From contig OY843584.1 in the NCBI GenBank assembly GCA_963692915.1, positions 1,024,001-1,088,000 of the forward strand: a stretch of 64,000 nucleotides of DNA. Reading direction: 5' to 3'. The stretch comes from Cenarchaeum sp. (GTDB taxonomy: Archaea > Thermoproteota > Nitrososphaeria > Nitrososphaerales > Nitrosopumilaceae). The position numbers were made by a program, and so were the translations under genes. Under the pieces are notes generated by a model. It had not been told where the DNA came from, searched no databases, and saw only the letters and a program-made list of their open reading frames with translations. Shown piece by piece: positions 1-64,000 of the stretch (position 1 is the first letter of the stretch; each line of letters starts with the position of its first letter).

Positions 1-393
1 CGACGGGCCAAGACGGATCGACTCGCCCGGCAGGAGCGTGCATGGCATGTCATCCTGCCCAATGGCGCACGCCGAGCCGTCAGCATGGCGCAGGCTTGCT
101 GACAGTGCGCACCCCTTTGGCGCACACGTGCCCTGTTCCGGAGACGCCAGTGTGAGCGAGGCGAGGCGCACGGCCTCGGTTCCCCCATTGCCCACCATCC
201 CGTGGAGAACCGCATGGCTGCCCCCAATTGCCTCAAGTCCAAGGCCTGACACGTTGAGTGAGGGGAGCGAGGACATCTCGCCTATTCGCGCGTCGAGATG
301 GTGCGACACGGCGAGGGCGAGTCCGGCCGTTATGAGGACGGCGAGGGCGACGGAGACCATGGCCGTCATGCGCGCCCACCCCGACTCACGCAT
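1..393 (-). CDS. Pilin-like secreted protein (archaeal type IV pilin-like), runs off the left window edge
   Basis: Not in the ORF track because its stop lies outside the window. ATG at 393, 6 nt after the VirB4 stop, and the frame is open to position 1: MRESGWARMTAMVSVALAVLITAGLALAVSHH...VGNGGTEAVRLASLTL...CTLLPGESIRL. It has an N-terminal hydrophobic helix and the N-x-G / L-x-PGES pattern typical of archaeal pilin globular domains, paralleling KNTG...IKPGST in the 11087-11605 pilin. Confidence 0.6.
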   Translation of the reverse strand, partial: MRESGWARMTAMVSVALAVLITAGLALAVSHHLDARIGEMSSLPSLNVSGLGLEAIGGSHAVLHGMVGNGGTEAVRLASLTLASPEQGTCAPKGCALSASLRHADGSACAIGQDDMPCTLLPGESIRLGPS

Positions 394-399
394 GCGCGC

Positions 400-2310
400 C
401 TAGGAGTTTGGGTTTGTGTCAAACATTTCATACTCGTCATTGAGGGGCTCGATGGTCACAAGGAGCCGGTGCTTGTCCGTGAGAAGGAGGCATTGTCCCG
501 TGTCAAAGGACGTGATCGCATCCTTTTCTTCCTCAGAGAGGCTCATGTGCTCAAGGAGGAGCTGGGCTTCGGACTCGGTGTTCTTCATGAGAAATTTTGT
601 GCCCGCGTTGCTCAGGTATGACTTGCCCTCTGCAGTGCTGACCATGTCGCTGAGCTCTTGCACGATGAATATGCACCAGACATTGTATGCCCTGCCAAGC
701 TTTGCGATGGACATGACATACTGCGCAATGCTGCGGTGCCTAAAGAGCTTCCAGCCCTCGTCAATTATGAGCAGCTTTGGAACATGACGGGGCATTGAAC
801 GGATCATCTTCCAGAACTTGCCAAGCGAGAGAAGCAAGAGTATGCGTTCATCATCATCACTTGCGTCATTGAACGCAAGAACTGTCCTGTCACCAAATGT
901 TGCGCTGCCCCTAAACACCTCGGACTGTCCTCCCATGACAAAGTCGTCAAGGTATGTGTGATAGTCCTTGCCGCCGCCGATCGCGCGCAGGTGCTTGTGC
1001 ATGTCATCGAGCGACGAGCATTTTTGCGCAACTGCCTTGAAGGCCTTGCGGGCCTTTATGTCGCTGCCAACCTCGGCTATGTCGGCAAGGAACCCTGCGG
1101 CAAGCGTGGGGTTGTCATCAAACACGAGAAACGGGTCAAAGCCCAAGCGACTCGACATGGTAACATCAACTATTTTCATCCCTTCGACGTCTGACAGTCC
1201 TGCGGCATACTCGCTCTTTGGGTCTATTCCCAGGAGCACGGCGTCCGGGTTTTTGCGCAAGAAACGGCGCGCGAGCATCTTTGTTAGAAACGACTTGCCT
1301 GCCCCTGACCACCCGATTATTGCAGTGTTGTAGTTTGGCCTCATGCGGTAGTTGAATACTATCGGCGCGCCGGTGTGCGATGACGTGCCAATGGCGATTC
1401 CGCCTGGCGCCTCCATGAGGTCATTTGACGTGAACGCAAAGAGCGGCTGCATGCTCTCAAGGTCAATTGTGAGATCCACGCCGAGTGAGTGGTTGGCGTT
1501 CCACAGGTCAAGGTGGAGTGCCGCCGGCGCATCGACCCTGCAAAAGCTCTGCTTGCAATACATCGCAAGGCGCCTCTCCTTCCTGCGTATCTCAGCAGGC
1601 GTTCCGGCAAGTATCGCCGTGATCGTCACGCTAAAGAGGCGCGTGCGGTTGTTGGATATAAGAGCCGTGAGGCGCTGCGCATTTTCCAGCTGTGCTGATA
1701 TCGTGTCATCACGCGAAGCCATCACCTTTAGGTTCTCGGTAAACCCGCGCATTCGCGTGGCCGCAATGTGCTGCTCGATTGGGCGAACAGTCACACATGC
1801 GGCCTCGAGAAGCCTGCCTGACGCGCCGTTGCCGTACGCCTCGACGTTCATGTTCATCATGTCCATTATCCATGCCGGAGGCATTGCGCTAGGCAACGCA
1901 TAGAACACAAAGCATCGCGCAGTGCGCCCGTCGGCGAGCTCGAGGCCAGCGAGGTTATGCCTCCTTACTGCAGGCCTCATGAGCCCAGAGCTCACCGTGA
2001 ACTGAAACCCCGAGGGCATGATCGCCGCATCAAGGGGCTCAGAGGAGGCCAGGTGCGTCTCGGGAATCACCATCTCGACTGTCCGGTCGCCGACCTCAAC
2101 CTCGACGGTCTTGCGCGACACCCATATCGTCATTGGCCTCGTGATCCCAAGGAGGATTGAGGAGAATCCCGAGAGTGCCTTGGCGCGCTCGTCATCATGC
2201 ATGCCATCAAAGTTGACCGGATACACGCGATAGACATAGCGCCGGTTCATCCTCTCCGTCTCCGGAACTGCAGTCGCGCCGCTGTCTGCCATCGTTGCTA
2301 GCCTCCCCAT
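400..2310 (-). CDS. virB4: VirB4/TraC-like (HerA/FtsK superfamily) type IV secretion ATPase
   Basis: 636 aa. NYNTAIIGWSGAGKS Walker A, LLGIDPKSEY, FDPF, LLIIDEGW Walker B, KLGRAYN...IVQELSD and a C-terminal LS-EE...GQCLL pattern characteristic of VirB4. GGTGA SD-like motif just upstream. Confidence 0.88.
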   Translation of the reverse strand: MGRLATMADSGATAVPETERMNRRYVYRVYPVNFDGMHDDERAKALSGFSSILLGITRPMTIWVSRKTVEVEVGDRTVEMVIPETHLASSEPLDAAIMPSGFQFTVSSGLMRPAVRRHNLAGLELADGRTARCFVFYALPSAMPPAWIMDMMNMNVEAYGNGASGRLLEAACVTVRPIEQHIAATRMRGFTENLKVMASRDDTISAQLENAQRLTALISNNRTRLFSVTITAILAGTPAEIRRKERRLAMYCKQSFCRVDAPAALHLDLWNANHSLGVDLTIDLESMQPLFAFTSNDLMEAPGGIAIGTSSHTGAPIVFNYRMRPNYNTAIIGWSGAGKSFLTKMLARRFLRKNPDAVLLGIDPKSEYAAGLSDVEGMKIVDVTMSSRLGFDPFLVFDDNPTLAAGFLADIAEVGSDIKARKAFKAVAQKCSSLDDMHKHLRAIGGGKDYHTYLDDFVMGGQSEVFRGSATFGDRTVLAFNDASDDDERILLLLSLGKFWKMIRSMPRHVPKLLIIDEGWKLFRHRSIAQYVMSIAKLGRAYNVWCIFIVQELSDMVSTAEGKSYLSNAGTKFLMKNTESEAQLLLEHMSLSEEEKDAITSFDTGQCLLLTDKHRLLVTIEPLNDEYEMFDTNPNS

Positions 2311-2334
2311 CGAATCACCGCAGGAAAATCCGAT

Positions 2335-3900
2335 TTAAGGGCGATAGTAGCGTGCCGTGGCGTCCATGACCTCAGCAGGCGAGGCGGGGTTGGAGGCGAC
2401 ACACTCCTCGAGGATTGACACTCGGCGCTCAAGGTCGGCTGCGGGGTTCTCTAGCCCAAGGGCCTCGGCCGCATCGCGCAGCCTAGCGCTCCTCTTTACA
2501 AGATCGTGCGCAGAGTGCTCGGTGAACGTGTCCCCTAGGGCATCATACCTGAATATCGTGTCCATGCGCGGCTCCGAGCCGGCATGGGCGCCCATGCTGA
2601 CCTCGTCGACGCCAAAGACCCTGCGCACAACCCTGCCGAGGCGCGGGGAGTGCAGCTCGCGGCAGTGCCACACTGTCCAGAGCAGCGACAGGTAGCTATT
2701 GTCCACACCCGCAAACCGGACACGCTCAATCGTCTTTTTTGCGCTTGGCGCGTGCATTGTGGTCACGCCACCGTGGCCGGCGGCCGCGTTCTCAAAGGCC
2801 GCATATATCGCATCGCGGCTGCGCGCCTCGCCGATGATGACGAGGTGCGGGTTGTGCCTGAGCGTGACGGGAATCAGGTCCTCTATGCGGTACGCAAGGC
2901 TCTTGTTGAGCGCAGATGCGCGCGTGCGAAGCGAGAGGAGGTGCGCGTGCGGCAGGCGCATCTCTGGCGTGTCCTCGACTGTCACGATCATCCAGTTGGG
3001 GTTTGCCATGGCAAGCAGCGCATTGGCCATAGTCGTCTTGCCCGAGGAGGTCACGCCGACGACAATGTTAAACGACATTGCGTCAACTAGCATCCACCAG
3101 TATGCGGCCATCATTGATGTGAGCATTCCCCCACGAAGGAGATCCGCGATGGTCAGCGGGGTGCGTGAGAACTTGCGCACATTCATGGCAGTGCCTGCTG
3201 ACACCTCCCGCCTAAACGCCACTGACACCCTGTCCCCCTCTGGCGTCACGGCATCGACTATGGGCTCAGCGTTGCTCGCGTGCGCGTCGCACTTTTCAAG
3301 TATGCGCGTCACGAGGCTGTCAAACTCGGCGTCCGTGCCGAGCCTGATGTTGGTTTTGTACACGGGGTATCCCTTGTGTGCGCGCAGAACCACCCCGACA
3401 TCCGTCCTTTTTGGTATCATAATGTCCTCAATGTTGTCGTCACGAAACAACACGTCTAGGTTCCAGTAGCCATAGGCGCGCCTGACGTAATAGTTGATCT
3501 CGGCGTGGTTGCCAGACACAAGCTCAGAAAAGCCGAGCTCCGATGCGGCTTCCCATATGCGCTCCTTAATCTCCTCGGCGCCGGGTCGCGCCTCGGCGCC
3601 AATGTCCATTGACATGTAGAGGTGGCTCGCTAGCGCGTGGACTGCCCACTCGAGCTCTGGGGACACCTCTGGCTCAGAGACGACGTAACGCCCGTCGCGC
3701 GTCACAAACACGCGAGCGTCGCCGACGTCATACGAGTCAATGACGTCTGCTTCTGTGATTGTGTGCGGCACAGAGGCGTGGCCGATGTCAAGTGCGTGGA
3801 GCTCCTTGTGCAGGCCGTCGCGAACCATGTCGCGGATTGCCTTGTCCATCATGTCGGTCCGAGCCCCAAACGCCCCGTCGCGGCGGCGAATTCCCAGCAT
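2335..3900 (-). CDS. Type II/IV secretion ATPase (VirB11/TadA/FlaI family pilus assembly ATPase)
   Basis: 521 aa. DDNIEDI, NVRKFS, Walker A GVTSSGKTT, Asp box TVEDTPE, Walker B LRHNPHLVIIGEAR and His box GHGGVTTMHA. The N-terminal Y-x-x-x-EP segment resembles archaeal FlaI/AapE. Confidence 0.92.
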   Translation of the reverse strand: MLGIRRRDGAFGARTDMMDKAIRDMVRDGLHKELHALDIGHASVPHTITEADVIDSYDVGDARVFVTRDGRYVVSEPEVSPELEWAVHALASHLYMSMDIGAEARPGAEEIKERIWEAASELGFSELVSGNHAEINYYVRRAYGYWNLDVLFRDDNIEDIMIPKRTDVGVVLRAHKGYPVYKTNIRLGTDAEFDSLVTRILEKCDAHASNAEPIVDAVTPEGDRVSVAFRREVSAGTAMNVRKFSRTPLTIADLLRGGMLTSMMAAYWWMLVDAMSFNIVVGVTSSGKTTMANALLAMANPNWMIVTVEDTPEMRLPHAHLLSLRTRASALNKSLAYRIEDLIPVTLRHNPHLVIIGEARSRDAIYAAFENAAAGHGGVTTMHAPSAKKTIERVRFAGVDNSYLSLLWTVWHCRELHSPRLGRVVRRVFGVDEVSMGAHAGSEPRMDTIFRYDALGDTFTEHSAHDLVKRSARLRDAAEALGLENPAADLERRVSILEECVASNPASPAEVMDATARYYRP

Positions 3901-3924
3901 GGCTCAATGTGCGCAAATGCGCAT

Positions 3925-4278
3925 TTAACGCGGCGCGGGGGTTCCCTCGAGGCCAGACTCGGTCAGCGCGGCGCGATACAGCGCGAGAGCCGAGTTTATG
4001 GCATCGACTGCAGACGAGGCGCGGCGCGCCGAGACGCTGATGCTGTGGCCATTGTGGTGATAGAGGCCGAGGCGGCCGCCCCGTCTCCCGCGCTCTGGTG
4101 AGAGCAGGCTGCACGATGCCATCTCGGCGTACCCGAGAACCATGATGCACCCTAGTCGGCCGTTCTCGAGCAGGACGCGCTTGCTGCTTACGTGCATGAG
4201 GCACGAGCCATGCCTAGTGGTGACCTCAAAGGCCGCAATGACCCTCTCGCCGTGCTGTGCGAACATCATCACACACAT
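3925..4278 (-). CDS. Small hypothetical protein, PH-like fold suspected
   Basis: 117 aa (the true start may be ATG 4269, about 27 nt from a CTTAAG box). Beta-rich with a C-terminal helix (SAVDAINSALALY). Similar to the N-terminal domain of the next gene (AAFE...GS..(L/M)H(I/V).....L...R.G.I). Confidence 0.6.
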   Translation of the reverse strand: MCVMMFAQHGERVIAAFEVTTRHGSCLMHVSSKRVLLENGRLGCIMVLGYAEMASCSLLSPERGRRGGRLGLYHHNGHSISVSARRASSAVDAINSALALYRAALTESGLEGTPAPR

Positions 4279-4319
4279 GTGGGGAAAAATGCACTTAAGG
4301 CCGCACGGCGACCTTTTTC

Positions 4320-5411
4320 CTATTGGCGATCAGGCTCTAGCATCCACTTGCGAAAATTTGGGTCGTCGTGCGCATCTTGCGCGTCATGGTGCCGCATTGA
4401 GCCCCCCGCCGTTCCCTGCGACCCCCCTGCCACACTGACGTTCTCGCGAAGGTAGTTTAGCTGGTCAATGACGCCACGATATGCGCTCTGCGCATACTTG
4501 CGCATCTCAGAGTTGAACAGAACCGTCTCATGGACCGACACGGGCGCGTGAAACCGTGGCACATACACGCCGGCAGGATCAGTCAGGTACGTCAGGTGGC
4601 GCTCAGCAGGCTCAGACACCTTGTCAAAGGCCATTGCCGACGTGAGCATCTCGGCTCGTATGGTGGACAAGAGTGTCCATGCGCTGCGCATCCCCCCGTC
4701 TCCGTCCCACTTTCGGTTCACGGCCGGATACCCGTGGAGAAAGCTCACATCGCCCTTTGCGAGGGTCACAGAGCCGTCAGCACGCCTAGAGTCGTACATG
4801 CCATGCGACCCCGGACCCAGCACGTCATCAGCCCTGCAAAAGAGGGCATTGTGCGTCACAAATGATCCTGCCTCGCTGTCATACCACGCGTCGTTCCAGA
4901 CGTGCCTGTCAGGCACCTCCCACGGTATGCGAGTATCCCTTGGCGTCACAACTGGGACTTTGGAGGATGCGAGAACGACGGATTTTTCCGTCACCTCTGT
5001 TGCGTGCCAATGGCACTCGTTGTTCCCAAAGTCCGTGCGCGTCCCGCCTGAAGGTTCCGGCTCTGTCCCCCCCTGCGCTGCCCGCAGCGATTCCACAAGG
5101 CTCACCTGCGAGGCATACGCCTCGTTTGCCGCCCTCATCTCGTGCATGACAGGGCCAGGATCCCCAAAGGCCAGATCGTATGACACAAGGTGCCCTGCCC
5201 CGTCATCCCAGGACAGCTTTATGCCGCTCTTGCCGCGCCGTGTGGCCGTGTAGAGCCTGTCCCAGGCGATATCAAATATGACGCCATGGCGCACGCTCAC
5301 AAGGACGAGTCCGGCAGTCGTGATGTGCAGGATTGCGCTTCCGACATTTGCGCCCCCCTTGGTCTCAAATGCGGCCGTCTCGCGGGCGCTCTCGTCTGGC
5401 GTTGAGCCCAT
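4320..5411 (-). CDS. Hypothetical protein with an N-terminal PH-like domain
   Basis: ORF track gives 4320-5453. I moved the start to ATG 5411 (MGSTPD) because a GCTTAAAT TATA-like box lies about 20-28 nt upstream. The N-terminal ~110 aa resemble the 3925-4278 protein; the C-terminal Trp/aromatic-rich domain is unrecognised. Confidence 0.65.
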   Translation of the reverse strand: MGSTPDESARETAAFETKGGANVGSAILHITTAGLVLVSVRHGVIFDIAWDRLYTATRRGKSGIKLSWDDGAGHLVSYDLAFGDPGPVMHEMRAANEAYASQVSLVESLRAAQGGTEPEPSGGTRTDFGNNECHWHATEVTEKSVVLASSKVPVVTPRDTRIPWEVPDRHVWNDAWYDSEAGSFVTHNALFCRADDVLGPGSHGMYDSRRADGSVTLAKGDVSFLHGYPAVNRKWDGDGGMRSAWTLLSTIRAEMLTSAMAFDKVSEPAERHLTYLTDPAGVYVPRFHAPVSVHETVLFNSEMRKYAQSAYRGVIDQLNYLRENVSVAGGSQGTAGGSMRHHDAQDAHDDPNFRKWMLEPDRQ

Positions 5412-5480
5412 GGCGGTGCGCGAATAAACTGAATTTAAGCTAAATATCGGCATATCTCACGGCTAGCAGTCGAATTACCT

Positions 5481-5494
5481 TTAAATTGAAAATT
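5481..5494 (+). promoter_or_regulatory. TATA-containing promoter element TTAAATTGAAAATT (copy 1)
   Basis: AT-rich island ending 14 nt before GTG 5509. An identical 14-mer with identical spacing precedes the 17469-18215 gene. Confidence 0.7.
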
Positions 5495-5508
5495 TACGCA
5501 GTGCTTTC

Positions 5509-6159
5509 GTGGAAACGGAGACCATAGCGATAGTGGTAGGCGTTCTCGGGATGATGGGAATGCTCTGGGTCACGCATGTCCGTGGCAATGCCCAGCTGGA
5601 CAAAAAGCTCGAGTCCGAGGGCAAGGCGAGGCGCGAGGAGATCGCCGATCTAAAGAAGGCGAGCGAGGCGGCGAACGAGAAGATCAGAGACGAGATGAAG
5701 GAGGGCTTTGGGTTGCTCCACGCCGAGATCAAGGCCGAGGGCGACGCGAGGCGCAAGGAGATCAAGGAAGCGGTCGACAAGCTGAGTGCGGAGATCAAGG
5801 CCGAGGGCGACGCGAGGCGCAAGGAGGTTAAGGAAGAGGGCGATGCGAGGCGCAAGGAGATCAAGGAAGAGGGCGACAAGCTGAGTGCGGAGATCAAGGC
5901 CGAGGGCGACGCGAGGCGCAAGGAGGTTAAGGAAGAGGGCGATGCGAGGCGCAAGGAGATCAAGGAAGAGGGCGACAAGCTGAGAATCGAGATCAACAAT
6001 CTTCGAGAGGAGAGACGTGTGGACAATAAGCAAAGACACCATGATAACAAGGAGCTAAACGGCAAGATCGAGAACTTGGCAGGCAGGTTCGAAGAGGTTC
6101 GAGACGTGCTCTTTAGGACGATGGGCGCCCAGAGACACATACTGCCCGAGCAGAAATAG
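5509..6159 (+). CDS. N-terminally membrane-anchored coiled-coil repeat protein
   Basis: 216 aa. TM helix IAIVVGVLGMMGMLWV, 11-aa charged repeats (EIKAEGDARRK / EVKEEGDARRK / EIKEEGDKLSA) and C-terminal motif LAGRFEE. Confidence 0.85.
   Translation: METETIAIVVGVLGMMGMLWVTHVRGNAQLDKKLESEGKARREEIADLKKASEAANEKIRDEMKEGFGLLHAEIKAEGDARRKEIKEAVDKLSAEIKAEGDARRKEVKEEGDARRKEIKEEGDKLSAEIKAEGDARRKEVKEEGDARRKEIKEEGDKLRIEINNLREERRVDNKQRHHDNKELNGKIENLAGRFEEVRDVLFRTMGAQRHILPEQK
5725..5984 (+). repeat. Intragenic 33-bp tandem repeats with a duplicated 99-bp higher-order unit
   Basis: GAGATCAAGGCCGAGGGCGACGCGAGGCGCAAG-type units. The 33-aa unit KLSAEIKAEGDARRKEVKEEGDARRKEIKEEGD occurs twice in tandem. Confidence 0.9.
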
Positions 6160-6197
6160 CGTGCCGCAAGTCCCGCAACTGAGACCACATGATGCGC

Positions 6198-7838
6198 CTA
6201 CTTTGCGGACTCTTTGGCGTCAGGGATCACGTTCCCCGAGTCGGCCTTGCTAGAGAGCCCACGCCGAATCGTGTCATCCACGTTGCCAATGTGCGTCCGG
6301 GCGTCAGGTCGCTTCGGCGCATGTGCCGACTTGCCAGATTGCGCCATACTGAGCTTCGCGTGGTTCATGTTGGCCTGCTTTAAGAATTCCGTGGTTTGCC
6401 CAGATAGATCGTAACAAAAGTCCTGACGACCGTACCTTATCAAGTCTGCTGCACGCGAGCCGGCCGTTCGCGCAATTGTGTATCCACGAGCCGCAATGGC
6501 CGGGGTATACGGCATGGCCGAGCGGATGCCAGACATCATTACTGTGGCTCCAAGGCCCGTTGTCGAGACGTGCTGCTGGACTGAAGACATGATCCGCGAT
6601 ATCATCGGCGCGAGCATTGCGGGAAAGTATATCGCCAGTGCGAGCACGGCTAGTGCCATAAAGAACTTGCGGACGCCATGCGTGAGCTCCTGGATCGCCG
6701 GAGGTGGAACCATCGTGCCAGAGTCCTCGCATGTGGGGTCGTCATCGGCACCACACGCGTCTGCGTCCCGCCCGACGTCACTCGGGTCGATCACAACCTG
6801 CACGACACCAAAGTCCCCGCTCTCCAGGTCAGCTAGGACAGCCACTCCTGCAGACACCGCAAGTGCCGAGAAGAGCGGCACTATTGTCAGTGCCACTAGC
6901 GTGTCACGCATGAGGGCTGTCACACGCGCAAACTGTGGAAGCAGCGAGAGCGCAAGCACAAGGGGCACAGCAACTGCCAAGAGTCCCGTGAGGACATACC
7001 GAACGGTTCCAAGTAGGAATGCAGTGAGCGTCATTGTGAGCAGCGCGATCGCCTTGAGAAAAAAGAGCATGATCTCAGTCAGGAACGCCGTGATGGTTCG
7101 CTCGTACCCCTCCCCGATCGCCTGAAGCGCGCCGCCGCCCTCGCGCGCAGTCACAAAGTCCACAATGGACGAAAATGCCGCATCCGCAATCGCCGAGCCT
7201 GCGCTGCCAAACAGCCGCGCATAGTCAACCTCTGGATACTGGCCGGGGCTCATGTAGACGAGGAGCTTGGCAACGGTGTCATGCGCACGCGAGGGATCCT
7301 CCGGGTTTAGTATCCACAGCGACATCCATTCCACGGCATCGGCGATCATGTCCCAAAAGTGCGGAAACACCATGATCACAATGAGGTAGAGCATCCCGTT
7401 GCCGAGTATCTTTGAGGCCGCGTTTGGCGGCACAATGTTGACCGATTCGAGGCCATAGCTCAGACCTGCCACAATTATGGCCACTGACATGACAAAGAAC
7501 GATATCGTGCGAAAGTTGAGGTACATGCCATATAGCGCGTTGCCCGGCTCGACTGACCCGTCAGCCGAGACGAGGGCCTCAAAGCGCGGCATTGACGTAA
7601 AGAGAAAGAGAAACGTGGCGGAGAGCTCCTTTTGGAAGAGGAGCGAGACTATTGCGATTCCTAGCAGTGCTGCGATTCCGGTGATGATGAGGAGCGGGCC
7701 GGTGATGAGGCCGGCTCGCCGGTGCGCCACGCGTCGCGAGCGCAGTCGCACATGGCAGAGTGGCTCGATGCGCGCAGCAAGGCTTGCGGCGATATTGCGC
7801 GCGCGCGGCGCTCCCACAAGGCGCAGTTGGGCCCTCAC
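6198..7838 (-). CDS. Polytopic membrane protein, VirB6/TrbL/CedA-like T4SS channel component
   Basis: 546 aa (start uncertain). About 7-8 hydrophobic segments, including the VirB6-like stretch RYVLTGLLAVAVPLVLALSLLPQF and a late FPAMLAP helix followed by a soluble tail. Located in a cluster with VirB4. Confidence 0.7.
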   Translation of the reverse strand: MRAQLRLVGAPRARNIAASLAARIEPLCHVRLRSRRVAHRRAGLITGPLLIITGIAALLGIAIVSLLFQKELSATFLFLFTSMPRFEALVSADGSVEPGNALYGMYLNFRTISFFVMSVAIIVAGLSYGLESVNIVPPNAASKILGNGMLYLIVIMVFPHFWDMIADAVEWMSLWILNPEDPSRAHDTVAKLLVYMSPGQYPEVDYARLFGSAGSAIADAAFSSIVDFVTAREGGGALQAIGEGYERTITAFLTEIMLFFLKAIALLTMTLTAFLLGTVRYVLTGLLAVAVPLVLALSLLPQFARVTALMRDTLVALTIVPLFSALAVSAGVAVLADLESGDFGVVQVVIDPSDVGRDADACGADDDPTCEDSGTMVPPPAIQELTHGVRKFFMALAVLALAIYFPAMLAPMISRIMSSVQQHVSTTGLGATVMMSGIRSAMPYTPAIAARGYTIARTAGSRAADLIRYGRQDFCYDLSGQTTEFLKQANMNHAKLSMAQSGKSAHAPKRPDARTHIGNVDDTIRRGLSSKADSGNVIPDAKESAK

Positions 7839-7924
7839 GCGTGGTGTGCCGGAGTTTTCCTAAAATGCGCGCGTGTGCCCATGAGCAACCCCGGATCCCG
7901 CTTTAATGCAAAATATGCGCACAT

Positions 7925-15448: not shown

Positions 15449-16546
15449 ATGGCTTCCAAAAAGAGGGCAGTTAGCGCCAAGGAGCGCCAGGACTCGCTCA
15501 TTGCGCTCTTGAGGAGGCAGGGCGAGCTGATATATTCCGAGCTTGACGCAGGCGAGTTTCCAAAGTTCTCGATACCGAGCCGGTCCGTCTCAAACATAAC
15601 GTATGACAAGGCCCTGCGCCAGTATATCCTCGGGGCAGGAGCCGCCGTGCGCAGCTCGCGCAACACGTCACAGCTGCGATCCTTCACGCAGCTCATGTGG
15701 CTTGCGTTCTTTGCAAACCGCCTCACGCAGGAGAAAAAGTCCTCGACTCTTCGTGATGTCTACTATTCGTCACAGGCCTTTGAGATCGACTTTGACAACC
15801 AGTCCGAGTCTGACAATATCATCGTCGACCTTGAGGCCATGCTCTCTCGCGCGCGCGAAGAGTTTCACATATTTCCCGAGGAGCGCAGCGCCGTCTTTGG
15901 CGACCTCGACATAGAGTATACTGTTCCCGGATACGAGGGCAAGAGGATGAACCTCTCAAACCATCCTGACGGGTATGCAGTCGGACCTAGCCTGACTACT
16001 GCCGAGCTAGTCGAGACTAGCGCCGAGCTCGTCATTGCCATAGAAAAGGGCGGACTCTTTACGAGGTTTGTCGAGGAGAAGGTCCACTCGCGCTTCAAGT
16101 CCATAATCGTCGACACTGGCGGGCAGGCCCCGCGCTCGACTCGCACGCTATTGCGCAGGCTCCATGAGGAGCTCGGCCTGCCTGTCATAATACTCACTGA
16201 TGGTGACGTTTATGGCGAGCACATTGCGATGGTCATAAAGTCCGGCTCGGCCAACGCCGCGCACCTGCGCGAGCTCACGGTTCCGGACGCAAAGTGGATG
16301 GGAGTCTGGGCCACTGACATTGAAAAGCACAAGCTTCCCACGATACCGATGACAGAGGCCGACATAAAGCGCTGCCACGACCTACGGCGCGATCCGCGCT
16401 ACCAAAAGGGCATATGGAAGCGCGAGCTGGAAGAGTTTCTGAGGATAAAGCGCAAGGCCGAGCTAGAGGCGTTCTCAAAGTACGGCCTGACGAACATTAC
16501 TGACAAGTACCTGCCGGCAAAGATCGAGGAGTCAAGAAGCCTCTGA
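15449..16546 (+). CDS. top6A: DNA topoisomerase VI subunit A
   Basis: 365 aa. STLRDVYY (catalytic Tyr region), TOPRIM IAIEKGG, DTGGQAPRSTR, LTDGDVYGEHI and KAELEAF. Confidence 0.96.
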   Translation: MASKKRAVSAKERQDSLIALLRRQGELIYSELDAGEFPKFSIPSRSVSNITYDKALRQYILGAGAAVRSSRNTSQLRSFTQLMWLAFFANRLTQEKKSSTLRDVYYSSQAFEIDFDNQSESDNIIVDLEAMLSRAREEFHIFPEERSAVFGDLDIEYTVPGYEGKRMNLSNHPDGYAVGPSLTTAELVETSAELVIAIEKGGLFTRFVEEKVHSRFKSIIVDTGGQAPRSTRTLLRRLHEELGLPVIILTDGDVYGEHIAMVIKSGSANAAHLRELTVPDAKWMGVWATDIEKHKLPTIPMTEADIKRCHDLRRDPRYQKGIWKRELEEFLRIKRKAELEAFSKYGLTNITDKYLPAKIEESRSL

Positions 16547-17005
16547 GGGCCCTATGCGCAGCGTCAGGACGCCGTTGCGGTACTTGAAGTCGTTAATCTC
16601 CATCCCGTCCGAGCCGTCTATCGGGACCTCCTTTGAAAATCCCCCGCTGCCGCGTATGTGGAGCGTCGCGCCGACTAGCCTGACTTCGATCCTAGAGTCC
16701 GGTCCGGGCACCTCGGCGACAAAGATGAACTTTTGTCCGTCCTTTATCAGGTCATAGACCCAGTTCTTTGTCTCGTGCTCCCTGCCTGCTGCAAACGTCG
16801 GCTTTTTGTCCTTTGCTATCCCCTTGAGGTGGTGGACCCAGTAGACCATCGTGATCGATGCAGCACCAATGAGGATAAAGCTCGCAAAGCTTGCGCCAAA
16901 CCTCTGCGAGAGCACATAGATGATCCCGACCATGAGGACGACTAGGACCGCGATGGCAAAGCCCATCGACTGCTCATTAGAGTAGGTGCCCTTGTAGCTT
17001 GACAA
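16532..17005 (-). CDS. Membrane-anchored Hsp20/alpha-crystallin domain protein
   Basis: Two N-terminal TM helices, then WVYDLI...FVAEVPG...YRNGVLTLRI. Start assigned to TTG 17005 because a TTTATATT box lies about 25 nt upstream; the ORF track gives 17056. Confidence 0.85.
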   Translation of the reverse strand: MSSYKGTYSNEQSMGFAIAVLVVLMVGIIYVLSQRFGASFASFILIGAASITMVYWVHHLKGIAKDKKPTFAAGREHETKNWVYDLIKDGQKFIFVAEVPGPDSRIEVRLVGATLHIRGSGGFSKEVPIDGSDGMEINDFKYRNGVLTLRIGPSEAS

Positions 17006-17108
17006 CGCGTGCGCGTGGTCGCGCCCAACAATATAAAGCGTTGCCGAGGCGGCCATGCGCCGGCCCTGTTGGGGGGTCTTGGCGCCGATCCGGGCTCGGC
17101 TGATGTGC

Positions 17109-17354
17109 CTAGACGGACACCAAGTATGCGGAGTTGAGCCGCGCCCGAGCCTTGTCGTACCGCCTCTTGTATGCCTCGTGGCCTGCCTCTAGGCGCTCCA
17201 TGTACTCCTCGTGCCGCTCCGTGCATGCGTCGCGCTCGGCTTGGATCCACTCCACGCGGGCGTCATGCGCGGCGCTGATTCTATCCCGTGTGGCAAAGTG
17301 CTCATCAAGGCTCTGCTCCTCACGCCTTGCGCCCTCGGTGTCGAGGCGCGCCAT
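17109..17354 (-). CDS. Small charged helical hypothetical protein
   Basis: 81 aa ATG-TAG ORF filling the gap between the Hsp20 and coiled-coil genes in the same orientation. No recognisable motif. Confidence 0.4.
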   Translation of the reverse strand: MARLDTEGARREEQSLDEHFATRDRISAAHDARVEWIQAERDACTERHEEYMERLEAGHEAYKRRYDKARARLNSAYLVSV

Positions 17355-17468
17355 GTAGGCAGGATGCGCCCATTTGGCCAGATGGGCAGTGTGGACGTGC
17401 TGATATCATGCACGCCTAGGCACGAGATCGGCGCCTAGCGCCCACATGGGCCCATACCGAGGCGCACC

Positions 17469-18215
17469 CTAGTCCTTGTCGTCAGGCTCCGGCATGGCCG
17501 GTTGTGGCACGACCTGCCTGTACGTGGGGCGCATGAACGCGGGATTGAGAAACCCGTGCAGCTCGTCAAAGCGGCCGTCGAGGCGCGCCATGCCTTTGCT
17601 GATCTTCCCCATTCCTTCGTGGACCTTGTCCATCTCATCCTTGCGCTCCTTGCGGTCGGCCTCGCGCTGCTCATCACGCTCCTTGCGGTCGGCCTCGCGC
17701 TGCTCAGCGCGCTCCTTGCGGTCGGCCATGCGCTGCTCATCACGCTCCTTGCGGTCGTCCATGCGTTGCTCAGCGCGCTCCTTGATGTCGTCCACGCGCT
17801 GCTTGTTGCGGCCGGCGATCTCGCCGTCGAGGCGGTCGCACAGCTTGTCGACGCGTTCGCACACCCTGTTGATGGAATCCTTGAGCTCCTTGCGGTCGGC
17901 CTCGCGCGCCTTTTCGTAGCGGTCCAGGTCGGCCTTGCGCGCCTCCTCGTAGTGCTTTAGCTGGCTCTCGCGCGCCCTTTCCTGGCGGTCCAGGTCGTCC
18001 TTGCGCTCCTTTTTGTCGTCCTTGCGAGCCTCCTCGTATTGCTTTAGCTGGCTCTCGCGCGCCCTTTCCTGGCTGTCCAGGTCGGCCTTGCGCTCCTTTC
18101 TGCCCTCACGGGCGCTCTTTTTGGCCTCATAGACGATGTACACGACGATTCCGACGATCGAGGCGAGCACGGGGACGAGGACCGTGAGCGTCTCGGCGAG
18201 TGTCTCGTGGATCAC
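17469..18215 (-). CDS. N-terminally membrane-anchored coiled-coil repeat protein (paralog of 5509-6159)
   Basis: 248 aa. TM LTVLVPVLASIVGIVVYIVY, a duplicated RK.DLD.QERARESQLK.YEEARK unit, 11-aa repeats (ER(A/D)EQR(M/E)(D/A)DRK) and C-terminal MARLDGRFDE. Confidence 0.85.
   Translation of the reverse strand: MIHETLAETLTVLVPVLASIVGIVVYIVYEAKKSAREGRKERKADLDSQERARESQLKQYEEARKDDKKERKDDLDRQERARESQLKHYEEARKADLDRYEKAREADRKELKDSINRVCERVDKLCDRLDGEIAGRNKQRVDDIKERAEQRMDDRKERDEQRMADRKERAEQREADRKERDEQREADRKERKDEMDKVHEGMGKISKGMARLDGRFDELHGFLNPAFMRPTYRQVVPQPAMPEPDDKD
17640..17785 (-). repeat. Intragenic 33-bp tandem repeats (x~4)
   Basis: CGCTCCTTGCGGTCGGCC...CGCTGCTC units encoding ERxEQRxxDRK. Confidence 0.85.
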
Positions 18216-18229
18216 ACCACCCCCTGAGT

Positions 18230-18243
18230 AATTTTCAATTTAA
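18230..18243 (-). promoter_or_regulatory. TATA-containing promoter element TTAAATTGAAAATT (copy 2)
   Basis: The plus strand reads AATTTTCAATTTAA. It ends 14 nt before GTG 18215, the same spacing as copy 1. Confidence 0.7.
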
Positions 18244-18356
18244 GCATATTCGCCGAGTCGCCCGAGGCGCCAGGCGGCGCCAGAATGCCTGATATCGGCG
18301 TCCTGTGGGGCCATGGGTGGCGGATCTGCGCATAAAATGACCGGATATGGGCGTGT

Positions 18357-18491
18357 GGGCGGCGGATCTGCGCGCTAGCCGTCCGTGTTCTCGTCGTCGT
18401 CCTCGGGGAGCATCTCGGGATAGAGCTCTAGCATGGCTAGCTCGGCGAGGTTTATCTCACTCGCAATCCTCTCCTGCAGGCGCTCAAGGTA
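18357..18491 (-). repeat. Direct repeat copy A: orphan duplicate of the giant gene's 3' end (att-like)
   Basis: 131/135 identical to 21940-22074. Encodes YLERLQERIASEINLAELAMLELYPEMLPEDDDENTDG* (stop at 18375-18377) plus 18 nt of downstream sequence. Confidence 0.95.
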
Positions 18492-18562
18492 TGGAGGGAG
18501 CCGACCCCGGTGGAGTTCATGGCCTGGATCAGCTGAGGCGGCTCGTGCGTGCGCCCCCGGAG

Positions 18563-18599
18563 GCCGCCCCCATGGCTGACCGTGAGGGTCGGCACATGA
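18563..18599 (+). repeat. Left inverted repeat (37 bp perfect; about 60 bp imperfect)
   Basis: GCCGCCCCCATGGCTGACCGTGAGGGTCGGCACATGA is the exact reverse complement of 21897-21933. Imperfect pairing extends over about 18552-18611 versus 21885-21944. Confidence 0.95.
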
Positions 18600-18627
18600 T
18601 CATGTACTGTGCACCACGTCACACATT

Positions 18628-19866
18628 TTATGACCCATGTTTGTGCAGTGCACGATTATACTTGATCATGGTATTCTGATTGGCAGTGTCATATAGCACA
18701 TCAGTCTTGTTGACAAGAGCTATCCGGTTACCGGCAGGGTCCGTCAATAGCAATCTTCCCTCGTCAAAGTCTAGAATCACACTCTTTTCATAGTGTTTTG
18801 TAATTGTGGCATGATGTAATGCGTTAATGTACAGCATATTTTTCCAGTTATCAAGTAGTTTAAAATGTTGTTTTGATTCTGCAGTTGCAAGAGGAATTAT
18901 ATGATGCATTTCAAAATCAGAGTTTTTTTTTAATTTATGTTTAGCAAAATATATGGATTTTTGGCTGTTTGACCTAGATAGTCGTATGCCCAGGGGTGAG
19001 TTCTGTGGATCTGCCAACTTTAATGTTGTGTTGTCCGCATGAAAATACACAGTTTGATTCAACAAATGAAAAACTTGGCTTGCCTCATTACGCCAGTTTC
19101 CATAATCTCGTTGTTCATTTTTAGGATATTTCTTGTTGGGTTGCAAGTCACCCACAATAGTGTCACGAACTAATCGCATTCTATTTTTGCCCAACTTTCT
19201 GTAAGATCTGATCAAATGTGCTGCACTACTAACACCTATTGAAAATGTGGTGTCAATGTCAATGGCCGATACAAAAAATTGATATTCATCCAAGCGAATA
19301 GTTTTTAGGCCTGTGTCTTCATAGCGAAGCAGTTCAAGTATAATTTCAATTCTGCCATCAAATAGATTGTTTAGCCCTTTAGTGTACAGAAAATGGCTTT
19401 GGCTCAAGTTAAACGAAATTAGCTTTGTCCCTAGTGCTGATAAAGACACAAATTTTGTGGAATACCGCTTGTGAGAAGGAATAGGCTTTTTGTGCTTATC
19501 ATATCTATTGATAAAATTCATTCGATGCAGATCAGGAAAGAAATTTTTTCTTATTGAGTCCTGCGTTCCTCTTTGTATTTGAGCAAATAGATCATCACAA
19601 AAATTGGAATAGGTTTTTTCGCCAAGGAGGATTTTTGGTCGTTTAGAAATATCAGTAGTCCTTATCTGCATAAGTGTGTTATTGGGAGCATGTTTGTCAA
19701 GAAGTCGCAAGAGTAGCATTACATCATCATAGTCAAATCGATTATGTTGTGATGTGTGCTTTCCACGATATTGCAGATTGTTGATTCTTTGATTTATGAA
19801 CTGCAGTCCCTCATTTTCTGGAGATATGTTAAGGAATTTGTTAGTCCAGCTCAACTGACAACACAC
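18628..19866 (-). CDS. MboII-like type IIS restriction endonuclease (HNH)
   Basis: 412 aa (start uncertain). YRG.H.SQHNR, HAPN..LMQIRTTDISKRP, GTQD..RKN and RDY.NW.NE match R.MboII as I recall it. C-terminal HHIIPL...LDNWKNMLYINALHH is the HNH motif. Confidence 0.88.
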   Translation of the reverse strand: MCCQLSWTNKFLNISPENEGLQFINQRINNLQYRGKHTSQHNRFDYDDVMLLLRLLDKHAPNNTLMQIRTTDISKRPKILLGEKTYSNFCDDLFAQIQRGTQDSIRKNFFPDLHRMNFINRYDKHKKPIPSHKRYSTKFVSLSALGTKLISFNLSQSHFLYTKGLNNLFDGRIEIILELLRYEDTGLKTIRLDEYQFFVSAIDIDTTFSIGVSSAAHLIRSYRKLGKNRMRLVRDTIVGDLQPNKKYPKNEQRDYGNWRNEASQVFHLLNQTVYFHADNTTLKLADPQNSPLGIRLSRSNSQKSIYFAKHKLKKNSDFEMHHIIPLATAESKQHFKLLDNWKNMLYINALHHATITKHYEKSVILDFDEGRLLLTDPAGNRIALVNKTDVLYDTANQNTMIKYNRALHKHGS

Positions 19867-20632
19867 CTGTTTTAATACGTTGTTTTGCTCCTATAGTATA
19901 TTTGGGATTATTGTCACATCCAACAAAATTGCGTCCCAAATTTTTACAAACTAGTGGGACTGTCCCACTTCCTAAGAAGCAATCCAGAACAAGATCACCC
20001 TTGTTGCTGCTTGCTTTGACAATCCTCGTGATCATGCTTTGGGGTTTAATTGATTCATGGGTAAGCTTTTTTATTTTGCCGTTCACTTTATTGACATGTC
20101 GTTCGCTAGGAAAATGCCATATTTCTCCGCAAAGCTTGCCATCAGGGTTAGGGTACCAACGTTTGCCATTTTTAATAATGCCTTTTTTCTTTGCATGGTT
20201 AATTCGGTCAGTCGACGCGTATGGGATCCTAATATCATCATAGTTGAATGTGTGCTTGTTGCCTTTGGTAAAAAATAGTATGGTTTCTTGCCCGTTGACA
20301 AATTTTTTGGTCGCGTATCCAAATCCATCTCTTTTATCCCACGATAGCCAATTTTGAAATATCATGTTTTTTGCAACAAGATGTTGTAATATGTAGGCAG
20401 AATTGAAAGCGGTGTTGAACACATAAAGACTAGCAGTTGTTTTTAGTTTTGGGATTAGTTTGTCGATCCACCCGAACGTGAATTCCATAAAATGCTCATG
20501 AGAATCAAAGGTGTCCCAATCTGAAATTTTCAAGTTGTACGGAGGATCAATTATTGCCAAGTCTACAGTGTTGTTTTTTATTTTCTTGTCCAAAAAATCA
20601 AAACAGCTCATCGTATGCAGCTTTATGCTCAT
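19841..20632 (-). CDS. Beta-class N6-adenine DNA methyltransferase, M1.MboII-like
   Basis: 263 aa. IDPPYNL precedes LVLDCFLGSGT (beta order). FQNW..WDKRDG, GQETILFF and KGI.KNGKRW.PNP.G.LCGE.WHF closely resemble M1.MboII from memory. Confidence 0.93.
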   Translation of the reverse strand: MSIKLHTMSCFDFLDKKIKNNTVDLAIIDPPYNLKISDWDTFDSHEHFMEFTFGWIDKLIPKLKTTASLYVFNTAFNSAYILQHLVAKNMIFQNWLSWDKRDGFGYATKKFVNGQETILFFTKGNKHTFNYDDIRIPYASTDRINHAKKKGIIKNGKRWYPNPDGKLCGEIWHFPSERHVNKVNGKIKKLTHESIKPQSMITRIVKASSNKGDLVLDCFLGSGTVPLVCKNLGRNFVGCDNNPKYTIGAKQRIKTGVLSVELD

Positions 20633-21532
20633 TCAGTCCATCTCCTGAAGTTTTTTGGTAATACATGGTTTGTATGATTTGATTATTTCATATCCAACAT
20701 ATTTACGCTTTAGCTTTTTAGCAATTTTGAGGGTTGTGCCAGAGCCGGCGAATGGGTCAAGAACCACGTCACCCTCATATGTAAACAGACGAATGCAACG
20801 GTACGCTATCTCTTCAGGCATTAATGCTGAATGCAGTCCATAGGCACTATCACGTTTGTTTGGTACCGGTATGTCCCACACCTGCTTTGTAAATTCAACC
20901 CATTCTTTTTGTGATAATTTGCTGTGCGCTTTTCTAGTTTTGGCAATGCTGTTCTGAGATGGGCCATCTTTGACGTATACGGCCACAAATTCCACCGTGT
21001 TTTGCGCATAGAAATTTCTCGGATACGGATAGCTCCCAAACATCAGCTTTTTGGAAGGGTTAGTCCTATTCCATATATAGACATCAAGAAGATAGAGTTC
21101 AGTGTGTTTCAGTATTGAGTTCTGTATGGACGCATTAATGTCAAAAATATGCCTGTTAAAATGCGTGTTTAGATCTTTCTTTAGCATGGGCATCAACGGG
21201 ACATTTATGATCAGTTTGCCGTTGGAAGTTAGTATGCGTTGACATTCCTTCCATACCTGCAACAATTCATTGATGTATGTGTCAAAGTGTCGTATGTCAC
21301 CAATCTGGGGAACGTCAGTTTTTGAGTGCCGTTTATTCTGATGGCCGTCAAGGGAGTAATCCTTTATGAAAAAATATGGTGGGCTTGTTATGACGCAGTG
21401 GACAGAGCCATCAGGCAACTCTCCCATGCGGCGCGAATCCTTATAGTGTACTGTGTTGACATAGGCAGGGTGGCGCACGACTCGCCTCTTGGCAGTGAGC
21501 GCCTTGTTGGCTACCGGTCTAGATCTAGCCAC
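20633..21532 (-). CDS. Beta-class DNA methyltransferase with SPPY motif (probable N4-cytosine, second-strand MTase)
   Basis: 299 aa. ITSPPYF...HSALMPEE...VVLDPFAGSGTT...YVGYEI. Abuts the m6A MTase gene. Two MTases are expected for an asymmetric type IIS site. Confidence 0.92.
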   Translation of the reverse strand: MARSRPVANKALTAKRRVVRHPAYVNTVHYKDSRRMGELPDGSVHCVITSPPYFFIKDYSLDGHQNKRHSKTDVPQIGDIRHFDTYINELLQVWKECQRILTSNGKLIINVPLMPMLKKDLNTHFNRHIFDINASIQNSILKHTELYLLDVYIWNRTNPSKKLMFGSYPYPRNFYAQNTVEFVAVYVKDGPSQNSIAKTRKAHSKLSQKEWVEFTKQVWDIPVPNKRDSAYGLHSALMPEEIAYRCIRLFTYEGDVVLDPFAGSGTTLKIAKKLKRKYVGYEIIKSYKPCITKKLQEMD

Positions 21533-21767
21533 CCAAAATCACGCTCCCAGCCTCAAGAATGCTCCTGCTTACGGCACGGTCGTAGGGATGCCCTGTGGGC
21601 GGGCTTTGGCCCGCCGGCGCGTACTCCTCCCCGGAGGCGGCTGCGAGAGTCCGTGAGCCCATCATCGAGCCCATTGCGCCCATGTCGATGTGCACCACAT
21701 CCCAAAGTGCTCCCGCAAACTCCCCGCCGCCGTGAACAGGCCCCATCCTCGCCATAGCCGCCCTCAT
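21525..21767 (-). CDS. Short GC-rich leader ORF or gene remnant at the head of the R-M operon
   Basis: 80 aa. AATATAT TATA-like box about 24-31 nt upstream of ATG 21767, and the stop overlaps the MTase start by 8 nt. No recognisable family. Confidence 0.35.
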   Translation of the reverse strand: MRAAMARMGPVHGGGEFAGALWDVVHIDMGAMGSMMGSRTLAAASGEEYAPAGQSPPTGHPYDRAVSRSILEAGSVILGG

Positions 21768-21896
21768 GACATGCGTGGCACCACATGGGCGATATATTGA
21801 TTGTCTCCCTTTCCGTCATGCTCACCCCACGTTGACGTGGGAGGCAGTCAGCGCAGGCGCAGGCACATGATCATGCACTGCCGTCACAGCATATGG

Positions 21897-21933
21897 TCAT
21901 GTGCCGACCCTCACGGTCAGCCATGGGGGCGGC
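21897..21933 (-). repeat. Right inverted repeat
   Basis: TCATGTGCCGACCCTCACGGTCAGCCATGGGGGCGGC is the reverse complement of 18563-18599. Confidence 0.95.
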
Positions 21934-21939
21934 TTTCTG

Positions 21940-22074
21940 GGGCGGCGGATCTGCGCGCTAGCCGTCCGTGCCCTCGTCGTCGTCCTCGGGGAGCATCTCG
22001 GGATAGAGCTCTAGCATGGCCAGCTCGGCGAGGTTTATCTCATTCGCAATCCTCTCCTGCAGGCGCTCAAGGTA
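21940..22074 (-). repeat. Direct repeat copy B (live 3' end of the giant gene)
   Basis: Matches 18357-18491 with 4 mismatches. Confidence 0.95.
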
Positions 22075-25000
22075 CACGCTCTGGTCCTCGGGCTCCGGCG
22101 AGGCGACATACGAGGGCTCGGCCCCAGGCAGCGCGACTGCGATGCCCATGAGGCGCAGGTACTCCTCGGCGATGGCCCGCTCCTTTTCGAGAATCTCATC
22201 AAAGAGGGCCGTCCCGCGCGAGGCGCCATGCGACGTCAGGCGGTTCTCCTCGTACATTGACTCGTCCACGTCATGGTGGAGCGAGGCGAGGTTGCGCAGC
22301 GGCGCATACGTCCCGTCAGGCGTGAGGCGGTACACGCGGTACTCGTCATCGAGCATGTACGTCACGTGGCGCGCGTCATAGTCGATTATCCCGTCAGCGT
22401 CATCATCGACGTGACCCGCGAGGAGCGGGTATAGCGTGAGCGTGCCGCCGTTGACCTCGATGCCGTGGCTCGGGTTTAGCGACTCGCCGGTGACGTGCAC
22501 GCCGTGGTTGAAAAAGTTCTGCCACGAGTTGCGCCTGTCGTCCCAGACGACTGTCGAGACGACGTCAAACTCTAGTGGCTCGAGGAACGTGTGCGATATC
22601 GTGACGATGAGGCACTCGGCAGCCGATCCGGCCATGCACTCGCCGACTGCTGACTCGGCGCGCAGCGTCTTGACGTCAAGGGCAGATGCCGGATCCTCAA
22701 GTGACACTGTCGGCTCGCCGCTAAATGGCAGGCTTACCCTAATTTCTGCCTGTGACTCTGAAAAGTGCTGCCCGCGCGTGAGGCCAAATCCGAGACCCAC
22801 GTGGCGCACGTTCTGCGGTCCGGTGTCCTCAAATATCTTGATGACTGCCGTGTTCTCCTGGCCCGTCTCCACCGTGATTAGCGGGAGCGGCGTGTAATAG
22901 TACTCGGCGTCTATCGTGTCGGCATTGTACGAGAATCCGCCGGCGACCCTGCGCACGCCCGTGCTGTCTATTCCTAGCGTCGGCGGCGTGCAGTCATCGC
23001 ACCCGTCGCCGCCTCCGCCCACGCGTATGCCCTGCGAGCTGCCGCCAAACTGCGTAAAGTGGTTCGTCCAGATGAGAATGTCCCCGCCGTCGCGCACGTG
23101 GCAGTCGCGCGCAAGGGCCTCTGTCATCGCGTCGCCGAGTGCAGGCTTTGTCTCGGCGTCAATGTCCTCGAATCCGGCGTCATCGCAAGTCTGTATCGCA
23201 GTCACCCGCACGCGGTCCTCGCCGGCGACGTGGAGCGGCTCTCCGTCCTGGACCGCCTCCATGTAGAATATGTGGTCTGACTCTGAAATGCCATCTAGCC
23301 TGATCAGGACCGGCGCCGAGAACAGGACCATGTCTGCATCAGACCTCTTGCCCAGCGTGAGGAAGGCCGCCGGCTCACTGGAGGTGATGGCCCGCGCTGC
23401 GCGCTCGTTGGCCGTTTGCGCTGCCTCGTCATCGGCGTCAGGTGCGCCGTGGTATGTCAGGTCGTCCAGGCGGCGCGCGAGCTCGGCGAGGAGCGTGCCC
23501 GGCGAGACGCCCTCGTCTGTCTCGCCTAGCGCCCTGATCACGGTCCCGCTGAATATCGTGACCTCGTGGCGCCCGAGGCGAATCGTAATGTCCGCGTCAA
23601 TCGTGCCGTCATCGGCCACAACGTCGTCTGTGAGGAGCCTTACCGGCCCGATGAGCCTTCCGCGATCATCAGGCGCGCTGATCGTTACTGGGAGTGCGCC
23701 GGTGGGCGGCACGATGAGCGTGTCTGACTCGATCTCCCCGCCCTCGCCGATCGTGACCTCTTGTGGCACAAACGAGTTGCCGGCAAGGTCGGTGATGCCG
23801 GCCTCTATCGTGAATATGTACGTGCCCGGCTCTAGCGCGAGGTCCGCAGTCGCGTCACTGGCCGAGATCACGTCGCTGCCTGCCGGCTGTTCTGGCCTGA
23901 TCTCCAGGGCCGCTGACGGGTCTGTCGCGCCATCTGGCGTCGCGTCGTCACTCGCCGAGACGTCGCCCGTGCCGGTGACGTCCTCGGAGAAGACGAACTG
24001 GACCAGGTCTGATGACGTTCTCAGGACGGCCTCGATGCTCGGCATGCTGACGTCCACGCGAACCGGCGGATCGCTGGTCTGGTCCTCCCGCGTGAACATC
24101 GCCTCGTTGGAGGGGATCACGGCGTCATTGACGGTGATGGTGAACTCTAGTGGCCCGTCAGGCGTCCACGAGCCGGGCACGGCGATGTCTGCTGATGTGG
24201 CCGTCATGTCGCCGTTGCTCAGCGCCATCGTGGCCTGCACGTTTAGCGCCGAGATGGTCGGCAGCGAGGTGGTCGAGGACGGCTCGGAGAGCTCTAGCGT
24301 GACGCGTATTGCGTCACCCTCGCCGGCGATATGCGCATAGGCTCCGGTCTTTGGCACCCTTGGCGTGGCATCATCGAGGACCACGACTGCGAGCGTGACT
24401 ACCTCCGGCGGCGCGCCGTCGGCGACTCCACGTACCGCCGTGCCGTCTGCCAGGGCGTTGGCCGCCGGCGAGGCGTCAGTGATGTCAGATGACTCTCCGG
24501 CCGGCACACGGTATCCCACCGTCTGCGGGACGGCCGCCGTGTCAGCGGATCCCCATCCGGTTGCAGGCTCATAGTCTGACGGGAGCGTGAGCGTGAGCGT
24601 TTTGCCGTCTAGCGTGGCTGAGGCAAACGTCGTGGTTGCCGCGTCAAGCTCGGCGCGCGTTGGCGGGTCGACGGCCGAGTCATAGTGGAACCAGCGCGAG
24701 GCGTCGATGCCGCCCTCGGCTGCCATGACGTCCTCGTCAAACGTCACCGTGAGCGCCGTCGAGCTCGCAGTGGCCGGCTTGAATAGCGGGGCCAGGCCGT
24801 CAGCAGCTATCACTGCGCGATCGGATATGGGACGCATGTTGATCGTCGAGATTATGGGCGTCGCGCCGTCTCCGGTCGGCGCCCTGTACGCCACGAGGGG
24901 CGTCGCGCCCGAGTTCGGCGCGACGTATGCGAGGTATATCGTGTTGGGCTCAGGCTCGGCCCCATCTGAGCATATGTCGACCATGTTGACAAGCGCCTGT

Positions 25001-28000
25001 ACCACGGGGTCTGCGCCGGCCGTGCAGACTGCCGAGAGCGAGGCTGCAGCCGCGCCGCCGGTCCCGTCGGGATCCACGCCGATGAACCACTCGCCGGCAG
25101 CCGTCCTGCCCGCCGTGCTGTCATCGAGGACGATCCTGATGTACTCGCCAGAGGCTGCCCTGAACGTCGATGCCGTGAACGCGAGTATGTCCTGGAACAT
25201 GACATTCACAAATGACGCGTTTGCCTCTAGCGTGTTGCCGCCGCCATCCTGCACGCTTGCGCGCGCGATGCTGACTGTGTGCGCCACGCCCTCGACTGCC
25301 GGCGGATCGACGGTGAGGACGACTATGCTGTCTGACATGCCGGCCGTGGCGTCGGTGACGGTGAGTCCGGAGACTGTCAGGCCGGCGCGGTTCCTGATGC
25401 TGACATCCTCGTTGAACGTGATGTGGACCTCTGTTGCCGTGTCAAAGACTGCCGAGACTGCCTCTGGCGGGATGGCATCAGCGGCAGTCACGTCAGTCGT
25501 CGTCTCTAGCGCGTTGGCCATGTCGCCCTCCAGGGGCACGTCGGTGAGGCCGTTAGACGGCATCGTAAAGCTCACAGTCGGCGTGGCGCCCGGTCCCCAG
25601 ACGGGGAATGGGTTAACAGCGGGATCCTTGTGGCCGACATAGAACGGGGTGGTGAACTCGGATGACGCCAGTATCGTGTCATCGTTCCTCTGAGCACTCA
25701 TCGGATGAGGCTCGTCAGCCACCGCGTTTACGGCCCGCCCTGTGCCATCTGGCGTCACCAGGTCAGATGACGGCACGTCAAGTGTCCACTCGGTGGCCGC
25801 AGTCGTGCCCTGGACGGGCTCGCTGAACGTTACGATGACGTGCGAGGCGTTGAACGTGCGCGCGACATACGTCGGCGGCGTGACGTCAGGCGCATAGTCT
25901 GAGGCAGAGCCGGGCACTATGTCGTTGCCGTTGGCGTCAGTCACGCGCGTGGGCAGCGTGAGCGTGTACATGACGCGCTCTGTTGCCATGTCCGTCCTCA
26001 GCGTGAACGACTCGGCGTTAGCCACATAGTTGACCCTGAGCGAGCCGAGGCGCGGGTTTAGGCTGTTCGTTGGGAGCGTCGTGCCCAGGGAGCCGGCGTT
26101 GACAGGCTCGCTCATCGTGACTGTGATCATGGTGAGGCTCGTGAACTCTATGGACTCGAGGCTCGGGCGTATGCGGTCCATTGCCGTGACCATGGCGTCA
26201 TCAAGCGGGTTGCCGGCGATATCAAGGAGGGCTGGCGTCGCGCGGGCAGTGAACTCGACTGTCGGCGTCGCCCCGCCGCCGGCAAGCGCGCCGGCCTGCG
26301 AGAGGTCGAGTGTGATCGTGCGCTCATCTGAGAGCGTCAGGTCGCCAGTCTGCGTCGAGCCCTCAGAGGTGATGCTCTCGACAACAGTGCCACCGACTGT
26401 CCACTCGGCGGCCTCTGTGGTTCCTGACACGTCCTCGCTGAATGACACGGTGACCTCGTCGAGGTCGACCGTCTGGGCCGTGATCGTCGGCACCGTGCGG
26501 TCTATTGCCGGCCGCGTCACCGAGAGGGCCGTCTCGCGTATCTCGCTCATCGCGTCGCTCACCGCGCCGGTGGCCGACATCACAAAGGTAAAGTCAATGT
26601 CCGTTGTGCCGGCCTCGACGGTGTACGCGGCGGTCCACTCGTCAGTCATGCCGACGCGCGTCATCGTGACTGCGTCAGCTGGGGCCGTCTTGCCCACAAA
26701 GAGGATCGTCGGCGCCTCGCTGACGTCCTCATCAAGCGTGACAGACACTCCGATCACGTCTCCGGCGCGCGCATATTCTGTGTACGGTGCGGCGCGCGGT
26801 GTCGTGCCGTCAGACTCGAATACCGTGTACGATATCGCCGTCGCCATCGGCCCGTCAGTGGCCTCGGCCTCTATGCGCGCAGATACCTCGGCGCGCGCGT
26901 TGCCGGCCACGTCAGTGACTGTAGCCGGTATGGCGATCTCCCACGTGCCTTGCGCCGGCATGGTGGTGAACGTTGCTGTCGCCGTGCGGTCGCCGTCGTC
27001 GTGCGTAAAGGCCTGCGTGGTCGTGCTGTCGTTTGGCCTCGTGAGCGTTAGCGTGTCTACGCCGTTGACCGGCTCGCTGAACGTGATCGTGAGCGTGCTG
27101 CCCGAAAAGGCCGCGTTCGCCGTCGGCCTCACACCGTCAGTGGCGGTGATCTCGGCGCCTGACGGCACGACGTTGCGGCCGGCGTCTGCGAGGCCCGTGC
27201 CCGTGTACGTGAGGACCGGCGCAAATGACGTGTCGTCGATCGCCGTGTACGTGATCGTCACGGTGTTGCCCGAGACTTCCGCCGTGGAGATTGCGGCCGT
27301 CACGTCAGGCTCCAGCGTCGCGTCGGTGGCGGCCCAGTCGCCGGGCTCAGTGTCGGCCGAGGACGGGAGCGACTCTGAAAGCGTGACTGTGAGCCCGCCT
27401 GTCGAGACCGTGGCCGCCGAGGCCAGGCTGGGCACGCTCGAGTCGACGGTGACGTTCGTGCCCGTCAGGTCGGCCTGCGTGAGCGCCGCCGTGTTGCCGG
27501 CAGTGTCGCGTATCGTCAGGCTGAACGTGAGCGTGCCGCTGGCGTCCGAGTCGAGTATCGTGCGCACGTACGAGTACGCGTTGCCCGCCGCAGTGTCCAC
27601 CGAGTCGGCGGCAGTTGACGCCCCAAAGAGTGCAATGTCGCCGACTGCCGTGAGGAGCGGCTCGCTGGCCGCGACGTTGACGCGGACGTCATCGCCAATG
27701 CCGGCGATCGTGCCCGATGCGGCGTCGCTGCCCTCGCCCTCGAGCCTCACAGTCGCAGTTACTGTCGCCGTCGGCCGTGCCGTGTCGATCAGGGGCAGCG
27801 TGACTGTCGTGGTCGAGGCCAGGCCGTCCATGTCCGTTATCCTCGCGACGTTGCCGTTGTTGCCGGTGGCCACGATGAGAATGTCCAGCGGGTCTGTGGC
27901 CGTGGCGCTGCCATGCTCTGCGTCCACGACATAATCGTGGCGCCACGTCGAGGCGTCAGCGTCGCCTGCGTCAGTCATGGCCGCCGACGTCGTGCCCCTG

Positions 28001-31000
28001 CCGGCCAGCGTTATCTGCGGCACCGCAGTCACGTCCTCGTCGAGGTCGAGGGTTATGCGTATCGTGTCGCCTATTCCGGCCAGGTTGGCGTACGTGCCGG
28101 ACTTGTCGGCCAGCGGCGAGCCGACCCTCACGGTGAACGTGAGCGTGGAGGCCTCTGGCGGGCTGTACGTCGCGTCCTCGGCGCTCGTGGTGAACGCGAT
28201 GCCGGCCCTGTCGCGCAGCTCGGTCGGCAGCGTGACGGTGTGGACGACGTCGGCAGTCGCGCCGTCTGCGAGCGTGAGTGTGATCGTGCGGGCCGTGGCG
28301 TCATAGTTTACCGGGTCTGTGGCCGCGAGCGGGACATCGTCCGGATCGGTGCCCGAGTCGGCACCGTCAGGCACAGTCACGTCATACGTGTAGCCCTCTA
28401 TGGCAGAGTCGGCGCCGGCGAGTGGCTCAGACAGCGTGATGACAATCGTGTCAGCCTCGGTGAACGCCGCCGAGGAGATCGCCGGCGCCACGCGGTCTAT
28501 TGTCGGCGGCATCGTCGAGGCCTCCGTCACCGTGCCCTCCGCACCCGTGTCGCCCGTGACAGTCGCGATGAACGTGAACGCGTTGCCTGTCGCTGCCGTG
28601 TCACCCGCGTCTGCCAGAACGGTGTACTCGGTCGACCAGTCCCTGGCGGTGCTGCCCTGCGTCATCATGACGGAGCTTGTGGAGCCCGCAAGGCGAACCG
28701 TGGGTGGCGTGGTGACAGTCTCGGAGAGCTCGAATGAGAGCACGATCACGTCACCGACGACGGCGTGGTTATCGTACGGCGCTGTCTTTGCGTTGCCCGT
28801 GCTCTGGTCCTGCACCTCATAGGTGACTGTCGCCGTCGGCGCGTTGGTGCGAATGGCATCCACGGTCACCGTGGCGCGCGCGTTGTCAGAGGCGTCAGTG
28901 ACCCTGGCCGGTATCGTGACCTGCCACGTGCCGACTGCTATTGGCGTGCTGAGTGCTATTGTCGCAGTATTCGTGCCGTCGGTGTGGTCGACATTGCGCA
29001 GGACGGCCGAGCCGGTTGGCGGCCTGACGCTCAGCGTCGGCATCACATTGTCGACCGGCTCGCTGAACGTTATGAGGATCGAGTTGGCCACAAAGGCCGC
29101 CTCAGCCGTCGGGTTTATGCCGTCAGCGGCGGTGACGGGGCCTCCGCCCAGCGCGTTGCGCGCCGCGTCAGCCGGCGCTCCAGAGGACGGCGCCGTGTAC
29201 GTGACCTCTGGGCTGAACGACGTGTCCTCGATTCCCGTGTACGTGAGCGTCACGGTACTGCCCGAGACGTCTGCTGTGGAGATGGCGGCCGTCACGGCTG
29301 GATCCGTGTCGATTGCCGACCAGTGTCCGGCCATGGACGTTCCAGTGACTGCCTCGGAGAGCGTGACTGTGAGCGTCGTAGTCGATGCCGTTATCGCAGA
29401 CGTGATGGTCGGCGCGTCGGCGTCGACGGTGACGTTCGTGCCGTCCACGTCGGCCTGCGTGAGCGTCGCCGTGTTGCCGGCCCTGTCGCTCATCGTCAGG
29501 CTGAACGCGAGCGGGCCGTTGGCATCCGAGTCGACTATTGTGCGCACGTACGAGTACGCGTTGGACGCGCCTGTATCCACCGAGTCGGCATCAGTCGACG
29601 TCCCAAAGAGCGCAATGTCGCCGACGGCCGTGACGAGCGGCTCGCTGGCCGCGACGTTGACGCGGACGACGTCGTCGATGCCGGCCAGCGTGACAGTGGA
29701 CGAGTCTGTCGATGCGCCCTCGAGCCTCACCGTCGTGGTGAGCGACGAGTCCGTCGGTGCCGTCCTGTCTATGGCCGGCCGGTGCACACTCAGCGTGCCC
29801 ACGTGTCCGGTCGTGGCAGTTATCGTGCCGGGGTTGTCGCCGTCGGTGACCATTATCGTAAAGTCCAGCTCGGCCGTCTCTGTCGTCGTGGTCGACACGG
29901 TGAGGTCATAGCGCCACGTCGTCGCGTCGCCGTCTGCCCTGTCGTCCATCGATATGCCTGTCGCGCCGGCTATGTCTATGGTCGGCGTGCCAGAGGCGTC
30001 CTCGTTGAGCGTGATGTCCAGGCGGATTGTGTCGTCGATGCCGGCAAAGCCTGCGGCGGCGCCAGTCTTTGCCGGAAGCGTGGCGGCACCGTCATGGACC
30101 GTGACGGATATCACCGTGGCCATTGGCGGAATCGTGTCCCTCTTTGGCACCGTGACGTCGCTGTCGTCAGTCGCCGCGTCCCCGTCTGGGTTGGATATGG
30201 GCACGTACGCGTTAGTCGCCGTGTCCATGACTGCCGCATCGATGACGACCTTGTACGCCTCGTACGTGTCGTCTGCGCTCAGGCGGATCAAGACCATCGA
30301 GGCAGCAGAGGCCGAGGCGCCGTCCATGTATCTGACCCCGTCATCGTCGTATGTCGCGTCAAGTGCCAGCTCGGCCGAGCGCGTCGCAGGCTCGGTGAAC
30401 CCATAAACCTCAAAGTTGGCCGCGATGACGGTGGACATGACAAGACCCTCGTTGAACGTGAGCGTTATCGTGCGCGTCGTGTCATCATGCGACGTGTTGG
30501 TGACTGACGGCGCGACGGCGTCGACATCCACGTTCGCGGCCGTCAGGTCGGTCTGCGTGACTGTCGCCGTGTTGCCCGCAGTGTCAGTCATGGTCAGGCT
30601 GAACGCGAGTGGGCCGCTGGCGTCCGAGTCAAGTATCGTGCGATCGTACGTGTACAGGTTGTTCGTGCCCGGCGTGACTGCGTCGGCGTTGGCGCCGGTG
30701 CGGCCAAAGAAGACAATGTCAGTGGCGGCCGTGACGAGCTCCTCGCCGGCCGTGAGGCGCACGAGGACATCATCACCGATGGCCGCCACAGTGTTGGCTG
30801 CCGCGTCGGCGGACTCCCCTGAGAGCATTACGGCGGCGGTGAGCGCCGTGGCCGTCGGCAGCACCGTGTCGATCTCGGGCAGCGTGACTGTCGTGCCCGA
30901 GGCCAGGCCGTTCATGTCCGTTATCCTCGCGACGTTGCCGTTTGTGCCGGTGGCGACGATGAGGATGTCCAGCGGGGCCGACGTCGTGGTGCTTGCGTGC

Positions 31001-34000
31001 GTTGCTTCCACGACGTGGTCGTGTCTCCACGTCGAGGCATCAGCGTCGCCTGCGTTGGTCATGGCCACCGATGTCGTGCTCCTGCCTGCCAGCGTTATCT
31101 GCGGAGGCGCCGTCACGTCCTCGTCGAGGTCTAGGTCTATGCGTATCGTGTTGCCGATGCCGGCCAGGTTGGCGTTTGCGTCAGTCTTTGCGGCCAGCGG
31201 CGAGCCGGTCATCACGGTGAACTCGAGCGTGGAGGCCGCTGGCGGGTCGTACGTCGCGTCATCTGTCCTCGTGGTGAACGCGATGCCTGCCCCGTCGACC
31301 AGCGCGGTCGGCAGCTCTACTGTGTAGGCCACGTCGGCAGTCGCGTCATCCTCGAGCGTTAGCGTGATCGTGAGGGCCGTGGAGTCATAGTTTACCGGGT
31401 TTGTGCTTGCCAGATCTATGACGTCCCGATTGGCGTCCGCATCGTCCGGCTTGTTCGTGTTGTCAGGGGCAGTCAGGCCGTACGTGTATCCCTCTATGGT
31501 CGAGTCGGCTCCGGTGAGGACCTCAGAGAGCGTGATGACGATCGTGTCAGCCTCGGTGAACTCTGCTGAGGTTATCCTCGGCGCCACGCGGTCTATTGTC
31601 GGCGGCGTCGCCAGGGCCTCTGTCACAGGGCGCGTCGAGCCCGAGTTGCCCTCGATAGTCGCGGTGAACGTGAACGGGCTGCCGGCCGCTGCCGTGTCAC
31701 CCGTGTCTGCTAGAACGGTGTACGTCGCGCGCCACACGTCAGTCGAGCCGACCTGAACCATCGTGACGGGGTTTGTCGTCGCGCCCGCAAAGAGGACAGT
31801 CGGCGCCGTGGTGACGGACTCTGATAGCGTGAGCGAGAGCCTGATCATGTCGTCGACGCGCGCGTGGTTTGCGTACGGCGCGGTGCGCTGCGTTGTGCCG
31901 TCAGACTCGAATACCGCATAGGCTGCCGTCGCCGTCGGCGCCGCGCTGCGCTCGGCAGTGAGACTTGATGATGCCGCGGCGCGCGCGTTGCCGACCACGT
32001 CAGTGACTGCTGCCGGTATGGTGACCGTCCATATGCCGGCCTCTATGTCCAAGTCGGTGATGGAGCTTATTGTCACAGTCGTCGCGCCGTCGGTGTGGTC
32101 AGCCGTGCGCGAGACTGCCTCCGTTGTTGGTGGCTTTACGCTCAGCGTTGTCGGCACGTTGTAGACGTTCTCGTCGAACGTTATGACTATCGAGTTGCCC
32201 GAGAACACGGCCTCTGCCGTTGGCGCGGCGCGGTCGATTATCGGTGAGGTCTGCGTGTCGGCGTTGACGGTGCGCGTCGAGCCCGTGTCGCCCGTGAGCG
32301 TCGCGGCAAACGTGAGCCTGCCGTCGATGTTCGGCGCTACGGCTGTCGTCTCTACCTCGTATGGCGCCCGCCACTCGTTGGTGTCGCCGACGCGCACCAT
32401 GTTGCCGCCTGTTGCCGTCCTGCCCACAAAGGTGACCCTCGGGGCAGTCTCGACGTTCTCGTCGAGCGTGAGCGAGAGGATGATCGTGTCGCCTGCGCGC
32501 GCGTGGTTCTGGTACGGCGAGGGCCTCTCATTGCCGGTGCGCTGGTCCTGCACCTCGTAGTCGACTGTCGCCATTGGGGCATCCTCGCGCTCGGCCATGA
32601 CGCTAGCCGTGGCGCGCGCGTTGTCAGACGCGTCGAGGACTGTTGCCGGTATGTCGACTGTCCACGTGCCTATTGCTATCGGCTCAGTTAGGGCTATCCT
32701 CACAGTCGCCTCACCGGTGGTGTGGCTTGGGGTCTCGGTCGTGGTCGTGGGCGTGGGCGTAGTCGGCGCCGTGACGTCCATTGTCGTCACGCCTTTGACA
32801 GGCTCGCTGAACGTTATGACGATAGAGTTGCCCGAGAATGCCGCCGTGGCAGTCGGCGCGACGCCGTCATCGGCGACTTGCTGGCTGCCAGACCCCAGGG
32901 CGTTGCGGCCGGCGTCGACTATGCCCGTGCCCGTGTACTCTACTCTTGGCGCAAATGACGTGTCTTCGATCGCCGTGTACGTGAGCGTCACTGTGGTGGG
33001 CATCCCTGACGGGGTCGCGAGAACCGCACTAGAGATCGCCGCCGTCGTCGTGCCATCACTTGCTGACCACATGCCGGCGCCCGTGACTGCCTCAGACAGC
33101 GTGACTGTGAGCGTCGTGGTGGATGTGGTCTCTGCAGACGTGATGGTAGGTATCGTGGCGTCGACTGACACGTGTGGGCTGCCAAAGGTTTCTGTAAGGG
33201 TCATTCCGAGTTGGTTGCCGGCCCTGTCACTGATGGTCAGGGCGAACGTGATCGAGCCGTTGGGGTCACCTTCCGCGATCGTGCGGATGTACGCGTACGT
33301 GTGAACGGGGACGGTGATGCCGGTACCGGTGTCGGTGAACGTCTCCATGCCGGTGAACACTACCGAGTCGGCGTTCACGGTGCTGTCGCCCGTCAGGCCA
33401 AAGAGCGCAATGTCAGTATTCACCGTGTCGAGGGGCTCCTCTGTCTTCACGATGATGCGAACCTGGTCGCCGATGCCGGCAAGTGTGACAGTTTCCGAGT
33501 CTGATGACTCGCCGGCGAGCCTCACGCTTGAGGTAATCTCGCGCAGCATCGGCGCCGTACTGTCTATGGTCGGCAGGCTCGGGCTCAGCGTGCCCACGTG
33601 CCCGGTCATCGCCGTTATCTCGCCTTCGTTTGAGCTGCCGTCGGTGGCCGTTATCGTAAAGGTCAGCACGCCCTCGTCCGTCATGGCCGACACGTCGAGG
33701 TCATAGCGCCACGTCGTCGCGTCGCCGTCTCCCCTGTCGTCCATATTCTCGTCAGTCTCGCCGGCCACGTCTATGGTCGGCGTGCTAGAGGCGTCCTCGT
33801 CGAGCGTGATGTCCAGGCGGATCGTGTCGTCGATGCCGGCAAAGGTCGCATACTGGCCGGTCTTTGCCGGGTTTGAGTCAGGTGCGCCGTCGTGGACTGT
33901 GATTGTTATCTCTGTGGCCCGCGGGGCAGTCATGTCGGCCTTTTCGACGTCGATGTCGTCAGTGTCTGCGTCACCGTCGGGGTTGTCTATGGGCACGTAC

Positions 34001-37000
34001 GCGTTGGTCGCCGTGTCCGTGACTGCTGGATCGATGACTACCTTGTAGTCGGTATGCGTGTCGGTGGTGGCGAGCCTGATCGTGACCGTCGAGGTCTCAG
34101 AGTCCGAGGAGCCGGCCGTGTAGAGGACTCCGGCCGTGCCGTGTGTCGTGTCGAGCGCCAGCGCATCCGAGCGCGTCGTGGGCTCGGTGAACCCGCGCAC
34201 CTCAAAGTTGGCCCCCACTGCCGTCGACGCGAGAAGGCCCTCGCTGAACGTGAGCGTTATCTCGCGGTTTGTCTCAGCGTATGTCGCAGTTATCACGAGC
34301 GGCGCGACTTCGTCAGTCGCCGTGACGTGCGGGGAGGTTGTGGCCGGCACGTTGGCCGATGCGCCAGAGGCCGTTATCGTTCCCATCCCGTCATACTGCA
34401 CGATCGGCGTGACGCCTGTGCCCATGGTTGGGTAGACGAGCGTTATCGTGTTGGTAGGCGTGATCGACACGTCTCCCATGTCCAGCGTCGCCGACGGCGT
34501 CGAGGCGGCCGTGGTGTGGGAGCCGGCCCGCAGCGAGGTTGGCTGCACCGAGCCCAGCATCCAGTCCGAGACGCTCGTCTCGCCGAGGGCCAGTGTGCCG
34601 CTGAACGTGACTGTTGTCGTCTCGCGGCTCGTAGTCTGCGCAGACATCACAGTCGGCGTGGAGATCGTCCCTGCCGTTGCGGGCGCAGTGACCGTGAACG
34701 ACGCCGCCGCTGCCAGCTCGTTTGGCGTGCTAGAGTTGTCAGTCACCGATGTCGGAACCGCCAGCGTGTACCTCGTGTTGGCCACCGCATCGCTTGTCGT
34801 GACGTGGACCGTGTGTGATCCCGAGGACTCCATGTTTGCCGCAGACGTGACAGTGAGGGTTGTGGAGCCGCCCAGCTCCGTGACGGTCAGGCCGGACACG
34901 ACAGAGTCAGTGTCAAGGGGCTCGCTGACCGAGAGGACTATGGTCGAGAGGTTCCTGAACGCCGCCGAGGAGACCGTTGGCGCGGTGAGGTCGAGTATGG
35001 CGGTGACCGAGCGGCTCCCGGAGGCGACTGCGTTCATTGCCACGTCTGTGACTGCGGCGTCGATGGTGACTGCGTACATGGCAGACTGTGTAGGCGCGGT
35101 GTCCAGGGTAAGGGTCACGTGCGGGGTCGGCGCCGAGGAGGTCGGCGCGACATAGGCGGCGGTGAACGCCACGGCGTTGCTGTTGCTCACGAGATCAAAG
35201 TTCTCCGTCAAGACGGTGTTGCTGTCGAGTGCCTCGCTGAAGGGTATCCATATGCGGTAGACTGTCGGGTCAGTCGCGTCGCGCCTGAACTCTGTGCCGT
35301 CAATGACAGTCGGCGGCGTCTCGTCCCGTAATGAGCGCGTCGCGCTCGTATCCGTGGCCGCGAGGGGGTTGTTTGCGTCATCGAACAGGCCGAACGTGTT
35401 TGAGCCAACTGTCGTGCTGGGGAGCGTGACTGTGTGGGCCGTGTCGAGCGCCGAGTCCGAGGCCAGCGTGAGCGTGATTGTCGAGGTGGTGGCCTGCTCG
35501 GCATAGACGGCCGAGCCGGTGAGGGTCACGGTGCCGCTGGGGATCGTTGTGGGGTAGCTGGCAATGTCTGTCGGAACCTCCGCCAGGCTCACATCACCAG
35601 AGCGTTCTCCTGGCCCACGAGCCGTCATGTGTTCGCTGAACGTGATGGTGAGCTCGTCCGTATCGGTGAACATGGAGGACATGACCGTGGGGGCGGTCTT
35701 GTCGATGCGCACGCGGTATCCCGCGTTCGGCACAGCGACGCCGTCACCGTCAGTCGCCCCTGTCGTGAGATCCTCGTGCGTGAACGTCGCGGTGTTGCCT
35801 GCGACATCGCGCACCGTGAGCTCGAACGTGACGAGACCCTCCGGCGATCCAGCTCCGACACGGTGTGAATAGTTGTAATACCCGAGACCGGCGTCGACGG
35901 CGCGCTGACCCGTCACCTCAAAGGCCGTGTCGGGGAAGAACCTGATGTCGGCGGGCGCAACGGTGTCGCCGGCGCCACCGGTAATACTGTCACCCAAGAT
36001 GGGCCTGTTATCCACGTAGAGGGTCTCGGTGGGATCTATGCGCACCCACACGCCTTCAGTCGGATGACTGCTCAGGCCGGCCGGCGCAATTGGCACTCTT
36101 GGATCCAGACTGTTCTCCCTTGTTTGCATAGTCAGCGAGTCGCCGGCGTCGAGCGCCGGCGGCACGCCGTCAGCCGCCTCGGTGTCTCTCGTGTCGACCT
36201 CAGAGGTGCCCTCGGTGAGGAACCCGCCGGTCGGCGCGGTGCCGGGCTTTGCGTACGCGACTTGTGGCATTGCGCCAGTCGAGGAGATCGACTCGTGCGT
36301 GATGAGGAGCTGCGTGGCAGTCGAGGCGTCCGGTATGTCCGCAGTAGAGCCCACCGTGGCCGCAGTCGACGTCGCGGCGCCGCTGAGCGCAGTCGCCACG
36401 CTCGATATGGCCAGCTCCGTGTCCGCCGCGCCGGCAATGTCGTTCTCGGTGACAGTCCAGTCCCTCACGTCGAGCGCACCCGAGAGAGCGCCGCCGGTAA
36501 AGGTCACGAGCGTCGTCGTGAGGCTCGCAGTGGAGGCCGTGAAGGGGACCACCACGACGGGCGCCGTGTACGTCGCAGTGTCAGACTCGGTGGAGAGAAC
36601 CCTGTTTGCCGTCGGCATGACGCGGTCGTCGATCGTGTCGGCGACATTGACGGTGTATGGCCTGTCAAGCACAGCGTTTGAGCCCAGCTCTAGCGTGTAC
36701 GTCGCCGGAGCCGTAAAGTCCACGTTGTCCACGTCAAGGCTGCCTCCCGGGGCAGTCACGGTCCAGCCTGTCGTCGTTGACGAGACGTCAGTCACTTCCT
36801 CGCTAAACGTCACCGTTATCATGTCAGCGTCGGTGAACGTGGCCGACTCTATCGTCGGTGACGCCTTGTCGACCAGTGCCGTGGCAGTGGAGGGGACGCC
36901 TGGCGCTCCAAACGGCTGGCCATTCGAGTCGGTTAGCCCGCGACCACTCGCCGGCCTATAGGTGAAGGCCGAGGCGGTGAGGTCGGTGCCGCTGCCGTCA

Positions 37001-40000
37001 TCGAGGTCGGTGCTTGGGCGCGGCTCGGCGAACCTGACAAAGAGCTCGTCAGCCGGACCGAAACTGAAAACGCCATCCCTGGCGGTCCCACCGTCCGCAG
37101 TCGAGAGCGACATGACAGTCGAGCCTGTGAACTCCCAGTCCCCGTCTGCCGTAGTGCCGCTGACGTTCTCGCTGAACTCTATCCTTGCCGTGCTCGCAGA
37201 CGTGAGCTCGGCGCTAAACGTCGGCGGAGTCGTGTACGTCAAAGTTGGATCAGTTCCCCCATACGTGTTGCCGGCGCTGTCAGTAATCGTGTCTGGCAGA
37301 TGCACCGTGTATGTCCCCAGTTTGGTCAGGGTGATGGCGATATCGACAGAGGTGCCGGCAACAGGCGCCGTGTATGTGGACCTCACCATGTCTGGGTCTG
37401 TTATGTCAATCCCAGAACTAGATGACACCATACGCTCGCTGAATATTAATGTGAAGATGTTGTGGCCAACACTCGTGGACTCAATTGTCGGCGGTGTGCG
37501 GTCGATCGTCGGCGGTGGGCGGAATCCGAGGCTAGTGACCCCAATCTCACGCTCGTTACCCGTGTCGCTCGTGATCGTGGCCTCGAACGCGAACGCGCCG
37601 TCGGCCAGGTTAGAGTTGTCCGTCTTGGTCTCCACCGTGTACGTCGCGATCCACGTGAACGCGTTGGCACCCTCCATCATCTCCACACTAGCGGACTCGG
37701 CATGGTTCACAAAGACGATTGTCGGTGTTATACTGACTTCTTCGCTGAGCGTGAAGGTGACTACTATCTGGTCGCCTACGCGGGCATCGTCGTTGAACGA
37801 TCCCGTCCGTGGGGCATTATCGGCATCCAAGACCCTGTACATTGCTGTGCCAGTAGGCGCAGCCACGACCACCGTCTCTACCACGGTGTTGGCCGCAACA
37901 GGGGTGCCGTTGGTGTCCGTGACAGTCTGCGGTATGGCGATGCTCCACGTCCCGGCAGCATTGCCCTCTGTGCGCGTCACTGTGGCCGTGGCCTGGCCGT
38001 CAGTGTGGGTGAACGTCAGCGTTTCGGTCGTTGCGTCTGGTTGCGTGGCCACTAGTGTCCCCACGCCGTTTACCGGCTCGCTAAACGTTATCGTCAGCAC
38101 CCTGCCGGCAAAGGCCGCCATGGCAGTCGGTGGCACCCTGTCGTCCAGGGCCGTGGCTGCGACCTTGCCGGCGACCGTCTCAAACGCGTTGGCGGCCCTA
38201 TCGACTAGCGCGCTGCCGACGCTCGGCGTGTACGTGACGCCCGAGGCAGTCAGGCCGCCGAGGTCGGTGCCAGGGCGCGCGGCGGCGAGATTGAGGTAGA
38301 GCTCGTTGTCTGCGGCGAGGGTCGCCAGGATGTCGGCCCCGCCGTCCGTAAGCGAGATCGACGCGACAGTCGAGCCGGCGACTGCCCACTCGCCAAACGC
38401 CGTCGAGCCGTCGACGTTCTCGCTAAAGGTGATCTTTACCTTGCTAGGCGACGTGAGGCTTGCGCTGAACGTCGGCGCGTCAGAGTCGACCACGACGTTC
38501 GTGCCCGTCACGTCGGCCTGCGTGAGCGTCTCCTCGTTGCCTTCACTGTCGCGTATCGTCAGGGTAAACGCAAGTGGGCCGCTGTCATCCAAGTCGACTA
38601 TCTCGCGCACGTACGAGTACGCGTTGCCCGTCTCAGTGTCCACCGAGTCGGCGTCAGTCGACGTCCCAAAGAGCGCAATGTCGCCGACGGCCGTGACTAG
38701 CGGCTCGCTGGCCACGACGTTGACGCGAACGTCGTCGTCGATTCCGGCCGTGGTGACTGTCAGCGAGTCAGACGACGCGTCCTCGAGCCTCACGCTCGTA
38801 GTCACCGTCGCCGTCGGCGGCGCCTTGTCGGCCAGAGCCGTGGCCTGCAGGGCGGTGTTGGCCGTGCCGAGGTCGTTGTCCGCGTCGTCCTCTATCGCGC
38901 CCTGGGTCGGCGCCGTGTATGTGACGTCCGCCTCGGTCAGCCCGCCAAGGTCGGTGCCTGGGCGCGACGCGGCGAGAGTGAGGACGACCTCCGTGGCCGA
39001 GGACGGTGCTGTCGGCGCGACCGCCGTGACTGTCGAGCCGGCCACTGCCCACTCGCCAGGCGCCGTCGTGCCGTTGACGTTCTCGTCAAAGACGATCCTC
39101 ACGGAGCTCGCCGAGATCAGCTCGGCCTCAAACGTCGGCGGCGCGCCGTCGGCCGCCATGGTGTCGCGCGTGGCGACGTCCGAGGCGCCCTCGGTGAGGA
39201 ACCTGTCAGCCGGCGCGGTGCTGGGCTTTGTGTACGCGACTTGCGGCGTTGCGCCAGTCGAGGAGATCGACTCGTGCGTGATGAGGAGCTGCGTGGCAGT
39301 CGAGGCGTCCGGTATGTCCGCAGTAGAGCCCACCGTGGCCGCAGTCGACGTCGCGGCGCCGCTGAGCGCAGTCGCCACGCTCGATATGGCCAGCGCCACG
39401 TTGTCTGCCGCGTCGGCCGCGTCGTTCTCGGTGACCGTCCAGTCCCTCACGTCGAGCGTGCCCCCGAGCGCGAGGCCGCCGTTGAACGTGACGAGCGTCG
39501 TCGTGAGGCTCGCCGTGGCGGCCGTGAAGGGGACATACGTGTACGTCGCGCTCGTCGTGGCGCCGTCGTCTATCCCGTTGGCCGGCGTGGCGAGGTCGGC
39601 GATGTCGTCGGCCAGGTTGATCGTGTACATGCCAGGCGGGGCGGCCGCGAAGGTGAGCGTGTACTCGTCGCCTTCGTGGTCCACGTCGAGCACGGACAGG
39701 CCGTCCACAGACCATCCGGCTGATGAACTAAAGTCGGTTCCGCCGGTCACGTCCTCGCTGAACGTCACGATGATCTTGTTGGCGCCGTCAAACTCGGCTC
39801 TGAACGTCGGCGTCACCCTGTCGGCTATCGCCGTGGCCTGCAGGGCGGTGTTGGCCGTGCCGAGGTCGTTGCCCCTGTCGTCCTCTATTGCCCCCTGGGT
39901 CGGCGCCGTGTACGTGACGCCCGAGGCGGGCAGGCCGACAAGGTCGGTGCTTGGGCGCGGCGCGGCGAGCGCGATAAAGAGTTCCCTGGCATCGGCGAGC

Positions 40001-43000
40001 GTCACTGCGGTGGTCTCGTCCGCCCCGTCCTCTGTCAGCGAGAGCGACTCGGGGACCGAGCCGGCCACTGCCCACTCGCCAAACACCGTCGTGCCGTCGA
40101 CGTTCTCGTCAAAGACGATCCTCACTGTGCTAACCGACGTGAGCTCGGCACTAAAGGTCGGCACGTCAGAGTCGACTGCCACGTTCGTGCCCGCCATCAG
40201 GTCGGCCTGCGTGAGCGTCACCGTGTTGCCCGCATTGTCGCGTATCGTCAGGGTGAACATGAGATCGCCGTTGGCGTCCGAGGCGGCTATCGTGCGCACG
40301 TACGTGTACGCGTTGGACGCGCCGGCGGCCACCGAGGTGGCGGGAGTCGACGTCCCAAAGAGCGCAATGTCGCTGACTGCCGTGACGAGCGGCTCGTTTG
40401 CCGTCACGGTGACGCGAACGCCGTCTCCGATGCCGGCGATCGTGCCCGATGCCGCGTCGGTCAGCTCTCCGGCGAGCCTCACGGCCACAGTTACGGTCGC
40501 CGTCGGCGCCGTGACGTCGACTGTCACGCGTGCCGCTGCCGTGGCGTGCGTCACCGGCATGGCCACCTCGTTGCCGGCACTGTCGCGGAACGTGATGCTA
40601 AACTCGATCTCGCCGTCGGCGTCAGTCGCCTGTATTGTGCGCTCGTACGCGTTCCCGTAGAGTCCACCGTTGGCGTATACCCTGTCGGCGTCCACTGCGG
40701 TCGCGCCGGTTCGGCCAAAGAGCGCAATGTCGCCTGTATCCGCGACGATGAACTCGCTTGCCACAAGCGTAACGAGAAGCCTGTCGCCGATGCCGGCCAC
40801 GGTGCCCGATGGCTCGTCGGCAGTCGAGGCTCCAAACCTGACGCTCGTGGTGACTGACGTCGCCGTCGGGCGCGTGACGTCTATGGACGGCTGGTGCACA
40901 GTCAGCGTGCCCGAGTGGCCGCTCGTCGGCGTTATCGTGCCCGCAGTCGTCCCGTCAGTCACCCCTATCGTAAAGTCCAGCGATGTCGTCTCAGTCGTAC
41001 CTGTTGACACGGCGAGGTCATAGTGCCATGTCGTCGCGTCGCTGCCGCCCGTGTTCACCATGGACTGACCCGTGAGCCCGCCGATGTCTATTGTCGGCGT
41101 GCCGTTGGCGTCCTTGTCAAGCGTGACCGCGACGCGGATCGTGTCGTCAATGCCGGCAAAGCCCGCAGCGGTGCCCGTCTTTGCCGCAACCGTGGCCGGA
41201 TCGCCGTCGTGGACTGTGACTAGTATCGCAGTCGCCACGGGCGCCGTGCTGCGCGTGGCCACGACGCCGCCGGCGGCGTAGGGAAGGTATGCGGCGTTGG
41301 CGAGCCCTGTGCTCGGCGTGACAGTGTGAACCGCCGAGATGGCGTCACCGGCGAGGTTGAGCGTGACTGTCCTTTCGCCTGCAGTGTATTCGACGCCGGA
41401 CAGCGCGACAGTCTCGGCGATGCTGTCAGCGTCGCCGCCGTCAGGCGTCGTCACCGCAAAGTTGGCGCCCACGACTGTCGCAGGCGCGAGGGCGTCGCTG
41501 AACGTCAGGTCAATGACCCTCGGGCCGGTGATCGCAGCGGTGAACGTCGGCGCAGTCGTGTCATACGTTATGGTCACCGTGGCCGTGGCGACATAGTCGT
41601 TGCCGGCGAGGTCCTCTATGGCGCCTCCGCTGATCCCCAGCGTGTACTCTGTCCCGTCGTTGGCGGCCGTGAGGCTAGACGTCACGGGGATCGTTATCGT
41701 CCTGTCATCGACTGTCGCCGTGCCGAGGGTGACTGTCGGCGTGCCGGCCAGCGTGAACGTCAGCCCGTCTGGCAGCGTCGGCTCTATCGCCTCGCTAAAG
41801 AGCATCGTAACGCTCTGGCCGTCGGCGGCAAACCGTGCTTGGACCAGCGTCGGTGCCACATTGTCGTTTCGCACGCCTGTCAGCTCGGCGCTTTGGGCCA
41901 CTCTCACGCCGTTGGCGTCCTCTATGGCAGTCGACAGGTCCAGCGTGTAGGAGCCCTGTGCGGCGTTGGAGACCAGCGTGAACACCAGGCGCGAGTTGGC
42001 CACGCCACCGGGCGGGGTGGAGAGTGAGGGGCTGCCGTTGTCCACTATGGTCGTCTGCGTGCCCTCGAGCGTGGCCGTCAGCGTCTGGGTGGTCGGCGCC
42101 GCCATGGCCTCGCCAAAGTCAACCTCGACTGTGTTGGCCGACGTAAAGCGACCCGCATTCGCAACCGGCGTGACCCCGTCGTCTGCCGTACGCTCCAGTG
42201 GCGTGCTGACGGTGCCCATGACGAGGCCCACGCGGTCGGCCAGCGTTCCGGTACCCGACTCAGACGGCCTGGTGTACGAGACTGTCGGCTCGGCGCCCGT
42301 CGAGTCGAGCTCATCGTGGATGAGGGTCAGTTGTCTACCAAGATTCAGGGTGATCTCGGGCGACGAGGTGATGAGGCCGGCGTCCGTTAGGTCGAGAATT
42401 CCCGTGATGGGTTTCATCGAGCTCCCGTCAGAGATCGACCAGTCGCCCATGCGGGCGGTGCCCGTGACGTCCTCGGTGAACGTTACCCTCGTGTTCGTCA
42501 GGGAGCGCGTGAGGGCAGTAAAGTCCGGCGCCGTCGTGTCCGGCTCTGGCTGTACCGAGGTTCCGTCGGCCAGCGCGTTGTTGTTCGCGTCGACTATCGA
42601 GCCCATCCTGTCGGCGTGGTCAGCGCTAAACGTGAGCCTGATCGAAGTCTCACGAAGATTATCGAATGTGATGGTTGTTCGGCTGGATCTTCCCGGACTT
42701 GGCACCATCGTTGCCGTGTCCTCGTCCAGGTTGAGGGTATAGCCGATGGCCCGCGTATTGCTGCTGCTGTTAGGGGGTGAATACTCCCCAGGCGTGATCG
42801 CAAACGTGCCCTGAATAACTCTGCCACGGCTAATGCCGAAGCCGGTGAACGTCCAGTCCGCACCTGTCGGCTCGTCCTTGCCGTCGGCAAGCCTGACCGG
42901 CTCGGAGAAGCTCACGATGTAGGTGAGGTCAAACTCATCTTCGTTAGACCCCTCGGCGGTGAACGTCGGCGCGACGCCATCAGTGGCCTCGGTGTCGCGC

Positions 43001-46000
43001 GTGGCGACGGCAGATGTGCCCTCGGCGAGGAACCCGCCTGCCGGCTCGGTGCCGGGCTTTGTGTACGCGACTTGGGGCGTTGCGCCAGTCGAGGAGATCG
43101 GCTCGTGCGTGATGAGTAGCTGCGTGATGGCAGTGCTCGACAGGAGCGTCTGCGTGACTGCGTCACCGGCCCCCGTCGTGGTCTCGGGTGTCGCCTCGAC
43201 CGACGTCTGCCCCGCCTCGACCACAGTGGCCACGCTCGATATGGCCAGCTCCACGTTGTCCGCAGAATCGGTCGCGTCGTCCTCGGTGACAGTCCAGTCG
43301 CCCACGTTGAGCGTGCCCTCGAGCGCGTCGCCGTTAAACGTGACGAGCGTCGTCGTGAGGCTCGCAGTGGCGGCCATGAATGGGATAGACGGCGTGTACG
43401 TCGCGCTCGTCGTCGCGTCCACGGCGAGCTGGTTGCGTGCGTCATCGGTTATGTTGTCGGGGAGCGCCACTGTGTGGATCGTGTCCGTCGCCGCGGCCGA
43501 GGCCAGCGTGAGCGTGACTGTCGAGGTGGTGGCCTGCTCGGCATAGTCGGCCGTGCCGGTGAGGGGCACGGACTCGCCGCCGGTGAGCGTTACGGGGTAC
43601 CCGCCAATGTCTGTCGGAACCGCCTCTCCATAGCGCAATACAACAAGATCATCACCATCATCACTATCGACCGGTATAAACGCCGCCAGGTGCTCGCTGA
43701 ACGTGATGACGAGCTTGTTCGGCTCGGTGAACTCGGAGGTCCTGACCGTCGGGGCGATGCCGTCGGATACGGACACGGCCTCTAGCGCCATGTTGACGGT
43801 GCCCATGACGTTGGACGCAGAGTCGGCCAGCGTTCCTGCCTCCGACTCGGACGGCCTCGTGTACGAGACTTCCGGCGTTGCGCCAGTCGAGTCGAGATCC
43901 GCGTGGACTAGGTACAGCTCCGACTCGCCCGTGAGCCTGAGCGTGGGCGAGGCGGTGCCGGTGGGGGCGGAGACGACGCCGGTGGCATCCGTGCCGGAGA
44001 CCGACCAGTCAGTCGCGCGCGCCGTGCCCGTGACCGGCTCGTTGAACTCGATCAGCGTGAGCGTCAGGCTTTGCGTCCTGGCCGTGAACGTCGGCGCCGT
44101 AAAGTCGCCCACCGGCGTCGAGGCCCCATCGGCCAGCGCGTTGCCCTCGGCGTCGACGATCGAGCCGACCCTGTCGCCGTGCTGCGCGTCAAAGGTGATC
44201 ATGACCGTGGTGACGTCAACCCGGGAGAACTGGAGGAACCGGTTCACATCACGCGGCACCAGCGTCACCCTGCCGCCCGTGTCCAGGTCGATCGCGTAGC
44301 CAGAGGCCGGGCCACCCTCAACTGACGGCGTGTACTCCCCGCTCCAGGCAGGGAACGTCGTCGACGGGAACCGGAGTCCCGTACCGGAGAAGGTCCAGTC
44401 CGCAGGCTCCGGCGCGTCCTTGCCCGAGGCCAGCCTGACCGGCTCGGAGAAGGTCACGATGTGGGTGTAGTCTGTGCCGCCCCTCACCGGCCTCTCGGCG
44501 ATGAGCGTCGGCGGCGCCTTGTCGGCTATCGCCGTGGCCGCAACCTTGCCGCTGACTGCCACGAACGCGTTGCCCGCCGTGTCTGCCAGCGGGTCCGTGC
44601 CGCGGGGGGTGTACGTGAGGCCCGCTGTGGTCAGGCCGCCAAGGTCGGTGCTCGCGCGCGGCTCGGCGAGCGTGATGTAGAGCGTGTCTGTGGCAGTGGT
44701 GATCTCCAGGTCGCCCTCCACGGCCGCCCCGTCCTCTGCCAGCGAGAGCGACTCGGGGACAGAGCCGGCCACTTCCCACTCGCCAAACGCCGTCGTGCCC
44801 TCGACGTTCTCGCCAAAGGTGATCTTTACCGTGCTAGCCGACGTGAGCTCGGCCCTGAACGTCGGCGCAGTAGTGTCTGATGACGTGTACGCCACCGTCT
44901 CTGACACGGCCACAAGCGCGTTGCCGGCGAGGTCGAGGACCGTGGCAGGTATGCTTACTGCATAGTCCCCGTCCGTGTCGGCGTTAACGTCGACGCTGAT
45001 AGTCATGCCGCTCGCCGTTGCACCGTACGGCGTCAGGCTTCCGGACGGGGGCGTGACTGATATGTCGCCGGTGACCGTGACGGTCTCGCTGAACGTGAGG
45101 ACGATGTCATTGCCGTCAAACGCCGAGCTCACAAACGTCGGCGCGACGCGGTCGATCGTCGGCGGCGTCGTAGCCGACAGGGTCGTCTCGTCCACAGGGC
45201 GCGTCGAGCCCGAGGCAGCCGTCACCGTCGCGTCAAACGTGAACGCGCCCTCTATGGAGCCCGTAGTCTCGACGAGGTACGACGCGCGCCACTCGTTGAT
45301 CCCGGTGACTTGGGTCATCGGTACTGCGTCAGCAGTGGCAGTCTTGCCCACAAAGAGAACGCTAACCGAGCTCGCCGCGCCGTCAAGCGTGATCGAGAGC
45401 CTGATCGTGTCACCGGCGCGCGCGTGCGAGGCGTACGGCGAAGCCCTCTCGGTGGTCGTTGTGCCCTCAAAGACCGTGTACGCCACGGCAGTCGCCATCG
45501 GCGCGGCAGCCGGCGTGAACGTGTGCGACTCGTCTGCCGCCACGGGGTTGGCGGGATCGGCGGTGTCCGTTATCTCGTCGTCGACTCCCACCGTGTACTC
45601 CCTGCCGGCCGTGAACGCCGAGGCGAGGGCGAGGGCGTACACGGACGGTGATTCGCGCGTGACGGACGACACTTCTATGTTCGTGGGGGCACTGAAGTTG
45701 TCGTCTTCTGTGACAACCCACTCGTTGTCCGTGCCGTCGATGCCCACGACGTACGGGACGGAATCGTCGGACGGGTCGGAGCCCTCTGTGCTCGCCACGA
45801 ACATGACGGGCTCGGTGAACGTGACGTGCAGCGTGGTCGACGAGCGTATCGAGGTCGACATTATCTTCGGGGGCGCCGTGTCAGCGGCGGTGGCCTGGCC
45901 TGTCTGCAGCACCGTAGAGCCGTAGGTCACGTCCCCGTCAGTCGACGTGTATGTCACCTTTGGCGTCGAGGCCGTCGAGGCCAGGCCATCGTGCTTTAGG

Positions 46001-49000
46001 ATGATCGAGCGGAGGAGCAGCTCGGCTGGGCCCTCGAGGGTCCCGGTCGCCGGCGAGACTGCCGTGACGCGCCTGTCCGTGCCGTCCTCGGTCACGGTCC
46101 AGTCGCCGGCATCCAGCGTGCCGGCCGGCTGGAGCGGGAACGTCACGGCGATTATCCTCGAGTCTATCGTCCTGGCCGTAAAGGCCGCCGGCGGGGCGTC
46201 CCCAAATGCCGCTGACACCGAGCGCTCGGTGACTGCGTTGCCCTGCGCGTCGGCCAGTCCGGTCGACGGCAGGCTGACTGTGTGCTCGACGCCAAGCGTG
46301 GCCGCAGAGGCCAGCGTGATGGTGAGCGTGTTCGTGCCTGCGGCGTACGCCGGCGATCCCGTCGCCTGCGGCACGGCGTCCGGATCGCCGCCGTCGTCGT
46401 CCCCGTCAGGCACGGTCACGACGTACGCCAGGCCCGCTATCGTCGCCGCGTTGGCCATCGCCTCGCCAAAGCTGACCCTGATCGTGTTAGCCTCGCCAAA
46501 CGAGGCCACGGGCGCCGGAGGGGCGCCGTCTGCGGCCTGTTTGGGAACCCCCACGTCAAGCGCGTGGCCCGCACGGTCGGATATCCCCGGCGGGGCGTCC
46601 TGACCGGTCGGCGCCGTGTAGGTGACCAGCGGCGTGGCCCCAGTCGAGGCCGTCTCCGCATGATACAGCGTCAGCACGCCGGAGGGCTGGACGCCGGCAC
46701 TCGAGGCCGGATACCCGTCAACCTTCCATCCGGCGGCACGCGCACCGGCGACGGGCAGCGTGACTGTCTCGGTGAACCCGCCGGCCGGCGTGTACGTCAC
46801 GCTAGCTGACGGCAGGATCACGGCCTCGCTGAACGTAATGTCCGTCTCGGTCCGGCTCGCAGTCTCTGCCGTGTGCGTCGGCGGTATGTTGTCGGCTGCC
46901 TCGGCGTTGTGGTTCAGCACTGGGAGTGCAGTGGGGTTGAACAGCTGTCCCAGCGGGGGTGGCAGCGTGGGTTGCAGCGGGGTGACGCTGTGACTCACAT
47001 TCGGCGTGGAGCCCGTCGATGAGAGCGGCGCGTGCGTGATCGTCATCTCGGTCGCCGTGTTTGATGCAGGCACCGGGGTTGGGACGGGTTGCGAATAAGT
47101 GTCGCCCAGCAAGAGCGACGTTATCGCCCTCCTCTCGGACGTATTCCGATCACCGTCATCATCATCAGTCACACTCCAATGGGCAGGGTTGAGAAAGCCA
47201 CTAGTCGGCGCGCTCGGGAACGTCACGATCGTCGTCGTCAGGCTCGCAGTGGCGGCCGTGAAGGGCGCAGGCGGCGTGTACATCGCGCTCGCAGTGCTCG
47301 AGGCAAGCGTGTTGCCGGCCCTGTCGGCCAGCGCGGCCGGCAGCGTGAGGGTGTGCTCTACGCCCGCCGTCGCGAGGCTGGCCAGCGTGAGGGTGATCGT
47401 GCGGGCAGTCGCGTCATAGACTATGGGCCTCACCTGCGGGTTGGCTGCCAGGTCCTCTGTGGCCAGCGAGACGGTGCTGTCGCCGGCGCTCACGGCGAAC
47501 GCATAGACCTCCACCTGCGTCGGCGTGTTGATGAGGGCCTCGCTTACCGTGATGACGAGTGTCCTGGCCCCGTCAAAGACCGCATTCGCCGTTGGCGCCG
47601 TGGTGTCTATGGTCGGCACGCTGACGGTGACTCCCGTGTCCAGGCCGGAGGACTGCGTTATGGTCGCCTCGTGGGTCGCCGCGTCAGACGCCGTGATCTC
47701 GAACGTGAAGTCCAAGTCGTCCGTCTCGGCCGTCGTGGACATTATGGTCATGTCGTGCTGCCACGTAAGGACGTCGTTGTCCCCGCCGTCGTTCATGGCC
47801 TCGGCCGTCTCCGTCCTGTCCGTGCCGGGCACCGTTATCTGCGGCGCGGCGGTGACGGCCTCGTGGAGCGTGAGGCGGAGGCGGACAGTATCATCGGCCA
47901 TCGCGTGCAGCGCATAGTCGCCGGTCTTTAGCGTGGACGTGTCCAGCGTGTCAGTGTCGCCGTACACCTCGAATGCTATCTCAGTCGCCACTGGCGGCAG
48001 GCCATAGTCGGCAAACCCAGGCACCCTCACGTTGCCGCTCACAGAGTTGCCGACCGCGTCGCTTATACCGTCCACGTTCAGGAGGTACATGCCCATGGCC
48101 ACTGGATCGGCCAGCGTGAAGCGCAGGCCGGTGCCCGGCCCGTACTCGTCGCCGGCCGGATCGAACGGGTTGGGGGTCGTCCCCGTGTGGGCCGTCGGCG
48201 AGCCCGTGGTGACAGCGCGTGTTTCCATGGTGGTGACCACCAGGCGATTGCCGCTCGGCAGCACGACTGCCCCGTCAAAGAGGATCTCGACGGTGTTGGC
48301 CGCCGTAAAGCTCGCCAGCTGCGGCCGCGGCGGCACGCCGTCGTCGGCGCGCACAGTCGCCGTGGCAAGGGGGTTGTCGGCCCCGTCGGCCAGGAGATCC
48401 TGCCCCATGGCCACATCCTGATCGGTCAGGGTCGGCCGCACGTACGAGACGTCTGGCGTCGAGGCCGTCGAGTCGAGATCGTCGTGGTGGAGGATCACCT
48501 TGGTCTTCCCGGTAGCCGACATGAGGTTGAGCGTCTCCAGTGGCCCCACGGAGAGCACGGTCACGCCCGTGACGGTGAGCGTGTCGTCCCCGTCTGAGAG
48601 CGACCAGTCGGCCGCGCGCACCGTGCCCATGAGGGTCTCCTCAAAGTCGACTTCCGTGCGCCCCGGGACCTGCGTCCTGGCCGTGAACGCCGGCGGCGTG
48701 GTGTCCTCCACGGCAGACGAGGTCCCGTCGGCCAGCGCGTTGCCGGCAGCGTCGACTAGCGAGCCGGCCCTGTCCGTCTCGCCGTCCGGCGGGACGTTGA
48801 GCGTGAGCGTGAGCGGCCTTTCCGTGTGGAAGGAGAAATAGTTGATGCCGAACCGCTGGCCCAGCTCGGGCACGACAGTGGCGGTGCCGGCGTCCAGGTC
48901 GACGGTGGCCGTCTTGGCGTCCAGCGTGATGTCGGCGGTGTCTCCAGAGTTCCTCCCTGTGAACGTCCAGTCGTCCTCTGTCGGCAGCATCTTGCCGGTG

Positions 49001-52000
49001 GCCTGCGAGATGGGCTCGGAGAAGGTCACGATGTGGTCGGTCTCAGGGATGCCAGTCAGCGGCCTCTCGACTGTGAACGTCGGCGGCGCGCCGTCAGTCG
49101 CGTCTGCACCGCCGTCGTCGACGCTGGTGCCGCTGGCGCCGCCCTCCTTGAGGTCACCGTCGGCATAGTCGACGCGCGGTGTGGCGCCAGTCGAGGAGAG
49201 CGCATTGTGCGTGATGAGGAGCTGCGTGGCCTCGGGGCTCGACGGGATCGTCGGCGTCTGCGCCGACGCGCCACCCGGCACGGCCGGCGTCGCGGCCACC
49301 GAGCCGGAGTCGGCCACCGTCGCCACGCTCGATATCGCCAGCTCCGCGTCGTCCGAGCCGGTGTCGTTGTCGGTGACCGTCCAGTCACCCACGTCAAGCG
49401 TGCCGGCGAGCGCGCCGCCGTCAAACGTGACGAGCGTCGTAGTCAGGCTCGCAGTGGCGGCCGTAAAGGGGTCTGCTGCGACGGGCGCCATGCGCGTCGC
49501 GCTTGTCGTCGCGGCCGCGAGGAGGTTCTTTGCGTCATCTGCCAGTGCGGTGAGCGTGTTTGGGTCAGCTCCCACGACGGGAAGCGTGACTGTGTGGGCC
49601 GTGCCGGCCGCCGCAGCCGAGGCCAGCGTGAGCGTGATTGTAGAGGTGGTGGCCTGCTCGGCATAGACGGCCGTGCCGGTGAGGGCCACGGTGCCGTCTG
49701 GGGTCGTTGTGGGGTACCTGGCAACGTCTGCCGGAACGCCTGTCACGTCCCTGATCGCCCCCGCACTCGTCGGTGCCGCAAGCGCCACCAGGTGCTCGTC
49801 GAACGTGATGGTGATCTCGTTCGGCGCGGTGAACGCGGAGGATGCGACCATGGGGGCGGTCCGGTCGACGCTCACGTGGTATCCCCCGCCGCTTATCAGG
49901 GCGCCTGAACCGGTGTCAGACGAGTCGTCAGTCAGGTTCGCCTGCGTGAACGTCGCCGTGTTGCCGGCGCCGTCGCGCACGGTGAGCGTGAACGGGATGG
50001 CGCCCTCCGGCGAGGAGGCCGTGACGGCGTACGAATAGTTGTACACCTGCGTGCTCTGGGCCTTGCCCGCGACCAGGGCGCCTGCAGTCGAGGACGTGCC
50101 GGGGAAGAACGCAATGTCAGCGGCGGCGGCAGACGGAGTGTAGCTGCCGTCGGTAGGATTGTCGCCAATAAACGCTATGGGCGAGCCGCCGGCATGGAGG
50201 GCCTCGGTGGGCTTTATGAGCACCCATGCGTTATGGCCGGCGCCGGCAGGATTCTGGGTGTAATATTGTGACTGCGCAGTGTGGCGATCGGCCCTGAGCA
50301 TAAAGAGCGAGCCGCTGTCGGCGAGCGCCGGCGGCGCGCCGTCTGCGGCGTCAACAGGACCTGTCGGCACGGCAGTCGTGCCGGCCACCAGGCCGTCAGA
50401 CGCAGGGCGCGTGTACGTGACTATGGGCGTGGAGGACGTGGTGGAGAGCTCTGCGTGCGTGATGAGCAGCGACGTGACTGTGGGCGTGGATCCCAGCACG
50501 TGCGTGACTGGCGGCGTGGAGCCGTCAACTGGCGTCGCGGTGACCTGGTTCATCCCGTCGGCAGTCACCGTCTCGATGCTCGATATGCCAATGCTCGCGG
50601 CAGTCTCGGGGGCCGCCTCGTCGACTGCCCAGTCGGCCACGTCGAGCGTGCCGGTGAGGCTCTCGCCGTCAAACGTGATGAGCGTCGTGGTGGACGTCTT
50701 TGTCCTGGCATCAAGCGGCCCGTCGTAGGCCTGCACTGGGTATGGCACGATGGGGCCACTAGTCCCGCCGCTGCCGGTTCTGGGCGCGGAATTGCCATAA
50801 AAGTCCAGGACGTGCTCGTCTGGGACAACCATGTACGCCCTGCCAGGAATGGTATCGGTGCCATCATCCAGCGTGAGCGTGTACGTGTCAGAGGACGTGC
50901 GCTCGGCGGACTCCACGGTCAGGTCGCCCCTCGGCGACGTCACCGTCCACGCGTCGTCTGCCGCATAGTCCACGGCACCAGTCACGAACGTGACATCCGT
51001 GCTGAATGTGGCCGTGATCGTGTGCTCGGCCGTAAATGCCGCCGACGTGACCGTGGGACGCGTCTTGTCCCCTGCCAAGGCTTCCGTGCTGCCGGTCTGC
51101 ACCCTGTTGGGCGTGTCTCCGGCGGGCAGCACGTCGGTGAGGCCTCCGGTCGCCGGCTGCGTGTACGTCACCGTGGGCGTGTCAGTGAGCGCCAGGAATG
51201 GGGTGGCCGGGGAATTGCTGGCGCCGACATACAGCAGGCCGTCGAACTCGTGGGCGGCCAGTATGTTGGCGCTGCCCTTGAGGCGTGGAGAATTGTTGCC
51301 CGCACGAGGATCCTGAGTCGCCACGGTCAGCGTCGGCGTGGCAGTGCCCGTCAGGGCGATCGCCCAGTCTGCCACGACTGTCGTGCCCTGTATGGGCTCG
51401 TCGAACTTTACCACGACATGCGTGGTGTTGAACACGCGCGCCGTGAACGTCGGCGCCGTGGTGTCAGTCTGCGTCGATACCGTGTACGTTGCCGTGACGC
51501 CACCGGCGGCGTACGGCACGTGCGCCACGTTGGTCAGCGAGTCAGTCGGGGTGATTGTGTGGACCACGGCCTGCGGCGCGTCGGCGGCGAGCGTGAGCGT
51601 GACTGTGAGCGCAGTAGAGTCATAGGCGATGGGCATCACCGGCGGGTCGGCTGCCAGGTTCTCTGTGGCCAGCGCGACGCTGACGGGGTCGGCGTCCTGC
51701 GTCGCGCCGGGCACCGTCACGCCAAAGTTGGCCGCAACGACTGTCGCCGGCGCGAGGGCCTCGTTAGAGGTCAGCACGATGGTGCGCGCGCCGTGGAACC
51801 CTGCGGTGAACGTCGGCGGCGTAGAGTCGTATATGATGTCCACAGGGGTTCCGGCATAGGCGTTGCCGCTGGGGTCCTCTATGGCGCCCGTGCCGCCGAT
51901 CGTCAGCGTGTAGACCGTCCCGTCATCAGCACCCGTGATGTCAGACGTCACGGGGATCGTTATCGTGCTGCCCGAGGAGGTCACCGTGCCGAGCGTAGCC

Positions 52001-55000
52001 GACGGCGCGCCCGACACCGTCGGTGTCAGCGTAAAGGTGAGCGTGGAGGGCAGCGAGGCGAGCGTCTCAGTAAAGGTCAGCGTCACGCCAGTGCCTTCGG
52101 TCGCAAAGGCGGCGCGATCCAACATCGGTGCGGCGCCGTCAGTCGGCGTTATTCCGGAACGCGGAACGCGGTTGTTCAGGCTCTCATCATCATTTAGCGC
52201 GTCGCTAAGATAGACTGGCTGCTCGCGATATCTGACCCTTGGTTGCTCACCTGTGCCAAATTCATCCGCAAGTGTGAACGTATAGACCGTGCGCACAAGA
52301 TCGCTATCTGGTGTCGTCGCGCCAGCAAGCGTCCTGTTCGTCGCGCTCACCGAGAACGGCTTGACGCTCTCGGCGAACGCGGCTCCGCCGATAAACCAGG
52401 GATCAACAGCCGTGTATTTGGGCCTTTCTGACTTGTGGATGAGCTCGCTGAACGTGACGTCGATCGTAGTCGCGCTCGTCGTGCGCGCCGAGAACATCAC
52501 CGGAGGCGCCTTGTCCTCCACTGACATGGCCTCAGTCATGCCGCCGAGCTGCGTCAGCGGGTTGCCGCTACGATCAGTCAGAACGGTGTCAGGGGACATC
52601 GGCATGTGCACAAAGTCTGATGCCGTGAGCGCCGTGAGCGAGCCGCTGCCGTCAGGATCGTCCAGGCTAGTCAGCGTTCGCGCCGTTTCGAGGACGCCGC
52701 TTATCGCAAAGGAGGGGCCATAGATAGGATCATCGGGGAACGAGTAGTTGTTGCCGGTAAACGGTGGGGTCAGATCGACGCCGTTGACCGTCCAGTCGCG
52801 TGCAGCTGACGTGCTGCCGCTGGGCGGATACTCACTAATGATGAAATTCGCCGTGGTCGCAGACGTGAGCTGGGCGCGGAACTCGGGCTGCGTAAAGTCG
52901 CCCGCCGGAATCCTGATACTCGAGCCGGCCGGATAGCCGTTGTTGCCGTCCGTGTCAGTCACTAGCGGCAGGATGACGCGATAGTCCGCCCCCTCTGTGG
53001 CCGGATTTTGCGTCATCAGCGTGACTGTTGCGGTGTTTAACGTCCTGTCGTTGACCCGCGAGGCCGTGACTGTGCCGAGGGCCTGGGCGGTCTGGCCCGG
53101 GAGCGCCACGGTAAAGTCGAGGCCCGCGACGTCGTTTAGCTGGTCGTCGTACACGATGAATATGCGGTAGGGTGACGTGGTGAACCCTATGGACGTGATC
53201 TCCGGGCCGGTCATGTCAGCCGCTCCCACTCCGACCGCCGTGATCGTGCTGCTGGTCCGAGTCCCGGAGCCGTCAGAGGCAACCAGGTCAGGATACCTGA
53301 TGGTGTATACGGTGCCCTCTGTGGCATCGTTCTCGGTATCTAGCGTGATCGTAAACGTGGACGTGCCGGCGTCCGCCGAGTATGTCGCAGTGACCGTGCC
53401 GAGTGCCGGGGTGACAGAGAACCCTGTGAGGTCGGGATTCGTCACATCCACGTCGACGGTGAGCACAATGCGCTTGGACGTCGCAAAGTGCGCCTCGATC
53501 GGTGGAGGCACGGGGGCCTGCAGTGACATGGCACCCGAGGTCACGGAAAGCTCGCCGGCGTCAAGCGCGTTGCCCGCAACGTCAGAGATCGACGGGTGCA
53601 CTATGACATACGCGGTGGCATCAGGCGCAGCATCAGTCGTCGTCAGTATGAGCATATCCCTAGACGCATAATAGTTGTATGACACGTCGCCGAGGTTCAT
53701 TGTGCGATCCGAGGCAAGCTCGACTTCAAATTCGAGCACTCCCGTGTCGACAATCTCCTCGCTCACGTCGATCTCGATCGTGCGCGAGTTGACAAATACG
53801 GGGTTTGAGAGCGCAGGCGGCGTCACCTCATACATTACGTCGATGCTAGCGGTGTTGGGCGGGTTGGCGACCAGATCGGTTATCGCGGCAGACTCGATGC
53901 GGTACGTCGTGTTCTCTGTCGCCGCAGCTACTGTGAGCGTGATAGTGTTCGACGAGGCGTCAAATGACGGCGGCGGGGAAGTGCTCACCGCAAGCGGTGT
54001 GAGTCCAGGCAGCGCGCTGACTGTGAACGTGCCCAACGGCGAGGCCGAGATCTCCTCGCTAGTCGTGATCTCTATGGTCGTCGAGGACGCGAATCTGGCC
54101 CCGGTGAACGTCGGCGGCGCGAAGTCCAATACCGCGTACGGCGAGCTCACAAGCACGTTGCCCGCCAAGTCTGCCAGCCTATCGGTAGACGACGGCGTGT
54201 AGACGATCGAGGCCGGCGTGAGCGCAGGTGGCGACGTGATGTCAGTGGCGCGCTCGGCAGCAAGCGTGAGGACAAGGGAAGACGACACCGCGCGTACCGG
54301 GACGCCGGCGACTGTCCACTGTGGGGCGGTAAGTGGGCCACTTACGCCTTCGGTAAGGTATATCTGCACAGTAGTCGAGCTTAAGAGGGCCGCGGTCATG
54401 GTTGGCGGCGCCTCGTCGGTGACTGCCTCGGCGTCTGCCGTGGCGCCGGCTGCGGCAAGGTGGAGAAGTGCGTCGTTCTGGAGCGTATTGTCCTCAGTAG
54501 TAGAGCCGGCCGCGGGGCGCGTATAGACCACGCTATCCGGCGTGATCGGCGTGAGCGGGCCGGTGGTACCGGGGAAGTTGTCGGGGTCTGACAGGTCCGT
54601 AAGCGCGCGCGCCGAGGTGAGTGTGAGGGTGATCACCGTGGCACGGGATGGCGAGGCCGGCTCGACCGCGCTGACCGTCGAGCCGGCTACAATCCACTCG
54701 GCAGGCGCCGTCGTGCCGCTGACCGCCTCGTCGAACTCGATCTCTACCGTGTTTGCAGACTTTAGGGCCGCCGTGAACGTCGGTGCCGTGGTGTCCGTCG
54801 CCACTCCGACAGCGGTGATCGAGCGGGCGCTCTGCTCGTTGCCGTTGAGGTCAACTAGCCGCGGGTACTCGATCGTGTACGTTGTGCCCGCCGTGGAATC
54901 ATCCCGCGTCGTGATCGTGAACGTGTCAGTGGCCGCCGAGTACGTCACAGTTATCGGGCCAAGGGAGGGGGTGACGGAGAACCCTGTGAGGTTGGGATCC

Positions 55001-58000
55001 CGCACATCCTCGCTGACTGTGAGCACGATCGTTTTGGGCGTCACAAAGGTCGCCGTCAGGACCGACGGTAGCGAGCGTTCAGCCTGGGCAGGGGAGATCG
55101 TGCCGGCCAGAGAGGAGAGGCCGATGAGGTTGGTCACCGGCGGGTATGAGACCACGTATGCGTCTCCCACCCCGGCAGTCTCAGTCGTGAGCGTAATAGT
55201 CGACGTGTCTGTCTCGTCGTCATTGGCGCGAGCCGCCGAGACCTCGCCAAAGGCCTGCGCAGGGAGCCCTGGCAGCGAGACGGTAAAGTCGAGCCCTGAG
55301 ACGTCGCGGATGCGGTCGTCCACGTCGATCGTTATCGTGTATGGCGTGGTGCGCCCAACGCCAGAGAGAACCGGCGCAGTCGTGTCATCATATGTCGCCA
55401 AGAGATCATCGGAGCGTCCGCCATTGCCCTCGAGGTCGGTTAGCGACGGGACATAGATCTCGTAGGCCCGGCCTGCCGTCGCTGCAGTCGCCGTGGTGAT
55501 GGTGAACCTGTCACTCACATCCGAGTACGCCACTGCGAGCGCGCCGAGTGCGGGCGTGAGGGCAAACCGCTGGCTCGTGAGGCCGGTTCCGGCGGCCGTG
55601 TGCGCTATGACGCCATCGGCGTCGCTAAGATCCTCGTTCACGTCGATCAGTATCGTGTTGGCCTCAACAAAGTGCGCGTTGGAGAGAATCGGGAACTCCC
55701 CAAAGTCGGCAGTAATCGCCACAGTCGTGCCAGGTGCTGCCGCATTGCCGTCCGTGTCAGTTATCGCCGGATATGACACATAGTACATGGTGGATGACCC
55801 AAAGCTGAGATCATTGGTGAGCTCTAGTGTGATCGTCGCCGTGTTCGCTAGTGTGAGCGTCCCCGGGTTCACCGAGCCGTCATTCACGCGCGAGGCCTTG
55901 GGCGTGTCTATTGTCACCAGTGCCAAGCCCGGCGAGGCCGGCGTGTCGCTCCGTAGCTGGAACGTGAGACCCGAGACGTCCTCGATCTGGTCATTGACGT
56001 CTATCTCTATGAGATTCCGCGAGATGAACTTTGCGCCAGAGAGGGCAGGCGGCGTGTTGTCTCCCCTGCTGACCTCGGGCTGGAAGGCGCCGTGGTGCAG
56101 CCTGTTGTTGTAAATGTCAGACGTTGCCGGAATGTAAACCCTGTAGAGCAGGTCATATACGGCAGCCCTCTCAGTCACCAGCGTGAGCGTCGCCGAGTCC
56201 GTGGCGGGGTCATTCACGAACGAGTGCGTGATTGTGCCAAGGTTGCCCGGATCCTGGGGGCCGGGGAGCGGGTACACGGCAAACTGCGTATCAGTAATCA
56301 CGATGGGTGAGAGCTGGTCGGTGACGTCGATCAGTATCGTGTTGGCGTCAGTAAAGCGCGCATTATAGTATGAAGGCGGCGTCGTGTCAAGAGTCGATCT
56401 CGCGGTGAGCTCGCCGGCGGCAAGAATGTTGTACCTCACGTCCGATATCGACGGGTACTCTATGACATATGTCAGCCTGTCGCTGTTGGGGCGATTAAGC
56501 AGGTTGGGTGCGGCAGTCTCTGTCGTCAGTATGAGCTTGTCACTAGACGCGCGATAGACGTATGACACGTCGCCGAGGTTGGTTGTGCGGTCCGTGCGGA
56601 GCTCGACGGCAAAGCTGAACAGTCCCGTGTCGACAATCTCCTCGCTCACGTCGATCTCGATCGTGCGCGAGTTGACAAATACGGGGTTTGAGAGCACAGG
56701 CGGCGTCGTGTCATATGTCACCTCGATGCTGGCCGCATGGTCGTCAGTCTGTCCGGCCTCGGTTATCTCGGCAGACTCTATGAGGTACGCCGTGCCCTCT
56801 GTGGCTGCGGCCACCGTGAGCGTGATGGTGTTCGACGAGGCGGCAAATGACGGCTGCGGGGAAGTGCTCACCGCAAGCGGTGTGAGCCCAGGCAGCGCGC
56901 TGACTGTGAACGTGCCCAGCGGCGAGGCCAGGATCTCCTCGCTAGTCGTGACCTCTATGGTCGTCGGGGACGTAAAGCGTGCCCCAGTAAACGTCGGCGG
57001 CGCCTCGTCTGTCAGGGCACTGGCAACAAGGGCCGTGTCGGCCGTGCCGAGACCATTGCCTGCGCCATCCTCTATGGCCCGGACGGCCCGCGCCGTGTAC
57101 GTGACGTCCGAGGCAGTCAGGCTGCCAAGGGCGGTGCTAGCGCGCTCAGTGGCGAGTGTGAGGTAGAGCTCCTCGACGTCGTCGAGCTTTAGGTCGCCGG
57201 TCACGGGGATTCCGCCGGCAGGCTCGGAGATCAGGGCCGGCGCCGTGCCGTCAAAGCTCCACTCGCCAGGCGCCGTCGTGCCGTCGACTGGCTCATCAAA
57301 GGTGATCCTCACGGTGCTAGCAGACGCGAGCTCGGCGCTAAACGTCGGCGCGGCATCGACGATCGCCGTGTACGTCGCGCCCGTTGATGCGCCGACGTCG
57401 ATCCTGTTGGTCGAATCGGCCACGTCTGTGATCGTGTCAGCGGCGTGAATCGTGTATGCCGTGCCGTCAGTTGCCCCGGTGCCGAGCTCTAGCGTGTATG
57501 TCGAGTCTGCCGTGCGCGAGGCCGACATCACCGAGAGGACGCCGCCGTCGTGGGTCACGCGCCAGCCGTCATTCGTGTTGGCCGTGCCCACGTTACTCAC
57601 GTCCTCGCTGAACGTCACGCTGACCGTGTCGGCGTCGGTGAACGTGGCCGACTCGATGGACGGCGCAACCATGTCAGTGGCCGTGATTCCGTCACCAGTA
57701 GTTGATGCGAGCTTTTCGCCGGACCCGCTGACTAGCACGACAGTGGAGGGGACCCCGTCTGGGCGCCCGGGGTTTATGCCAAAGTTGGGCGGCTGCGTGT
57801 ATGTCACCAGTGGCGTCGCGTCAGTCGCCTGGGCGACAGGCAGGGCGAACGTGATGGACGTGACGGGCAGCTGGAACGTGCCGGCAGTGATGTCACCCGG
57901 TATGACCGGCGCCGTGCCGGCGACGGTCCAGTGGCTTGCAGCCGTTGAGCCGGTGACCGGCTCGGAGAATCTCACCGTGAGCGACGTCGGCGTGTCAAGC

Positions 58001-61000
58001 GTCGCAGTTATCGTCAGCGCCACGCCAAAGGGCATCGGCGTCCTCTCGGAGGCCGCGTGGGCCACAGGCGACGGGGCAGCATCAGTGAGGGCCGAGCCGA
58101 CTGCAAGGTGGTATGTGCTCCCAGACGTGACAGGCGTGTCAATGTCCACCGTGATGAAAGAGTTGAGGATGTGCGCGGCGTTTGAGGTGCGCGTGGGCGT
58201 AAAGCGCACTGGCGTGCCCGTGCCGGCTGCCACCTGCGCCCCGTCAGTCGCAGAGTCATGCAGCACAAAGGCCGAGGCCGGAGGCGTGTTGACCGGCTCG
58301 CTAAAGGCGACTGTGATCGTGTCGGCATCAACAAAGCGCGCGTGCAGGATTTCCGGACCAAGGCCATCGGTGGCGACATCAGTCCAGTCTGCAGCGTCGC
58401 CCGCGTACACTGTGCGCGGTGTCGCATCAGTCGCCAGTGGCGCATCAATGTGCGCGCGGACCGTCTGCGCGCCCGTGACATCGACGCTCGAGGAGGGCAG
58501 CGCGCCGCCAATGGAGACGCCAGAGGCCACGATGCCGTCGACGCGTATGTCTGATGCCGCCACGGGCACTGTCCCCGTGAACGTGAACGCCATGTCCACT
58601 GCAGTCGTGCTCGCCGTCGTGGCCTCAAAGAGCGGCGTATAGACGGCGCTCAGTGCAGGGCCAGAGTACGGCACAAACGCGGCGTTGGAGACGCTCGGGA
58701 CGATGGTGTATGACCATCCGGCCACGGCGTCACCGGCGAGGGTGAGCGTGACGGCGCTCGTGTCGGCATTGTACGAGACGCCGGCCAGCTCCACGCCAGA
58801 CGTGATCACGCCATCTGTGACACTGACTGCAAAGTTGTCCGGCCCGAGCGAGGCGCCGCCTGCCAGCGCGTCATCAAAGTCCACCAGTATCGCCCTTGTG
58901 CCCACAAATGCCGTGGACTCGGCGACAGGTGCGGACGCGTCGCGCGTGATTGCGATCCTGACATCGCCGAACGCCACTGGCACAGACGCCTGGTCCGTGA
59001 GCGCACTAGTGGCCGCCAGGTGGTACACGCCCTCTGCGCTCACCTGCGCGTTGAGATCAAGCGTGATGACTGACTCGGCTATGCCGCCGGCCGGAGACGA
59101 GCGCGCAGGCGTGCCCGTGGCAGCGGCGAGCTGCGTCCCGCCCGTGGCCGCATCATGCAGCGCAAAGGCCGAGGCCGGAGGCGTGACGACTGCCTCGCTA
59201 AAGGCGAGCTCTATCGTGTCAGAATCAGTAAAGCGCGCCGAGAGTACAGTCGGCGGCGCGCCGTCAGTCGCCGTGGCCGCGCTAGTCAGGACTGCCGTGC
59301 CGGCAGTCAGGCCCGTGCCGTCATAGGTGACGCGCGGCGTCGCAGCAGTCGTGGGGAGCTCCCCGTGCGTGATGACTAGCTGCGTGGCCGCCGGACTCGA
59401 CGGTATGGCCGGCGTGGCCGCATCACCGGCACCCGTGGCAGTCTCTGGCGTCGCAGTCACAGAGCCAGTCGTCGCCACCGTGGAGACTGACGCCGTGCGC
59501 ACAACGTCATCGCCGTTGGCCACGGTCCAGGAGCCGGCATCAAGCGTGCCGCCAAGGGACTGCGTGAACGTGACGCGCGTCTGCGTCGCGCCTATCGTCT
59601 CGGCTGCGAACGCGGGGTCGCTGTACGTGACTGTGAGCCTCGATGCGGCAAAGGCGTTTGGCGGGACTGCCAGGTCAGCCAGCGTGGATGGCACAAAGAC
59701 TGTGTACGGGACCCCGGAGATCGTGTTGGCGATGCCTAGGCGAACCACCGAGGCCGACGCGCCGGCTGCCACCGAGGTGATCTCGAGCTCGTGGCCGGTG
59801 AACGGATCGGGCCTGACCTCCCAGCCAGTCGCCGGCCTCGTGACTGGCTCGCTGAACGCAATGTCAATGTGCGTCGAGCCGACAAAGGCCGCAGACACCA
59901 GGCTCGGGGGAGTGGTGTCATGGGCAACTGCCGTCGTGAGCGGAATCACGGCCCGTCCGCTGCTATCGACGTACAGCCTGTACTCGTCAGAGGCCCTGCT
60001 CACCGCGGTCTCTGGCGAGTAGCGGATCACGTGCGCCGTGTCTGAGCCGAGCGCATTGGCCGCCGGAATGGTCAGCATCAGCGTCATGCCGTCTGCTGCG
60101 AGATCGGCGCCCTCAAAGCGCACCGTGCCCAAGGTGCCCAAAGAGCCCACCCTGGGCAGGTCATCTGGCGTGTTGTCAACGATCCAGTGCTTGCCCGTGG
60201 CCACAAACGGCACAAACACGTTCGCGCCGTCGACAAGACTGCTCACGCCGTGATACTCCCCGTCGCCCGAGACGACGGCCTCGGTGAACGTGAGCTCGAC
60301 TTGCGTCGGCGAGACGATGCGTGCCGTAAAGACGGGCTGCTCGTCAGTCGTGAACGTAAAGGGTATTGTCACGAGCGGATTGTTGTCGTCTAGTGACGTG
60401 TCGCCAACCGAGAAGAACCTTTTGAGCGATGTGGGAATCTCGACTGCATACGACGGCGGTGTCGCAAGGGCAGAGTGCGAGCCATCGACGTGTAGCGTGA
60501 TCGTCGAGCCATCAGGCGTGCCGACGTATGTCGTGACCCTTGCGTCAAAGGCGTCGCCGAGTGCCACGCCGCCGGGCAGGCCAGCGCGCACGGGCGCGAC
60601 GCGCAGCGTGCCCCAACCGTCAAGCGGGCTCATGCTCGCCATGCCGGCAAGCGTTCGCATGTCCGGCACGTTGTTCCCGCCAAAGTGCAGGATTATCTGC
60701 GATGCCTCGCCGGTGCCGTCACGGCGCACAATGTCCACCGGCGGGCGAACGCTCTCAGTCGAGCCGGCAAACAGTCCGCCGTTGACGTTTGCTATCGTGG
60801 CGGGCAGCACGACAGAGTACCTGCGCACGTCTGCCCTGTCGGCAAGGTCCACTATGATCGTCATTGCGTCAGCGGGGTCGATGCGTGCTGCGTGTGCCGT
60901 CGTACCGCCTATGGCCGGCGTTATCGTGAGTGTGGACGGGACGGACGAGGCGAGCAGGTCGTCATCAAATGTCACGCGGAGCTCCTCGTACGCCGAAAAT

Positions 61001-64000: not shown

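Follow-up and report, generated by a model that had tools for sequence, protein, structure and literature searches.

We report what is probably one real, intact gene for a giant, secreted Ig-array surface protein, from an ammonia oxidiser in the archaeal genus Cenarchaeum whose genome carries amoA. In the 64-kb stretch of DNA that was analysed (hereafter the window) a minus-strand frame, 21958..63999, stays open for 14,013 codons and has no 5′ end, in agreement with an initial annotation of a single ORF longer than 42 kb (14,014 codons with its stop). In the whole genome this frame continues, to a stop-to-stop length of 25,698 codons, and extension supplied both the start and a candidate for the signal peptide that had been sought: the gene is 76,830 nt long and, read from an ATG at genome position 1122787 (extrapolated window coordinate 98,787), specifies 25,609 aa, with the candidate signal peptide behind the start. 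It takes up 4.7% of the closed 1.64-Mb genome, is five times the length of any other gene there and is the longest uninterrupted frame among those compared here. Proteins above 10,000 aa are rare in archaea according to the part of the survey available to us (bioRxiv 10.1101/2023.11.21.568195), and the protein lies far above that mark. The earlier suggestion that it belongs among the largest archaeal proteins is borne out by this extreme size, but first place is contested by a congener, G001, whose paralogues of the giant gene comprise 11,156, 16,125 and ~30,700 codons, the last of them interrupted. The largest Cenarchaeum symbiosum ORFs are of ~12,000 aa. We found no description of the giant gene in the Cenarchaeum literature on giant or large ORFs, adhesins and Ig-like proteins, the supplements of which may list large ORFs. 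A search with the N-terminal 1,200 aa returned no homologues among proteins of 2,101-5,000 aa, a range that excludes giants.

Table 1. Positions of the giant gene and its surroundings. Coordinates are those of the window unless given as genome positions; extrapolated coordinates lie beyond its end.
Feature	Position	Strand	Remark
VirB4/TraG-like ATPase	400-2310	-	genomic context only
FlaI/VirB11-type ATPase	2335-3900	-	genomic context only
Second copy of giant gene 3′ end, ~133 bp	18356..18488	-	far side of island
Low-GC (~0.45) island, 3.45 kb	18489..21941	.	at giant gene 3′ end, absent from congener
Type II restriction enzyme in island	18628-19866	-	
Two Type II DNA methyltransferases in island	19841-20632, 20633-21532	-	
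Giant ORF, window part (~residues 11,597-25,609 and stop)	21958..64000	-	continues to genome 1122787
Giant gene stop codon	21958..21960	-	
C-terminal acidic tail, 168 aa	21961..22464	-	two long predicted helices, no transmembrane segment
Conserved C-terminal core, residues ~25,257-25,441	22465..23019	-	V-set-like beta-sandwich
Region between last recognised module and core, ~227 aa	23020..23700	-	genus-conserved, low-confidence model
Diverged Ig-like module array	23698..64000	-	97 HMM matches in window, ~115 implied by length
Module chosen for folding (residues 19,877-20,007)	38767..39159	-	all-beta model, pLDDT 94.8
First ~11,596 residues of giant protein	beyond window, up to extrapolated 98,787	-	
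Candidate signal peptide MAQLSHSRLSSTGIAMLAAITLLAGLGGSDAAAQ	extrapolated 98,686-98,787		outside window
Inverted repeat CGCGATCA-N5-TGATCGCG	extrapolated 98,828-98,849		after G19 tract
G19 tract	extrapolated 98,850-98,868; genome 1122850-1122868		outside window; ends 62 nt before ATG
TATA-like boxes	after G19 tract and inverted repeat		found by eye

Soundness of the reading frame and selection upon it

A frame of this length invites the reading that it is an assembly artefact, by repeat expansion or as a chimera of several smaller genes. The protein is repetitive, its middle follows a different order in the congener, and public short-read contigs lack the length to bridge the modules and contain joints between them. 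We nevertheless hold an artefact to be highly improbable, given that the source genome was assembled as one contig with a completeness rating of 99.86% and that the independent genome G001 has a gene of equal size and ends. Neither the artificial repeat expansion nor the internal stops that the initial annotation had guarded against were seen in the assembled sequence: the frame is uninterrupted and the gene has no internal DNA repeat of at least 95% identity. The closest pair agrees at 89.7% over 1.9 kb, exact repeats run to 146 nt at most, and the median identity between repeats is ~26% at the protein level. The 12 sequencing runs listed as carrying the sequence include none of RNA. Four runs, all of short-read contigs, were placed at a 90% threshold on 12.8 kb of the gene; contigs of at least 99% identity, stemming from two studies, are present in every one of its 30 bins; no piece spans this stretch, and the coverage does not address long-range order. 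Joints between distant module positions in the same 12.8 kb number 15 among those listed and 38 further (for example a 6,279-nt skip in X1, X3 and X6, flanked by 30-40 nt on each side), and may be paralogue cross-matches or true population length variants.

A non-coding frame held open by GC bias was considered and rejected, as the longest open frame among the other frames across the giant-ORF stretch of the window is 784 aa, the modules fold and stops are selected against.

The gene was compared with its counterpart in the congener. The G001 gene has the same start, signal peptide and C-terminus and a total of ~25,560 aa; of 300-aa chunks of the protein, 14 of 15 near the N-terminus and all 17 near the C-terminus keep the same order in it, at 66-99% identity, and the middle 16,000 aa are rearranged. 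The alignment of 12,723 codons contains 3,277 nucleotide differences, 57 indels, all of them in frame, and 0 stops, as against 94±10 stops (minimum 73) in 200 runs of a neutral simulation, the stop-creating share of random substitutions being 1.8%. Selection acts against stops and frameshifts in the giant gene. Constraint on individual residues is weak in places: dN/dS is 0.35-0.95, versus 0.06-0.09 in housekeeping neighbours, with the lowest values (0.35-0.49) at both ends and 0.79-0.95 in some blocks. These blocks would fit a decaying or silent relic, open by inheritance and no longer expressed or needed, as would the restriction-modification island inserted at the 3′ end and a 1-nt deletion in the G001 copy, which breaks it up, leaving 24,633 and 1,061 codons in separate frames, and could be a genuine inactivation or, like a second single-base frameshift in G001, a consensus error. 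A relic is nonetheless improbable in view of the missing stops and in-frame indels, the stronger constraint on both ends and a size kept within ~50 aa across two species despite internal reshuffling. The island itself also speaks against it, as the reading frame was kept at the insertion through the 133-bp duplication; this second 3′ end, the footprint of the insertion, holds 39 codons that match the terminal 39 of the giant gene at 92% identity.

Ig-like modules and a common C-terminal module

The candidate signal peptide, as judged by eye, combines a charged n-region with a hydrophobic core and a cleavage site of small residues, its best 12-residue window reaching a mean hydropathy of 2.37, and it is conserved in G001 and in the paralogues. 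The module array follows directly. No transmembrane segment was found, in that no 19-residue window anywhere in the giant protein has a mean hydropathy above 1.8. The chain of 2.6 MDa is acidic and Thr-rich, as first described (T 15.8%, A 14.5%, D 8.1%, K 0.6%; pI 4.05, net charge ~-2,135). N-X-S/T sequons are depleted, to 61 versus ~162 expected from composition, which is unlike the glycan-rich S-layer protein as portrayed in the portion of PMC11153153 available to us.

Our own module HMM recognises 181 modules in the whole protein, 97 of them in the window part, at a median spacing of 117.5 aa; allowing for gaps of ~100 aa these become ~215 and ~115. An earlier estimate of 120-130 Ig-like modules in the window part was therefore right as to the array and slightly high as to the count. 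The HMM scan that had been called for, run against Pfam on six segments of ~4,269 aa, placed Big_5 (PF13205) above its gathering cut-off of 23.6 in all six (52.6-145.6 bits) and SWM_repeat (PF13753) above its cut-off of 27 in segments 1 and 2 (30.6 and 49 bits), SwmB itself lying outside the comparison. Taken singly, 150 modules gave matches at E<=0.01 to Big_5 (51), SWM_repeat (12), CopC (10) and Big_12 (6), leaving 99 without a Big_5 match. Searched against PDB sequences, the module profile matches the SbsC chain 2ra1 at 9.8e-07 and no other chain, so that the Nitrosopumilus maritimus S-layer protein NmSLP (8c8k) is unmatched. The folded module agrees, with SbsC at Foldseek ranks 1-3 among solved structures (probability 1.00, TMq 0.48-0.50, E 6e-3 to 1.6e-2). 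The modules are diverged SbsC/Big_5-type Ig-like domains.

The resemblance to Ig-like domains of a bacterial S-layer, and a composition like that of the Nitrosopumilus S-layer protein in the accessible part of its description (PMC11153153), raise the alternative that the giant protein is itself an S-layer protein or a stoichiometric S-layer component. This candidate was rejected, and we regard it as extremely unlikely, on the grounds that an orthologue of 8c8k with a full-length match (E=0) is encoded elsewhere in the genome, together with two further open frames of S-layer-like size and composition, that the giant protein has no detectable sequence homology to 8c8k, whose chain the module profile misses, and that its C-terminal module is absent from the 8c8k protein.

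The genome holds paralogues of 2,961-5,232 aa built like the giant protein, with a signal peptide, arrayed Ig-like modules and the C-terminal module in common, and frames of at least 1,500 aa occupy 9.8% of it. The core of the C-terminal module, ~185 aa with the near-invariant motifs C..DC.PPTLG and WQNYYNHG..V.GESLNP, defines a family of at least 653 cluster representatives at E<=1e-3. Among its members the tail after the core has a median of 141 aa (90-230 aa in 126 of 146 carriers), the N-terminus is hydrophobic in 106 of 134 M-starting carriers, and of 65 loci all but two carry the label Nitrosopumilaceae, thaumarchaeal or a broader group that includes these. The passengers ahead of the module are unrelated to one another, comprising YNCE, NHL and SBBP propellers, Big_5 and Big_12. 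The giant protein fits this family in its core motifs, its signal peptide and its 168-aa tail at the extreme C-terminus.

The module has no sequence match in Pfam, NCBIfam or the PDB (for the last 580 aa, none in NCBIfam and 0 in the PDB at E<=1), and no usable match in the ESM Atlas. Fold searches with the C-terminal model, of which residues 1-230 are modelled at low confidence, returned generic Ig/V-set sandwiches and no specific relative, the best Z of 8.9 being the stated background level of the search tool, with Foldseek TM <=0.37 and rmsd of 14-15 Å in most top rows. As far as the libraries searched extend, the module is without name, family or structure and is, on its sequence, apparently previously undescribed. 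Archaeosortase substrate families are named PGF-CTERM and PEFG-CTERM. An archaeosortase-type sorting motif with a transmembrane helix is absent by the hydropathy scan and by NCBIfam on the last 580 aa, the C-terminus being acidic and helical. There is about an even chance that the C-terminal module holds the giant protein to the cell envelope with the N-terminus distal, a role suggested by its position and shared use. It offers a handle on how Nitrosopumilaceae display accessory proteins, and may represent a display system.

Export, upstream poly-G tracts and a proposed fibre

Nitrosopumilaceae are globally important and have the S-layer as their sole wall. We propose a model in which the giant protein extends from such a cell as a fibre. 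Export by Sec is likely, and is the simplest route because the apparent signal peptide is conserved in the congener and the paralogues; the chain of ~215 modules would leave the cell by means of this N-terminal peptide. The C-terminal module would then attach it to the envelope, leaving the N-terminus outermost. The polyanionic chain may, as a tentative reading, reach ~0.9 µm past the S-layer, where it would mediate contact with or spacing from the host matrix or neighbouring cells. This reach replaces the filament of ~0.5 µm proposed at first: the gene is longer than the window, and the full-length fibre therefore comes to ~0.9 µm at the same 4 nm per module.

The initial annotation had looked for the exporter in a neighbouring T4SS/T4P locus. 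ATPases are indeed present in the flank, VirB4-like and FlaI/VirB11-like, both on the strand of the giant gene and 18-21.5 kb past its 3′ end, although all their NCBIfam scores are below curated cut-offs. No link to the giant gene emerged, and export or assembly by this locus is very unlikely. The giant protein bears an apparent Sec-type signal peptide instead; Topo VI-A, a plastocyanin-like protein and other genes, some on the opposite strand, lie in between; and paralogues with the same ends occur at four other loci, a tally of loci only.

A different fate after export is that the protein is secreted and released, forming a mucin-like polyanionic matrix round the cells, such as a cation- or ammonium-concentrating or protective gel, with the C-terminal module serving oligomerisation or secretion and not attachment. 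The net charge and pI are in keeping with such a matrix, as is the fact that, apart from the signal peptide, neither terminus has a transmembrane segment or a recognised sorting signal. The organism oxidises ammonia, and the acidic, Lys-poor Ig-array S-layer of Nitrosopumilus is argued to concentrate ammonium in the part of PMC11153153 available. Against this, the same C-terminal module stands behind small enzyme-like or propeller passengers of 400-700 aa, a better fit to display or anchoring, and we think release rather unlikely. Returning to the fibre, the 4.7% of a 1.64-Mb genome that an energy-limited ammonia oxidiser devotes to this gene implies a substantial gain for the cell.

Expression of the fibre may not be constant. 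A poly-G tract lies upstream of the start in most giant paralogues of this genome and G001. Homopolymers of at least 10 nt number only 17 genome-wide, and of the five largest ORFs four have one of these upstream. Tract length differs between species (G19 vs G18, G17 vs G21). It is possible, though doubtful, that the slippage-prone G19 tract at the promoter switches expression of the giant gene. A broader proposal is more speculative still: the gene might be the largest of a set of archaeal contingency loci, in which G14-G21 tracts by core promoters switch alternative Ig-fibre genes with a common envelope-attachment module. In Cenarchaeum, slippage in tracts just upstream of the core promoter would turn giant Ig-fibre genes on and off stochastically, and the switched fibres would all be displayed via the one C-terminal module that is all but restricted to Nitrosopumilaceae. 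If true, a symbiont could alter a micrometre-scale coat while within its host, much as bacterial pathogens do with their adhesins, and phase variation in an archaeal animal symbiont would become directly testable. Among titles and abstract openings in the literature we found no archaeon whose surface proteins are described as phase-variable through promoter tracts; a computational survey of coding-region tracts does include archaea, as stated in the accessible part of PMC2831843.

Comparison with known systems

The Big_5/SbsC-type domains (PDB 2ra1, 4uic) are the nearest in structure, by the profile match to 2ra1 and a TM of ~0.5 normalised to the module. SbsC has nine domains in a lattice, in the section of PMC13635256 available, versus ~215 modules in one chain with no lattice evidence in the giant protein. 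Only about a third of the giant-protein modules (51 of 150) reach E<=0.01 against this type singly. SwmB of marine Synechococcus is a giant repetitive cell-surface protein of ~10,800 aa, bacterial and linked to swimming motility. It is alike in having one repeating Ig-like unit over nearly its full length, and 12 of 150 giant-protein modules match SWM_repeat. The genes swmB and titin are grouped by their single repeating unit in the available part of bioRxiv 10.1101/2023.11.21.568195. SwmB differs in being bacterial, and the giant protein has another C-terminal end.

MpIBP, LapA and SiiE are giant RTX adhesins of Gram-negative bacteria. In its working the proposed fibre is like them, an acidic extender anchored at one end, with some 100 or more Ig-like domains, that keeps the cell off a surface. 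No RTX repeat or family is among the Pfam hits of the giant protein at E<=0.01 in the six segments. RTX adhesins have a C-terminal type 1 secretion signal, whereas the giant protein has an N-terminal signal peptide and belongs to an archaeon with no outer membrane. NmSLP, from the same organism family, shares with the giant protein an Ig-like array that is Asp-rich and Lys-poor, but has 1,734 aa in ten domains and forms a lattice, as far as the consulted part of PMC11153153 describes it. Between the two no sequence homology is detectable in the modules or the C-terminal module.

Another archaeon, Haloquadratum walsbyi, secretes halomucin, a giant of ~9,200 aa that is presumed to coat its cells and has roughly a third of the length of the protein described here. 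In genome economy the closest cases are bacterial: the giant extracellular proteins Giant1-5 of Apilactobacillus kunkeei take 6% of 1.5 Mb, by the part of PMC12863079 available, and a Chlorobium chlorochromatii epibiont has giant extracellular proteins too, by that of bioRxiv 10.64898/2026.03.19.712371. As those portions present them, these are likewise small, partner-associated genomes that spend several per cent on giant surface proteins, here 4.7% in one gene; they differ in being bacterial, in using other domains and in having several genes of 3,000-8,000 aa versus one of 25,609 aa.

Extent and integrity of the giant gene

The single open reading frame of more than 42 kb reported in the initial annotation is confirmed and enlarged by the whole genome. 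In the window the frame runs for 14,013 codons with an open 5′ end, and the longest open stretch in any other frame over the same DNA is 784 aa. In the source genome, G000, a single contig of 1,644,826 bp rated 99.86% complete in which the window occupies C1:1024001-1088000, it spans 25,698 codons between its bounding stops, and the start and signal peptide sought by extension were found beyond the window as an ATG and a Sec-like leader, giving a protein of 25,609 aa whose gene takes up 4.7% of the genome. The second-largest open frame has 5,232 aa, and the 12 frames of at least 1,500 aa amount to 9.8% of the genome in total. The computed product of 2.6 MDa is strongly acidic (pI 4.05, net charge about −2,135) and composed of T 15.8%, A 14.5%, D 8.1% and K 0.6%, with 12 Cys. 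Although Ser+Thr make up 24% of it, it has 61 N-X-S/T sequons, a 2.6-fold depletion relative to the figure of about 162 that its composition predicts.

Coordinates of the features described, in window or genome numbering
Feature	Position	Strand	Remarks
Giant frame, window part	window 21958..63999	minus	
Giant gene	genome 1045958-1122787	minus	ATG at codon 88 of the frame; 76,830 nt
Low-GC island	window ~18,489-21,941		3.45 kb; immediately past the giant-gene stop
Island with both 133-bp copies	window 18356-21941		
G19 tract	genome 1122850-1122868 (extrapolated window 98,850-98,868)		62 nt upstream of the giant-gene ATG
G16 tract	genome 1126657-1126672		
Further poly-G tracts	genome 419733-419749, 647452-647470, 656965-656981, 1124573-1124591		
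Stretch shared with the 3,061-aa paralogue	window ~45,700-47,000; genome 642824-644078		
VirB4/TraG-like and FlaI/VirB11-type ATPases	window 400-3900		NCBIfam scores all under curated cut-offs
Coiled-coil gene	window 13925-14842		305 aa
Tandem array	window 14205-14461		from the G001 alignment
Propeller/RTX-like ORF	G000:C1:232200-237377		1,726 aa
Interrupted congener gene	G001:C1:515953-608165		

The giant frame is a real gene, as supported by the age of its repeats, by a counterpart in the congener and by selection on the frame. Expansion of repeats by the assembler is very unlikely, since the repeats are old and diverged: median identity in protein self-comparison is about 26% (best long pair, 84% over 500 aa), and the gene contains no internal DNA repeats of at least 95% identity, the closest pair reaching 89.7% over 1.9 kb and exact repeats extending to at most 146 nt. 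A 10-kb probe was partly present in eight public runs from five studies, none recorded as RNA, and all 30 bins of a 12.8-kb stretch were covered by contigs of at least 99% identity (three runs, two studies); these contigs are not long enough to link modules, and they contain joints that are not interpretable.

The congener genome (G001) carries the counterpart as a frame of 24,633 codons and an overlapping frame of 1,061 codons, split by a single-base deletion where the surrounding sequence is 98% identical. The two genes have the upstream region, the ATG, the signal peptide and the C-terminus in common, and the congener total is about 25,560 aa. When the giant protein was cut into 300-aa chunks, all 86 found a match in G001 at E<=1e-10; order is kept at both ends, with 14 of 15 chunks collinear at the start of the protein and 17 of 17 at its end (66-99% identity), and the central 16,000 aa are reshuffled. 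Across 12,723 aligned codons the two genes differ by 3,277 nucleotides and 57 indel events, all in frame, with no stop, compared with 94±10 stops (minimum 73) in 200 simulated runs that mutated the same codons at a synonymous divergence of 0.13, 1.8% of random substitutions in the gene creating a stop. The block-wise dN/dS is 0.35-0.95, lowest at both ends (housekeeping neighbours, 0.06-0.09; other neighbours, 0.24-0.62), which, together with the lack of stops, argues that the residues evolve fast and the open frame is defended. Fast residue evolution is common among surface proteins.

The low-GC island past the stop holds a complete Type II restriction-modification system made up of two methyltransferases, both Type II, and an endonuclease (349.6 bits). 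It is absent from G001, and a 133-bp segment corresponding to the giant gene's last codons occurs on either side of it. The flanking copies and the absence from the congener indicate that the island was inserted at the extreme 3′ end without breaking the gene, the duplication keeping the frame intact.

The Ig-like module array

The N-terminus, MAQLSHSRLSSTGIAMLAAITLLAGLGGSDAAAQ, resembles a Sec signal peptide by eye and by hydropathy, and the first modules follow it directly. Pfam, applied to the protein in six segments, placed Big_5 over its cut-off in all six, with otherwise scattered stretches of Big_5, SWM_repeat and CopC. Iterating an HMM on the protein's own sequence gave 181 modules of about 120 aa, which cover 82% of the length; 97 of them lie in the window part. 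Most of the 33 gaps measure about 100 aa or a multiple of that, implying about 215 modules. Against PDB sequences the module profile has one match, the S-layer protein SbsC (2ra1, 9.8e-07), and a module folded with 149 paralogues as alignment (pLDDT 94.8) returned SbsC entries in Foldseek's top three rows. The Ig-like modules claimed initially are upheld by Big_5 matches and by an SbsC-like fold; scanned singly (n=150, E<=0.01), 51 match Big_5 and 12 SWM_repeat, with 10 matching CopC and 6 Big_12. An Ig-like domain usually extends about 4 nm, from which the stretched chain would be about 0.9 µm long. A 1.27-kb stretch of the gene shares 84% DNA identity with a 3,061-aa paralogue, which suggests module exchange between the two loci.

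A shared C-terminal module and poly-G tracts

The last 579 aa of the giant protein have no sequence match in Pfam, NCBIfam or PDB. The same region ends ORFs of 3,061, 2,961 and 3,494 aa in the source genome and many ORFs in relatives, and it retrieved 653 matches at E<=1e-3 (156 at E<=1e-30) from 1.84 billion representative proteins. The shared core, query residues ~228-412, contains the near-invariant C..DC.PPTLG and WQNYYNHG..V.GESLNP and is followed by a tail of 90-230 aa in 126 of 146 carriers (median 141 aa; 168 aa in the giant protein), shorter in 17 and longer in 3. The structural model comprises a beta-sandwich at residues 231-425 (pLDDT >90) and two long helices, with residues 1-230 poorly modelled; fold searches returned generic V-set and Ig only, the best Z of 8.9 being the tool's stated background. 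In a named genome collection the module occurs at 65 loci, 63 of which are labelled Cenarchaeum, Nitrosopumilus, Nitrosarchaeum, Nitrosotenuis, Nitrosopumilaceae, Nitrosopumilales, Thaumarchaeota or Thermoproteota, the other two being MAGs labelled Gammaproteobacteria and Nanoarchaeota. Carriers range from <500 aa to 6,000 aa and their N-terminal parts are mutually unrelated (YNCE, NHL or SBBP propellers, Big_5, Big_12, or no known match). The N-terminus is hydrophobic in 106 of the 134 carriers that start with M, and the core is not followed by a transmembrane segment. A constant C-terminus behind exchangeable passengers, in proteins with signal peptides, is typical of surface attachment or sorting modules, and from this arrangement we give the putative role of cell-surface attachment or sorting an even chance.

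Homopolymers of at least 10 nt number only 17 in the source genome. Four of them are G17-G19 tracts, with G always on the coding strand; each lies 59-81 nt ahead of an ATG, and the ORFs concerned are four of the five largest. In G001, six of eight tracts of at least 14 G precede ORFs of at least 3,000 aa. This association is far beyond chance. The 3,061-aa and 2,961-aa ORFs that carry the C-terminal module have the poly-G feature as well. Downstream of the giant gene's G19 lies an inverted repeat, CGCGATCA-N5-TGATCGCG, and then, by eye, TATA-like boxes. A near-identical copy of this upstream region, with the G16 tract and an imperfect inverted repeat, is found 3.8 kb farther upstream, before a 370-aa ORF without a Pfam match. 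Orthologous tracts differ in length between the two genomes (G19 against G18; G17 against G21). Among five genomes checked outside the genus, three have no tract of at least 12 G, G005 has three, one of them where a 2,014-aa protein bearing the C-terminal module is predicted to start, and G017 has several. The tracts are candidate phase-variable promoters, resembling promoter-tract phase variation in bacteria, a likeness drawn here from tract position and between-species lengths.

Cell-surface context, export and rank

The source genome contains amoA (389 bits), and among named loci Cenarchaeum MAGs come closest. Members of Cenarchaeum are described in one account as sponge symbionts (PMC6790972). 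A separate S-layer orthologue of 1,692 aa aligns over its full length with the solved Nitrosopumilus S-layer protein (8c8k, E=0), which argues that the giant protein is accessory and not the lattice; two more frames resemble this orthologue in size and composition. The 1,726-aa ORF combines an N-terminal NHL-type beta-propeller with C-terminal RTX-like repeats whose PDB matches (down to 4e-26) are the RTX blocks of secreted bacterial proteins; such repeats are unusual in an archaeon.

The neighbouring ATPase locus had been put forward, as a 'T4SS/T4P' locus, as a candidate export route, but nothing found here ties it to the giant gene, and the DNA separating the two encodes Topo VI-A, a plastocyanin-like protein and other products. 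Given the signal peptide, Sec would be the simpler route. The 305-aa coiled-coil protein has many weak Pfam coiled-coil matches, all sub-cut-off, and its gene spans the tandem array of ~63-bp units.

In G001, a G14 tract and a signal peptide precede a pair of frames, 16,166 and 14,652 codons long, that share 240 nt; reading through one frameshift would join them into what looks like a single gene of about 30,700 codons. The two largest G001 genes have exactly one frameshift each, and these may be consensus errors; other G001 frames reach 16,125 and 11,156 codons. On this evidence, giant Ig-array genes are a trait of the genus. The proposed place among the largest archaeal proteins holds, at far over 10,000 aa, although the interrupted congener gene would be larger if read through; the gene in the window is the longest uninterrupted frame among those compared. 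One preprint (bioRxiv 10.1101/2023.11.21.568195) states that proteins above 10,000 aa are far less numerous in archaea than in bacteria, the archaeal ones coming mostly from Asgard archaea, and puts the largest predicted bacterial protein at 85,804 aa. For the shared C-terminal module and the candidate poly-G promoters we found no published description, and it is these that add to an archaeal extreme of what is otherwise a known kind, the giant Ig-repeat surface protein.
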